Shown: in pieces, positions 1 through 64,000 of the stretch
Layout of the letters: every line of letters begins with the position of its first letter
Position numbering within the stretch: the stretch's first letter is position 1
Source of the DNA: Eukaryota sp. GEM-RC1
Taxonomy: Eukaryota
DNA: 64,000 nt
Reading direction: 5' to 3'
Assembly: GCA_040285855.1 (NCBI GenBank)
Contig: JAUFOQ010000010.1
Coordinates: 434,001 to 498,000, forward strand
Position numbers and translations under genes: made by a program
The notes under the pieces: generated by a model
Database searches by the model: none
What the model saw: only the letters and a program-made list of their open reading frames with translations
What the model was told of the DNA's origin: nothing

Positions 1-1198
1 GAATCAAAAGATTGTAAACGACACAGGCTTGATGAAGAAGCGATAAGAGAAACATGGGTTTTTGGATAGGATTTAGTAGAGATTTTAAGGTACCTCAAAC
101 TTTGATTCAGACACAGGGGTGATGCTATGACATGATCGTAGTCACATTGTGGAAGTACATTATAAGTGTTTGGAGAAAAAAGAAGATGGTTAAGAACATC
201 AGACTGTATAAGAAGCAACGGAGAGTTATTAAAGGAGATGGTATTCTTCCAAACAATATTAGAATTCCGGTATAGTGTGACCTCCTGATTCAAGTACAGT
301 CTACCCTCCCATTAGTGCGAGCCTTTGGTCAGACCTTAATGGGAGGTTTTGTTTGTACAGACATGAACAGCAGACGACAGCCTTTTATGATATATAAACC
401 AACAAACTATGACTATTGTGCACCATTTGGTGATGAATTGAAGATGGCACGGATCTACCACCACGGGTAATCGTCGTCAAATTTAAGTGGTGGACACTCA
501 ATCATCAGCAAATAGCAATAATCTCTCAGATTTCTGCTAAATGGATGGATGAGAGAAGGGGAGAACTAGTGCTAACGGGGAGGGCGATATAAGAGCGAGA
601 AAGGTCAAGGACGGACCTGCAACTACCAATATAGGAAAGGAGAAAGTTTCAGATACTCAAAGAGACAAATCACAGAGAACTTGTTCTGAAACCGTTAGTA
701 CGCAGAATTGAATATGTGAATAGAAGAACCCCTTCAAAGCATTGATACGACAATAGCAGCATTAACATTGCTAGAGAAGAGTGTTCTTAAAAAAGAGAAT
801 CTACAAGAGGGATATAAAAGATAGGGTAATTTATGCAAGAAGTACACCTAAAATCGTATTCTCAAGATGACAACGAAAACAGCAGATGATTGGTGATGAA
901 AAAGGGTAAGCTTATGTCTTAAGTTTACCCCTTGTTTCTTTGCTGCCTAAGAAACAATACTCTCTGTTATCTACTCTTTCTGAAAGTCAAAAATAAAAAC
1001 CAATGATCCCGGTTAAGCTAGATTAGAAGGGTGTGATTGTTGCAAAGATAAGGTATCGATTCTGGCTTATATATGGTACTGTAACTGTTGGAAGAGGTTG
1101 AAAAGGAACCCGAAAGGGAAAAAAATTGTCGTGCGACAAAATGATGTTGGAGTTTTTTTGAATGAACTCTTCGATCTGTGGTCTATTTTCTTCTTCCA

Positions 1199-2650
1199 AT
1201 GTCTCACTATCTCTGTGATATTTGTCATGGAATTCTCAAGAATCCGGTAACTACTTGGTGTGGCCACACCTTTTGTATGTCGGATTTGCAGGAGTGGCTT
1301 GTTTCTCATAACGGATGTCCGATCTGTCGAGCTGAAGTGGACAAGTCAAGGCTGTGTCCTAACTACAAGTTGAAAGAAGCTGTTGAAGCCTTTGTTGCTG
1401 GTCAAGGTGAGACTATTTGTTTTGAGTGTGATGAAGCTGCTGCCACTTGTTATTGCGCAGATTGTGACGCTGATTTCTGTGACAACTGTTTTAACCCTGC
1501 GCATCGCCCCAAGTTGCTACGATCTCATGTTGCTGTCCCCCTAAATAAGAAGCATGCCTACCTTGTTCCTAAGTGCCCCAGCCACAACATGAAGTCGTTA
1601 GAGTTGTTCTGCACCTTCTGCTCCGTTGCCCTTTGTTCCACGTGTGCTTTCCTTGGTGACCATGACCAACACAAGAAGAAGTTGCTTCCCTTCGATGAAG
1701 GTCGAACCTCTGTTGAAAAGAATATCAACTCAATTAATCAAGAGTTGTCGTTAGGCATTGAAAAAATATCACAGTCAGCTGAAGCTGCTATCCAGCAAGC
1801 AACAAGTGGTTTTGTCCAACTCAAAGAAAGTCTGACTCTCCTGCTGCAAGAAACTATGTTAGACTCTGCTACCATTATGAATGACTTACAATCTGGGAAA
1901 CCTGTCATTTTTACGCCAAAGATCAGCGAAAAATTCACTACCACCACTTCAACCCTTCTCAACAACCAATCTAATATCATCTCCTCTTTAAATGAAGAAC
2001 TGTTCTCCATCCACTCCGATGCTTCTCGTCGTTTGACCTCTCTTTCCGTTGATTCGGAGTCTAGTGTTGCTTCTGCTAGGCTTCTAGAAGACCCTCCTTT
2101 ACCAATCAAGTGCATTGAAAGTGTCTGCCCTGTACAACAAGTTGAAGAGAAGAAACTTGTTATTGATTGGAGCAAGCTTAGCTCTAAGTTGAAGAGTTGT
2201 TATGGTCAGATGGTGAGAAATGAGGTTTCTACGATCAATCTAGACATCAACTCAATTGGTACTGAAGGCGCTATTGCAATTGCTGAAGCTTTGAAGGTGA
2301 ATTCTTCACTTTCTACGATCAATCTAAATAACAACTCAATTGGTAATGAAGGCGCTATTGCAATTACTGAAGCTTTGAAGGTGAATTCTTCACTTTCTAC
2401 GATCTATCTATATAACAACTCAATTGGTACTGAAGGCGCTATTGCAATTGCTGAAGCTTTGAAGGTGAATTCTTCACTTTCTACGATCAATCTAAATAAC
2501 AACTCAATTGGTAATGAAGGCGCTATTGCAATTGCTGAAGCTTTGAAGGTGAATTCTTCACTTTCTACGATCAATCTAAATAACAACTCAATCAACAGTC
2601 AAACACAACAGTCGTTAAAATCTCTACACCAGAACAGAGTGTATTTTTAG
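1199..2650 (+). CDS. TRIM/RBCC-like protein with C-terminal RI-type LRRs (RING, B-box1, B-box2, helical linker, 4 LRRs plus cap); putative E3 ubiquitin ligase
   Basis: Intact ORF from ATG 1199. RING CDIC..CGHTFCMSD..CPIC (sixth ligand is Asp), B-box CFEC..CADC..CDNC..H..H, B-box CPSH..CTFC..CSTC..H..H, then 28-aa repeats xxTIxLxxNSIGxEGAIAIAEALKVNSS. Confidence 0.9.
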   Translation: MSHYLCDICHGILKNPVTTWCGHTFCMSDLQEWLVSHNGCPICRAEVDKSRLCPNYKLKEAVEAFVAGQGETICFECDEAAATCYCADCDADFCDNCFNPAHRPKLLRSHVAVPLNKKHAYLVPKCPSHNMKSLELFCTFCSVALCSTCAFLGDHDQHKKKLLPFDEGRTSVEKNINSINQELSLGIEKISQSAEAAIQQATSGFVQLKESLTLLLQETMLDSATIMNDLQSGKPVIFTPKISEKFTTTTSTLLNNQSNIISSLNEELFSIHSDASRRLTSLSVDSESSVASARLLEDPPLPIKCIESVCPVQQVEEKKLVIDWSKLSSKLKSCYGQMVRNEVSTINLDINSIGTEGAIAIAEALKVNSSLSTINLNNNSIGNEGAIAITEALKVNSSLSTIYLYNNSIGTEGAIAIAEALKVNSSLSTINLNNNSIGNEGAIAIAEALKVNSSLSTINLNNNSINSQTQQSLKSLHQNRVYF

Positions 2651-3542
2651 ACATGTTTTTCTTGGATATAAAGATCACATTTTTCAATCACAAATAATTT
2701 CTTATCAGAAACACCATAATTAAACGGTGAATGTATAAAACACTTCAAAAATGATTTAGCTCAGAACAATCATTGTCCCGAACAAAACTCAGAAGTGACT
2801 CACCACAGATAATCAAATATCATGGCTGTTTAGCTGATGTTGAGATACATATTTTAACTACTACTCTGGTGAGTAACACACATCATATTTACTCAGCTGG
2901 TGCTTTTGCGATTGTTCCCAATAACACCAGACATTTATTAGTATCTGAAATAGTGTTTATACTATATACTTACCAATATTTGGAATTGCCAACATTCAAT
3001 CTCATTATTAACACGACTATATTATCCTTTGAGAAGCTTCACTGTCAATATATGATGCTTGGATTATTCTCAGTGATGATTCATATACGTGTTTTTGCAT
3101 TTTTTCAGTAAATCTGACAGTGATAGACAAAGAATTACCAAAACTGTTTCATTGAATATTGCAGTCAATAGCAAGAACACAAATGGCGGCGTTGAATTTA
3201 CGAAGACTCAGTGAAACTATTTTGCTTTCTGCAGTTTTTACATAGGCAAGTAAAAGCTATTGAAATTAAAGAGTATGAATTTGTAATCTTTGTTAACTGA
3301 TTGTTGAGAATTTATTCGCAAATTACAGATATTTTACCAGAAGAAAGAGTGTATATATAGACTTTTTTAATACTGGTTAGAAGTAATATTATTATTTTGT
3401 CTTTGTGTCAAGACACAAAACCGGTTTTTGTACATCTTAACTTATGTAACATATACTAGGTGACACAGCAGTGGATATGTATTCTGTAGACTATCTGAAA
3501 AACACAAAACGTAATTGATAAGGCTTTGAAGAAACACGCGGA

Positions 3543-4373
3543 GTCGTCTTTAAGCCAAAGATCAGCGAAAAATTCACTGCCACCACTTCAACCCTTCTCA
3601 ACAACCAATCTAATATCATCTCCTCTTTAAATGAAGAACTGTTCTCCATCCACTCCGATGCTTCTCGTCGTTTGACCTCTCTTTCCGTTGATTCGGAGTC
3701 TAGTGTTGCTTCTGCTAGGCTTCTAGAAGACCCTCCTTTACCAATCAAGTGCATTGAAAGTGTCTGCCCTGTACAACAAGTTGAAGAGAAGAAACTTGTT
3801 ATTGATTGGAGCAAGCTTAGCTCTAAGTTGAAGAGTTGTTATGATCAAATGGTGAGAAATGAGGTTTCTACGATCAATCTAGACAGCAACTCAATTGGTC
3901 CTGAAGGTGCTATTGCAATTGCTGAAGCTTTGAAGGTGAATTCTTCACTTTCTACGATCTATCTAAATAACAACTCAATTGGTAATGAAGGCGCTATTGC
4001 AATTGCTGAAGCTTTGAAGGTGAATTCTTCACTTTCTACGATCAATCTATATATCAACTCAATTGGTACTGAAGGCGCTATTGCAATTGCTGAAGCTTTG
4101 AAGGTGAATTCTTCACTTTCTACGATCAATCTATATAACAACTCAATTGGTACTGAAGGCGCTATTGCAATTGCTGAAGCTTTGAAGGTGAATTCTTCAC
4201 TTTCTACGATCTATCTACATAACAACTCAATTGGTACTGAAGGCGCTATTGCAATTGCTGAAGCTTTGAAGGTGAATTCTTCACTTTCTACGATCGGTCT
4301 ATCTAACAACTCAATCAACAGTCAAACACAACAGTCGTTAAAATCTCTACACCAGAACAGAGTGTATTTTTAG
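3543..4373 (+). pseudogene. Cassette A1: 5'-truncated TRIM-LRR copy, 5 LRRs plus cap
   Basis: Homology to the gene starts at the codon equivalent to 1904. In-frame TGA TAA lies just upstream (3516-3521). The frame is open to TAG and the only ATG is at MVRNE. Confidence 0.85.
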
Positions 4374-5264
4374 ACATGTTTTTCTTGGATATAAAGATCA
4401 CATTTTTCAATCACAAATAATTTCTTATCAGAAACACCATAATTAAACGGTGAATGTATAAAACACTTCAAAAATGATTTAGCTCAGAACAATCATTGTC
4501 CCGAACAAAACTCAGAAGTGACTCACCACAGATAATCAAATATCATGGCTGTTTAGCTGATGTTGAGATACATATTTTAACTACTACTCTGGTGAGTAAC
4601 ACACATCATATTTACTCAGCTGGTGCTTTTGCGATTGTTCCCAATAACACCAGACATTTATTAGTATCTGAAATAGTGTTTATACTATATACTTACCAAT
4701 ATTTGGAATTGCCAACATTCAATCTCATTATTAACACGACTATATTATCCTTTGAGAAGCTTCACTGTCAATATATGATGCTTGGATTATTCTCAGTGAT
4801 GATTCATATACGTGTTTTTGCATTTTTTCAGTAAATCTGACAGTGATAGACAAAGAATTACCAAAACTGTTTCATTGAATATTGCAGTCAATAGCAAGAA
4901 CACAAATGGCGGCGTTGAATTTACGAAGACTCAGTGAAACTATTTTGCTTTCTGCAGTTTTTACATAGGCAAGTAAAAGCTATTGAAATTAAAGAGTATG
5001 AATTTGTAATCTTTGTTAAATGATTGTTGAGAATTTATTCGCAAATTACAGATATTTTACCAGAAGAAAGAGTGTATATATAGACTTTTTAATACTGGTT
5101 AGAAGTAATATTATTATTTTGTCTTTGTGTCAAGACACAAAACCGGTTTTTGTACATCTTAACTTATGTAACATATACTAGGTGACACAGCAGTGGATAT
5201 GTATTCTGTAGACTATCTGAAAAACACAAAACGTAATTGATAAGGCTTTGAAGAAACACGCGGA

Positions 5265-6179
5265 GTCGTCTTTAAGCCAAAGATCAGCGAAAAATTCACT
5301 GCCACCACTTCAACCCTTCTCAACAACCAATCTAATATCATCTCCTCTTTAAATGAAGAACTGTTCTCCATCCACTCCGATGCTTCTCGTCGTTTGACCT
5401 CTCTTTCCGTTGATTCGGAGTCTAGTGTTGCTTCTGCTAGGCTTCTAGAAGACCCTCCTTTACCAATCAAGTGCATTGAAAGTGTCTGCCCTGTACAACA
5501 AGTTGAAGAGAAGAAACTTGTTATTGATTGGAGCAAGCTTAGCTCTAAGTTGAAGAGTTGTTATGATCAAATGGTGAGAAATGAGGTTTCTACGATCAAT
5601 CTAGACAGCAACTCAATTGGTCCTGAAGGTGCTATTGCAATTGCTGAAGCTTTGAAGGTGAATTCTTCACTTTCTACGATCTATCTAAATAACAACTCAA
5701 TTGGTAATGAAGGCGCTATTGCAATTGCTGAAGCTTTGAAGGTGAATTCTTCACTTTCTACGATCAATCTATATATCAACTCAATTGGTACTGAAGGCGC
5801 TATTGCAATTGCTGAAGCTTTGAAGGTGAATTCTTCACTTTCTACGATCAATCTATATAACAACTCAATTGGTACTGAAGGCGCTATTGCAATTGCTGAA
5901 GCTTTGAAGGTGAATTCTTCACTTTCTACGATCTATCTACATAACAACTCAATTGGTACTGAAGGCGCTATTGCAATTGCTGAAGCTTTGAAGGTGAATT
6001 CTTCACTTTCTACGATCTATCTACATAACAACTCAATTGGTAATGAAGGCGCTATTGCAATTGCTGAAGCTTTGAAGGTGAATTCTTCACTTTCTACGAT
6101 CGGTCTATCTAACAACTCAATCAACAGTCAAACACAACAGTCGTTAAAATCTCTACACCAGAACAGAGTGTATTTTTAG
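5265..6179 (+). pseudogene. Cassette A2: 6 LRRs plus cap
   Basis: Same 5' junction (aaacacgcgga|gtcgtctttaag). One extra IYLHNN module relative to A1. Confidence 0.85.
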
Positions 6180-7070
6180 ACATGTTTTTCTTGGATATAA
6201 AGATCACATTTTTCAATCACAAATAATTTCTTATCAGAAACACCATAATTAAACGGTGAATGTATAAAACACTTCAAAAATGATTTAGCTCAGAACAATC
6301 ATTGTCCCGAACAAAACTCAGAAGTGACTCACCACAGATAATCAAATATCATGGCTGTTTAGCTGATGTTGAGATACATATTTTAACTACTACTCTGGTG
6401 AGTAACACACATCATATTTACTCAGCTGGTGCTTTTGCGATTGTTCCCAATAACACCAGACATTTATTAGTATCTGAAATAGTGTTTATACTATATACTT
6501 ACCAATATTTGGAATTGCCAACATTCAATCTCATTATTAACACGACTATATTATCCTTTGAGAAGCTTCACTGTCAATATATGATGCTTGGATTATTCTC
6601 AGTGATGATTCATATACGTGTTTTTGCATTTTTTCAGTAAATCTGACAGTGATAGACAAAGAATTACCAAAACTGTTTCATTGAATATTGCAGTCAATAG
6701 CAAGAACACAAATGGCGGCGTTGAATTTACGAAGACTCAGTGAAACTATTTTGCTTTCTGCAGTTTTTACATAGGCAAGTAAAAGCTATTGAAATTAAAG
6801 AGTATGAATTTGTAATCTTTGTTAACTGATTGTTGAGAATTTATTCGCAAATTACAGATATTTTACCAGAAGAAAGAGTGTATATATAGACTTTTTAATA
6901 CTGGTTAGAAGTAATATTATTATTTTGTCTTTGTGTCAAGACACAAAACCGGTTTTTGTACATCTTAACTTATGTAACATATACTAGGTGACACAGCAGT
7001 GGATATGTATTCTGTAGACTATCTGAAAAACACAAAACGTAATTGATAAGGCTTTGAAGAAACACGCGGA

Positions 7071-7985
7071 GTCGTCTTTAAGCCAAAGATCAGCGAAAAA
7101 TTCACTGCCACCACTTCAACCCTTCTCAACAACCAATCTAATATCATCTCCTCTTTAAATGAAGAACTGTTCTCCATCCACTCCGATGCTTCTCGTCGTT
7201 TGACCTCTCTTTCCGTTGATTCGGAGTCTAGTGTTGCTTCTGCTAGGCTTCTAGAAGACCCTCCTTTACCAATCAAGTGCATTGAAAGTGTCTGCCCTGT
7301 ACAACAAGTTGAAGAGAAGAAACTTGTTATTGATTGGAGCAAGCTTAGCTCTAAGTTGAAGAGTTGTTATGATCAAATGGTGAGAAATGAGGTTTCTACG
7401 ATCAATCTAGACAGCAACTCAATTGGTAATGAAGGCGCTATTGCAATTGCTGAAGCTTTGAAGGTGAATTCTTCACTTTCTACGATCTATCTATATAACA
7501 ACTCAATTGGTCCTGAAGCCGCTATTGCAATTGCTGAAGCTTTGAAGGTGAATTCTTCACTTTCTAGAATCGATCTAAATAACAACTCAATTGGTAATGA
7601 AGGCGCTATTGCAATTGCTGAAGCTTTGAAGGTGAATTCTTCACTTTCTACGATCAATCTATATAACAACTCAATTGGTACTGAAGGCGCTATTGCAATT
7701 GCTGAAGCTTTGAAGGTGAATTCTTCACTTTCTACGATCTATCTACATAACAACTCAATTGGTACTGAAGGCGCTATTGCAATTGCTGAAGCTTTGAAGG
7801 TGAATTCTTCACTTTCTACGATCTATCTACATAACAACTCAATTGGTAATGAAGGCGCTATTGCAATTGCTGAAGCTTTGAAGGTGAATTCTTCACTTTC
7901 TACGATCGGTCTATCTAACAACTCAATCAACAGTCAAACACAACAGTCGTTAAAATCTCTACACCAGAACAGAGTGTATTTTTAG
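7071..7985 (+). pseudogene. Cassette A3: 6 LRRs plus cap
   Basis: Same junction. First three modules differ from A2 (including RIDLNNN); the last three and the cap match A2. Confidence 0.85.
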
Positions 7986-8876
7986 ACATGTTTTTCTTGG
8001 ATATAAAGATCACATTTTTCAATCACAAATAATTTCTTATCAGAAACACCATAATTAAACGGTGAATGTATAAAACACTTCAAAATGATTTAGCTCAGAA
8101 CAATCATTGTCCCGAACAAAACTCAGAAGTGACTCACCACAGATAATCAAATATCATGGCTGTTTAGCTGATGTTGAGATACATATTTTAACTACTACTC
8201 TGGTGAGTAACACACATCATATTTACTCAGCTGGTGCTTTTGCGATTGTTCCCAATAACACCAGACATTTATTAGTATCTGAAATAGTGTTTATACTATA
8301 TACTTACCAATATTTGGAATTGCCAACATTCAATCTCATTATTAACACGACTATATTATCCTTTGAGAAGCTTCACTGTCAATATATGATGCTTGGATTA
8401 TTCTCAGTGATGATTCATATACGTGTTTTTGCATTTTTTCAGTAAATCTGACAGTGATAGACAAAGAATTACCAAAACTGTTTCATTGAATATTGCAGTC
8501 AATAGCAAGAACACAAATGGCGGCGTTGAATTTACGAAGACTCAGTGAAACTATTTTGCTTTCTGCAGTTTTTACATAGGCAAGTAAAAGCTATTGAAAT
8601 TAAAGAGTATGAATTTGTAATCTTTGTTAACTGATTGTTGAGAATTTATTCGCAAATTACAGATATTTTACCAGAAGAAAGAGTGTATATATAGACTTTT
8701 TTAATACTGGTTAGAAGTAATATTATTATTTTGTCTTTGTGTCAAGACACAAAACCGGTTTTTGTACATCTTAACTTATGTAACATATACTAGGTGACAC
8801 AGCAGTGGATATGTATTCTGTAGACTATCTGAAAAACACAAAACGTAATTGATAAGGCTTTGAAGAAACACGCGGA

Positions 8877-9623
8877 GTCGTCTTTAAGCCAAAGATCAGC
8901 GAAAAATTCACTGCCACCACTTCAACCCTTCTCAACAACCAATCTAATATCATCTCCTCTTTAAATGAAGAACTGTTCTCCATCCACTCCGATGCTTCTC
9001 GTCGTTTGACCTCTCTTTCCGTTGATTCGGAGTCTAGTGTTGCTTCTGCTAGGCTTCTAGAAGACCCTCCTTTACCAATCAAGTGCATTGAAAGTGTCTG
9101 CCCTGTACAACAAGTTGAAGAGAAGAAACTTGTTATTGATTGGAGCAAGCTTAGCTCTAAGTTGAAGAGTTGTTATGATCAAATGGTGAGAAATGAGGTT
9201 TCTACGATCAATCTAGACAGCAACTCAATTGGTAATGAAGGCGCTATTGCAATTGCTGAAGCTTTGAAGGTGAATTCTTCACTTTCTACGATCAATCTAG
9301 ACAGCAACTCAATTGGTAATGAAGGCGCTATTGCAATTGCTGAAGCTTTGAAGGTGAATTCTTCACTTTCTACGATCAATCTAAATAACAACTCAATTGG
9401 TAATGAAGGCGCTATTGCAATTGCTGAAGCTTTGAAGGTGAATTCTTCACTTTCTACGATCTATCTATATAACAACTCAATTGGTACTGAAGGCGCTATT
9501 GCAATTGCTGAAGCTTTGAAGGTGAATTCTTCACTTTCTACGATCAATCTAAATAACAACTCAATCAACAGTCAAACACAACAGTCGTTAAAATCTCTAC
9601 ACCAGAACAGAGTGTATTTTTAG
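8877..9623 (+). pseudogene. Cassette A4: 4 LRRs plus cap
   Basis: Same junction. Duplicated INLDSN module. Confidence 0.85.
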
Positions 9624-10515
9624 ACATGTTTTTCTTGGATATAAAGATCACATTTTTCAATCACAAATAATTTCTTATCAGAAACACCATTATTAAACGA
9701 TGTATGTATAAAACACTTCAAAAATGATTTAGCTCAGAACAATCATTGTCCCGAACAAAACTCAGAAGTGACTCACCACAGATAATCAAATATCATGGCT
9801 GTTTAGCAGATGTTGAGATACATATTTTAACTACTACTCTGGTGAGTAACACACATCATATTTACTCAGCTGGTGCTTTTGCGATTGTTCCCAATAACAC
9901 CAGACATTTATTAGTATCTGAAATAGTGTTTATACTATATACTTACCAATATTTGGAATTGCCAACATTCAATCTCATTATTAACACGACTATATTATCC
10001 TTTGAGAAGCTTCACTGTCAATATATGATGCTTGGATTATTCTCAGTGATGATTCATATACGTGTTTTTGCATTTTTTCAGTAAATCTGACAGTGATAGA
10101 CAAAGAATTACCAAAACTGTTTCATTGAATATTGCAGTCAATAGCAAGAACACAAATGGCGGCGTTGAATTTACGAAGACTCAGTGAAACTATTTTGCTT
10201 TCTGCAGTTTTTACATAGGCAAGTAAAAGCTATTGAAATTAAAGAGTATGAATTTGTAATCTTTGTTAACTGATTGTTGAGAATTTATTCGCAAATTACA
10301 GATATTTTACCAGAAGAAAGAGTGTATATATAGACTTTTTTAATACTGGTTAGAAGTAATATTAATATTTTGTCTTTGTGTCAAGACACAAAACCGGTTT
10401 TTGTACATCTTAACTTATGTAACATATACTAGGTGACACAGCAGTGGATATTTATTCTGTAGACTATCTGAAAAACACAAAACGTAATTGATAAGGCTTT
10501 GAAGAAACACGCGGA

Positions 10516-11262
10516 GTCGTCTTTAAGCCAAAGATCAGCGAAAAATTCACTACCACCACTTCAACCCTTCTCAACAACCAATCTAATATCATCTCCTCTT
10601 TAAATGAAGAACTGTTCTCCATCCACTCCGATGCTTCTCGTCGTTTGACCTCTCTTTCCGTTGATTCGGAGTCTAGTGTTGCTTCTGCTAGGCTTCTAGA
10701 AGACCCTCCTTTACCAATCAAGTGCATTGAAAGTGTCTGCCCTGTACAACAAGTTGAAGAGAAGAAACTTGTTATTGATTGGAGCAAGCTTAGCTCTAAG
10801 TTGAAGAGTTGTTATGATCAAATGGTGAGAAATGAGGTTTCTACGATCAATCTAGACAGCAACTCAATTGGTAATGAAGGCGCTATTGCAATTGCTGAAG
10901 CTTTGAAGGTGAATTCTTCACTTTCTACGATCAATCTAAATAACAACTCAATTGGTAATGAAGGCGCTATTGCAATTGCTGAAGCTTTGAAGGTGAATTC
11001 TTCACTTTCTACGATCTATCTATATAACAACTCAATTGGTACTGAAGGCGCTATTGCAATTGCTGAAGCTTTGAAGGTGAATTCTTCACTTTCTACGATC
11101 AATCTAAATAACAACTCAATTGGTAATGAAGGCGCTATTGCAATTGCTGAAGCTTTGAAGGTGAATTCTTCACTTTCTACGATCAATCTAAATAACAACT
11201 CAATCAACAGTCAAACACAACAGTCGTTAAAATCTCTACACCAGAACAGAGTGTATTTTTAG
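10516..11262 (+). pseudogene. Cassette A5: 4 LRRs plus cap
   Basis: Same junction. Modules 2 to cap match those of the intact gene. Confidence 0.85.
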
Positions 11263-11698
11263 ACATGTTTTTCTTGGATATAAAGATCACATTTTTCAAT
11301 CACAAATAATTTCTTATCAGAAACACCATTATTAAACGATGTATGTATAAAACACTTCAAAAATGATTTAGCTCAGAACAATCATTGTCCCGAACAAAAC
11401 TCAGAAGTGACTCACCACAGATAATCAAATATCATGGCTGTTTAGCAGATGTTGAGATACATATTTTAACTACTACTCTGGTGAGTAACACACATCATAT
11501 TTACTCAGCTGGTGCTTTTGCGATTGTTCCCAATAACACCAGACATTTATTAGTATCTGAAATAGTGTTTATACTATATACTTACCAATATTTGGAATTG
11601 CCAACATTCAATCTCATTATTAACACGACTATATTATCCTTTGAGAAGCTTCACTGTCAATATATGATGCTTGGATTATTCTCAGTGATGATTCATAT

Positions 11699-12570
11699 TA
11701 GAGATGGGAGCCGGCTCAATTTAGCCGGCTGAGCCGGCTAGCCGAGCCAGCCGACTGGTCCAGAATAGAAAAATTTTCAGCTGCAAGCCGGCTGGCTAAA
11801 TATGTTTTTAGCCGGCTCAAGCCGAATATTTTAGGTTCTCAGAAAACATAGCTAATAAAGAACGAATGATGAATTTAGAAATCGAAAATATCATTTACAG
11901 CGCTTTACAGAACAGTTTAGGGCTACTAATGTTTATCAACGTTCGAGCAACAGTAGAATTGGTGAATATAGTTGATATGTGTCAAATAATTGCCCTACTG
12001 TTTTTCTTGGGCACTGATAGTACATTCAGTGCCTTATGTACATTGTCGCAGTGTCTATTTCTGACACTTTAAATGTCTATTACATCTTTTGCTTCCAAAT
12101 AAACCGCTATACTTGTGTTCCGAGACAGTAAAAAACCTAGAGTCCGTCAGAGCTCTTCCTCCAACGACTTTGTTTCTTTAGGACTAATTAAGCTCCTTCT
12201 CAAAAGTACTATCGTACTGTTGTCATATTTTAGGCAGACAGCCAATTCCATAGTGGTGTTTCGATTGTTTCACAGATTCAAGCGATAACTAACCGTCAAG
12301 TATATAAGTGATAATCACAAAAATATGTGACATGTAAAATCTGTGAAAACTGGAATGTACTGATCAATAGTATCAGCATTGTGTCGTTTTGATACTCGGT
12401 GTAGTTGTCATTAACAATGGTTCTGAATCATTTTATTGATATATCAACCAACATGCGGCTGAGCCGGCTTTAGCCGGCTTGAGCTGGCTAAAATGCGTTG
12501 TAAGCCGCAGCCGGCTGGCTAATGCCTGCGGCTTAGCCGTGAGCAAATTTTGAGCCGGCTCCCATCTATA
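11699..12570. mobile_element. Non-autonomous hAT-like element (MITE), 872 bp
   Basis: 21-bp TIR TA(G/T)AGATGGGAGCCGGCTCAA, perfect 8-bp TSD ATTCATAT (11691-11698 and 12571-12578), subterminal AGCCGGCT repeats. The empty site is visible in the other array A spacers. Confidence 0.92.
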
Positions 12571-13033
12571 ATTCATATACGTGTTTTTGCATTTTTTCAG
12601 TAAATCTGACAGTGATAGACAAAGAATTACCAAAACTGTTTCATTGAATATTGCAGTCAATAGCAAGAACACAAATGGCGGCGTTGAATTTACGAAGACT
12701 CAGTGAAACTATTTTGCTTTCTGCAGTTTTTACATAGGCAAGTAAAAGCTATTGAAATTAAAGAGTATGAATTTGTAATCTTTGTTAACTGATTGTTGAG
12801 AATTTATTCGCAAATTACAGATATTTTACCAGAAGAAAGAGTGTATATATAGACTTTTTAATACTGGTTAGAAGTAATATTAATATTTTGTCTTTGTGTC
12901 AAGACACAAAACCGGTTTTTGTACATCTTAACTTATGTAACATATACTAGGTGACACAGCAGTGGATATTTATTCTGTAGACTATCTGAAAAACACAAAA
13001 CGTAATTGATAAGGCTTTGAAGAAACACGCGGA

Positions 13034-14675
13034 GTCGTCTTTAAGCCAAAGATCAGCGAAAAATTCACTACCACCACTTCAACCCTTCTCAACAACCAAT
13101 CTAATATCATCTCCTCTTTAAATGAAGAACTGTTCTCCATCCACTCCGATGCTTCTCGTCGTTTGACCTCTCTTTCCGTTGATTCGGAGTCTAGTGTTGC
13201 TTCTGCTAGGCTTCTAGAAGACCCTCCTTTACCAATCAAGTGCATTGAAAGTGTCTGCCCTGTACAACAAGTTGAAGAGAAGAAACTTGTTATTGATTGG
13301 AGCAAGCTTAGCTCTAAGTTGAAGAGTTGTTATGATCAAATGGTGAGAAATGAGGTTTCTACGATCAATCTAGACAGCAACTCAATTGGTAATGAAGGCG
13401 CTATTGCAATTGCTGAAGCTTTGAAGGTGAATTCTTCACTTTCTACGATCAATCTATATAGCAACTCAATTGGTAATGAAGGCGCTATTGCAATTGCTGA
13501 AGCTTTGAAGGTGAATTCTTCACTTTCTACGATCAATCTAAATAACAACTCAATTGGTAATGAAGGCGCTATTGCAATTGCTGAAGCTTTGAAGGTGAAT
13601 TCTTCACTTTCAACCATAGTTGCAAAATACAAAATACAGTATTTTTTTGTATTCTGTATTTTTTCTGTATTATGTTTTGTATTTTTTTCTGGACAAGTGT
13701 ATTTGTATTTTTTGTATTTATTTATCAGCCCGAAAATCCCTTTAATTGATGAAAATGACTGAAGTCATTGAGAGCAACACTCGACAGCGGATCTTTCTGA
13801 TCAATTGTACTATTGTTTGGAACAATTGGCACATGTATTATTTTAACAACTTGCAGAAATGCTAGTACAACTGTTTGCTGAATTTTCGAAACGTTCCAGT
13901 ACAGTACGTCAACGGCGTATGCTAGATGACTAAAAAGTGAAACACCGACCAAAGTCAAGTAACAAAAATTTAGAAACGCTTAATAATGTTCTTTCCAAAG
14001 AGTTGAAAAATACCAAACCATGTGAAGTTGTGCAATCTAGTTTCACTACTGTCAGTCAGTGATGAAGATTTAAAGCCCTGATGAGACGAGCTGCACGACA
14101 CTCAGATTGATCCTGTTTTGAAGATGTACGTGTAGTCTTTGGAGACTATGATTTCGAGTATATACATTTTTACCTACACTCGATGTATAAAGACGATTTA
14201 CAACTAATGTGCGAGACAAAAAGTGTCCAAAGTCACATTGTAAAACTGTACGACTCCACGTCAGTTCTTTCCGTGGACCAAGTGCACATTTGAACCCTCG
14301 GTGCATTTCAGAATCGAAATAACAATTGGGTTGATAAATGAAAAAAGTCTAAGAATGTGTACTGAAGAGGTGAACCATGATAACCCTGAAAATCAATCAC
14401 GTTTGCAGTCATTGGACTCAATACACTTGGTTTAATACTTGCAATTACTAGAAAGAAAAACAATTAATACAGTATTCTGTATTGTATTTGTATTCTGTAT
14501 TCTGTATTGTATTTTTGTAAATTTATTCTGTATTTTTTGTATTCTGTATTGTATTATTTTTTTGTCCGTGTATTTTGCAACTATGCTTTCAACGATCTAT
14601 CTACATAACAACTCAATCAACAGTCAAACACAACAGTCGTTAAAATCTCTACACCAGAACAGAGTGTATTTTTAG
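13034..14675 (+). pseudogene. Cassette A6: 3 LRRs plus cap, interrupted by a MITE
   Basis: Same junction. The LRR frame is broken at 13615 and resumes after 14585 (IYLHNN cap). Confidence 0.85.
13615..14585. mobile_element. Non-autonomous hAT-like element (MITE), 971 bp
   Basis: Perfect 17-bp TIR CATAGTTGCAAAATACA, 8-bp TSD CTTTCAAC (13607-13614 and 14586-14593), TGTATT-rich subterminal repeats. Confidence 0.93.
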
Positions 14676-15566
14676 ACATGTTTTTCTTGGATATAAAGAT
14701 CACATTTTTCAATCACAAATAATTTCTTGTCAGAAACACCATAATTAAACGGTGTATGTATAAAACACTTCAAAAATGATTTAGCTCAGAACAATCATTG
14801 TCCCGAACAAAACTCAGAAGTGACTCACCACAGATAATCAAATATCATGGCTGTTTATGTAGATGTTGAGATACATATTTTAACTACTACTCTGGTGAGT
14901 AACACACATCATATTTACTCAGCTGGTGCTTTTGCGATTGTTCTCAATAACACCAGACATTTATTAGTATCTGAAATAGTGTTTATACTATATACTTACC
15001 AATATTTGGAATTGCCAACATTCAATCTCATTATTAACACGACTATATTATCCTTTGAGAAGCTTCACTGTCAATATATGATGCTTGGATAATTCTCAGT
15101 GATGATTCATAAACGTGTTTTTACATTTTTCAGTAAATCTGACAGTGATAGACAAAGAATTACCAAAACTGTTTCATTGAATATTGCAGTCAATAGCAAG
15201 AACACAAATGGCGACGTTGAATTTACGAAGACTCAGTGAAACTATTTTGCTTTCTGCAGTTTTTATATAGGCAAGTATAAGCTATTGAAATTAAAGAGTA
15301 TGAATTTGTGATCTTTGTTAACTAATTGTTGAGAATTTATTCGCAAATTGCAGATATTTTACCAGAAGAAAGAGTGTATGTATAGACTTTTTAATACTGG
15401 TTAGAAGTAATATTATTATTTTGTCTTTGTGTCAAGACACAAAACCGGTTTTTGTACATCTTAACTTATGTAACATATACTAGGTGACACAGCAGTGGAT
15501 ATGTATTCTGTAGACTATCTGAAAAACACAAAACGTAATTGATAAGGCTTTGAAGAAACACGCGGA

Positions 15567-16565
15567 GTCGTCTTTAAGCCAAAGATCAGCGAAAAATTCA
15601 CTACCACCACTTCAACCCTTCTCAACAACCAATCTAATATCATCTCCTCTTTAAATGAAGAACTTTTCTCCATCCACTCCGATGCTTCTCGTCGTTTGAC
15701 CTCTCTTTCCGTTGATTCGGAGTCTATTGTTGCTTCTGCTAGGCTTCTAGAAGACCCTCCTTTACCAATCAAGTGCATTGAAAGTGTCTGCCCTGTACAA
15801 CAAGTTGAAGAGAAGAAACTTGTTATTGATTGGAGCAAGCTTAGCTCTAAGTTGAAGAGTTGTTATGATCAAATGGTGAGAAATGAGGTTTCTACGATCA
15901 ATCTAGACAGCAACTCAATTGGTAATGAAGGCGCTATTGCAATTGCTGAAGCTTTGAAGGTGAATTCTTCACTTTCTACGATCAATCTATATAACAACTC
16001 AATTGGTAATGAAGGCGCTATTGCAATTGCTGAAGCTTTGAAGGTGAATTCTTCACTTTCTACGATCAATCTAAATAACAACTCAATTGGTCCTGAAGGC
16101 GCTATTGCAATTGCTGAAGCTTTGAAGGTGAATTCTTCACTTTCTACGATCTCTCTATATAACAACTCAATTGGTCCTGAAGGCGCTATTGCAATTGCTG
16201 AAGCTTTGAAGGTGAATTCTTCACTTTCTACGATCTCTCTATATAACAACTCAATTGGTCCTGAAGGCGCTATTGCAATTGCTGAAGCTTTGAAGGTGAA
16301 TTCTTCACTTTCTACGATCTCTCTATATAACAACTCAATTGGTCCTGAAGGCGCTATTGCAATTGCTGAAGCTTTGAAGGTGAATTCTTCACTTTCTACG
16401 ATCTCTCTATATAACAACTCAATTGGTCCTGAAGGCGCTATTGCAATTGCTGAAGCTTTGAAGGTGAATTCGTTTGTTTCTACGATTGGTCTAGGTAACA
16501 ACTCAATCAACAGTCAAATACAACAGTCATTAAAATCACTGCACAAGAATAGAATTCGTTTTTAA
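15567..16565 (+). pseudogene. Cassette A7: 7 LRRs plus cap, A/B chimera
   Basis: Type-A upstream spacer and linker, but ISLYNN x4, FVSTIGLGNN and the cap QIQQSLKSLHKNRIRF plus 3' flank are type B. Confidence 0.85.
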
Positions 16566-17125
16566 AGATATTTTCCTCTGATATAAAGATCACCCCATTA
16601 TAAGTCGCACATGAAGAAATATCAATGTTGTTTAGCAGTTGTTGATACACAGATTGATTTTCAGTTTTACCCGGTAATTAAGACTCGTCATATCGAAAAG
16701 TTCATTTGCTATTGTTTTCAACAACACCAGGTATTAATTGGTATCTGGAAATGATGTAACATTATACTATATTTTTCGAAATATTTCGAATCACCGACAC
16801 ATTGTCTCGTTGTTAACACGGTTACATTTTTTCTCAAAAAACAGCTTAATCGTCCTTGAGTTGAGTGATGCTTTGATTATTCTCAGTGATATAAAAGATG
16901 TACAGTATCCTTTTGTATGTGTTCCATAGATATTTTAGTCATGGTAATTTGTTGAATATTGGTCAAAATTAGGTTGTTCGTTAGACTCTGTTTTAGTGAT
17001 CTGTAATTTAATTGGAAATCTTGTCGCACAATTGTCTTAACATACAAAGTAGGTCTTTGATTATCTTAAATCTAACGTTATCTAAGCTTCTCTTCAATAG
17101 ACATGTGTTCTATAAACCGGCTAGA

Positions 17126-17299
17126 ATTTCTCATTTCTATCTATCTAACAACTCAATTGTTCCTGAAGGCGCTACTGCAATTGCTGAAGCTTTGAAGGTG
17201 AATTCTTCACTGTCTACGATCTATCTAGGTGACAACTCAATTAACAGTCAAACACAACAGTCGTTAAAATCACTGCACAAGAATAGAATTCGTTTCTAA
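17126..17299 (+). pseudogene. Cassette B1: 1 LRR plus cap
   Basis: LRR homology begins at att tct cat ttc tat cta. There is no in-frame ATG (the ORF call uses TTG). Confidence 0.8.
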
Positions 17300-17859
17300 A
17301 GATATTTTCCTCTGATATAAAGATCACCCCATTAGAAGTCACACATGAACAAATATCAAAGCAGTTTAGCAGTCGATCATACATAGATTGATTTTCAGTT
17401 TTACCCGGTAATTAAGACTCGTCATATCGAAAAGTTCATTTGCTATTGTTTTCAACAACACCAGGTATTAATTGGTATCTGGAAATGATGTAACATTATA
17501 CTATATTTTTCGAAATATTTCGAATCACCGACACATTGTCTCGTTGTTAACACGGTTACATTTTTTCTCAAAAAACAGCTTAATCGTCCTTGAGTTGAGT
17601 GATGCTTTGATTATTCTCAGTGATATAAAAGATGTACAGTATCCTTTTGTATGTGTTCCATAGATATTTTAGTCATGGTAATTTGTTGAATATTGGTCAA
17701 AATTAGGTTGTTCGTTAGACTCTGTTTTAGTGATCTGTAATTTAATTGGAAATCTTGTCGCACAATTGTCTTAACATACAAAGTAGGTCTTTGATTATCT
17801 TAAATCTAACGTTATCTAAGCTTCTCTTCAATAGACATGTGTTCTATAAACCGGCTAGA

Positions 17860-18033
17860 ATTTCTCATTTCTATCTATCTAACAACTCAATTGTTCCTGA
17901 AGGCGCTACTGCAATTGCTGAAGCTTTGAAGGTGAATTCTTCACTGTCTACGATCTATCTAGGTGACAACTCAATTAACAGTCAAACACAACAGTCGTTA
18001 AAATCACTGCACAAGAATAGAATTCGTTTCTAA
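17860..18033 (+). pseudogene. Cassette B2: 1 LRR plus cap
   Basis: Copy of B1, 734 bp downstream. Confidence 0.8.
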
Positions 18034-18555
18034 AGATATTTTCCTCTGATATAAAGATCACCCCATTATAAGTCACACATGAACAAATATCAAAGCAGTT
18101 TAGCAGTCGATCATACATAGATTGATTTTCAGTTTTACCCGGTAATTAAGACTCGTCATATCGAAAAGTTCATTTGCTATTGTTTTCAACAACACCACGT
18201 ATTAATTGGTATCTGGAAATGAAGTAACATTATACTATATGTTTCGAAATATTTCGAATCACCGACACATTGTCTCGCTGTTAACACGGTTGTATTTTTT
18301 CTCAAAAAACAGCTTAATTGTCCTTGAGTTGAGTGATGCTTTGATTATTCTCAGTGATATATAAGATGTACAGTATCCTTTTGTATGTGTTCCATAGATA
18401 TTTTAGTCATGGTAATTTATTGAATATTGGTCAAAATTAGATTGTTCGTTAGATTCTGTTTTAGTGATCTGTTATTTAATTGGAAATCTTGTCGCGCACT
18501 CTTAACATACAAAGTAGGTCTTTGCTTATCTTAAATTGAGTGTATTATCTAACGC

Positions 18556-20288
18556 ATGAAGTCGTTAGAGTTGTTCTGCACCTTCTGCTCCGTCGCCCTT
18601 TGTTCCACGTGTGCTTTCCTTGGTGACCATGACCAACACAAAAAGAAGTTGCTTCCCTTCAATGAAGGTCGAACCTCCATTGAAAAGAATATTAACTCCA
18701 TTAATCAAGAGTTGTCGTTAGCCATTGAAAAATATCACAGTCAGCTGAAGCTGCCATCCAGCAAGCAACAAATGGTTTTGTCCAACTCAAAGAAAGTCTG
18801 ACTGTCATTTTGCAAGAAACTATGTTAGATTCTGCTACCATTATGAATAACTTACAATCTGGGAAACCTGTCGTGTTTAAGCCAAAGATCAGCGAAAAAT
18901 TCACTACCACCACATCAACCCTTCTCAACAACCAATCTGATGTCATTACTTCTTTAAATGAAGAACTTTGCTCTATCCACTCCGATGCTTCTCGTCGTTT
19001 GACCTCTCTTTCCGTTGATTCGGAGTCCAGTGTTCCTTCTGCTAGGCTTTTAGATGATACTCCTTTACCAATCAAGTCTATTGACAGTTTATGCCCTGTG
19101 CAACAAGTTCAAGAGAAGAAGCTTGTTATTGATTGGAGCAAGCTTAGCTCTAAGTTGAAGAATTGTTATGATCAAATGGTGAGAAATGAGGTTTCTACGA
19201 TTTATCTAGGTAACTACTCAATTGGTCCTGAAGGTGCTATTGCAATTGTTGAAGCTTTGAAGGTGAATTCGTCTGTTTCTACGATCAATCTGTATATCAA
19301 CTCAATTGGTCCTGAAGGCACTATTGCAATTGCTGAAGCTTTAAAGGTGAATTCTTCTGTTTCTACGATCGATCTACGTAGCAACTCAATTGGTCCTGAA
19401 GGCACTATTGCAATTGCTGAAGCTTTGAAGGTGAATTCGTCTGTTTCTCAGATCGATCTACGTAGCAACTCAATTGGTCCTGAAGGTGCTATTGCAATTG
19501 CTGAAGCTTTGAAGGTGAATTCGTCTGTTTCTCAGATCGATCTACGTAGCAACTCAATTGGTCCGGAAGGCGCTATTGCAATTGCTGAAGCTTTGAAGGT
19601 GAATTCTTCAGTTTCTTCGATTTATCTAAATAACAACTCAATTGGTCCGGAAGGCGCTATTGCAATTGCTGAAGCTTTGAAGGTGAATTCTTCACTTTCT
19701 ACGATCTATCTATATAACAACTCAATTGGTACTGAAGGCGCTATTGCAATTGCTGAAGCTTTGAAGGTGAATTCTTCACTTTCTACGATCTATCTATATA
19801 ACAACTCAATTGGTCCTGAAGGCGCTATTGCAATTGCTGAGGCTTTGAAGGTGAATTCGTCTGTTTCTACGATTGGTCTAGGTAACAACTCAATTGGTCC
19901 TGAAGGCGCTATTGCAATTGCTGAAGCTTTGAAGGTGAATTCTTCACTTTCTACGATCTCTCTATATAACAACTCAATTGGTCCTGAAGGCGCTATTGCA
20001 ATTGCTGAGGCTTTGAAGGTGAATTCGTCTGTTTCTACGATTGGTCTAGGTAACAACTCAATTGGTAATGAAGGCGCTATTGCAATTGCTGAGGCTTTGA
20101 AGGTGAATTCGTTTGTTTCTACGATCTATCTAGGTAACAACTCAATTGGTAATGAAGGCGCTATTGCAATTGCTGAAGCTTTGAAGGTGAATTCTTCACT
20201 GTCTACGATCTATCTAGGTAACAACTCAATCAACAGTCAAATACAACAGTCATTAAAATCACTGCACAAGAATAGAATTCGTTTTTAA
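18556..20288 (+). pseudogene. Long 5'-truncated paralogue of the TRIM-LRR gene (half of B-box2, linker, 12 LRRs plus cap) with a 1-bp frameshift
   Basis: Homology starts at the ATG equivalent to gene position 1589, so RING and B-box1 are absent. A5 instead of A6 at about 18728-18732 shifts the frame, which could be a homopolymer error. Confidence 0.85.
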
Positions 20289-20848
20289 AGATATTTTCCT
20301 CTGATATAAAGATCACCCCATTATAAGTCGCACATGAAGAAATATCAATGTTGTTTAGCAGTTGATCATACACAGATTGATTTTCAGTTTTACCCGGTAA
20401 TTAAGACTCGTCATATCGAAAAGTTCATTTGCTATTGTTTTCAACAACACCAGGTATTAATTGGTATCTGGAAATGATGTAACATTATACTATATTTTTC
20501 GAAATATTTCGAATCACCGACACATTGTCTCGCTGTTAACACGGTTACATTTTTTCTCAAAAAACAGCTTAATCGTCCTTGAGTTGAGTGATGCTTTGAT
20601 TATTCTCAGTGATATAAAAGATGTACAGTATCCTTTTGTATGTGTTCCATAGATATTTTAGTCATGGTAATTTGTTGAATATTGGTCAAAATTTGGTTGT
20701 TCGTTAGACTCTGTTTTAGTGATCTGTAATTTAATTGGAAATCTTGTCGCACAATTGTCTTAACATACAAAGTAGGTCTTTGATTATCTTAAATCTAACG
20801 TTATCTAAGCTTCTCTTCAATGGACATGTGTTCTATAAACCGGCTAGA

Positions 20849-23800
20849 ATTTCTCATTTCTATCTATCTAACAACTCAATTGTTCCTGAAGGCGCTATTG
20901 CAATTGCTGAAGCTTTGAAGGTGAATTCGTCTGTTTCTCACATTCATGTCTCTTACAACTCAATTGGTAATGAAGGCGCTATTGCAATTGCTGAAGCTTT
21001 GAAGGTGAATTCTTCAGTTTCTACGATTTATCTATATAACAACTCAATTGGTAATGAAGGCGCTATTGCAATTGCTGAAGCTTTGAAGGTGAATTCTTCA
21101 CTGTCTACGATCTATCTAGGTAACAACTCAATCAACAGTCAAATACAACAGTCATTAAAATCACTGCACAAGAATAGAATTCGTTTTTAAAGATATTTTC
21201 CTCTGATATAAAGATCACCCCATTATAAGTCGCACATGAAGAAATATCAATGTTGTTTAGCAGTTGATCATACACAGATTGATTTTCAGTTTTACCCGGT
21301 AATTAAGACTCGTCATATCGAAAAGTTCATTTGCTATTGTTTTCAACAACACCAGGTATTAATTGGTATCTGGAAATGATGTAACATTATACTATATTTT
21401 TCGAAATATTTCGAATCACCGACACATTGTCTCGCTGTTAACACGGTTACATTTTTTCTCAAAAAACAGCTTAATCGTCCTTGAGTTGAGTGATGCTTTG
21501 ATTATTCTCAGTGATATAAAAGATGTACAGTATCCTTTTGTATGTGTTCCATAGATATTTTAGTCATGGTAATTTGTTGAATATTGGTCAAAATTAGGTT
21601 GTTCGTTAGACTCTGTTTTAGTGATCTGTAATTTAATTGGAAATCTTGTCGCACAATTGTCTTAACATACAAAGTAGGTCTTTGATTATCTTAAATCTAA
21701 CGTTATCTAAGCTTCTCTTCAATAGACATGTGTTCTATAAACCGGCTAGAATTTCTCATTTCTATCTATCTAACAACTCAATTGTTCCTGAAGGCGCTAT
21801 TGCAATTGCTGAAGCTTTGAAGGTGAATTCGTCTGTTTCTCACATTCATGTCTCTTACAACTCAATTGGTAATGAAGGCGCTATTGCAATTGCTGAAGCT
21901 TTGAAGGTGAATTCTTCAGTTTCTACGATCTATCTAGGTAACAACTCAATTGGTAATGAAGGCGCTATTGCAATTGCTGAAGCTTTGAAGGTGAATTCTT
22001 CACTGTCTACGATCTATCTAAGTAACAACTCAATCAACAGTCAAATACAACAGTCATTAAAATCACTGCACAAGAATAGAATTCGTTTTTAAAGATATTT
22101 TCCTCTGATATAAAGATCACCCCATTATAAGTCGCACATGAAGAAATATCAATGTTGTTTAGCAGTTGTTGATACACAGATTGATTTTCAGTTTTACCCG
22201 GTAATTAAGACTCGTCATATCGAAAAGTTCATTTGCTATTGTTTTCAACAACACCAGGTATTAATTGGTATCTGGAAATGATGTATCATTATGCTATATT
22301 TTTCGAAATATTTCGAATCACCGACACATTGTCTCGTTGTTAACACGGTTACATTTTTTCTCAAAAAACAGCTTAATCGTCCTTGAGTTGAGTGATGCTT
22401 TGATTATTCTCAGTGATATAAAAGATGTACAGTATCCTTTTGTATGTGTTCCATAGATATTTTAGTCATGGTAATTTGTTGAATATTGGTCAAAATTAGG
22501 TTGTTCGTTAGACTCTGTTTTAGTGATCTGTAATTTAATTGGAAATCTTGTCGCACAATTGTCTTAACATACAAAGTAGGTCTTTGATTATCTTAAATCT
22601 AACGTTAGCTAAGCTTCTCTTCAATAGACATGTGTTCTATAAACCGGCTAGAATTTCTCATTTCTATCTATCTAACAACTCAATTGTTCCTGAAGGCGCT
22701 ATTGCAATTGCTGAAGCTTTGAAGGTGAATTCGTCTGTTTCTCACATTCATGTCTCTTACAACTCAATTGGTAATGAAGGCGCTATTGCAATTGCTGAAG
22801 CTTTGAAGGTGAATTCTTCAGTTTCTACGATTTATCTATATAACAACTCAATTGGTAATGAAGGCGCTATTGCAATTGCTGAAGCTTTGAAGGTGAATTC
22901 TTCACTGTCTACGATCTATCTAGGTAACAACTCAATCAACAGTCAAATACAACAGTCATTAAAATCACTGCACAAGAATAGAATTCGTTTTTAAAGATAT
23001 TTTCCTCTGATATAAAGATCACCCCATTATAAGTCGCACATGAAGAAATATCAATGTTGTTTAGCAGTTGTTGATACACAGATTGATTTTCAGTTTTACC
23101 CGGTAATTAAGACTCGTCATATCGAAAAGTTCATTTGCTATTGTTTTCAACAACACCAGGTATTAATTGGTATCTGGAAATGATGTAACATTATACTATA
23201 TTTTTCGAAATATTTCGAATCACCGACACATTGTCTCGCTGTTAACACGGTTACATTTTTTCTCAAAAAACAGCTTAATCGTCCTTGAGTTGAGTGATGC
23301 TTTGATTATTCTCAGTGATATAAAAGATGTACAGTATCCTTTTGTATGTGTTCCATAGATATTTTAGTCATGGTAATTTGTTGAATATTGGTCAAAATTA
23401 GGTTGTTCGTTAGACTCTGTTTTAGTGATCTGTAATTTAATTGGAAATCTTGTCGCACAATTGTCTTAACATACAAAGTAGGTCTTTGATTATCTTAAAT
23501 CTAACGTTATCTAAGCTTCTCTTCAATAGACATGTGTTCTATAAACCGGCTAGAATTTCTCATTTCTATCTATCTAACAACTCAATTGTTCCTGAAGGCG
23601 CTATTGCAATTGCTGAAGCTTTGAAGGTGAATTCGTCTGTTTCTCACATTCATGTCTCTTACAACTCAATTGGTAATGAAGGCGCTATTGCAATTGCTGA
23701 AGCTTTGAAGGTGAATTCTTCAGTTTCTACGATTTATCTATATAACAACTCAATTGGTAATGAAGGCGCTATTGCAATTGCTGAAGCTTTGAAGGTGAAT

Positions 23801-26800
23801 TCTTCACTGTCTACGATCTATCTAAGTAACAACTCAATCAACAGTCAAATACAACAGTCATTAAAATCACTGCACAAGAATAGAATTCGTTTTTAAAGAT
23901 ATTTTCCTCTGATATAAAGATCACCCCATTATAAGTCGCACATGAAGAAATATCAATGTTGTTTAGCAGTTGTTGATACACAGATTGATTTTCAGTTTTA
24001 CCCGGTAATTAAGACTCGTCATATCGAAAAGTTCATTTGCTGTTGTTTTCAACAACACCAGGTATTAATTGGTATCTGGAAATGATGTAACATTATGCTA
24101 TATTTTTCGAAATATTTCGAATCACCGACACATTGTCTCGTTGTTAACACGGTTACATTTTTTCTCAAAAAACAGCTTAATCGTCCTTGAGTTGAGTGAT
24201 GCTTTGATTATTCTCAGTGATATAAAAGATGTACAGTATCCTTTTGTATGTGTTCCATAGATATTTTAGTCATGGTAATTTGTTGAATATTGGTCAAAAT
24301 TAGGTTGTTCGTTAGACTCTGTTTTAGTGATCTGTAATTTAATTGGAAATCTTGTCGCACAATTGTCTTAACATACAAAGTAGGTCTTTGATTATCTTAA
24401 ATCTAACGTTATCTAAGCTTCTCTTCAATAGACATGTGTTCTATAAACCGGCTAGAATTTCTCATTTCTATCTATCTAACAACTCAATTGTTCCTGAAGG
24501 CGCTATTGCAATTGCTGAAGCTTTGAAGGTGAATTCGTCTGTTTCTCACATTCATGTCTCTTACAACTCAATTGGTAATGAAGGCGCTATTGCAATTGCT
24601 GAAGCTTTGAAGGTGAATTCTTCAGTTTCTACGATTTATCTATATAACAACTCAATTGGTAATGAAGGCGCTATTGCAATTGCTGAAGCTTTGAAGGTGA
24701 ATTCTTCACTGTCTACGATCTATCTAGGTAACAACTCAATCAACAGTCAAATACAACAGTCATTAAAATCACTGCACAAGAATAGAATTCGTTTTTAAAG
24801 ATATTTTCCTCTGATATAAAGATCACCCCATTATAAGTCGCACATGAAGAAATATCAATGTTGTTTAGCAGTTGTTGATACACAGATTGATTTTCAGTTT
24901 TACCCGGTAATTAAGACTCGTCATGTCATATCGAAAAGTTCATTTGCTATTGTTTTCAACAACACCAGGTATTAATTGGTATCTGGAAATGATGTAACAT
25001 TATACTATATTTTTCGAAATATTTCGAATCACCGACACATTTTCTCCTTGTTAACACGGTTACATTTTTTCTCAAAAAACAGCTTAATCGTCCTTGAGTT
25101 GAGTGATGCTTTGATTATTCTCAGTGATATAAAAGATGTACAGTATCCTTTTGTATGTGTTCCATAGATATTTTAGTCATGGTAATTTGTTGAATATTGG
25201 TCAAAATTAGGTTGTTCGTTAGACTCTGTTTTAGTGATCTGTAATTTAATTGGAAATCTTGTCGCACAATTGTCTTAACATACAAAGTAGGTCTTTGATT
25301 ATCTTAAATCTAACGTTATCTAAGCTTCTCTTCAATAGACATGTGTTCTATAAACCGGCTAGAATTTCTCATTTCTATCTATCTAACAACTCAATTGTTC
25401 CTGAAGGCGCTATTGCAATTGCTGAAGCTTTGAAGGTGAATTCGTCTGTTTCTCACATTCATGTCTCTTACAACTCAATTGGTAATGAAGGCGCTATTGC
25501 AATTGCTGAAGCTTTGAAGGTGAATTCTTCAGTTTCTACGATTTATCTATATAACAACTCAATTGGTAATGAAGGCGCTATTGCAATTGCTGAAGCTTTG
25601 AAGGTGAATTCTTCACTGTCTACGATCTATCTAGGTAACAACTCAATCAACAGTCAAATACAACAGTCATTAAAATCACTGCACAAGAATAGAATTCGTT
25701 TTTAAAGATATTTTCCTCTGATATAAAGATCACCCCATTATAAGTCGCACATGAAGAAATATCAATGTTGTTTAGCAGTTGTTGATACACAGATTGATTT
25801 TCAGTTTTACCCGGTAATTAAGACTCGTCATGTCATATCGAAAAGTTCATTTGCTATTGTTTTCAACAACACCAGGTATTAATTGGTATCTGGAAATGAT
25901 GTAACATTATACTATATTTTTCGAAATATTTCGAATCACCGACACATTGTCTCGTTGTTAACACGGTTACATTTTTTCTCAAAAAACAGCTTAATCGTCC
26001 TTGAGTTGAGTGATGCTTTGATTATTCTCAGTGATATAAAAGATGTACAGTATCCTTTTGTATGTGTTCCATAGATATTTTAGTCATGGTAATTTGTTGA
26101 ATATTGGTCAAAATTAGGTTGTTCGTTAGACTCTGTTTTAGTGATCTGTAATTTAATTGGAAATCTTGTCGCACAATTGTCTTAACATACAAAGTAGGTC
26201 TTTGATTATCTTAAATCTAACGTTATCTAAGCTTCTCTTCAATAGACATGTGTTCTATAAACCGGCTAGAATTTCTCATTTCTATCTATCTAACAACTCA
26301 ATTGTTCCTGAAGGCGCTATTGCAATTGCTGAAGCTTTGAAGGTGAATTCGTCTGTTTCTCACATTCATGTCTCTTACAACTCAATTGGTAATGAAGGCG
26401 CTATTGCAATTGCTGAAGCTTTGAAGGTGAATTCTTCAGTTTCTACGATTTATCTATATAACAACTCAATTGGTAATGAAGGCGCTATTGCAATTGCTGA
26501 AGCTTTGAAGGTGAATTCTTCAGTTTCTAAGATTATTCTAGATATCAACTCAATTAACAGTCAAACACAGCAGTCATTAAAATCACTGCACAAGAATAGA
26601 ATTCGTTTCTGAAGATATTTTCCTCAGTTATAAAGATCACCCCATTTTCAGTCACACATGAACAAATATCAAAGCGGTTTAAAAGTTGTTCATACACATA
26701 TTTATTTTCAGTTTTACCTGATCATCAAGACACGTCATATCAAAAGTTCATTTGCTATTGTTTTCAACAACACCACGTATTAATTGGTATCTGGAAATGA

Positions 26801-27510
26801 TGTAACATTATACTATATGTTTCGAAATATTTCGAATCACCGACACATTGTCTCGTCATAAACACGGTTGTATTTTTTCTCAAAAAACAGCTTAATCGTC
26901 CTTGAGTTGAGTGATGCTTTGATTATTCTCAGTGATATTAAAGATGTACAGTATCCTTTTGTATGTGTTCCATAGATATTTCAGTCATGGTAATTTGTTG
27001 AATATTGGTCAAAATTAGGTTGTTCGTTAGACTCTGTTTTAGTGATCTGTAATTTAATTGGAAATCTTGTCGCACAATTGTCTTAACATACAAAGAAGGT
27101 CTTTGATTATCTTAAATCTAACGTTATCTAAGCTTCTCTTCAATAGACATGTGTTCTATAAACCGGCTAGAATTTCTCATTTCTATCTATCTAACAACTC
27201 AATTGGTCCTGAAGGCGCTATTGCAATTGCTGAAGCTTTGAAGGTGAATTCGTCTGTTTCTACGATCAATCTACATAACAACTCAATTGGTCCTAAAGGC
27301 GCTATTGCAATTGCTGAAGCTTTGAAGGTGAATTCGTCTGTTTCTCACATTCATCTTTATAACAACTCAATTGGTAATGAAGGCGCTATTGCAATTGCTG
27401 AAGCTTTGAAGGTGAATTCGTCTGTTTCTACGATTTATCTAGATAACAACTCAATTAACAGTCAAACACAACAGTCGTTAAAAACACTACACAAGAATAG
27501 AATTCATTTC
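20849..27510 (+). pseudogene. Cassettes B3-B10: eight LRR-only cassettes, 3 LRRs plus cap each (starts 20849, 21751, 22653, 23555, 24457, 25364, 26271, 27172)
   Basis: Open frames without any Met. Mostly identical, with variants IYLGNN/IYLSNN/IILDIN/IYLDNN in the cap. B10 differs in all modules and has lost its stop codon. Confidence 0.82.
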
Positions 27511-27589
27511 AGATTTGCAGATTCCTACATTTTTCAAAAACTGTTCGTAAAAAATTAACAAATCTTAATTAAAATTAATATTTAACAAT

Positions 27590-28030
27590 AATTGTTGTGG
27601 TTGATTTTACTACAGTTGACCCGTTTGCAAAAGTCTACCAAGACTCCATACTGAATGATTCGAATGGTCATCTGGATAAGGCTGAACAGTGAAAGTGTTC
27701 AAATTATGCGGATGCTTTGCAGAAGCTTAATGAAAATCTATATTCTAAGTTTTCATTTGTTCCATTTGCAATTTCAATTTTTGGTAATATTGATCCAGCC
27801 GGTTTAAAGTTTTTCAGTGATTTTAGTCTTTTATGTTGTTCTAAGGGCAAGGTGTTTAATAGCACTGTATGGATTAATCGAATTATGTTCGCTCTTTATA
27901 GAAGCATTCCCAAGTATTTATGTTCCATTTATTCGAAGTTGTATAGGGACAATTCTCGTGTTGATGTGGAGAATTTAACTTCTTTCATTTTCTGAATTAG
28001 TATGTATTAATTTATTGTTGCAAATAAACT
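27590..28030 (+). mobile_element. 3' fragment of an RLE-type (CRE/R2-like) non-LTR retrotransposon
   Basis: Translation VVDFTTVDP..AEQ*K..Y..FSFVPFAISIFGNIDPAGLKFF..W.NRIMFALY fits the restriction-like endonuclease C-terminus. Related fragments occur elsewhere in the window. Confidence 0.6.
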
Positions 28031-28392
28031 CTTATAAATTAAAAATATCTATCATATTTCATTGTTGTATGAAGGACAGCTACTCTTGGAGTATAGTTTT
28101 AGTACTGCTCTGTAAAACAAAATTGAAACATCAAATAGGGATCAGATTATTAGCCATATATAATAGCTATAGCAATTCAAATCTTACAGAACATCACTGC
28201 ATGTTCATTAACATAAACTAAACACAATTCAAATTCAAATTCATTTTTATTTATTATGATTGTTCATAGATGACTTCCAAAGATTTCTCTGAACGACAAA
28301 CCTAAATATCAATTTCTTTTATCAATTTCAGTAAGCAAGGACCACCCAAGGAATTCTTTCCTTACATACAGACTATAAAAAACACGCGTGTT

Positions 28393-29883
28393 TTAATGGG
28401 CACTACTGTAGCATTTTCTCTCTGACAACAAATCCTCTATCAAAGGGACAACACGTTCATCTTCAATATAGTTGTCACTCAGATCAATGCTAGTCACAGT
28501 TGAATTGATCTTCAACGAATCTACCAAAGCTAGAACACCGTCAGCTCCAATAAAGTTTTGCCTAAGACCAATAGAAATCAAAGTATTATTGAATTTTAAC
28601 GCCTCTGCCAAAACTGTTGTTCCCTCATTTCCAATATCGTGTCCACCTAAATCAATATTTGTAACTGAAGTATTCACTTTCAAAGCCTCTGCTAAAGCTA
28701 GAAGACCTTCATCTCCAATTGAGTTGCCAAATAAATTAACGCTTGTAAGTGTAGTATTGACTGTTAACAACTCTGCCAAAGCTCTAGCACCTTCATCCTC
28801 TATACAGTTTTGATTCAGATCAATACTTATCACTGTCGTATTAACTTTCAATGATTCTGCCAAAGCTACAGCACCTTCATCTACAATATCGTTTTCACCT
28901 AAACAGAGACTCGTGACTGTAGTATTAACCTTCAACGCATCTGCCAATGCTCTAGCACCGTCCGCACCAATGTAGCAAACGAATAGATCAACATTAGTGA
29001 CTGTAGTATTAACTTTCAGCGCCTCCGCTAAAGCTCTAGCACCGTCATCTCCAACATCGCTTCCACCTAAATCAACACTAGTAATGGTGGTATCGACCTT
29101 CAACAATTCAATCAATTCCATGGCAATAGTTCGCGAAACACACACATGAAGTCGTGTAAGATGTGGAAAGTAAAAAGATGACTTGTTCAAAAACTCCAAG
29201 TAATTGTGGTCATAAATAACCAATTCCAATCCTGAAATTATATGAGAATATTTAAGAAATTTTTCAACATTAAAGGATTCATTTAAAATGTGTAAGAAAA
29301 CAGATGGTAGTGATGTTCCAAAGAAAGAAGTCAATAAAAAAAGTTGAGGAAGCTCTTTAGGAACAACAGCAAACGTGTTTGTTTGAAAAAACACCTTGAT
29401 TGACAGAAGAGCAGATTCAAAGAAATGATTGCTTACATAGCCAACTTTCTTGAAGAATGTAGGTAAATCTCTCTTTAAACAGACGACAGTAAGACAAGGT
29501 TCACTATGATTCTCCTCGGTAGAAGTCTGGAGAAGTCGTCGTAACAAGTGAAGATTGATCAAAATCAACAGAGATTGTTGTACATGTATGGACTTTTTGC
29601 TCGTGTCAGGACTTTCCCTGGAAGAGTGAGTGGATGGTGAAGATGACATTGTCCTCCCAGCGGAGGGTGAGCATTGATCTCGAGATTGGAGAGAAGTAGA
29701 GGGTTTCGCGTCGTCAAGAGTGGGATTCCCGATACTTTCATCGTCAGAAGGTGGTAAGTTGGGGGAGATCTGAGAGTCTCGTTCGGAGGCCTTAGACACA
29801 AAGGATTTTGCTATAGACATCAGTTGAGCAAACGTTTTCTTCACTTTGGAAGATTCTTGAGCGTGAGAAGAATCTTTGCACAT
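28393..29883 (-). CDS. LRR family-2 protein (Ser/Pro-rich N-terminus, conserved unknown domain, about 8 RI-type LRRs)
   Basis: 496-aa ORF with the QQSLLILINLHLLRRL..KVGYVS.HFFESA..FFQTNTF..ELPQL block followed by 28-aa LRRs. The start codon is uncertain. Confidence 0.82.
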   Translation of the reverse strand: MCKDSSHAQESSKVKKTFAQLMSIAKSFVSKASERDSQISPNLPPSDDESIGNPTLDDAKPSTSLQSRDQCSPSAGRTMSSSPSTHSSRESPDTSKKSIHVQQSLLILINLHLLRRLLQTSTEENHSEPCLTVVCLKRDLPTFFKKVGYVSNHFFESALLSIKVFFQTNTFAVVPKELPQLFLLTSFFGTSLPSVFLHILNESFNVEKFLKYSHIISGLELVIYDHNYLEFLNKSSFYFPHLTRLHVCVSRTIAMELIELLKVDTTITSVDLGGSDVGDDGARALAEALKVNTTVTNVDLFVCYIGADGARALADALKVNTTVTSLCLGENDIVDEGAVALAESLKVNTTVISIDLNQNCIEDEGARALAELLTVNTTLTSVNLFGNSIGDEGLLALAEALKVNTSVTNIDLGGHDIGNEGTTVLAEALKFNNTLISIGLRQNFIGADGVLALVDSLKINSTVTSIDLSDNYIEDERVVPLIEDLLSERKCYSSAH

Positions 29884-29959
29884 GAATCGGAAAGACTCTA
29901 CTTTAGTAGGATAACTACAATTTTGTCCTTTTTGTCAGATCACTATTTTGCATATTTAC

Positions 29960-30185
29960 AAACATTTAGGACTTTTGATCTTAGATTTTGGAAAAATCGA
30001 ATTGTGTTTGCTATCTTTAAAGGGATGGTGACTTCTTTATCTAGCGCTTTATTATCTCCTTGCAGACATTATGAGGATAAGGTAGGTGACAATTTCCAGA
30101 TAGGCAATCTGGACTTTGCGGATAATGATTATTAGATGTATGTAAACTACAGTGTTGTTGTCAATAAAAACTAATTCAAAAAAAA
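29960..30185 (+). mobile_element. Extreme 3' end of the same non-LTR retrotransposon family
   Basis: FDLRFWKNRIVFAIFKG resembles FNESFWRGRLSFSLFKA (about 36780). It is followed by AATAAA and an A8 run at 30178-30185. Confidence 0.45.
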
Positions 30186-30194
30186 TTGCATACA

Positions 30195-31106
30195 TGTAGT
30201 TGTAAAATACACAGGCAAAGAAATATTACAATACAGAATACAAAATATACAGAATACAAAAAAACAATACAAATACATACAGAATACTGTATTAAGTGTA
30301 TTTTTTATCTTGTAATTACAAATGTTAAACTACTAGTATGTGTTTTGAGTCGAACGATTGCAAACGTGATTGATTTCCAGAGTTATCATGATTCACCTTT
30401 TCCGTCTGCATTCTTTGACGTCTGTTTATTCATTAACCCAATAGTCATTTCGATTCCCAAGGGTACAAATGTTTGGTCCACAGTTGGGAGTTATACAATG
30501 TGATAGGGACATTTTTGGTGTCTCATTACTTGTAAATCGTCTTAAAATATACCGCTTGAAGGTAAATAAGTTTAGACTCGAAATCATAGTCCCCAAAAAC
30601 TACACCTACAGATTCAAAACAGGATCAATTTGAGTGTCGTGCAGCTCGTCTCAGCAAAGTTTGGAATCTTCACCAATGACTATCAGCAGTGAAACTAGAG
30701 TACTCAACTTCACATGCTTTGGTATTTTTCACTTTTCTAGAATGAACATTATTAAGCTTTTCTAAATTTTTGACACTTAACTTTAATCGGTGTTTCACTT
30801 TTTAGTGATCTAGTTTATGCCGTTGACGTAGTGTAATGGAACGTGTACAAAATTCAGCATAAAATTGTTATGTTCTGCAAGTTGTAAAAATAATATATGG
30901 CCCAATTGTACCAAACAATAGTATAATTGATCAGAAAGATCCACTGTCGAGTGTTTTTCTCATTTACATCAGTCATTTAATATCAATTAAAGAATTCTAG
31001 GGCTGATAAAAAAATACAAAAAATAGAAATACAAATACACTTTTTACATAATACAGAAAAAATACAGAATACAACAAAATACTGTTTTGTGTGTTTTGCA
31101 TCTATG
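30195..31106 (-). mobile_element. Diverged inverted copy of the 13615-14585 MITE
   Basis: Internal sequence is the reverse complement of the first copy (e.g. aggatcaatttgagtgtcgtgcagctcgtctca). Degenerate TIRs tgtagttgtaaaatac and gtgttttgcatctatg. No TSD is recognisable. Confidence 0.85.
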
Positions 31107-31899
31107 CTATTTTGTTGTACTTTTGATCATTGTCAATTGTCTCCATTAAGACTAAATTAACTTGTACGGTTTCGTACATAACATGAAGGTTGACCTCAAA
31201 TTGGTTCGTACTAGCTATTTTCTTTTGCCCACATTCAATGTCACAAAAAATATGGACGTATTTTCAAGTGATTGGCAGACACCTAAGCCTAAGTGTTGAA
31301 CGGATCATGATCGATTACTCATGATCAAATACTTGTAGGAGTGCTGCTTGCCGTTATTATTTTGATCTCGGTGTTATAGGCAATGAATAATCAAATGTTT
31401 GCACCATTCTGTAGTGTAAGAGCAAAATGAAATCTACAATAGAAGACGTTTACAAAATTGCAGTTCACAATTAACAAAGGGACTTTATGGTCCAAAACCA
31501 TATTTACAACATTAACAAAAACAAATACTAAATAACAATACTACAAGGGCTCCCAAATCTACTGAATAGTTATCCCCATATAACTTTTTTTTTCTGCAAA
31601 TACATTTATTTCACTGACTGATCATAAACCCGTTTTTTATAACTTGACCAAAATGCTAAAGTTCACAATTTTATTTGTTATACACTTGTCTTGTTACCAA
31701 GGTATATGTCTCAATGGCAAAATCTGTATTGTTGAATTTGTTTGAGTAATTTGTAAGTGGTATCTTAAACACTGAAAAAGAAAACGCAGTAAAATCGAAT
31801 CTATCAACTATCAATTTGTAATGTGTTCAGTAAGTACGATAGTCATCAAGAGCAGATTGCGAACGGTGATGCTGATATATAGGCGTCTCTTTTCCCCAT

Positions 31900-32115
31900 A
31901 TCTGTTACTGAAATCCCTCAAAGAAGTTTGTTCTCCTTACCACTATGTGTCCGTAAATTGCAGAAGCATTTTATCAACTATCATGAAAGCTTGGACTTTA
32001 AAAATCGTATTAGCTTGGCTAAAATCGAGAGTCCCGCTTTTTGTGCTTTTTTGAAAGACCTATCTAGTGATGAGGCTTCTACTTTGATTACTCGATATCC
32101 TCAAAGATATAGTTT
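31900..32115 (+). mobile_element. Probable internal fragment of the non-LTR retroelement
   Basis: LDFKNRISLAKIESPAFCAFL resembles VDLSKRLSVTKSDNPVFAAFY in the 50750-50935 fragment. Confidence 0.35.
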
Positions 32116-32539
32116 CTTTCGTTTAATGATAATGTTATCAGTCATCAACTGGCCAAGTCATTTGAGGATTCTGAGTGTAGGTACCACTCCAACTGGAATA
32201 ACAGGTACTCTACATTGCCTTGAGCATTTCTCCAATCAAGCTCTAGATGTGTTCTCACAGTCAGACTGTAGAACGAGTTGGAATAAATTATTACTAGATG
32301 AAATAGTATCTAGTCATTAATTAAAAATAATTAAATGTATTAATTGTATTAATGGTTAATAGTTGATAATCCTGCATTTTGATCGATTAACAATTTCTCC
32401 AACAGCACTGTGCCTTGCAGAAACACAATGAAAAATAACAATTTGAAGATGTGTAAAGAAACGAAGGCAATAGTGAACACCCGCCCAAGGAACAATTTCA
32501 ATTTGATATCGCCACATAGTGCTGCTATTCGATCGCCAG

Positions 32540-32790
32540 AATTTCTTTTATTGGTGATACTGCACGTTAATCATCGCTTTGAACGGAAGTCTATTACTTT
32601 AGATATACAATGATTCCCTCATCTTCATGGAGCAGAAGATATCTATAAGTCTCTAAAATCAATCATTGACGATTTCGAGTTATTCAACAAATTGACCAGT
32701 TACACGGTTGATAATGCAAATATTAAGATCAAAGCAGTTTCCATTTTCAGTACAAATCATAAATTTTGTAATTTGGGAATATGAGTTTAC
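32540..32790 (+). pseudogene. hAT transposase relic
   Basis: Frame reads FERKSITLDIQ*FPHLHGAEDIYKSLKSIIDDFELFNKLTSYTVDNANIKIKAV, matching the hAT H-x-G..I...T-x-DNA catalytic region, with an internal stop. Confidence 0.65.
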
Positions 32791-35107
32791 CATGTTCTAT
32801 TTGAAAAAACATGTCCATTGTAGAATGATATGCTGTTGTGGTTCAGTTTTGGTATTTAATCAATGAACAGATCAAATCCATAATTCTTTATCGTCTCGTA
32901 TCTATAGAAAATACCCTGGTATGACTGTAGTCACAGTGAAATGCCGCTTCTTTTTCTCAGTCACATAACGATTCATAGCTATGGCTGCTGGTAGGAATAG
33001 TTGAGACTTTCTTTCTAGTTCCAAAATTTGAGTAAATTTTCCAGACAAAATTGATTTGAAACCAGTACAATGCCGAAAGTGTTTTATCAACAATGAGTAT
33101 GGCCAAGAGACTTCTACAGAAGACAAGATTATAGAACGAGACAAGAGCTTAGACGTTCTGATAGTGTTGGTGAAATAAATCAAGTTCTGTAATTTAACCT
33201 TGATTTTAATACTATACTGTGTAATGGTATTGTTCAGGACCCCTCTCAGGACATAGGATATTCATGAAGCCAACACTAGATCCCAATTGGATCGAGATTC
33301 TTCTCATGTACATCTTTTGACCAGAATTCTTAATCCCTCCTTACATAGTACAAACATTCATCTATTTACAGACCATGTACAGCAACTTAAGATAGAGTTG
33401 ACTAAAAATGTCGAGTCTGGCTATTCTCTAACTGAAATTGATGATAATGCTTATCATACATGGTGAATCAAATACTAACCATAGTCATTGGTCAGAAGTT
33501 ATGATTGTATGTCAACAAACAATGATCATTTATAGAGACAATTTATAACAAAAATCATGGTAATCATGTTTGAATAGAATGTGGAGAAAAAACCATTTGT
33601 GAACTTCATTCATTACCTGGAAAATTACGTTGCTTTAAATTTACATGAATGTAATCAAATAGAAATCACAATGTTGTAGCAATAGTTGTAGAGTACGTTG
33701 GAATTTAGGTGTTTAAAAAAGACGAGTTTGGTCAAGGTCTCTATTGTCTGAAAACAAACAGTAGTGGTGAAAGTTACTCTCACCATCTAAACTTTACGAA
33801 TAGAAACAAATCAACAAAAACGATGTACCAGTCATTAAACAAACCAAATGAATTTACCAGCTTTCAATTTGAAAAAAGTGACAAAATTTCTTTGTTACAT
33901 ATCTAATATGACATTTCAGTTAAATTTGATAAAATATATTTTAAATATGTCTCATCACAAGTACACAACTCCTGATAAGAGATCTATTAAGCTGAGTCAA
34001 AGTGGCCAGGGAAAGACTAATTTGAATGATTGTAAGATCGGTAAACAATGAAGAACATCTTTGACAAAATCTCCAAGGTGATTTGTCTTGAGAGAAATGA
34101 AGATCAAGACCAGTATATAGTACCTGTTGATGCTGTGAAACAAGAAACAAAAACTGTGGCGATTGTATCTCAAATTGGAGCAAACATTGATAAGAGAACT
34201 GGTGGGAATGGAAGTACACGTGATCAAGTACGATAAGGCACATAAGTACATGACAACAAGAAGAAGTGAAAGAAATAAAGAAACCATGTACCAAACAATG
34301 TGTAAATTGCATGAACAAAAATATGGTGATAATTTATCACTGATAAAGGTGTGGTTCAGAATTGTGGACCAAAAAAAACATTTAATAATTGTCTCTACCA
34401 ATCTCAGTGATCCTTTCAGAATCGTGAAGGCAAGAGTGATTCTTAACTTAGAGCTTTGGTGGAAACAGCGTGAACTCATAATGAAGAAATTGATGACGTC
34501 ACCAAAAAATTGATGACGTAATACCCGTCTTCATCAACGCAACTGCGAAACTCCTTGCCTGATCTAAACATCGTATCTACAACTTCTCTATTCATTCATC
34601 GATTAAATAGAATAGTAAGACAAATGGTAGACGCGTTTCTCTAACATCGTCCATATACTTTAAGAACATTACCTAATCACAAGACTTCTTGAGACTTCAA
34701 ATGATTGGTATAGTGTAATCGGCGTCATGTAACGGTCGAATGTTGTTTCACTTTCTATACTTAAAGTCTCTTAGTTCTTCCTTCAATTGAAAGATTGATG
34801 AAGGTGGAGATCAACAGGAACGAACCAAAGAGATGACATGTTAAAAACAGTGTTTGTTCGTGTTACAAAGGGTGATCAAAAAATAAGAACATCACAACCA
34901 CATTTCAAAAGCGGAGAGAAGGGAAAGAAGTGCAATGGTAAGATGTCAATGGAACTACAACGTTAAGGAACGACGTCATGAAACATCCATAAAGGAGATT
35001 GGTATAAAGTGGTTTTAACGGTGGAGGTCTTCTTATGTAGGGGCAGAGCTTGTAGATGTGTGATTCAATGAGTGCTTAAGACGTTTTCTGAAAAGCGCAA
35101 AACCTTC

Positions 35108-36300
35108 ATGAACTTTGACTGCTTTGTCTGTAAAAAATCCTTTGATCTATCAGATCGTTTTCCCGTTCTAATCTGTTCGGAAGGGCATACTTCTTGCTCT
35201 CAATGTTCCGCTTCTCTGAACAAATGTCCGATCTGCCATCTCGAGTGTGTGAAAGCACCGAAAGTGAACTTTGTCTTGTATGACTTGGTTACTAAGGAAA
35301 AATGGCCCCTCACGTTTCTGATTTATGTCTCCCAGTTCCTTCAAATCAGATTGGTCTCGTAGATCTGGTCGTAGACGCATCACTATCTGGTACAAGTCCA
35401 CAAGGATTGGTTCATGAGCCAGATCAACTAAGAAGAATACACGAAAGTAGTTTTGAAACTGATTTGAGTAAGTTAAAACCTAAATTGAGGAAGATTTTAG
35501 AAGAAATGAGGCTTGGTTCAGTTAGTAAGATTGATCTGAGTAACCCTCCCATTAGTTCTAAAACTGATCACATTGGTGATACAGGAGCTATTGCCTTGGC
35601 TGAAGCATTGAAAGTCAATTTTACTGTTACTCACATTGATCTGGGCGTTAACTCTATTGGTGCTGAAGGTGCTATTGCATTGGCTGAAGCGTTGAAGATT
35701 AATTCAGTTGTTGTAATGATTAATTTTTGGAACAATTCCATTGGTGATGAAGGTACCATTGCATTAGCTGAAGCTTTGAAAGTCAATTCAGCTATTTCGC
35801 AGATTAGTCTTTGGAACAACTCTATTCGTCAAGAAGGCGCTATTATCTTGGCTGAAGAGTTGAAAGTCAATAAGTCTGTTACTCAGATTGATCTTGGTCG
35901 TAATTTTACTGGTAACGAAGGTTGTGTTGCGTTGGCTGAAATGTTGAAGGTCAATTCCACTATTGTTGTGCTTGATCTTTGTCTTAACTTCATTGGTAAT
36001 GAAGGTGCCATTGCATTGGCTGAAACATTAAAAATCAATTCCACTGTTACACAGATAACTCTTCGTAATAACTCTATTGGCCATGAAGGAGCTATTGCAT
36101 TAGCTGGAGCATTAAAGGTCAACTCTACTGTTGCTAGGATGTCTTTGTGTAACAATTCTTTGGGTTCTGAAGGGGCTATTGCTTTGGTTGAAGCTTTAAA
36201 GATGAATTCTGTTGTTCAGCTCAAACTCAGTTGTAACTTTATTGATTCGGACACAAAACGGTTAATCAACAGTACCACAAACGATCGCATTACTTGTTAA
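35108..36300 (+). pseudogene. RING-finger plus RI-type LRR gene split by one frameshift (pseudogene, sequencing error or small intron)
   Basis: ATG 35108 starts RING CFVC..CSEGHTSCSQC..CPIC. The frame changes near 35290-35302 (A-run) into a 332-aa ORF with about 9 LRRs. The pre-LRR cap DLSKLKPKL..M resembles DWSKLSSKL..M of the TRIM-LRR gene. Confidence 0.75.
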
Positions 36301-36464
36301 TTATCTTTTGCCTTTCTAGGTATAAACTTATGTGCCAGCAGCTCCTTTTCGGTTTAAGTATTCTCAGAGAATGCATGACGAATCCATATATAGCATTCAG
36401 TTGAGTAAATCTTTGCACGGCTTCATCATCGTACTCTTGACCAAATTTAAACAAACTTCAATTA

Positions 36465-36960
36465 TGAGAGATAAGAGCAGAGGTAATTTGATTGGTCCTT
36501 GGTTGTCCTCTCAAGAAGTAATTATGGACTTTACTACGGTTGATCCTTGTAACTTAACTTCTGTTAACAAAATTTTAGACGAAACCTATTCAGCTCTTGA
36601 AACTGCTGAATGAAAAAATTAAATCGTTATGGCGAATTAATTTTCAAGATGAATTCTCGCCGACACAATCATTTTGTTTTCCATCCTTTTGCTATTTCTC
36701 ATTATAGAACGTTTGGTTGTTTCGGTCAACAATTTCTCACAGATTTTGGCAAATTGTGTAAGCAGTATGAAAAGAATTTTAATGAAAGTTTCTGGAGAGG
36801 AAGGTTGTCGTTTTCGCTTTTCAAAGCATTGTTCAGGTATTATGATTCAATTTTGATTCATCTTTTTGCATTGAGACATGAATTTGAGATGATATAGAGG
36901 TATTTGTATCTCATTTGTTAATATTGATGACAGTTTGTATTTGTAAGAGTAAATAAAAGG
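36465..36960 (+). mobile_element. 3' fragment of RLE-type non-LTR retrotransposon
   Basis: RGNLIGPW..IMDFTTVDP..AE / KKLNRY..FVFHPFAISHY..G..FL..FWRGRLSFSLFK with a frameshift at about 36610, and AATAAA downstream. Confidence 0.62.
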
Positions 36961-37399
36961 CGTTTTTTTAATTTAAACAATTAATTATAGATATGGAATT
37001 TTGAATACTTGTACTTGCGACCCATTGTAATCTCTGATAACACCTAACGTAAAGAATGAGGTGTAAACAGCAAGATCTAGTCGAAAACAGACTGAATGAG
37101 AATGAAGTCGTAGTTTTTGTGTATCGCACATTATATCTGATTATTTTAAATGGTTCTAGCAAAGCAACCCATTAGCAATCAACTGAAATAGTGTATGCTG
37201 TAGCGATAGAAGAATTAATTGATTAAGTAATTGTATTAATACTACTAATAGCCACGCTATCTCAATTCAACTACTGAAAACACACCGGTCAGCAATTCTC
37301 TGACCAGCAATCGTATTGACAGTGGTTTACTATCGTCAGTTCAAAATCAGAAAGGCCAGCTTTTAAGAGTGAACAATCCCCAACAAACCCTCTCTATTG

Positions 37400-39595
37400 A
37401 TGATGGAACATATCACTGAAACAACAACTTCTCCCTACCAACAAGGTTGTCCTCCTCGATCTCCCTGTAATTCAAAAATTGACCGAGAACCCGCCGTTTC
37501 TACTCTACGTCCAGGTCATGAAGAATATGAACTTCCCTCTGAAGCCCCCTTCACTGCCAAACTTGTCAATGTCGCATATAATGCAACGGAAGATGACATT
37601 CAGCGTGTTTTCTCCTCGCTTCCCATTAAAGTAGTCCAATCTCCCTTTAATATGCCGGGTATCTTCTTTGTCGAGTTTCTTGATGTACAAGGACTCAAGC
37701 AATGTTTAGATCAGTACTGGATGTTTGACATCAACGGTAGCCCTATCCGTACCTATGTAGCCTCTGCTCCTCAGTCTTCTGTTGAACCATTGAATACTAG
37801 TACCTTCTCTGATAAACCTAATGCTGAACCTAAACCACTTGAACTTCTCCCTCTTACATCCTCATTACATTCTCGTTCTAGGTACATACAATTCCAGCAA
37901 TCTTTGGTAGTACTAATCCACCTTCGCTTGTTAAGATTTCTCTGTAAGTCTTCTCTTGACGTTCGTACTAGTCATTATCTTTTTCGTTCAAGGAAAATTA
38001 TACCTACGTTCTTGAAGAAAGTTGGCTATGTAAGTCATCATTTCTTTGAATCTGCTCTTCTAGCAACCAAGGTGTTTTTCCAAACAAACACGTTTTCTGT
38101 TGTTCCTAAAGAGCTTCCTCAACTCTGTTCATTTGCTTCTTTCTTTGGAGCAGAGGTACAGTCTGTTTTCTTGTATGCTGACGGGACGTCTATTGTTGAA
38201 GAATTTCTCAATTATTCAAATGTAATTTCAGGGCTAGAATTGAAATTAGAGAATCACAGTGACTTGGAATTTCTTAGCAAGTCTTCCTTGTTCTTTCCAC
38301 GTCTTAAGCAGCTTCATGTTGGTGTACCTTCTTCTATTTCTATGGCATTTATTGAATTATTGAAAGTCAATAATACAGTGACACGTGTTAATCTTTGGGA
38401 TAGTGCTATTGGAGATGAAGGTGTTGAAGCGTTGGCAGAAGTTCTGAAAGTCAATAGTACAATCTCTGATATCTTTTTGTGGAACAACTCTATTGGAGAT
38501 GAAGGTGTTAGAGCATTGACAGATGCGTTAAAGATTAATAACACAGTGACAAGTATAGATCTGGGATACAATTCCATTGGAAATGAAGAAGCTAAAGCAT
38601 TGGCAGATGCTTTAAAAGTTAATACTACAGTTACAAGAGTTGTTCTGGATTTCAACTCTGTTGGAGCTGAAGGAGCTAGAGCTTTGGCAGATGCGTTGAT
38701 AGTTAATGGTACAATTACAAATGTTGATCTGCAAAATAACTCTATTGGAGCTGAAGGAGCTAGAGCTTTGGCAGACGCGTTAAAAGTTAATAATACAATT
38801 ACAAGCGTTTATCTGCAGAATAACTCTATTGGAACTGAAGGAGCTAGAGCTTTGGCAGATGCGTTGATAGTTAATACTACAATTACAAATGTTGATCTGC
38901 AGAATAACTCTATTGGAGCTGAAGGAGCTAGAGCTTTGGCAGATGCGTTGATAGTTAATGGTACAGTAACAAATATTGATCTGAGGAGCAACTCTATTGG
39001 AGATGAAGGAGCTAGATCTTTTGGGGAGGCATTGAAAGTAAATGCTACATTGACAAGTATTAATCTGGAATATAACTCCATCGGAATTGAATGAGCTAGT
39101 GCTTTGGGAGACGCGTTAAAAGTTAATGGTACACTGTCAAGTATTAATCTAGGTGGAAATAGCATCGGAATTGAAGGAGCTAGTGCTTTTGCAGAGGCGT
39201 TGAAAGTTAACTCTACAGTTGGAAGTATTGATATGTGGAACAACTTTATTGGAGATGAAGGTACTACGGCTTTTGCAGAAGCTTTAAAAGTTAACTCGAC
39301 AGTTGGAAGTATTGATCTAGGTAGAAACTCAATTGGAGATGAAGGTTCTACGACTTTAGCAGAAGCTTTGAAAGTTAACTCTACAGTTGGAAGTATTGAT
39401 CTGTGGGACAACTCTATTGGACATGAAGGTGCTTGTGCTTTGGCAGAGGCGTTAAAGGTTAATACCACAGTTGCAAGAATTGATCTGGGTAAAAACTCAA
39501 TTGGAGATGCAGGTGCTAGAGCTTTGGCGGATGCACTACAAGTTAATGTTACTGTTAAAATAGAAGGAGTAGATCAACTTGATTTTTATACATAA
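37400..39595 (+). CDS. RRM (eIF4B/eIF4H-like) plus family-2 domain plus about 15 LRRs, with an in-frame TGA at 39092-39094
   Basis: ATG 37400. RRM LPSEAPFTAKLVNVAYNATEDDI..FFVEFLD..GSPIRTYVA, then the family-2 block. The ORFs 37397-39094 and 39104-39595 are in the same frame, and TGA replaces the Gly (GGA) of the EGA motif. Confidence 0.78.
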
Positions 39596-39765
39596 TTGGA
39601 TTTTATTAAAATGATTTAGCCTCTTCCGCAAAACATTGACCCGAAAAAAGTGGCGATTTTTTCACCCACCATCATTATTAGTCGCCGATTTTTTACGGTT
39701 TCTTTGTTGTATGTACACTGTACTGTCATTAAAAGTACCGCAGTTGGTGTATTTAGTGTGGATAC

Positions 39766-40300
39766 GGAATTAGTGTGGTCCACACTAATTCTAATTTTCT
39801 TGCTTTATATAGTGTGAATTTTGGACTTAATTAGTGTGGATTTTATTACTCTATCAATAATATGTGAAAGTCGGACCAAATCTATACGAAAGCACCAGGA
39901 GTAAACCAATAAAGGCATATATCTTTTTCCACACATGCTCGCAAGGCCATGATTTTATGTGGATTGAACTGGTCGTTGGGAAATTGAACAGTTGAAATCA
40001 GAGCTTCAAGATAGTATCAGAAAGTATCCTGATCAATTTAACAACGCAGTTAACGATTTGTTGTAATAATGAAATAGAAATCCACATTGGTAGTAAATTA
40101 AACACATTATTGAAGGAACTTCTATAGTTTTGTAATGTTCCAAGAATGTACACAACACCAACTACAATTATAATAACAACTTTTGAAAAAATGGTTCAAT
40201 CCACAGTATTTTTATTAAATTATAATTAGCGTGGATTATAATTCTCAATTTCTACGATCTGACGAATGTAATGAAAATTAGTGTGATCCACACTAATTCC
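39766..40300. mobile_element. Candidate MITE with self-palindromic TIRs
   Basis: GGAATTAGTGTGGTCCACACTAATTCT at the left end versus reverse complement GGAATTAGTGTGGATCACACTAATTTT at the right end (24/27), with extra TAGTGTG motifs. No clear TSD. Confidence 0.55.
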
Positions 40301-41282
40301 ACTTTAACTACCATATGCTGGATATAGATGTAGTAGAGCCTTCATGTGGCTCTTTTAAAGATCTTATTGTTCTTCAGCAACTACAAGCTAACGCTCACTG
40401 TCTGTTATAGATGCTTTACAGCAACTAATTGTTTTTTATTCTATGATGCGCAATAATTGTCAAACAATAAGATCATAATAATACAGTCTTAATTGTATAC
40501 TAGTTTCTTGGTGTATTATAGCACATAAATTTGCCAGTTACATCTGTAACAAATAATGTTTGTTCAATAATTCTCGCCAATCAAAGCGTTGTAAAATCTC
40601 AGCGCCAATGTTATCTAAAAATTCAAGTTGCAACTATGATCGTATTTTGGAAACAGTAAAAGTAGTTTAACGTGTAAACGATCCACATTAGTATATGTTG
40701 TGACACAGACGGAACTAAGTGTGTACTATTTTTGTTTAATTCTAGCGGAACTACAAATAATCCAAAATACTCTTCATTTAGAAGAAAGTGCTACCAGTGT
40801 GAGCAATATGTTAATGTTTATGAATCAAAACAAATCTCAGTGAAGAAGATCCATCAGCTTAGATACACAAATCCACAAAAAAAAGAACTTTGTTTGAAAC
40901 GTATCAACAATCGTCACAGATCAATACAAAATAAGAAAGGGGCAAACGAAGAGCCTTCTTTGACTCCACGTTGAGAACCTAGTTTAACAGAGTATAAGTT
41001 GACCACAGTTCTCACCACACATTAAACAAAAGTAAGGCACCAACGCAAAAAACTCTAATTTCGGTGAATAAAAAACATCTAGAGTTGAAAATAGAACTAA
41101 AGGATTCATAAAACACGTATTTAACAGAGTATTGGAGAGAGACGTATTTGACAGCACATGATCACATAGAGTAGCAGATCTTGTGCCAGCAGGGATACAA
41201 GTTGGTGATTTCTTATGACATACTAACCAAACACAATACACGAAAATTCACATTATGAAAACAAATCCTTGTCAAAACCAAC

Positions 41283-42564
41283 ATGTACTATCCCGAACCT
41301 CCAATGAAGACTGGTCGTTCATTAGATAATAATGTTACAGATATTGGAGTTGTACAGTGTTCGTCATCACCTTCTAGTATCTCCTCGTCGTTTCCTACTT
41401 CTAATGCGTCATCCTCTGGGCCCCATGCCTTCCTATCTCCTTCTACTCACTTACATTTCCAAAAATCACTTCTCTCTTTGGTACATCTCCATTTTCTGAG
41501 TCATTTCCTTGAGCACTCTCTTGAATGGAATCGTCGTGATCTCCTTAGTTTGAAGGTTGAATTGCCTACATTCTTTAAGAAAGTAGGCTATGTAAGCTCA
41601 TCATTTCTTTGAATCTGCTCTTCTAGCAGTTCACGTGTTTTTTCAAACAAACACGTTGCATTTAATACCTGAAGATCTTCCTCAACTATGTTCATTTGCT
41701 TCCCACTTTGGAACAAGTGTGCAATCTGTTTTCTTACACGTAAAGGGGACCTTTAATGTTGAAGAATTTGTCAATTATTCTAACATAATTTCAGGATTAG
41801 AATTGAAGTTAGAATCACAAAATGACTTGGAGTTTTCGACCAATTCTTACTTGTTCTTTCCACGTCTTAAGCAACTTCATGTTGGAGTTGATGCTTGTAT
41901 GTTTTCATCACTGATCGAATTATTAAAATCTAATATTTCAATCACGAAAATTGATCTAAAATGGAGATCAATGGGAGCTGAAGGAGCTAGAGCACTTTCA
42001 AAGGTGTTAAGTGTTAACACTACAGTTAAAGAAATCCGTATGCGGGGCTGTGCTATTGGAGCTGAAGGTGCCAGAGCTTTGGCAAATAAGTTAAAAATTA
42101 ATACTACAGTCACAAGTATTAATCTGTGCGACAACTCTATCGGAGGTGGAGGTGCCAGTGCTTTGGCAAATATGTTAAAAATTAATAACACAGTCACTAG
42201 TATTAATCTGAGGTACAATTCTATTGGAGATGTTGGTGCTATAGCGTTGGCAGTAGCATTGCAAGTTAATTTTACAGTTACAGAAATTGATATGGGGAAC
42301 AATTCTATAGGAAATGATGGTGCTATAGCATTGGCAGAGGCATTGAAAGTTAACACTACAGTGAAAAGTGTTTATCTGTGGGACAATTTTATTGGAAATG
42401 ATGGTGCTAGAGCCTTGGCAAATGCGTTAACTATTAATACGTCTGTTACAAGTATTATTCTGTGGGGAAACTCCTTTGGAAATGAAGGTGCTAGACCATT
42501 GGTGGATACGTTGAAAGTGAATAGTAAAGTTCAAATCCGTGGAGTGACTCTTCTTGAATTTTAG
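41283..42564 (+). pseudogene. LRR family-2 gene with a 1-bp insertion frameshift
   Basis: Starts MYYPEPP like the paralogue at 56494. gtaagctcatcat versus the family gtaag(c/t)catcat at about 41597 shifts the frame. The downstream frame is intact with about 8 LRRs. Confidence 0.78.
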
Positions 42565-42936
42565 AACTTTAAACATACCAATATTTGGATCCACTAAAAG
42601 TTTCTTAGTACTAAAGTGGAAGAAAAACTGGAAGAACCGTTACTTCAAGTAGATTCTGAACACGTTTTATCCACAAATCTATGCTGTGTAAACACAACGT
42701 GTCGAAAAATATACTACCAATACTTATGATATATTTATATGTTCTACATCTTGAATTAAAGTTACAGGCTTATGATCAGTCAGTGAAATAAATGCATTTG
42801 CAGAAGTTAATAACTAACAGACACTAACTAAAGTATCTAAACTATGATCCTTCTGTCCATCACCGAACAACTTACCTAAAATTGAATTAAAATATCTGTG
42901 CATTGAACGAAACAACGCAAACGTTAACCTACTCAA

Positions 42937-43140
42937 TCAAAAATTTTGATTGAAAACTTTACCGTAATCAGAACACAATTTACCAAAGGAAGTTAAAAAA
43001 CCTTGTGCAGCTGGTCCAATATTACCGTTTATCGACATAGCAAACGGTTGAAACACAAAAGAATTATACCTGTCCACATTCAATTGGTTAATTAAGTGAC
43101 AGTACTTTGTATTTTTTAAAATGAATGGTTGTTGTTTTGC
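42937..43140 (-). mobile_element. Fragment of RLE-type non-LTR retrotransposon
   Basis: KNTKY..FVFQPFAMSINGNIGPAAQGFLTSFGKLCSDYGKVFN, homologous to the 27590 and 36465 fragments. Confidence 0.6.
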
Positions 43141-43334
43141 AAGTAATTCAGCACATCTATTCAAAAGTGGTCAAATATTTCAAAATGATTGAAAACAGGA
43201 AGAAAACAGGATGTTGTCATAATGCGCAAACGGTTGTTCAACTTACTAACCTTAATCTAACGCAGTTACAATGGTACTAGTAAAACGATGGTTTGATTCT
43301 CAGATATTCAATTGAAGTAACTGTTATATTAAAC

Positions 43335-44678
43335 CTAATATTTAATTTTTTCTCTCTTATTAACTTTCAACGCCTCCAACAAAGCTACGACAGATTCGTC
43401 TTCAATACTGTTTTTAATTAGACAAATCGTTTTCACTGAAGAATTGATTTGAAACGCCTCTATCAACGCTTTAGCACCTCCATCTCCTATATAGTTGTAG
43501 CTTAGATCAATACTGATTAATGATGTATTGACTCTTAGCATATCGGACAGAGCCAACGCACCTTCATTACTTATACCGATTCCACTTAGGACTACATGTG
43601 TCACTGTGGCATTTACTTTGAAAGCATTGGCCAATGCTAAAATTCCTTCGTCTTCAATAGAGTTTAAACTTAGATCAATCCGTTTCAGTGTTGTATTCTG
43701 CTTCAACATATCTACCAAAGCAATCGCACCACCAACATCAATATAATTTTCGGCTAAATTAATATAAGTAATTCCTTCATTGCGTATCAACGAGTATGCC
43801 AAGTAAGCAGCTCCTTTTGAGCTAATAGAGTTTTCTTCCAGGAAAATGCTCGTTATTGATGTATTGACTTCTAACGCTGAAGCCAAGAACATTGCACCAT
43901 CGTGTCCGATATAATTTCCACTGATGTCAACATAGACTAAAGTGGTATTGACTGCAATCATATCTGCTAAAGGTGCAGCTAGTTCAGCGTCTATCCAAGA
44001 ACCGAATAAATCAATGCTAGTTACTGAAACATTGGCTTTCAACACTTCGAACAATGGTATACAATCACCAGAAAATTCACTAGCAGGAACTTGATTAAGA
44101 TGAGGAAAATAGTTGCGACAAGTGTTTAAAAATTCCAAGTCACTGTCATTATTCAACACAACACTTAAACCTAAAATGATGTGAGAATAGCAAACAAATT
44201 CTTGTTGAATGTTCAAAATGTCACGAACCCACAAAAAAACAGATTGCACCTCCGCTCTGAGGAAAAATGCAAACGAACACAGTTGACGAAGTTCTTTAGA
44301 ATCGACTGTAAACGTGTTTGTGCGGAAAAAATATTGAACTGACACATTTGCAGATTCAAAGAAACAATGGCTAACATAGCCAACTCGTGTATAGAATTCA
44401 AGTAAACGTTTCTTCAACTTAAGAACCGAAGGACGACGCCAAAGCTCACGAAAATGAACTTCAACAAAAGACGATAAGAGGCGTCTGAGTAAGTGAATGT
44501 GTATCAATATCAATAGGGACTGTTGAAGTCTTATGTTCTTAACATGTAGATCGATGGAGGTGGTCCATTCGGAAGGAGAGAAGATACCAGAACATGAAAA
44601 AACGGTACGCGCCTCACTGTCTGATATTAATTGAACATCATCTACTGAGCGACTACTCTTCAATGGAGGATGTGACAT
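43335..44678 (-). CDS. LRR family-2 protein (diverged member)
   Basis: Open frame. First ATG at 44678 (MSHPPLKSS), family block RLQQSLLILIHIHLLRRL..RVGYVSHCFFES, about 8 LRRs. Confidence 0.82.
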   Translation of the reverse strand: MSHPPLKSSRSVDDVQLISDSEARTVFSCSGIFSPSEWTTSIDLHVKNIRLQQSLLILIHIHLLRRLLSSFVEVHFRELWRRPSVLKLKKRLLEFYTRVGYVSHCFFESANVSVQYFFRTNTFTVDSKELRQLCSFAFFLRAEVQSVFLWVRDILNIQQEFVCYSHIILGLSVVLNNDSDLEFLNTCRNYFPHLNQVPASEFSGDCIPLFEVLKANVSVTSIDLFGSWIDAELAAPLADMIAVNTTLVYVDISGNYIGHDGAMFLASALEVNTSITSIFLEENSISSKGAAYLAYSLIRNEGITYINLAENYIDVGGAIALVDMLKQNTTLKRIDLSLNSIEDEGILALANAFKVNATVTHVVLSGIGISNEGALALSDMLRVNTSLISIDLSYNYIGDGGAKALIEAFQINSSVKTICLIKNSIEDESVVALLEALKVNKREKIKY

Positions 44679-46708
44679 GTAAGGTGGATCACTTAGTAAG
44701 TCTAGAGTTCGCAACAAAATATAGTGGTTAATAGATGTCCTTCAGATGAAGGTTCCTTCAGAGTATGTTTCACTTTACACATGACAGTAATACCTAAAAG
44801 TGCAAAGGGGAAGGTAAAGGGTGTTTATAAATCAAATTATACGTATTAGTAACACTTCACTAAAACATGTGGTTAACAACAGCCGTTTTGTTGACTGTTT
44901 CAGGATATCACGTTGTACTTGTATACATAGTTCAGATCTACATATACACATAATATACTGTATATACAGAGAATCTGTATATACAGTCACTGTATTACAG
45001 TATATATTGAAATCCCCAAGATGTTGGTTAACCGTGTATATTTGTATATGAGTTCATTTACATGTTATACAAAGGTTTATAATCTTGTCAGAGTCTACTG
45101 AATGACCAGACTGCATTAGTCCATTGTCAAGGACAAAGATTCAGGTCATTAAGCAAGTAAGTAATGACCAATTGAAATGGGCTAGGCTAAATTTCCCCAG
45201 AACTCAACAAAATTTCTTCATATGATATTGAAAAACATATTAAGTTTAATATTTTAAAAATTTGGTTCTCCGCAAAAATCACACATCTTTTTAGATCTAC
45301 AGCTCCTTCAATCGCTCTGAATTTTTCTAGATCTTTTAAGTCGTGAAATCCGTGATAATTTCCTGACAAGATATCCAAGGACCAATCAAATCACCACGAC
45401 TTCTATCAACTTTTGGCTGATCAGAAAGATTAGCAAGTAAAGGTTCAATTTTTCCATGAAATCCATTAGCCTTAAACATATCGAAACATGTATCCCGGAT
45501 ACTGTTGTGAATAATTGATCGAAAATGAATAAATTGATGACAGTTAACTAAATGATGAAAACAGTGATCTTGAATTATGTTACAATTTGTCCATTGTTTC
45601 TTAATTTTAAGTTAAAAGCATATTTTCGCTTCATCTGAATTACAGTATCTGTATCTTTATGTTGCACGTCATCTTCTAATAGTCTCGCAAGTTCTTGAAG
45701 TCTGTCGACAATGATTATGAACTTCTTTGGGATTACGTTAGTAACTATAGAACCACATGGTAGTAGCATTTCAATATCAGCAAACACTGAGTTAAAATCT
45801 AGTCAATGACCACACACCTCTTGTACAATTCAAACAAACACTAGAGTACAGCAATCAGTTGACTTAGTCTGGATCAAACCAATTGTTGACTTAATACAAT
45901 AGTGTGTAACTTGTTTAGTCTACATCATCCTAATTATTCGTCTACAAACTAAGTTGAGACTGATTCCTCTGACAGGCTTACTAACAGGATTAGTTTCATA
46001 ACAACAAGGATGAATTTTGTAAATCTTGATCACTCTTCTGAATGACAAAACATGTCAAATGAAGATGAATTCCATAAATTGAGATTATTGGTTTGATTAT
46101 TTGATTTGATGTCAAGTTCATTGTATTATATATTCTTTAAGGATCAAAGTCATAGCTCCAAGATCAAACAGTGTCTCTCTGATTACACGTGGCATCTTTT
46201 TAATATTTCAGGTCTGCAATGAAGATTCAATGTATTATGTATTATTTAATGTAATGGTGTTGATGAAAAGTATGATAGATTTGCTATTGTTATGACACAT
46301 TTAGAACGCTTTTTGTTAGTTGTAGTAAAGGGCATTGATCCTAAAAAGCAATCGATTGATGTAGTCAAACAGACAACAGTTGTCATCAAACCTTACGATC
46401 TCTATAACAGGTCATTGCCATTGTTTTACCTCGTGGGAATCAATTGAGCTACAGACTGCCATTTTAATCATCATCTGTAATCATTATTATACATTTGATA
46501 CAAGTCATATCATGTCAAACAAAACAGTGCAACTGATTCGCAATCTAGATGTATTTTATTTTTGTAACCATCACCATGATGAGTGACTTACTTACTTTAC
46601 TTACGCCAAGAATTGCTGATAAACTCATTTGAATACTGTAACATCCGGTATGTAAGCAAGACATAGATTTTACACACAAAATTTATAGACACAATATCGA
46701 ATAGAACA

Positions 46709-47395
46709 TTAATTCTTCTTCTTCAAAAAGCGAGTACCAATGGATAGCATCTTAGGAAGGGACGAAGCCTTTACAGAAGATTCAGGTTCAACAGGTTCAA
46801 TTGAATCACAGAGCTTGTTTTCATCAAAATATTTGGAATCTTCATCCAACTTCTTGTGTCCAGTGAGGATAGCAGGATCTTCTTCAGTACCATCATCTAT
46901 TTCAATGACAAAACCATCAGCAACACACCACTGCAGATCGGCCGACTCTCCTTCAAAGGTAACGGTGGCTTTGTAGATGTCACATTTGACATCATTCACA
47001 GTCTTGGAGCCGTCTTTCTCAGCATCTTCAGGAGGTAAGAACACTGTAAGGAACATGTCTGTCACCCCCATGAGGAACTCCGATTCACCAGACACACAAT
47101 CATCTTCATCTGCTCCCTTTGCGAAGAACATATCGTCGTTCAGCTTGACAATAGATTCAACGCCGTCTTCGAGAAAGTACATGATACGTGCGTCATAGTC
47201 AATAGCGGTTTTTTCAAAGAAATCTTCTGATGAGAAGACCACGCGTCGGTGAACAGTGTCCTGGAGGAATACAAACACGACCACGACAACGGCGATTGCG
47301 ATCACCACTAATACAGCTCCGATAATGGCAAACAGCTTCTTGTTGCTCTTTGATTGATACTGAGGTTGTTGGCTTTGGTTCTGAGGTGGATGCAT
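46709..47395 (-). CDS. Single-pass type II membrane protein with an acidic, Cys-containing ectodomain; function unknown
   Basis: ATG 47395, KK followed by a hydrophobic run of over 20 aa (LFAIIGAVLVVIAIAVVVVVFVFL), higher GC than the flanks, four Cys. Confidence 0.78.
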   Translation of the reverse strand: MHPPQNQSQQPQYQSKSNKKLFAIIGAVLVVIAIAVVVVVFVFLQDTVHRRVVFSSEDFFEKTAIDYDARIMYFLEDGVESIVKLNDDMFFAKGADEDDCVSGESEFLMGVTDMFLTVFLPPEDAEKDGSKTVNDVKCDIYKATVTFEGESADLQWCVADGFVIEIDDGTEEDPAILTGHKKLDEDSKYFDENKLCDSIEPVEPESSVKASSLPKMLSIGTRFLKKKN

Positions 47396-48068
47396 GGTCT
47401 GGAGTAAGAATTGGACAGAAAACAACGATGTACAAGACAGTGAATTGAAAGAATGAAAGTCAAGAAAGACGATTTCTTTGAGAGTCAAGATGACAAAATC
47501 AACGTGTCAGTGAGTGCGTGAACTCCAAGGTGTTAACTCGTGTTTGTTGTTCAACTCACATTACCTAATATAGACACCATATATCTCCTTTTGTCATGTG
47601 AGGCTCCCACCGCCTTTAAACACTATATAAACCTCTAACGATCGACTTCTTCATCATGATCACTAAAATCTAAGACTCAAACTGCTCCGGAAAAGTAGGA
47701 ACTGCTCCAATTGCTCCATCTCAACAATACCCGCCTATGAGTACTACACTTCTACTTCGTCTAGCTCTGATTTGTTAATGGATCAATCATTCTCATTAGG
47801 TAACTCCCAAGTCTTCCATTCAAGCTGGTTTATCTTCTTGAAAGAAGAAGACAAACGAAGATAAGCAACAACTGCCATGGAATAGATGCCGTCTTCATCA
47901 GTCTACATTATGATCATTGATTTATATAAAACGTGCTCAACCTCAGTAACTGTTTAATCAAATTGATATAAACTCCTTGTTCTTTCTGGATTTCGTCCAA
48001 TAGATTTCACTTCCCCACCCTTCGATTTTCGTAAGATCTAAACTCGTTCATGATCGTATGTTGGTGTG

Positions 48069-49559
48069 TATACTTGGGTATCACACTTTTTTGCATTTTG
48101 TGATACCTTTGAATCATACTTGTAAAATACAAGAATCTGTATTTTATGTATTTTTGTATTTTACGTATTATATGTATTTTTGAAAGAGTGTGATTTAAAA
48201 TACAAACTGTATTTTACTGTATTTTTCAATATGCTTGACAAGTGCTTCGTCCGCTCATTTGTGTCCATTTTAATGTTATCAAGTGTTAGTCTTAGATGTA
48301 GTCACCCTTTGCTTCAGATCTTCCAGACCATTTGGTTAAGATTTCGCTGGCATGTATCAAACTCAATCTGTGAAAATGAACAAATTTTGTTCATCAACCT
48401 CTCTATGATGTAGTCTCTTCCTCAATTCATCCTAACAATCCAAGAAGTAACTTCTGGAACATAAGAAAGAGGACGTGGTGCAAAACGCAGATGCTGAAAT
48501 CAGTGAATTAGTGGAGATCAACCTTGAACTTTTGTTGGACATCGTTGTTACCACCTGCAGGAAATAGAAACGAAGACAATCTTATACTACACCGTTATCG
48601 TTGAGTACTCGTTGAAGAAGATTAGCAGACTGATATGTTTGTATTTTACTTTGTATTTTAGTGTATTTTATGTATTTTTGTATTTTATGTATTTTTGTAT
48701 TTTATGTATTTTTGTATTTTTCAAATGAAAACTCCTGTATTTTACAAGTATGCTTTGAATCACACATATCACATCACAACATCACATCACAATGTGATAT
48801 GTTTGATAGATGAGGTAAATCACATCACAAATAGAGATAAAACTGATCTTACTCAATAGAACCATACAGAAACATACTTGAAGTACATTTTCTACTAGAA
48901 ATGAGGTTTTTTTTGTGGATTGTGGATCGAGCCATCTAGCCTTCTAACCATAGATTGTGATTGAGGAACACATTTAAAAGAATCCAGTAGTCGCAAATTT
49001 GACAATGGATTTGAAGGAAACGTCTGTTGTTAATCAAATCAAATTCCGCATCTATACGATCTATTGTTAAATGATCTTCAATGTAGCTGTGGAATCACAA
49101 GAAAAATACAAAACACCATTGATGACTCTTACTTTGGATGTATCTATTTACGGTCATTTGGGACAAAGTGGACTAAATTTTATACATGAAGTCGAAAAAT
49201 CGTAAAAGATGATGAACAACCGAACAACTGCTTTGATCTTATGTTAATATAGTTTATGCTGAATGTAAAACAATTCCTCCAACCGTCGCCGAAGCCCTAC
49301 TATCAGTGAGTTCGTTTTTGGAGTTTATAGCTGTGGTCTTGTGACAAAGAAGACAAAGTGTTAACGTGATCTCTTGCATTCTTTCAAGATTGAGTCAAAT
49401 AAACCGTTCAAAAATACACACACAATAGTAAAAATAGATTGTATTTATTCTTCAATTAGATTATAACACAGTATTTTGCGCCAAAGTACTTTCGATCCCA
49501 AATATCACAACTATCACTCACAGATATTACATCACAAAAAAGTGTGATACTCAAGTATG
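48069..49559. mobile_element. hAT-like non-autonomous element containing a nested MITE
   Basis: 25-bp TIR (T/C)ATACTTG(G/A)GTATCACACTTTTTTG, TSD TTGGTGTG/TTGGTATG (7/8), ATCAC subterminal repeats. Confidence 0.82.
48115..48752. mobile_element. hAT-like MITE, 638 bp, nested in the 48069-49559 element
   Basis: Perfect 17-bp TIR CATACTTGTAAAATACA, perfect 8-bp TSD CTTTGAAT (48107-48114 and 48753-48760), TGTATTTT subterminal repeats as in the 13615 element. Confidence 0.9.
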
Positions 49560-49766
49560 TTGGTATGTGATGTTCATGAGTTTAATACTACACCACATAT
49601 AACTTATCACGTACTGAGTGTTGCTGAAATACAGTTAGTGTAACCGAATCTCCGCTTTCTGAATCTGTAGCCAGTGTATGCTATGTCTGAAAGAACTTAT
49701 GCCTCAAAAAACTGAAGAAACTGATCAGCGATCCAATTTTGTGTATTAATGGAAATCAAATGGTCG

Positions 49767-50353
49767 TAGTGCTGCACCAATGTCAGCCCCAGCTGCCCAG
49801 TTCAGCCTGGCCGGCTGCAGTACAATTGGACTGGGCTTGAGAGTTGTGTAAACTCTATTGTGTAAAAACTCCTAATTACATTTTAGTTATTAACTTCTGC
49901 AAATGCATTAATTTGACTGATCATAAACCCCGTTTTTTTTTCCAAATGACATGAATCAATTTGTTTGTTGTGATGTACCTGAGTGAGTCTTTGAGAGCTT
50001 TATTGAGCTTGAGATCCTGGATGAAAGTGGAGTTTGAACAAGTTTTACAAGAAATGAAGTCTTTAAAACTAGAACTTGATGATGATGCAGAAAGTGAAGT
50101 AGAATAATTTAGTTTATACATTTACATGTACTGTACTTATATTTGGTATTGCAAATAGACATTATGAATAAATTATTTATTCTGATTGCAAATGTAAAGA
50201 ACTTAATAACCATAAGCTAAAAAGTTAGACACTACTATATGTATATCAATGTTTACTTGTTTGGGCTGGAGGCTGGGCTGAGCTGAGCTGGGCTGGCTAG
50301 TGATTTGATTGGGCGGGCTGAAACAAAAAGGGCTTAGCCCAGGTGCAACACTA
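49767..50353. mobile_element. hAT-like MITE, 587 bp
   Basis: TIR TAGTG(C/T)TGCACC (11/12), TSD AATGGTCG/AAGGGTCG (7/8), GC-rich CAGCCC/GGGCTG subterminal repeats. Confidence 0.78.
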
Positions 50354-50559
50354 AAGGGTCGTTATAATATTGGTCTACTTTATAAACGTTTGAACTTTGA
50401 TTGACAACAACACTTCAGTGTACTTCTAACATTGAATATCCTCAAAGCCCAAATTGAAAAAGTAATAATAGTTACTGAAGAAGGCATAAATGTAGCACTG
50501 GAGATTTCGAATCGGAGGTGATTCGGATATCCAGAATCCTTGTTGTCACTAACATGTTG

Positions 50560-50940
50560 CAGAAGAGGATCAATTTCACCACTATACTCACAGTTTCATA
50601 CCATTTCATAAGTGACATCACGAACAGCATTATGTAACACATATCAACGTTGGCAAATATATTGTAACTAATAACATGACGAAATGTGGCTGTAGAACTG
50701 TTTTCGCAAACACACATCGAATTATTTAGCAATCCACTAGGGAATAATCCTAATGGAAGACGCATTTTTGCTTCCAATCATCATTGTTCAAGTACAAGCC
50801 ATGATTGTCAAGGTTGTTGAATGACAGAGCTAGAACAATGTTGAATGTCAAATAAAAAGCTGCAAAGACGGGATTATCACTTTTAGTCACACTAAGTCTT
50901 TTACTCAAATCCACGTCTTCCAACCCAAGTAACATTGCAT
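50560..50940 (-). mobile_element. Degenerate non-LTR retrotransposon fragment (region before and including a Zn knuckle)
   Basis: MRLPLGLFP..CVC..RHVI resembles the RLxLG..CxC..H pattern that precedes RLE domains. Frameshifted. Confidence 0.4.
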
Positions 50941-51524
50941 TCTGTAACTTAACTACAGCAAGAGGTAGATACTCAATTGATCGATCGGGAATGGATGAAA
51001 CACTTTTTGGGAAGCTTTAACAATATTTAAAAGTGTTTCATCGGATCCATTCTACAACAATAATCCCAACATTTTTTCATCATCTTACATAACATTTCTA
51101 ACACCTCATTCATTAGAAGTAGAGCCATTACTTTCATTAGTTTGAGAAAAAATAATTCAATTATATAAATCATCTTTATTTCCGTATGCTTTCATTTGCT
51201 CCAAACTTCAACAGGCAAACCTTGAACTACCTAAATTATTTCATAGATAGTGTTTATTTTTTTTGAGAAAAAACATCAGGTCTTAGATTTCTTTAAAATT
51301 CGCTTTGAAGAAGCTACAAAATCTTTTCTTTAAATATTTTGTAAGTTTAGATTTTACAGTTCGTCTTAGCTCGGTCAAGGAAAAAACCAGCTTTCGCTAA
51401 ATTTTTAATTGATTTAAAGGAGGATTCTGTTATGGCATTAATAAGTCAAATTCCACAAGTATATGGTTTATTATTAAACGATCATCAATGGACCGCTACA
51501 ATGAGACTTCGTTGTTATTTATGG

Positions 51525-52799
51525 TCATACAAATTGCCAAATGATCTTCTTTGTAACTAGGACTGTGCAGGTTTGGGTTTCCAAAAAAGTTGTAACTGTA
51601 GTGTTAACTTTCAACGCCTCTGCCAATGCTCTAGTACCTTCAGCTCCGATAGAGTTGTTCCACAGATGAATACTTGTAATTGTATTATTAACTTTCAACA
51701 TCTCTGCCAATGCTCTAGCACCTTCAGCTCTAATAGAGTTTCCACCTAGATTAACACTTGTAACTGTAGTGTTAACTTTTAACATCTCTGCCAAAGCTCT
51801 AGCACCTTCATCTCCAACAGAGTTAACACGAAGATCAATACTTGTAACTGAAGTGTTAACTTTCAACACCTCTGCCAATACTCTAGCACCTTCAGCTCTA
51901 ATAGAGTTTCCACCTAGATTAACACCTGTAACTGAAGTATTAACTTTCAACATCTCTACCAATGCTCTAACACCTTCAGCGCTAATAGAGTTTGCACCTA
52001 GATAGACACTTGTAATTGTATTATTAACTTTCAATACCTCTGCCAATGCTCTAGCACCTTCATCTCCTATTCGGTTTCCACCTAGATCAACACTTGTAAT
52101 TGTATTATTAACTTTCAATACCTCTGCCAATGCTCTAGCACCTTCATCTCCTATTCGGTTTCCATTAAGATTAAGATTTGTCACTGTAGTATTAACTTTC
52201 AACAATTCGATTAATGCCATAGAAATAAAACGATGAGAACGAACATGAAACTGCTTAAGATTAGGAAAGAAAAAGGAAGACTTGTTAAGAAATTCCAAGT
52301 CATTGTCACTCTGAAAATTGAATCTCAATCCTGATATTAAATGAGCATACTTACGAAATTCATCTACTTGAAAGTTTCCGTCTACGTACAAGAAAACAGA
52401 TTGTACTTCTGCTCCAAAGAAAGAAGCAATTGAACAGAGTTGCGGAAGCTCTTCAGAAACAACAGGAAGCGTGTTTATTTGGAAAAACACCTTGATTGAC
52501 AGAAGCGAAGATTCAAAGAAATGATGGCTTACATAGCCAACAATCTCAAAGAAAGATGAGAGTTCCACCTCCAAACTAAAGAAAGAAGGAAAACGCTCCC
52601 TAGGATTCACTTCTAAGGAAGACTTGAAAAGACGTCTAAGCAAGTGAAGATTGATTAAAATCAACAGAGACTGCTGCAAACGGATACCCTTCGACTGAGG
52701 GATCGAGGATGGCGAAGAGGAAAGTGTGTCAGAGTTAAGTTGGGGGGAAGAGACATCAGAAGACGAGAAAAAACTGGAAGGAATGGATGTAACAGCCAT
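51525..52799 (-). CDS. LRR family-2 protein, close paralogue of 54893-56494, 3'-truncated (possible pseudogene)
   Basis: Highly similar from PQSKGIRLQQSLL onward. The LRR pattern breaks off at about 51590 with no family C-cap. The start codon is uncertain. Confidence 0.7.
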   Translation of the reverse strand: MAVTSIPSSFFSSSDVSSPQLNSDTLSSSPSSIPQSKGIRLQQSLLILINLHLLRRLFKSSLEVNPRERFPSFFSLEVELSSFFEIVGYVSHHFFESSLLSIKVFFQINTLPVVSEELPQLCSIASFFGAEVQSVFLYVDGNFQVDEFRKYAHLISGLRFNFQSDNDLEFLNKSSFFFPNLKQFHVRSHRFISMALIELLKVNTTVTNLNLNGNRIGDEGARALAEVLKVNNTITSVDLGGNRIGDEGARALAEVLKVNNTITSVYLGANSISAEGVRALVEMLKVNTSVTGVNLGGNSIRAEGARVLAEVLKVNTSVTSIDLRVNSVGDEGARALAEMLKVNTTVTSVNLGGNSIRAEGARALAEMLKVNNTITSIHLWNNSIGAEGTRALAEALKVNTTVTTFLETQTCTVLVTKKIIWQFV

Positions 52800-54542
52800 T
52801 GCAAGTAATTGATAGAAGATTTGTAATGAATGAGATAGTCTTTGAGACAGGAAATGGTGGGTGGATACAAACAGTATTTCGCCATAACCTCCATGTGTGC
52901 CATGAATCAAAACGCCATAATACATACGCCATCATTGCATGGCATTTGAAAATTGGGTCACAATGGTCGAACATCATGATGGTTAAGCTGAACGGCGGTG
53001 AATCACCGTACTTCTTTCAAACATGCATTCCCAAAAGATCGTTCAGTTTTCTTTAATTGTGGTTCTCTTTTCGATAATTTTTGATTACTTTTTCCTGATC
53101 TTTGCACGTTTTTTGTCTAAGAGAGTGGCATTTGAGAGCAGTTCGCAATAATGAATATCATCTATTGATTGAAAAGAAAATGCAAAAACACATCAATAAA
53201 CTGACGTACCTAGATTGCTTTGGGATGAAGACTTGTCTTCTACTATTTACATACCACTGCTGATGATGACGAGCTTGTGCAGTGTTTGTTTTTGCTTAAT
53301 GGTTTGCATCCATTTCCACCTCTTTCTCAAACATACTTAGTAGTAGCAGGACATATCACACTGAAAAAATGTGGCAATTCACATTGATCACAAACCTGTT
53401 GCAAATTGAAGCTTTAGTATCGAAGTGCTTTAATGAATCCTTTTGTTCATGACATATTGTACGGATTGCGTCAACATCTCTTACTCAAAAAAAGTACGAT
53501 TTGTTTGTTCTGAGATACAGAATATTGTAAGTAATAACATTCAAAATAAACAGTATGAATACGTGATAGTGGGATTTTTCGATCGTAAACATGTTTAAAA
53601 ATCTTTAAGTGGTCAACTACAATACTGAACCATCAGACCCCTGTGGGGAAGTCAAAGCAGATCCTGAAATATTTACAAACAATATTACAAAAATCATCAT
53701 AAAAGTTGTCACGTCGATCATGAGACGAAGATTCATCGAACTTAATTATTGATGTGGGTACTTCAAAAGTGTTATCACAGATCGAGGTTAGACTAATTAC
53801 TGGGGATATGCGGGGACTCAAGTCAAATCAAAGCGGTTCAAGTTAAGTAAATTAACAGCGCTTCTAATTAACATGACTCTACTAATTCGGCAACATTACA
53901 ACACTTACGGATCAGCACTTTTCAAGACGTCCATTAATTACTCAAATTGCCTTGTAGAAATATTTTTTATTGTCTATTTTATTTGAGTCACATCTTCGCT
54001 AGTTATATTTGTTAGGCACAACCTTGGAGTGCGTACTGTTGTGAGTTGCCAAAAGATCTGAAGTCATTTAAATAGTTCCTTTCATAAGCCATCCTTACTA
54101 GCAAACTTTGTCGAACACATGCGACCTTTTCCGTTGAAAGGAACTGCTTAAAGTAATTGTAAATTGAGTAAATATCAAAATAGGTATGCTATTTTCAATA
54201 TTGGTTTGGTTAAACAGAATCTTTCAAACCAATGTTATTCACCTACTTCCATTTCTTTTTTTTAAAAAAAAACTACTTCGTTGTTTAAACACAATGTGTT
54301 CACCCTACAACAACAAACCTTGTAGAATCATACATTTTCCAAAAACTGTTCGTGAAAAATTACCAATATCTTAAAATACTTTGAAAACCACCACTTTGTC
54401 CTAAGCGTTCCTTTATACGAGCAAAAGACTGGACACCAAAGATTCCAACTAATTATTGGCAGCTGACTTAATACAAAATAAGCGACCGTTGTTAAAAAGT
54501 TTCACAATGAGAAACGTGTTCATTGAGAAATTAGTGGAATTA

Positions 54543-54711
54543 GATATTATTACTGATTCTTAACACATGTAGATTAATATTTTATGGTTTTAATGTGTTT
54601 AAAAGAACACATTAAACAGAGTTACAAACCTTGTAATCATGTGGAAAAATCTCATACTTTGTCTTTGATTAGACTTCAATTTTAAAACATTGGTTGATCT
54701 TAGATGAATGT
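54543..54711 (+). repeat. Dispersed repeat; second copy at about 60953-61392 interrupted by a retroelement fragment
   Basis: Shared text attactgattcttaa..aaaatctcatactttgtcttt..gacttcaattttaaaacattggttgatcttagatgaatgt. Confidence 0.8.
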
Positions 54712-54892
54712 CATCAATTTTTCCCAATCATCAAATTTTAATCAGAAACAACGATGACGTCGACGATAAGTGAAAGTGTACAAAAAATCTATTTGATCAA
54801 GAACATAATAAATATAAAGACAAAGTATACATATAAAAATTTGTAATCCATACCTTTAAGTACAAACAAATAAAATAAATCAATTTAGAACA

Positions 54893-56494
54893 TTATGATT
54901 CCAAATCAAGCAGATGCACTCCCAATATTTTAACTTTTCTATTAATTTTCAACATATCTGCCAACTCAATGACAACTTCAGCACCAATAGAGTTTTCACC
55001 TAGATCAATACTTGTAACTGTAGTATTAATTTTCAACGCTTCTGCCAATGCTCTAGCACCGTCAGCTCCGATAGAGTTGTTCCACAGATTAACACTTGTA
55101 ATTGTATTATTAACTTTCAATACCTCTGCCAATGCTCTAGCACCTTCAGCTCCGATAGAGTTGTTCCACAGATTAACACTTGTTATTGTAGTATTAATTT
55201 TCAACGCTTCTGCCAAAGCTATGGCACCTTCAGCTCCGATAGAGTTGTCATTCAAATTAATGGTAGCTACTGCAGTGTTAATTTTCAACGCTTCTGCCAA
55301 AGCTATGGCACCTTCATCTCCGATGTAGTTGCCCAAAAGAATAACACTTGTAACTGCAGTGTTAACTTTTAACATCTCTGCCAATGCTCTAGCACCTTCA
55401 TCTCTAACACGGTTGGACAAAAGAATAACACTTGTAACTGCAGTGTTAACTTTTAACATCTCTGACAATGCTCTAGCACCTTCAGCTCCAACAGAGTTAA
55501 CACGAAGATCAATTCTTGTAACTGTTGTATTCACTTTCAACGCATCTGCCAATGCTGTGGCACCTTCATCTCTAATAGAGTTTCCACCTAGATTAATACT
55601 TGTGACTGTTGTATTCACTTTCAACGCATCTGCCAATGCTGTGGCACCTTCATCTCGAATAGAGTTTCCACCTAGATTAATACTTGTGACTGTTGTATTC
55701 ACTTTCAACATCTCCGACAATTCTCTAGCACCTTCAGACTTAACGCTGTTTGCACCTAGATCAACACCTGTAATTGTATTATTAACTTTCAGAACATCTG
55801 CCAATGCTCTAGCACCTTCAGCTCCTATGCGGTTTCCATTAAGACTAAGATTTGTCACTGTAGTATTAACTTTCAACAATTCGATTAATGTCATAGAAAT
55901 AGAACGATAAGCACGAACATGAAACTGCATGAGATTAGGAAAGAAAAAGGAAGACTTGTTAAGAAATTCCAAGTCACTGATTTCCTCTAAATTCAATCTC
56001 AATCCTGATATTAAATGAGAATAATTACGAAATTCATCTACTTTAAAGTTGTCGTCTACGTACAAGAAAACAGACTGTACTTCTGCTCCAAAGAAAGAAG
56101 CAATTGAACAGAGTTGCGGAAGCTCTTCAGGAACAACAGGAAGCGTGTTTATTTGGAAAAACATCTTGATTGACAGAAGTGAAGATTCTAAGAAATACTG
56201 GCTTACATAGCCAACAATCTCAAAGAAAGATGAGAGCTCCATCTCCAATCTAAAGAAAGAAGGAAAACGTTCCCTAGGATTCACTTCTAAGGAAGACTTG
56301 AAAAGACGTCTAAGCAAGTGAAGATTGATTAAAATCAACAGAGACTGCTGCAAACGGATACCCTTCGACTGAGGGAACGTGGATGACGAAGAGGGAAGTG
56401 TAGATGATGAGGTAACAAAAACATCGTTGTAAGTACTTGATATATCATCTTTTGACAAGCAACTACTTTTCAGTGGAGGCTCAGGATAAAACAT
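54893..56494 (-). CDS. LRR family-2 protein, about 11 LRRs
   Basis: Intact 533-aa ORF from ATG (MFYPEPPLKSS) with the family block, 28-aa LRRs and the KVKILGV cap. Confidence 0.88.
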   Translation of the reverse strand: MFYPEPPLKSSCLSKDDISSTYNDVFVTSSSTLPSSSSTFPQSKGIRLQQSLLILINLHLLRRLFKSSLEVNPRERFPSFFRLEMELSSFFEIVGYVSQYFLESSLLSIKMFFQINTLPVVPEELPQLCSIASFFGAEVQSVFLYVDDNFKVDEFRNYSHLISGLRLNLEEISDLEFLNKSSFFFPNLMQFHVRAYRSISMTLIELLKVNTTVTNLSLNGNRIGAEGARALADVLKVNNTITGVDLGANSVKSEGARELSEMLKVNTTVTSINLGGNSIRDEGATALADALKVNTTVTSINLGGNSIRDEGATALADALKVNTTVTRIDLRVNSVGAEGARALSEMLKVNTAVTSVILLSNRVRDEGARALAEMLKVNTAVTSVILLGNYIGDEGAIALAEALKINTAVATINLNDNSIGAEGAIALAEALKINTTITSVNLWNNSIGAEGARALAEVLKVNNTITSVNLWNNSIGADGARALAEALKINTTVTSIDLGENSIGAEVVIELADMLKINRKVKILGVHLLDLES

Positions 56495-56639
56495 TGTAGT
56501 AATGATCTGGGTGCGGGGAGCCTCGGGGGAGGTGGATTTAGTCTAAGCCTTGTATTGTAGTTGCAAAACAAATGGAATGTCTCAGCGTTTACACGTACTA
56601 GTAGATCAAACACGATCAATACCATCTTCTCATCCTTAT

Positions 56640-57600
56640 TCCTTCATGGATTGTCCTCTCCAGCCCATTAGACTTCAATTCTCTTCACTTGTATTGGTCA
56701 ATTATCTCTTCATCAAACGAATCTTCACGTCTTCTCTTGAGGAAGACCTTTGGGATCCCAGTTTTCCCTTCCTTCGTTTAACAAAGGAACTTCTCTTCTT
56801 CTTTGAAAACCTTGGTTACGTGAGTCAACGTTTCTTTGATTCTACTTATCCATCACTACAAGTGTTCTTTGAAACAAACACGTTTCCGATTGCTTCTGAA
56901 CAACTTTCTCAGCTACTTTCACTTGCTTCTTTCATTGGTGCAAATGTTCGATCTCTTTTCTTACACGTGGACAGCTGATTCGGCCCTGAAGCTCTTTTCT
57001 CATCACGTCACGTGATTTCAGGATTAAAGTTGAATATTGACTTGAATATTGATTACTTCAGACTTCAACTTTCTTAACTTTTCTTCTCCTTTTTTCTTTC
57101 CACTTCTCCAACGTTTGGATCTCTTTGTTGGGGAGGAAAATGATTCTCACGGAGATTCCGATCACCAAGTCATTGTATTGACTGAATCACAGAAATTTAT
57201 TACTACTATTACTGACATTAATCTCAGTAGTAACTTCATTGGTCCTAAAGGTGCAGTAGCTTTAGGATCATGGTTAACATTAAATACTACTGTTATTAGA
57301 ATTCATTTAGGGTGAATTTATATTTGAGCTGAAGGGGTAATTGCATTGGCTGAAGCATTGAAAGTTAATTGTTCAATTACCAATAGCTAATGCTTAGGAA
57401 GTGAATTCCTCTTGATCATAATTTATTTGTTTTACTCTTAATGAAATCGATCTTCGGAATAACTCTATTGTCAATGAAGGAGCTTTGGCTAATGGTTTAA
57501 AATTGATTTCTACTTTAACTAAAGTCAATCTATGGGGAAATTCAATTGCTACTCAAGGAGCAAATGAATTAACATATAATCCACAAGTTGATTTTATATG
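56640..57600 (+). pseudogene. Decayed LRR family-2 gene, head-to-head with 54893-56494
   Basis: IRLQFSSLVLVN..LGYVSQRFFDS..FFETNTF..LASFIGANVRSLFLHV followed by stops (56976, 57313), frameshifts and residual LRRs (INLSSNFIGPKGAVAL). Confidence 0.8.
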
Positions 57601-60600
57601 CTATCAATTACAATTTAGTCAAAAACTTCGTTGAAATTGATTCTGTTCAATATACCAGAAGTATTTCAAAAGTTTGATACTGAGGAGTGTTTTTGTTTTA
57701 AACACGTTGGGTTCAAGTTCCACTATTTATCAGTAGAAATTTTAAATTTCCCCTTAATGGGATGTTATTTACATGTGATGTGTTCAATTAGATTCATCAC
57801 GTGTTTTGCTCAAAGTTTTAAATTAGACGACTTTTACTACTGTCGTTCTTTTTTATTGTGTCCACTATGTAGAGAAAGTAATTTTCTTTACAAATTTGAA
57901 AATTAATTACCAGGAATGTTTTGAGATCTTTAATTATCTTATTGGTAACTATCCAGAATCCCAATTTTTTAATAATAAGTACCAGTTTTTTATTAAATCG
58001 AGTGGTTTTACATGAATCTAGTGGGGTAGTGGAACCAAGACTCAATTGTCAAAAGCCTCCACCGTAAGTTAACTCGAACCGACTCTGGAACTCATCTTCA
58101 TTTATTCAGGAAATGATTATCATTATCAGTTCTTTTTTTCGTTCGCATTGGGAAACAGCTATCATCATATGTTCCTTGAACACGCTCTTACTAAGAAAAG
58201 CATCGACTGTGAGATAGCTTCTACTGTGTTCAAGTCTTCGATAGATGGACCAGAATCCCAAAATATCTTATCGAACTCTCTCTTTCCGGACTACATCACC
58301 TTAAATTCGCATTGGTCGACATGGTTAGCGTCCGAGTGTGGAAGACTGATCTCATACGTTTGAACAGTATTATTATTATTTGAACAGTCAAATACGGGGA
58401 GAACTGATGGAGAAATTCCTGAAGGGTGGATCTACTACTAGAGCTAATTTGAATGGAAAGTAATGGTTTTCCACCATGAAATCCCATGATGCACTTGTAG
58501 AACACAACGGAAGGACAAAAGTCAAGTCGGGAAGTGCTCAACAAGAAGTTAATGATGTGTAATGATGTGTTTTCGAGCAACTTGAATCAGAAAGACAAGA
58601 TAAGACAGTTCTGAAGTACATCAGCGTAAGAAGACATGACGATGTACGAAATGAGGAGAGAGGAAGGGGAGGAGTGGTAGGTCAAAATTGCAAAAGAAGA
58701 AAGTGGACGGACAAAAATGTAGACGTGAAGGTCATAAAGAATTCAAATTTGAAAATTTACTGGGTCAAAACCACAGGAAATTTTAGAGAAATATTGCAAA
58801 TATTTTTGACCGAAGGGGGTGGCCTTCTATTAGATGTGGATTTTGGGGTGGCGTTGTATTAGATGTTTTAGAGTTTTTTGTTTGTTGGCCTAGCCGTTCC
58901 ATGACATCCACATCAGTATTCAAATCAAAGTCAAAGTTCATTATTTGTGATGTTGTGTCCAGAGTTGATTTGCAGAATCCATTGATGAATGGAGGTAATT
59001 TCTTTAAAGTTATTGATGTTATACATCTTCATTTTGCTGTTGTTTCGTAAAGAATTCAGCGAGACTCAAGCGTTCATTATTTATTTCATTGATGAACAGT
59101 AAAACAAGATTTATTACCTTGAGAGTTATGTGTATAATGGTATTTTTTAAATGAAGAGAATGAATTGTACTCTGCTGGCTCTGTATAGTATGGGTGTTCG
59201 TCGTGGCATACTTAGCGTGCAAGATAGAGAAGTCACTCTTTGAAGTGCCATCTTTTGTACAAATTTGGTAACGCTATCAAAGGCTTCATATGCTTCAGAA
59301 AGTTGGCGAACAAATACGTAGTCGTTGAAACAAAGATCGCACCTTTCACGTCAGAACCAAACTGTTCGTAAGTTTGTAGGTCAATATATTTCAACTGTCT
59401 CCGAATCATTGAAATCGAACAGAGTCAGACAAGGAGTACAAGAAAGGCAACATAGCAGAGATCTGCCAACAGAGTTTTTACCTAACATTTGTCGGACATA
59501 AAGAAACAGATCCTTCAGAAGTAAGAAAGCAGGGAGAATCAGGAGAAGAATCATCAAAAAGATGAACATCGGAAGCAAACAGATTTTCATGGGACAAATA
59601 CAAAGAAAGAGCTGTGTCTTCCACGTTCTTCCGAACAGGACATTTGTCGTGACTAATTGAAAGGCAAACACTGCATTTCCTAGGCAACTGACGAAGAGTA
59701 CATGCCTTTCGAAGAGGGGGGCTTAGCAAGGTTGAATATAATTGAAACCATGATACAAACAAATCATTGAGATTGTTGAGGACTAGCTGTCTCACACCAC
59801 TTAAATGACGAAGTTCGATGAGAAGTCACTATGACGGATGAGGAAATTGTCGAAGCTGTGAAAAAAGATGTATACTTTTTCTATAGGATAAGTGTTAAAT
59901 GAAATGAATGTAATTTTCATTGACATTGGCATGTTGTTTCGTAGCTCGCAGTTTAGTTATTTAATTGTAATATAATCAGATTTTAAACTTTGCATCACTT
60001 AGGAAATCTATTTAAAAACTAATTCAGCTGAATTACGATCAACTTGCAATTCTTTTGAGTACGCATCAATTATAGTTCAATTCGATATGAAAATCTGTCA
60101 ACGCAGTTTGAATTGGTTGCATCGAACAAATATACACCGTTTATCATAGTTTTTTTCATTTTACCGATAATGTGTATTGTTGTGTTTATCAGCATAATCA
60201 GTTTCTTTGGTGAAGTAGATTCCCAGTTCTGAATTTCTTCCATAAATATATCTTCCCCCCCTCCATTTCATCCATCAATATTTAAATCATCCTATTAAAA
60301 AGGTATGTACCTTGTCGATGCCTTTTTCCACCCTTACTGAGTTGACGAAAAGCCTAGGTAACGCTTCAGAAGAGGCCATGGCCAGACCTCAATCAGTTTT
60401 AACTTGTGGTTTGAAAGTATGTACATCATCAAAAGAGATACGCAATAGTAAATAGTTTTCCACAATTTACTTTTATACTTTGAAATAAAGGCAAGTGATC
60501 GTGACATTTCTCCACAACTTGATTGAGAAAATTTTACGGTCTTCACTTATTTATGCTTTAACAAAACACAACAAGAAGTTGATGTCTTCCTCATTGTTAA

Positions 60601-61082
60601 ACAATCCACCAAATCTCATTAGACAAATGCTGCCTGTGAAGATCAGAACACAGGCATCATTGTTTTCAATTGGGTGGTATTTATGTTGTAGATTTAGAGT
60701 GTTGTGTAAATTACAAAAGAACTATTTACCTCCCCCTTACATCTTAGAGGTTTTGTCACTACAATTCAGGTTTCCTCTATTATGTTCACCCATTTGAGTG
60801 CACCAAGATCAACACCTACCTCCGAAGACAATTTATGAGCCAAGTAGCAACACTTGCTTTCAGTGATTTACACAAAGCCATAAAAAGCATAAAAATGATG
60901 CTTTTTTCTGCTCCAGCTTGTACCTCATTAGTGACGGAGATATTAGCGGAAGCAGATACTATTACTGATTCTTAACCAAATGTAAATTAATATTTTATGG
61001 TTTTAATGATTTTTAAAAGAACACGTTAAACAGAATTACAAACCTTGTGATCATGCGGAAAAATCTCATACTTTGTCTTTAA

Positions 61083-61341
61083 TCTCTTAAAGATACATAA
61101 AGTCTAAAGACGTAAACAAAATTGACAATACTATTCCATGACATGGTCCTAGTCTCGAACCCCAAAAGTTTCTTCAAAATTCCGTCCAAATACTGAAACA
61201 TTGAACGAAATATAGAAAAAACGAGACGATACTTCCAAAAACTAATGATAAACTTCGTACCAAAGTCACAACACAAATTGATTACAAGATGACAAAAACC
61301 TTTGAGCTGCAAAACCCAAATTTCCATAAATTGATATCTTA
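61083..61341 (-). mobile_element. 5'-truncated non-LTR retrotransposon insertion with 8-bp TSD
   Basis: Minus strand reads ISIYGNLGFAAQRFL..FWKYRLVFSIFRS. Flanked by GTCTTTAA (61075-61082 and 61342-61349). The empty site is seen in the paralogous segment near 54661. Confidence 0.7.
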
Positions 61342-62118
61342 GTCTTTAACTTTGACTTCAATTTTAAAACATTGGTTGATCTTAGATGAATGTGACCAAA
61401 GCAAAAGAATGTTTCAATGACTAGGGGTCCTGTTCTACTTCAATCATTAATGCCAATCGGTTCTCTTGTCTAAAATCAACGTTATCAAATCCAATGAGGC
61501 CGTGATAACAGTCAACTGTTTATGAACTACTTATCACGGCGACTGATTGAAACAGAGGTCAAATTCATGTGTATATCAAAGGAATACGTGTCTATAGTGA
61601 ATGAATCTTATTATTCTCACGAACAACTTGTACTAGAAAGAATGTACGAATAATTCAAACATCAGTTCTAAATTTTTTACTTAAACAAATAATTCCTATG
61701 AATGTTTGCTACGTAAAACTGGATCAACGATATTTAAGCAAACACTAACTTCAATTGAAAAATGTTTTAATAACATGACAGATTTCTTCAAAAGTCAAAA
61801 TTCACAAATACTTACAAATTATGGACTTTCGTCACTATCAGATTCTGCACGTACTTCATCAGTTGACGTCATCAATCCATTACGACTGCGATCACTACGA
61901 GCATTAGATTCTCCAAAAAAAGAAAAGATTGTCTTTCATTGTAGTGGTTGTTTAGTTAGTGTCTGTTAGTTATTAACTTCTGCAAATGCATTTATTTCAC
62001 TGACTGATCATAAACCCCGTTTTTTTGTAGTGATATTGTTCAAAACAAAATCCATTAAATATATATAAATATAGAATTTATTAACACGAGAAATATCAAT
62101 ACAAGTTTTCACAAAAAT

Positions 62119-63444
62119 TTAAATTACATTCAAATCATTTCTTGGCTTTGGTGCTTGAATAGCAGGTACAGTCAACTTATTGATTTGTTTGGTTGACGTT
62201 TCCAAGGACTTTGCAACTGCTGCAATCACAAAGAAATCAGCCATTGAGTTCAAGGCACTTCTCATAGCGTCCATAAAGAACTCCAAAGTGTACATTGTTA
62301 GGAATCCAGGAGCACACTCAGGAGACATCACACTAATTAAGGAGAAAGTCAAGCCAAAACTAGCGGTGGCTCCAGACAAACCAATAAACAAGAGGTTTCC
62401 AAATAATAATAAATAAACAATATTACCAAATGAGGGACCATCCCCAAAGAGTTTGAGAGAAATTAAAGAAAACAAAACACCGTAGAAAACACTTCCAGGA
62501 ACGTTTAGCACGGCTGAGACTGGCACCAACAACTCACGCACGTGACGGTCAATGTTCATTTCCTTTTCCATTGTTGATAACGTGATAGGGACAGTCGTGA
62601 TGCTAGATCTAGTAGCAAAAGCAAAGATTGGTGAGTTCTGAATCTTAAACAAGAACTTGAAAGGATTGTCCTTAGTTAGAATCCAATAGAATGCTGGGTA
62701 GATAACTACAGCTAAGAGAACCCATCCTACAATGAAGGAGTAAGTCAAAGGGCCCCAGGAAAGCTCGTGACCAGCAAAGGCAGTGAAGACGAGGGAGAAG
62801 ACGACGATGGAAGGAATTAGAAGGGAGACGTCAAAGACAAATGAGTTGAAGAAGACTGTGGTTCTGGCAAGGATACTCTCAGTACCAGTGTAGGAGAGGC
62901 GGTGGATGGTAACTCCAAAGAGAATGGAGAAGAAGATGATGGAAGCGAAGTTGTGGTTGACGAGGGTTGAGAGGAAGGAGGGACGGACGAAGTTACGAAC
63001 AACAGCAGTGAGAGCATCAATGTAACCAGTGAAAAGTGGAGCGGGGGCAAAGTCAGGAGAGGGGAAGGAGGGATTCTCGTAGAAGGAAGAGAAGATGAAG
63101 TAGACGATAACAGCTAGGACCGCAGAGATAGTGTGTCCGATGTAGACGTACAGTAGATAACGGAAAGTAAAGTTGAGGTTCTTTCCCGTCCTACATACAT
63201 CAATAACGTTTAAGGCAATTAAGGCCAAGATGTAGAAAACAATGATACTGGTGATGATATTGGACCACACAACACCAGGAAGCTCAACAAGGTGTAAGAA
63301 GTCGGGAGAGAGCTCCCACTTTGTCAAGACCCATGAAGTGACAGCACCAAGAAGGATTGCAACAGCTAGAATAACAACTGATCTGATGGCTGCATCCTGG
63401 TCGCGGAAGGGAAAGACCTTTTCTGCAGTTCGTGTCAAGGACAT
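62119..63444 (-). CDS. Dicarboxylate/amino acid:cation symporter (DAACS/SDF, SLC1/GltP-like)
   Basis: 441-aa polytopic membrane protein with family motifs AFATRSS..VP.T (HP1), LVPVSAVLNVPG (TM7) and MDAMRSALNSMAD (TM8). Confidence 0.85.
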   Translation of the reverse strand: MSLTRTAEKVFPFRDQDAAIRSVVILAVAILLGAVTSWVLTKWELSPDFLHLVELPGVVWSNIITSIIVFYILALIALNVIDVCRTGKNLNFTFRYLLYVYIGHTISAVLAVIVYFIFSSFYENPSFPSPDFAPAPLFTGYIDALTAVVRNFVRPSFLSTLVNHNFASIIFFSILFGVTIHRLSYTGTESILARTTVFFNSFVFDVSLLIPSIVVFSLVFTAFAGHELSWGPLTYSFIVGWVLLAVVIYPAFYWILTKDNPFKFLFKIQNSPIFAFATRSSITTVPITLSTMEKEMNIDRHVRELLVPVSAVLNVPGSVFYGVLFSLISLKLFGDGPSFGNIVYLLLFGNLLFIGLSGATASFGLTFSLISVMSPECAPGFLTMYTLEFFMDAMRSALNSMADFFVIAAVAKSLETSTKQINKLTVPAIQAPKPRNDLNVI

Positions 63445-63608
63445 TGGGATTTTTTTGGTATATTCTATTTGGATGTTGCTGTTGTGGACTTTCTTTTGTT
63501 CTTAAAGTCAAGCAACTTATGCCTGTCTATTGTCATTATATGTTGTCCTTTAGTTGTGTCACTTCTTATACAAGATGTGTACTACAAGACAGGGCTGTCT
63601 AAAAATTG

Positions 63609-63869
63609 AACCGTAAATTAATTTTGCGATGAGACTAAACCATAAATTAATTTCCGTAACCAATCCAACCCGTAAATTAATTTCCGTAACAATTTAAAAC
63701 CGTAAATTAATTTCCGTAATAAGATTTAGCCGTAAATTAATTTCCGTAACAATTCAAAACCGTAAATTATTTTCCGTAATAAGATTTAGCCGTAAATTAA
63801 TTTCCGTAACAATTCAAAACCGTAAATTAATTTCCGTAACAATTCAAAACCGTAAATTAATTTCCGCAA
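63609..63869 (+). repeat. About 30-bp tandem repeat, 9 copies, core CCGTAAATTAATTTCCGTAA
   Basis: Cores at 63611, 63640, 63670 and every 30 bp to 63850. Linkers are mostly CAATT(C/T)AAAA or TAAGATTTAG. Confidence 0.92.
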
Positions 63870-64000
63870 TTTATCAGAAAGCCATAAATGACGTCCTGGA
63901 GGCACATGAATACTGTAATTTAGACAGGGTCACATATCTTGCATGTGTAGAAGAGAGATCCCTCACGTGTGTGATTTCCTGAAGGAATGATATCAGAACT

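What the first reader, a model, noticed from the sequence alone, without database searches (positions are those of the whole stretch)
1199..27510. One complete TRIM-LRR E3 gene followed by an archive of 18 headless LRR cassettes: candidate cassette-based diversification system for an intracellular receptor
Seen: only the first copy has RING and both B-boxes. All 18 downstream same-strand copies are 5'-truncated but keep the LRR block, stop codon (except B10) and 3' flank. Their LRR frames are open apart from one MITE hit, and LRR number (1-12) and order vary. Type-A cassettes share about 320 bp of near-identical linker upstream of the LRRs and the whole 3' flank with the gene. A single deletion or gene-conversion event would therefore put a new in-frame LRR block on the RING/B-box head. 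Established: expression-site plus silent-cassette layouts drive Borrelia vlsE, trypanosome VSG, chicken Ig and lamprey VLR (also LRR-module based) diversification, and TRIM C-terminal domains choose ubiquitination targets. Inference: a retargetable cytosolic E3 sensor, possibly anti-virus or anti-endosymbiont, in a unicellular eukaryote. Passive tandem amplification by unequal crossing over is the null model.
Basis: partly seen in the sequence, partly recalled or inferred. Interest (0 to 1): 0.9.

Follow-up and report, generated by a model that had tools for sequence, protein, structure and literature searches.

The report
Headless LRR copies trailing TRIM gene
A predicted ubiquitin-ligase gene with a variable leucine-rich-repeat tail is followed by 18 headless copies of its own 3' end; they are likely by-products of tandem duplication in a fast-shuffling protist gene family, and likely leak repeat pieces back into the gene now and then rather than forming a dedicated switching system.

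Summary
The array is real. One intact RING/B-box/B-box/coiled-coil/LRR gene (1199-2650) is followed by 18 same-strand 5'-truncated copies. These come from only three breakpoints (7 A, 1 C, 10 B) and encode 14 distinct LRR blocks. The 84-bp repeats are about 91% identical and recombine (86 of 190 site pairs incompatible; copy A7 is an A/B chimera). Variation piles up on exposed strand residues (pN/pS 2.2, against 0.15 on the helix side).

Against a vls-type system: 13 other RING/B-box heads and 7 headless LRR models are annotated in the organism holding all close relatives (GEM-RC1, likely a Skoliomonas metamonad). Cassettes recombine with each other. Two transposon insertions and one frameshift hit the array. 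Selection on cassettes is not demonstrable. The gene's private linker bases are in 0 of 7 A cassettes.

For some donor role: the gene's first repeat carries a 3' half found only in cassettes A1 and A2, and a second head-plus-cassette locus with the same junction is implied by model P0020.

Best reading: a Podospora-NWD-like shuffled-repeat receptor family whose partial tandem duplicates act as an incidental repeat reservoir. No reads or RNA were available.

The parts
1199..2650 (+). Gene G, 483 aa: RING (aa 6-44; C-C-C-H-C-D-C-C, sixth ligand Asp), B-box 1 (74-111), B-box 2 (124-160), coiled-coil hairpin (165-282), disordered linker, 4 RI-type 28-aa LRRs plus capping repeat (2225-2647)
2225..2308 (+). 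First LRR of G: codons 1-7 identical to the first repeat of 7 of 7 A cassettes, codons 8-28 identical only to repeat 3 of A1 and A2; candidate micro-conversion tract
2651..3542 (+). A-type 3' flank (892 bp), repeated after A1-A6
3543..4373 (+). Cassette A1: linker from gene position 1904, 5 LRRs + cap, stop
5265..6179 (+). Cassette A2: 6 LRRs + cap
7071..7985 (+). Cassette A3: 6 LRRs + cap
8877..9623 (+). Cassette A4: 4 LRRs + cap
10516..11262 (+). Cassette A5: 4 LRRs + cap; block equals G's apart from repeat 1 and one base in repeat 2
11699..12570 (.). Non-autonomous TIR element 1 in the flank after A5, 8-bp target duplication (hAT-like by TSD length; class recalled)
13034..14675 (+). Cassette A6: 3 LRRs + cap, interrupted by TIR element 2
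13615..14585 (.). Non-autonomous TIR element 2, 8-bp target duplication; a 77% identical relative lies at 30197-31106
15567..16565 (+). Cassette A7: chimera of A linker with B/C-type last repeats, cap and flank; 7 LRRs + cap
17128..17299 (+). Cassette B1: starts inside an LRR, 1 LRR + cap, no in-frame ATG
17862..18033 (+). Cassette B2: same protein block as B1
18555..20288 (+). Copy C: truncated older paralogue with most of B-box 2, coiled coil (1-nt frameshift in an A-run near 18725), linker, 12 LRRs + cap; 92.8% to G; pN/pS to G 0.31
20851..25705 (+). Cassettes B3-B8 (blocks at 20849, 21751, 22653, 23555, 24457, 25364): about 902-bp near-clonal units, 3 LRRs + cap each, three distinct protein blocks
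26273..26612 (+). Cassette B9: divergent cap and flank
27174..27558 (+). Cassette B10: last copy; homology ends near 27510 and the stop is lost, so the frame runs on to 27558

Best explanation
The locus is one intact member of a multi-copy RING/B-box/coiled-coil/LRR gene family followed by 18 truncated tandem copies of its 3' end, which likely arose as by-products of three partial duplications and likely serve only as an incidental pool of repeat modules.

Shown by the sequence:
- Three breakpoints (gene position 1904, position about 1588, and inside an LRR), each placing a 3' flank in front of a headless 3' part.
- Amplification of A and B units, exchange of 84-bp repeats within and between units, and variation concentrated at strand positions 3, 5, 7, 8 and loop position 13.

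Inferred:
- Unequal crossing-over or re-integration of a circle amplified the units.
- Non-allelic gene conversion among repeats that are about 91% identical shuffles modules in all directions and keeps the cassette LRR frames open without selection on the cassettes.
- Selection acts on the headed genes. These would be dimeric TRIM-type E3 ligases whose concave LRR face picks the target, probably a non-self or fast-changing one.
- Short tracts occasionally pass from cassettes into G (one candidate in repeat 1). A deletion joining the head to an A block is possible but left no trace in this haplotype.
For: - Three shared breakpoints explain all 18 copies. B3-B8 flanks differ by only 1-10 of about 560 columns.
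- Recombination among repeats: 86 of 190 informative site pairs fail the four-gamete test, Rm 6, over 34 distinct repeats. A7 and C carry tails 1-6 differences from B3-B6.
- High internal conservation is specific to this family: G 0.95, A2 0.95, C 0.90, against 0.52-0.82 for the 7 other LRR genes in the window.
- pN/pS is 2.20 at positions 3, 5, 7, 8 and 0.15 on the helix side. Positions 3-5 form the strand in the model.
- Family scale in GEM-RC1-named proteins: 13 heads at 75-99% identity over the first 159 aa, 6 joined to LRRs, and 7 headless LRR models with several different starts.
- Decay marks: 2 TIR insertions, 1 frameshift, 1 lost stop, and no in-frame ATG in 10 of 10 B copies.
- G's private bases at 1907, 1909, 1914, 2205 and 2209 are in 0 of 7 A cassettes.
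- Precedent: Podospora NWD repeats shuffle within and between genes, and pseudogene repeats stay nearly intact (PMC4986451; PMC13449251).
Against: - 14 of 18 cassettes encode distinct blocks, more variety than a simple clonal expansion gives.
- If homopolymer indels in the flank are real, A cassettes have fewer disabling hits than expected (1 vs 5.5, P=0.03; without them 1 vs 1.8, P=0.48).
- The linker varies less than the flank (3/321 vs 20/892, P=0.16, not significant).
- The head-plus-A-cassette layout appears to exist at a second locus or allele whose head differs at 12 of 342 residues and whose cassettes have their own variants. The layout has therefore persisted.
- The a priori test for diversifying selection is only marginal (21 amino-acid vs 4 synonymous variants at x positions, 14 vs 10 elsewhere, P=0.06).
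- E3 activity and any defence role are untested. G has three private substitutions at otherwise invariant residues (11, 186, 336) plus one in LRR 2, so it may itself be under relaxed selection.
Confidence: 0.64

Rival explanations
1. Selected orphan-module reservoir. The headless A cassettes are kept because ordinary homologous recombination through the 321-bp linker or the LRRs now and then retargets the ligase, as orphan rhs modules do in Salmonella. No dedicated machinery is needed.
For: In-frame geometry. G repeat 1 carries a 3' half found only in A1 and A2, and Ile at position 8 is absent from 84 repeats of the relatives. A7 shows that a 5' part can be joined to another unit's tail. A second head-plus-cassette locus has a matching junction. 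14 distinct blocks. Precedent: PMC3967940 abstract.
Against: G's linker-private bases are not shared with any of 7 A cassettes. G's other repeats match A4/A5 and modules in the P0020 head, so they look ancestral rather than swapped. The repeat-1 tract is only two bases 15 bp apart and could come from a repeat since lost from G or from another paralogue. At least 6 other full-length genes already supply diversity. Selection on cassettes was inconclusive.
Confidence: 0.2
2. Some headless copies are expressed. A1-A7 and C could make LRR-only or coiled-coil-LRR proteins from an internal ATG (decoys or dominant-negative partners), or the head could be spliced to a cassette through the AG at the A junction.
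For: 8 of 18 copies have an in-frame ATG before the LRRs. Gene model P0020 joins cassettes at an acceptor that matches the A-junction AG in phase. 7 headless LRR models are annotated in GEM-RC1.
Against: 10 of 10 B copies have no ATG. The P0020 joins fall at variable LRR codons and drop the cap and stop, which looks like gene-predictor behaviour (inference). No natural in-phase donor lies at the head's breakpoint.
Confidence: 0.08
3. Programmed vls/VSG-type system: one expression site diversified in the clone by one-way segmental conversion from a silent archive.
For: Contiguous headless cassettes next to a full gene, more than 90% identical over the variable region.
Against: Many heads rather than one. 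Cassettes recombine with each other. There are three unrelated breakpoints, and cassettes keep the stop and the non-coding flank. Near-clonal B units add little diversity.
Confidence: 0.04
4. The array is largely an assembly artefact of long noisy reads over an 84-bp repeat.
For: A1/A2 and B3-B8 are nearly identical. Single-base indels sit in homopolymers. The named relatives' assembly used Nanopore R9.4 reads with Illumina correction (PMC11316075).
Against: Units carry shared multi-site haplotypes, two TIR insertions with perfect 8-bp target duplications, a 5-bp duplication shared by B7 and B8, and three distinct junctions. A separate model shows the same layout. At most the copy number and the homopolymer frameshifts are in doubt.
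Confidence: 0.04

Closest known systems
Podospora NWD/HNWD (het-d, het-e, het-r) and other fungal NLRs with high-internal-conservation repeats (PMC4986451: passages and section 13 read; PMC13449251: passages read)
   Same: Repeats above 85% identical, repeat shuffling within and between family members, variation at a few residues per repeat, pseudogenes whose repeats stay intact.
   Different: Here the repeats are RI-type LRRs (none found in fungal NLRs per PMC4986451), the head is RING/B-box/coiled-coil with no NACHT or NB-ARC, and the broken copies form a head-to-tail array directly behind a gene.
Orphan rhs / polymorphic-toxin C-terminal modules (PMC3967940: abstract read)
   Same: A full gene followed on the same strand by headless 3' modules that share upstream homology, so one recombination can fuse a new C-terminus to the head.
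   Different: Rhs orphans are unrelated toxin-immunity pairs and fusion was shown experimentally. Here the modules are near-identical duplicates, nothing marks them as maintained, and fusion is not shown.
Borrelia vlsE and silent cassettes (PMC11499132: abstract read)
   Same: Contiguous silent-looking cassettes about 90% or more identical to the variable part of an adjacent gene.
   Different: vls has a single expression site, one-way conversion and a head-to-head layout. Here there are many heads, a head-to-tail layout, cassettes that recombine with each other, and each cassette keeps stop and 3' flank.
TRIM/RBCC ubiquitin ligases (PMC3503706: passages read; TRIM28, TRIM2, TRIM3, TRIM25 structures)
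   Same: RING, two B-boxes and a long coiled-coil hairpin in TRIM order, then a C-terminal recognition domain.
   Different: The C-terminal domain is an RI/NLR-type LRR (best fold matches NOD2, NLRX1, NLRP1). 'LRR' and 'leucine' occur 0 times in PMC3503706. The sixth RING ligand is Asp. One unnamed protein elsewhere (P0145) also has RING/B-box/LRR, so the architecture is rare but not unique.
Ectocarpus ROCO LRR exon shuffling (PMC3341825: abstract read) and Tetrahymena 90-bp-exon LRR genes (PMC6564038: abstract read)
   Same: Young, fast-turning-over LRR families in algae and protists, diversified by repeat shuffling and proposed as recognition proteins.
   Different: There each repeat is an exon. 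Here the 84-bp repeats are uninterrupted and sit in whole 3'-end duplicates.

Membership tests
TRIM/RBCC protein | N-terminal RING followed by one or two B-boxes | tested here: met
   Pfam zf-C3HC4 types at 6-44, B-boxes at 74-111 and 124-160; 7 of 8 RING ligands canonical, sixth is Asp
TRIM/RBCC protein | Coiled coil after the B-boxes | tested here: met
   Helices 165-220 and 244-282 in the model, pLDDT 58-77; TRIM28 match over residues 39-203, E 1e-10
TRIM/RBCC protein | E3 ubiquitin-ligase activity | not testable with these tools
   Inferred from domain order only
High-internal-conservation shuffled-repeat receptors (NWD-like) | Repeats at least 85% identical within a gene | tested here: met
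   0.95 nucleotide identity in G and A2, 0.90 in C
High-internal-conservation shuffled-repeat receptors (NWD-like) | Repeat exchange within and between copies | tested here: met
   86 of 190 incompatible site pairs, A7 chimera, identical repeats in G, A4, A5 and C
High-internal-conservation shuffled-repeat receptors (NWD-like) | Positive selection at a few residues per repeat | tested here: inconclusive
   Pairwise pN/pS 2.20 at positions 3, 5, 7, 8 vs 0.15 (pairs not independent); allele census P=0.06
High-internal-conservation shuffled-repeat receptors (NWD-like) | NACHT or NB-ARC domain (needed to be an NLR/NWD member) | tested here: not met
   None among 13 Pfam hits for G; it works like an NWD but is not one
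vls-type expression site plus silent cassettes | Single expression locus | tested here: not met
   13 other heads, 6 with LRRs, among GEM-RC1-named relatives; assumes the window is from that organism or a close strain
vls-type expression site plus silent cassettes | Contiguous cassettes about 90% identical to the variable region | tested here: met
vls-type expression site plus silent cassettes | One-way conversion leaving donors unchanged | tested here: not met
   Cassettes are themselves mosaics of each other; this is an evolutionary-time test, not a within-clone test
vls-type expression site plus silent cassettes | High-rate switching within a clone; cassettes silent | not testable with these tools
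   Needs reads or RNA
Orphan-module (rhs-like) reservoir | Headless same-strand 3' modules with in-frame upstream homology | tested here: met
   7 A cassettes, 327 bp at 97.9-98.5%; not met for 10 B cassettes
Orphan-module (rhs-like) reservoir | Modules maintained by selection and shown to fuse to the head | tested here: inconclusive
   Disabling-hit test P=0.03-0.48; one two-base candidate tract; linker-private bases unshared

The most novel reading that the evidence does not exclude
Free-living metamonads retarget a cytosolic TRIM-LRR ubiquitin ligase from adjacent orphan LRR cassettes. Head-plus-archive loci are kept at several places in the genome, and recombination through the shared linker or the repeats generates new binding faces fast enough to be selected within populations, giving a single-celled eukaryote an anticipatory intracellular immune repertoire.
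Probability: 0.15. Interest if true: 0.85.

Novelty: new variant of a known kind. Interest (0 to 1): 0.47.

Why it matters
Even under the passive reading, this is an apparently undescribed TRIM-LRR family in a free-living anaerobic protist. Its LRR faces are shuffled like fungal NWD sensors, which makes it a candidate for cell-autonomous recognition in a lineage with no described immune receptors that my searches found. The locus also gives a cheap, sharp test of whether headless 3' duplicates feed a live receptor gene: amplicons from the RING to the 3' flank in clones, scored with the private marker bases listed here. If whole-block swaps occur and are selected, it would be a cassette-based retargeting of an intracellular E3 in a unicellular eukaryote, for which my searches found no precedent.

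Tried and rejected
- Whole genome: none held, so other head-plus-cassette loci could be judged only from protein models.
- Sequencing runs: none was listed; this is no evidence either way.
- Metagenome scan with the head: 306 pattern matches, 0 confirmed.
- Search for longer fused forms: 1 unrelated hit. P0020 surfaced only as a cluster member.
- Earlier scan findings: nothing in 4 answered look-ups.
- Rfam: 0 matches in the window.
- Small frames in the flanks, in the two TIR elements and after the array: 0 Pfam families for 6 of 6.
- ESM Atlas: top hits were RING/B-box clusters (0.91-0.92) and B-box+LRR_4 clusters below 0.9, leads only.
- 'Open frames prove selection' was rejected: only about 4% of substitutions give stops, copies differ little, and the result flips with homopolymer indels.
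- '18 independent archived cassettes' was rejected: three breakpoints.
- Regular splicing of the head onto cassettes was considered and rated low.
- Literature: no paper describing this family or array appeared in searches, and PMC11316075 main text has 0 hits for 'leucine'. Its supplements were not opened and may hold expression values for these genes. Most subscription papers are not in the library.
Full report
OBSERVATION. The gene G runs from 1199 to 2650 without introns and encodes 483 aa. Pfam finds a RING (6-44), two B-boxes (74-111, 124-160) and RI-type LRRs. An AlphaFold model from a 15-sequence alignment (mean pLDDT 66, LRR part about 80-91, zinc domains low) gives a long helix 165-220, a return helix 244-282, a disordered linker and five LRR strands. 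The LRR part matches NOD2, NLRX1 and NLRP1 best by fold, and the head matches TRIM28 and other TRIMs by sequence. Downstream lie 18 same-strand truncated copies with 1-12 full 84-bp LRRs and a capping repeat.

ANATOMY. The 18 copies come from three breakpoints. Seven A copies start at gene position 1904 and share 327 bp with G at 97.9-98.5%. One copy, C, starts near position 1588, keeps most of B-box 2 and the coiled coil, is 92.8% identical to G and has a 1-nt frameshift in an A-run. G versus C gives pN/pS 0.31 (P=5e-5), so C descends from a functional paralogue. Ten B copies start inside an LRR, have no linker and no in-frame ATG, and use a flank only 66-70% like G's. B3-B8 differ by 1-10 of about 560 columns. 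Two non-autonomous TIR elements with 8-bp target duplications have landed in the array, one in a flank and one in the LRRs of A6. The last copy has lost its stop. The cassettes encode 14 distinct LRR blocks out of 18. A tandem unit that begins inside a gene and ends in its 3' flank leaves the head on the first copy only, so the one-head layout needs no special explanation (inference from geometry).

REPEAT DYNAMICS. All full repeats in the array average 0.91 nucleotide identity (G 0.95), against 0.52-0.82 inside the seven other LRR genes of the window. Among 34 distinct repeats (first repeats of B copies left out), 86 of 190 informative site pairs fail the four-gamete test, with at least 6 recombination events; recurrent mutation could add to that count. 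A7 joins an A linker to a B-type cap and flank, which shows exchange through the LRRs between unit types. Amino-acid variation is concentrated at repeat positions 3, 5, 7, 8 and 13. Pairwise pN/pS is 2.20 at 3, 5, 7, 8 and 0.15 on the helix side (the pairs are not independent, and position 13 was picked after looking). A stricter census at the six a priori exposed positions of the LRR motif (motif recalled) gives 21 amino-acid against 4 synonymous variants, versus 14 against 10 elsewhere, P=0.06. Positions 3-5 form the strand in the model; that this is the ligand-binding face is established LRR knowledge, not tested here. 8 of 25 strand motifs of the array recur in relatives.

DOES THE HEAD DRAW ON THE CASSETTES? 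Against: G differs from all 7 A cassettes at 1907, 1909, 1914, 2205 and 2209. The last two lie 16-20 bp before the LRRs, and the resulting Gly336 is in 0 of 13 relatives that cover the site. A swap through the linker would have removed these bases from G or passed them to a cassette. G's repeats 2-5 equal those of A5 but for one base and use modules also present on the P0020 head, so they look ancestral. For: G's repeat 1 has codons 1-7 of the A-type first repeat and codons 8-28 identical only to repeat 3 of A1 and A2. The ancestral first repeat is seen in five cassettes and, at protein level, on the P0020 head, and Ile at position 8 is in 0 of 84 repeats found in relatives. This is a two-base tract. 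Conversion from A1 or A2 is the simplest reading, but loss of an internal repeat from G or an unseen paralogue would look the same. Are cassettes under selection? For A copies one disabling hit is seen where flank rates predict 1.8 without homopolymer indels (P=0.48) or 5.5 with them (P=0.03). Linker versus flank substitutions give P=0.16. This is inconclusive. In Podospora, pseudogene repeats stay nearly intact through repeat homogenisation alone (PMC13449251, passages).

FAMILY CONTEXT. All close relatives are named Eukaryota sp. GEM-RC1 by their source. I equate this with Skoliomonas sp. GEMRC, a free-living metamonad, from the names (PMC11316075; passages and section 6 read; genome 48% repetitive). 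The window is likely from this organism or a close strain; I did not establish its record, and G's exact protein is not in the collection. Of 22 such proteins held were aligned with G (the cluster look-ups added 9 to the 12 direct hits, so the aligned set is all of them). 13 carry the RING/B-box head at 75-99% identity over the first 159 residues. Six of these are joined to LRRs in one model, and one has an unrelated tail. Four break off at the same place after B-box 2, perhaps a homopolymer error (inference). Seven are headless LRR models with several different starts. P0020 (985 aa) is a model of a head differing from G at 12 of 342 residues, joined to two further linker-plus-LRR units. The residues at its joints are what the AG at the window's A junction would give, and its blocks and a shared linker deletion differ from the window's. 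It therefore implies a second locus or allele with a head and at least two A-type cassettes; this rests on protein letters only. In the wider search (3950 hits, best 150 listed), an LRR profile hit 15 of the 172 proteins held: 14 GEM-RC1-named and one unnamed RING/B-box/LRR protein, P0145. Five related heads named TZLM1-RC have no LRR. The RBCC-LRR expansion thus looks young and lineage-specific within what was searched.

MECHANISM AND VERDICT. The best-supported account is a birth-and-death family of predicted TRIM-type E3 ligases whose LRR face is diversified by concerted repeat shuffling, as in Podospora NWD genes (PMC4986451, passages and section 13). At this locus, partial tandem duplicates were amplified and now take part in the same repeat traffic (confidence 0.64). 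A selected orphan-module reservoir in the manner of Salmonella rhs (PMC3967940, abstract) remains open (0.20). Expression of headless copies (0.08), a programmed vls-like system (0.04; defining features from the PMC11499132 abstract) and assembly artefact (0.04) are less likely. Ectocarpus and Tetrahymena LRR shuffling are further precedents (abstracts). No paper on this family appeared in searches, and supplements were not opened. E3 activity, expression, targets and any immune role are untested. The locus is still a clean test case for pseudogene-fed retargeting of an intracellular receptor in a protist. Interest 0.47.

Noticed in passing
window 28393-29934(-), 35296-36300(+), 37373-39595(+), 41596-42564(+), 43335-44741(-), 51525-52931(-), 54893-56542(-): Seven more RI-type LRR genes lie in the other 36 kb. 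Most share an unannotated N-terminal region, their internal repeat identity is 0.52-0.82, and none has a comparable headless array. The 37373 gene appears split by a stop at 39092-39094.
   Followed up: partly
window 30197-31106: A 77% identical inverted relative of the TIR element that interrupts cassette A6.
   Followed up: partly
window 56786-57380: Degraded fragments of the neighbouring LRR gene family (68-73% identity).
   Followed up: no
window 27693-27995(+): A 100-aa frame just after the point where the last cassette loses homology. It recalls the C-terminal end of a non-LTR retroelement (from memory), but Pfam gives no hit.
   Followed up: partly
window 62119-63501(-): Sodium:dicarboxylate symporter family gene (PF00375, E 1e-36), intronless; origin not examined.
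   Followed up: no
window 46709-47506(-): A 265-aa frame with one hydrophobic segment and an acidic, Cys-containing domain; no Pfam hit.
   Followed up: no
window 63609-63866: 30-bp tandem repeat, about 8 copies, near the window end.
   Followed up: no
P0003 (GEMRC1_008656): The same RING/B-box/coiled-coil head joined to an unrelated C-terminal domain in place of LRRs, showing tail replacement in the family.
   Followed up: no
P0017, P0018, P0019, P0021: Four near-identical heads go out of frame at the same place after B-box 2; possibly a homopolymer sequencing error, in which case more intact genes exist than are annotated.
   Followed up: no
P0012, P0013, P0022: Headless models of another subfamily share one novel start, suggesting a further shared breakpoint and perhaps more arrays.
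   Followed up: no

What the first reader, a model, noticed from the sequence alone, without database searches (positions are those of the whole stretch)
2225..27460. LRR variation is confined to a few codons on the concave beta-strand with almost no synonymous change
Seen: across about 77 full 84-bp modules and 19 terminal modules the scaffold (aac tca att ggt ... gaa ggc gct att gca att gct gaa gct ttg aag gtg aat) is nearly invariant. The x positions of xIxLxxN vary, often by 2-nt changes: aat/tat/ggt/gat/tct/cat/att; gac/aat/tat/cat/tct/ggt/cgt/agt/gat; aac/atc/agc/tac/gac; acg/aga/cag/tcg/cac/aag. The codon after Gly is aat/act/cct. Established: these x residues form the ligand-binding concave face of LRR solenoids, as in VLRs and plant NLRs. 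Inference: diversifying selection on the binding surface combined with homogenisation of the scaffold. This is unexpected if the cassettes were dead copies.
Basis: partly seen in the sequence, partly recalled or inferred. Interest (0 to 1): 0.78.

Follow-up and report, generated by a model that had tools for sequence, protein, structure and literature searches.

The report
Shuffled binding repeats in protist ligase
A protist gene predicted to encode a TRIM-type ubiquitin ligase ends in near-identical leucine-rich repeats that differ mainly at five codons on or beside the predicted binding face and recur in reshuffled order in 18 headless tandem copies, likely a diversifying sensor of the kind known from fungal immune receptors.

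Summary
The counts are exact: 77 full and 19 terminal 84-bp modules, only 37 of the 77 distinct. They belong to one complete RING–B-box–B-box–helical–LRR (TRIM-like) gene (1199–2650) and 18 tandem copies lacking its 5' end; the closest named relatives are from the metamonad Skoliomonas sp. GEM-RC. Amino-acid change concentrates at codons 2, 4, 6, 7 (strand and following loop) and 12 (helix start). pN/pS is 3.4 against all synonymous sites, 2.0 against local ones and 0.27 in the scaffold, and five paralogues vary at the same positions. 'Almost no synonymous change' holds only for the first block (15 synonymous alleles overall). The two-base differences are mostly chains of single steps. Homogenisation plus diversifying selection is supported. 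'Unexpected if dead copies' is not: copies with 0–1 substitutions in 893 bp of flank differ by reshuffled modules, which inheritance and recombination explain. This works like fungal NLR high-internal-conservation repeats, here with LRRs on a TRIM-like ligase. A DGR mechanism was tested and rejected. Expression, a donor role for the copies and the ligand are untested.

The parts
1199..2650 (+). Gene 1, the only complete gene: single ORF of 483 aa, RING (aa 6-43, sixth ligand Asp) - B-box 1 (74-111) - B-box 2 (124-160) - long helices (about 166-280) - linker - 4 LRR modules - terminal module and cap
2228..2650 (+). LRR array of gene 1 (4 full modules, terminal module at 2564)
3543..4373 (+). 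A1: headless copy (322-bp linker, 5 modules, cap), followed by about 890 bp of type-A flank
5265..6179 (+). A2: headless copy, 6 modules
7071..7985 (+). A3: headless copy, 6 modules; its third module (x residues R-D-N-N) matches a repeat of paralogue P0004 at 27 of 28 residues
8877..9623 (+). A4: headless copy, 4 modules
10516..11262 (+). A5: headless copy, 4 modules; modules 2-4 and cap equal those of gene 1 except one base
11699..12570 (.). Non-autonomous element with terminal inverted repeats and 8-bp target duplication in the flank after A5 (hAT-like by recalled criteria)
13034..14675 (+). A6: headless copy, 3 modules, reading frame broken by an insertion before the terminal module
13615..14585 (.). 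Second non-autonomous element with 8-bp target duplication, inside A6; a 78% identical copy lies at 30197-31106
15567..16565 (+). A7: chimaera of type-A linker and modules with a type-B terminal module, cap and flank; 7 modules, three of them identical
17129..18033 (+). B1 and B2: short headless copies (1 module and cap each; 17129-17299, 17863-18033)
18556..20288 (+). Gene 2: copy starting inside B-box 2 (no RING, no B-box 1), one-base gap in an A run near 18727, 12 modules and cap
20852..27507 (+). B3-B10: eight short headless copies at about 900-bp spacing, 3 modules and cap each; public gene models read five of them (B4, B6-B9) as two-exon genes with a hydrophobic start; B10 has lost its stop codon

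Best explanation
The variable codons are likely the target-binding face of a predicted TRIM-type ubiquitin ligase whose LRR modules are likely kept near-identical by recombination while selection in working family members likely keeps five surface codons diverse, and the 18 headless copies are likely recent duplicates that inherit and reshuffle those alleles. Shown: the domain order of gene 1, the module counts, the concentration of amino-acid change, the mosaic order of modules, and identical modules between units whose linkers and caps have diverged. Inferred: unequal crossing-over and gene conversion as the engine; diversifying selection acting in full-length genes; a recognise-and-ubiquitinate role against fast-changing cytosolic targets such as ingested bacteria, their proteins or viruses. 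The copies probably make no ligase of their own, because all lack RING and B-box 1. They can still feed new module combinations into gene 1 by ordinary recombination, with no dedicated machinery.
For: Pfam RING and two B-boxes in TRIM order, long helices between B-box 2 and the LRR in the model, TRIM-like spacing against PMC2533329. Ribonuclease-inhibitor-like solenoid, pLDDT 93.7, pTM 0.89, codons 2-4 on the strand in all 13 turns. pN/pS 3.4 (module bootstrap 2.8-4.3), local 2.0 (1.5-3.1), scaffold 0.27. Allele counts 22 nonsynonymous to 3 synonymous at codons 2, 4, 6, 7 against 12 to 11 in the scaffold. Same five positions variable in 26 distinct modules of five paralogues (entropy 1.4-3.1 bits, all other positions 0.74 or less). 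Minimum 8 recombination intervals within 84 bp, with all four combinations between bases 10 and 16. A2 and A3: no substitution in 893 bp of flank or 322 bp of linker, yet 11 of 90 differences at the variable codons. 14 of 22 cassette-only modules carry no base absent from gene 1/gene 2 modules at that site. Gene 1's tail matches A5 while its flank matches A1-A3. Same regime described for fungal NLR repeats (PMC4986451, PMC12222747).
Against: pN/pS values are uncorrected pairwise and allele counts, not recombination-aware, and the bootstrap treats related modules as independent. Synonymous diversity is itself raised in codons 2-8 (0.186 against 0.086), and in B copies the local ratio is 1.2 (0.86-1.7). 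RING has Asp at the sixth zinc ligand and residues 1-71 model at pLDDT below 50; Pfam TRIM_CC was not hit. No evidence of expression, ligase activity or ligand was obtained. Public models read five B copies as spliced genes, so 'non-coding' is not settled for them. The top fold matches of the LRR are structural flagellar proteins, so the fold does not imply immunity.
Confidence: 0.6

Rival explanations
1. The headless copies are a maintained library of silent cassettes that are copied into gene 1 (an expression site) by directed or somatic gene conversion, as in antigenic variation or VLR assembly (both recalled).
For: All seven A copies share 322 bp of linker homology with gene 1, and six of seven keep an open frame to the stop. 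Gene 1's last three modules and cap match A5 while its flank matches A1-A3. 22 of 25 distinct cassette modules are absent from gene 1 and gene 2. Gene models starting at internal methionines of the same family lie on two other contigs.
Against: Gene 1 is complete, not an empty germline locus. The copies are plain head-to-tail duplications, and intact frames are expected at their age. A6 is broken by a transposon and B10 lost its stop. B3-B9 and the end of A7 drift towards sameness. The short gene models elsewhere could be assembly frameshifts or mispredictions. No recombinase or signal sequence was looked for beyond the Pfam scans.
Confidence: 0.12
2. The copies are themselves expressed: A copies as LRR-only proteins from the ATG six codons before the first module or as alternative 3' exons of gene 1, and B copies as small spliced, possibly secreted LRR proteins acting as decoys or competitors.
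For: A1 reads MVRNEV-LRR-cap, 174 aa. All 10 B copies keep an ATG, a GTATGT donor, a 138-nt gap ending in AG and an open second exon, and five match public gene models with a hydrophobic start.
Against: That ATG and donor lie in old 3' flank DNA whose type-A homologue lacks them, and the same signals before gene 2 run into a stop after 6 codons. 25 open codons arise by chance with probability 0.17. B copies carry scaffold changes G11V and I3F. The A-type start omits most of the N-cap helix of the model.
Confidence: 0.13
3. No positive selection: exposed codons are merely tolerant, the scaffold is under purifying selection, and conversion tracts that stop at mismatches leave the strand segment with an older genealogy.
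For: Synonymous diversity is twice as high in codons 2-8 as elsewhere (0.186 against 0.086; 0.116 against 0.009 in the A block), and the B-copy local ratio spans 1. Counting only synonymous alleles at the four codons gives 1.7 overall and 1.0 in the A block.
Against: Against local synonymous sites the ratio is still 2.0 (1.5-3.1) overall and 3.0 (1.9-6.5) in gene 2. Third positions of the exposed codons are not enriched. Exposed codons 1 and 9 do not vary while 2, 4, 6, 7 do.
Confidence: 0.1
4. The mosaic is partly an assembly artefact: short-read polishing of a long-read assembly mixed or flattened near-identical repeats.
For: The named organism's assembly used R9.4 nanopore reads with Illumina correction (PMC11316075). 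One-base gaps in homopolymers occur in flanks and in gene 2. Short-read assemblies gave chimaeric repeats in fungal NLRs (PMC12222747).
Against: Units keep private SNP blocks, a 5-bp indel and two insertions with target duplications. Variation sits at codon positions 1-2, which sequencing error does not select. Paralogues on other contigs vary at the same sites. An artefact could alter individual modules, not the site pattern.
Confidence: 0.04
5. A diversity-generating-retroelement-like process mutates adenines of AAY codons.
For: At codons 4, 6, 7 and 12 the alleles radiate from AAT/AAC, with first and second bases changing and third bases nearly fixed.
Against: Synonymous third-position adenines of codons 9, 13 and 17 never change, and 10 of 12 scaffold first/second-position adenines never do. 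Paralogues carry W, E, Q and A at codon 6. No reverse transcriptase domain among the 66 window frames scanned.
Confidence: 0.01

Closest known systems
Fungal NLRs with high internal conservation (Podospora HNWD het-d/het-e WD40; ANK and TPR NLRs; PMC4986451, PMC12222747)
   Same: Repeats over 85% identical, concerted evolution within and between paralogues, repeat-number variation, a few hypervariable codons on the predicted binding face.
   Different: Here the repeat is a 28-residue LRR (the fungal survey found none), there is no NACHT/NB-ARC domain, the N-terminus is RING-B-box, and 18 headless copies stand in tandem behind the gene.
TRIM/RBCC ubiquitin ligases (PMC2533329, PMC3503706)
   Same: RING, B-box 1, B-box 2 and long helices in the fixed order, with B1-B2 and B2-to-C-terminal spacing in the human range.
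   Different: The C-terminal domain is an LRR array; neither survey contains the word 'leucine', and the non-animal TRIMs they describe carry MATH. RING-B1 spacing is 30 against 35-55, and the sixth RING ligand is Asp.
Ectocarpus ROCO LRR and NB-ARC-TPR genes (PMC3341825)
   Same: LRR shuffling within and between loci, non-coding LRR copies proposed as a reservoir, diversifying selection.
   Different: There each repeat is an exon and the spare copies sit in introns; here the array is one ORF and the spare copies are tandem duplications of the gene's 3' end.
Ribonuclease-inhibitor/NOD2-type LRR solenoid
   Same: 28-residue strand-loop-helix repeat; TM-score up to 0.90 to solved structures.
   Different: The solved relatives have divergent repeats (16-34% identity to this model); none is RING-linked.
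Lamprey VLR assembly and silent-cassette antigenic variation (recalled, no call)
   Same: Partial gene copies near a complete or expressed locus, with sequence exchange between them.
   Different: No incomplete germline gene, and no evidence of directed or somatic copying; the product is predicted to be cytosolic.

Membership tests
Fungal HIC-repeat NLRs | Central NACHT or NB-ARC domain | tested here: not met
   No such Pfam family in gene 1 or gene 2. Not an NLR; it only works like one in its repeat evolution.
Fungal HIC-repeat NLRs | Repeats over 85% identical across 100 aa or more | tested here: met
   Gene 1 modules differ at 4 or fewer of 28 residues over 112 aa; mean nucleotide identity of 37 distinct modules 90.4%.
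Fungal HIC-repeat NLRs | Concerted evolution within and between paralogues, with repeat-number variation | tested here: met
   Identical module in gene 1, A4, A5 and gene 2; 1-12 modules per unit; Rm 8. Variation between individuals could not be examined.
Fungal HIC-repeat NLRs | Positive selection at a few binding-face codons | tested here: met
   pN/pS 2.0-3.4 at codons 2, 4, 6, 7 by simple counts; not by recombination-aware models. Face assigned from secondary structure and LRR convention, not from solvent-accessibility values.
Fungal HIC-repeat NLRs | Non-self recognition function | not testable with these tools
   Needs bench work.
TRIM/RBCC | N-terminal RING | tested here: met
   PF13923 35.9 bits (cut-off 27), PF00097 28.6 (21); sixth ligand Asp; model pLDDT below 50 there.
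TRIM/RBCC | B-box 1 then B-box 2 after the RING | tested here: met
   PF00643 two stretches, 44.4 bits; PF22586 at 74-111 just under cut-off (26.1 against 27).
TRIM/RBCC | Coiled coil after B-box 2 | tested here: inconclusive
   Model helices 167-221, 225-232, 245-281 at pLDDT about 60-70; Pfam TRIM_CC not hit; no coiled-coil predictor or dimer model run.
TRIM/RBCC | E3 ligase activity | not testable with these tools
   Needs an assay.
VLR-type or silent-cassette programmed assembly | Incomplete germline gene filled in from flanking cassettes | tested here: not met
   Gene 1 is a complete ORF with its own LRR array.
VLR-type or silent-cassette programmed assembly | Somatic or directed copying into one expressed site | not testable with these tools
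Diversity-generating retroelement | Adenine-specific mutation across the variable region | tested here: not met
   Synonymous adenines at codons 9, 13, 17 invariant in all modules.
Diversity-generating retroelement | Linked reverse transcriptase | tested here: not met
   None in 66 window frames scanned with Pfam; the rest of the genome was not available.

The most novel reading that the evidence does not exclude
A free-living anaerobic protist keeps a library of silent LRR cassettes behind a TRIM-type ligase gene and copies them into it during growth, so that a clonal population carries many target specificities: an adaptive-like intracellular defence built on ubiquitin, in a lineage far from animals, plants and fungi.
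Probability: 0.12. Interest if true: 0.9.

Novelty: new variant of a known kind. Interest (0 to 1): 0.5.

Why it matters
How single-celled eukaryotes recognise fast-changing invaders is largely open. This locus shows the homogenise-and-diversify regime of fungal NLR repeats on a different repeat (LRR) and a different effector (RING-B-box), in a metamonad. RBCC plus LRR was found only in this family among the 150 best of 1.84 billion representatives. The array makes the question testable: long reads from a clone can show whether gene 1 takes modules from its headless copies, and 29 natural five-residue combinations on one scaffold give a ready binding panel. If the copies are only passive duplicates, it remains a clear but familiar arms-race signature.

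Tried and rejected
No whole genome was held, so other loci were seen only as predicted proteins. Sequencing runs: none was listed, which is no evidence on expression; no reads were laid. Metagenome scan with the N-terminal 290 aa: 36 pattern hits, none confirmed. The ESM Atlas did not answer. Earlier findings of the scan: nothing for this genome or sequence; one unrelated bacterial note, not used. DGR reading tested and rejected. I first read the B-type gene models as dispersed copies because their locus numbers are far apart; one search showed all four sequences (five accessions) equal window copies B4 and B6-B9, so I dropped that reading. Retroposition as origin of the headless copies was considered and set aside: the junctions show no poly(A). 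Gene 1, gene 2 from its second methionine, and A1-A5 and A7 from their first methionine are not in the protein collection as exact sequences; this says nothing about expression. The full-length model was poor outside the LRR (pTM 0.40). Complex prediction was not used, as no partner is known. No codon-model (PAML/HyPhy-type) analysis was run.
Full report
Observation. An anchor search finds exactly 77 full 84-bp modules and 19 terminal modules from 2228 to about 27507. Only 37 of the 77 are distinct in DNA and 36 in protein. Using the six exposed x positions of LxxLxLxxNxL fixed in advance, 21 of 35 extra amino acids fall there (398 of 376,740 six-codon sets do as well), as do 19 of 33 first/second-position alleles (P=7e-6). 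Two of the six (codons 1 and 9) never change amino acid.

Synonymous change. Counting each distinct allele once, codons 2, 4, 6, 7 carry 22 nonsynonymous and 3 synonymous alleles, codon 12 carries 2 and 1, and the scaffold 12 and 11. 'Almost none' is therefore true only of gene 1 plus A1-A6 (32 full and 6 terminal modules; 14 and 3). Dropping the 10 junction modules and one insertion-site terminal module gave the same picture (22 and 2; scaffold 9 and 10). Pairwise over the 37 distinct modules, pN at the four codons is 0.366, pS over the module 0.107 and scaffold pN 0.029, giving ratios 3.4 and 0.27. Synonymous diversity is higher in codons 2-8 (0.186) than elsewhere (0.086), so the local ratio is 2.0 (bootstrap 1.5-3.1): 3.0 in gene 2, 1.9 in the A block and 1.2 (0.86-1.7) in the six distinct non-junction B modules. 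The six a-priori codons give 2.5. These are uncorrected counts on recombining, related sequences, so they support diversifying selection without proving it. The apparent two-base jumps dissolve: at codons 4, 6, 7 and 12 every codon is linked to the others by single steps, and at codon 2 all but one.

What the modules belong to. One complete ORF, 1199-2650 (483 aa), has a RING, two B-boxes and LRR_6 repeats, with long helices between B-box 2 and the LRR in the model. Spacing is 30, about 13 and about 183 residues against 35-55, 13-20 and 170-220 in human TRIMs (PMC2533329, passages). The sixth RING ligand is Asp, or His in three relatives, and the RING modelled poorly. The best full-length relatives (62-80% identity) are named proteins of Eukaryota sp. 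GEM-RC1, a Skoliomonas metamonad from soda-lake sediment (PMC11316075, passages and section 6); I take the window to be from that organism. Behind gene 1 stand 18 copies without the 5' end. Seven type-A copies begin 322 bp before the LRR. Ten type-B copies begin at an LRR module. Gene 2 begins inside B-box 2 and has a one-base gap in an A run that may be real or a sequencing error. Two non-autonomous elements with 8-bp target duplications are inserted, one breaking A6.

Structure. The gene 2 LRR region models at pLDDT 93.7 and pTM 0.89 as 13 regular strand-loop-helix turns, matching ribonuclease inhibitor, NLR LRRs and flagellar LRR proteins. Codons 2-4 form the strand, 6 and 7 lie in the loop after it, and 12 is in the first helix turn. 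By LRR convention the strand/turn x residues line the concave face (PMC3138743, passages). The tool returns no coordinates, so exposure was not computed.

Where the diversity comes from. Gene 1 and A1-A3 differ by 0-1 substitutions in 893 bp of flank. A2 and A3 also have identical linkers but differ at 11 of 90 bases in the five variable codons and 2 of 414 elsewhere. Point mutation since duplication cannot supply that; shuffling can. The modules need at least 8 recombination intervals, with all four combinations between sites six bases apart. One module is identical in gene 1, A4, A5 and gene 2, although gene 1 and gene 2 differ at pS 0.18 in the linker and 0.41 in the cap. A7 joins a type-A head to a type-B tail and flank. 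Gene 1's last three modules and cap match A5 (one base apart) while its flank matches A1-A3; the direction of that exchange cannot be told. 14 of 22 cassette-only modules contain no base absent from gene 1/gene 2 modules, and one of the other eight closely matches a repeat of paralogue P0004. In 26 distinct modules of five paralogues, three of them full length on two other contigs, the same five positions vary and include W, E, Q, A and R. Seven older LRR ORFs in the rest of the window are only 52-82% identical between repeats (an eighth gave no matches), so high conservation is particular to this family.

Are the copies dead? Signs of no constraint are the broken A6, the lost stop of B10, G11V in 9 B modules and runs of identical modules. 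Signs the other way are six open A frames and public models that read five B copies as two-exon genes with a hydrophobic start. That first exon lies in old flank DNA whose type-A homologue lacks the ATG and donor, and the same signals before gene 2 hit a stop, so it may be fortuitous. Short models starting at internal methionines also occur on two other contigs, which hints that the layout recurs but may reflect assembly frameshifts. Without reads the question is open.

DGR test. The alleles radiate from AAY, which recalls adenine mutagenesis. But synonymous adenines at codons 9, 13 and 17 never vary, 10 of 12 scaffold first/second-position adenines never vary, and 66 window frames hold no reverse transcriptase. 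Rejected.

Comparison with the known. Fungal NLRs with high internal conservation show the same regime: repeats over 85% identical, concerted evolution, number variation and a few selected codons on the binding face, in WD, ANK and TPR but not LRR (PMC4986451 and PMC12222747, passages). Ectocarpus ROCO genes shuffle LRR exons with non-coding copies as a proposed reservoir (PMC3341825, abstract and section 15). Non-animal TRIMs were described with MATH domains (PMC3503706, passages). Among the 150 best representatives for the N-terminal 290 residues, the 146 new ones included none with two or more RI-type LRR motifs, and Pfam found no LRR in the 30 scanned. Searches for this system in print found nothing: TRIM + B-box + LRR + protist + positive selection, 0 papers; Skoliomonas + LRR, 0; some searches returned only the comparators above or unrelated listings. 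The library lacks most subscription papers, and I read no supplements, where the genome paper's gene tables could mention the family. VLR and antigenic-variation comparisons, and the hAT label, are recalled.

Verdict. The locus works like fungal HIC repeats but is not an NLR; it is a TRIM-like gene with an LRR sensor and a train of headless copies. New variant of a known kind, interest 0.5. A directed cassette system is not excluded (about 12%).

Noticed in passing
window 28393-57634: A cluster of further RI-type LRR genes with divergent repeats; most share an unnamed N-terminal region (QQSLL.L..LHLLRRL...VGYVS.HFFES) with no Pfam match, and several are split by frameshifts or stops (39094/39095, 41259/41596, 56547-57634).
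   Followed up: partly
window 35072-36300: A Sina-type RING frame (35072-35362) overlaps an LRR frame (35296-36300), suggesting a second, frameshifted RING-LRR gene; a RING-LRR model without B-boxes (P0210) exists elsewhere in the named organism.
   Followed up: partly
P0007: A paralogue keeps the same RING-B-box-helical part but has a non-LRR C-terminus, and P0036 has another N-terminus with the same LRR scaffold and cap, pointing to domain swapping in the family.
   Followed up: no
P0252-P0263: Unnamed RING-B-box-B-box relatives at 31-39% identity carry other C-terminal regions with no Pfam hit at E 1e-5, some SPRY-like by eye; a wider non-MATH TRIM-like radiation may exist in this group.
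   Followed up: partly
window 27507-28000: Sequence that replaces the stop codon of B10 resembles by eye the broken C-terminal end of a non-LTR retrotransposon; no Pfam hit; a short match at 54320-54374.
   Followed up: partly
window 13615-14585, 30197-31106, 48115-48720: A family of non-autonomous elements with GTATT-rich subterminal repeats; a different element at 11699-12570.
   Followed up: partly
window 62119-63501 (-): Sodium:dicarboxylate symporter family gene (PF00375), single ORF.
   Followed up: no
window 63609-63866: 30-bp tandem array (about 8 copies) of unknown role.
   Followed up: no
window 40678-40974: 98-aa frame with a weak HEPN-like Pfam hit (E 7e-5, below cut-off) upstream of a split LRR gene; probably chance.
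   Followed up: no
window 46709-47506 (-): 265-aa ORF with one N-terminal hydrophobic segment and an acidic, Cys-containing remainder; no Pfam match.
   Followed up: no
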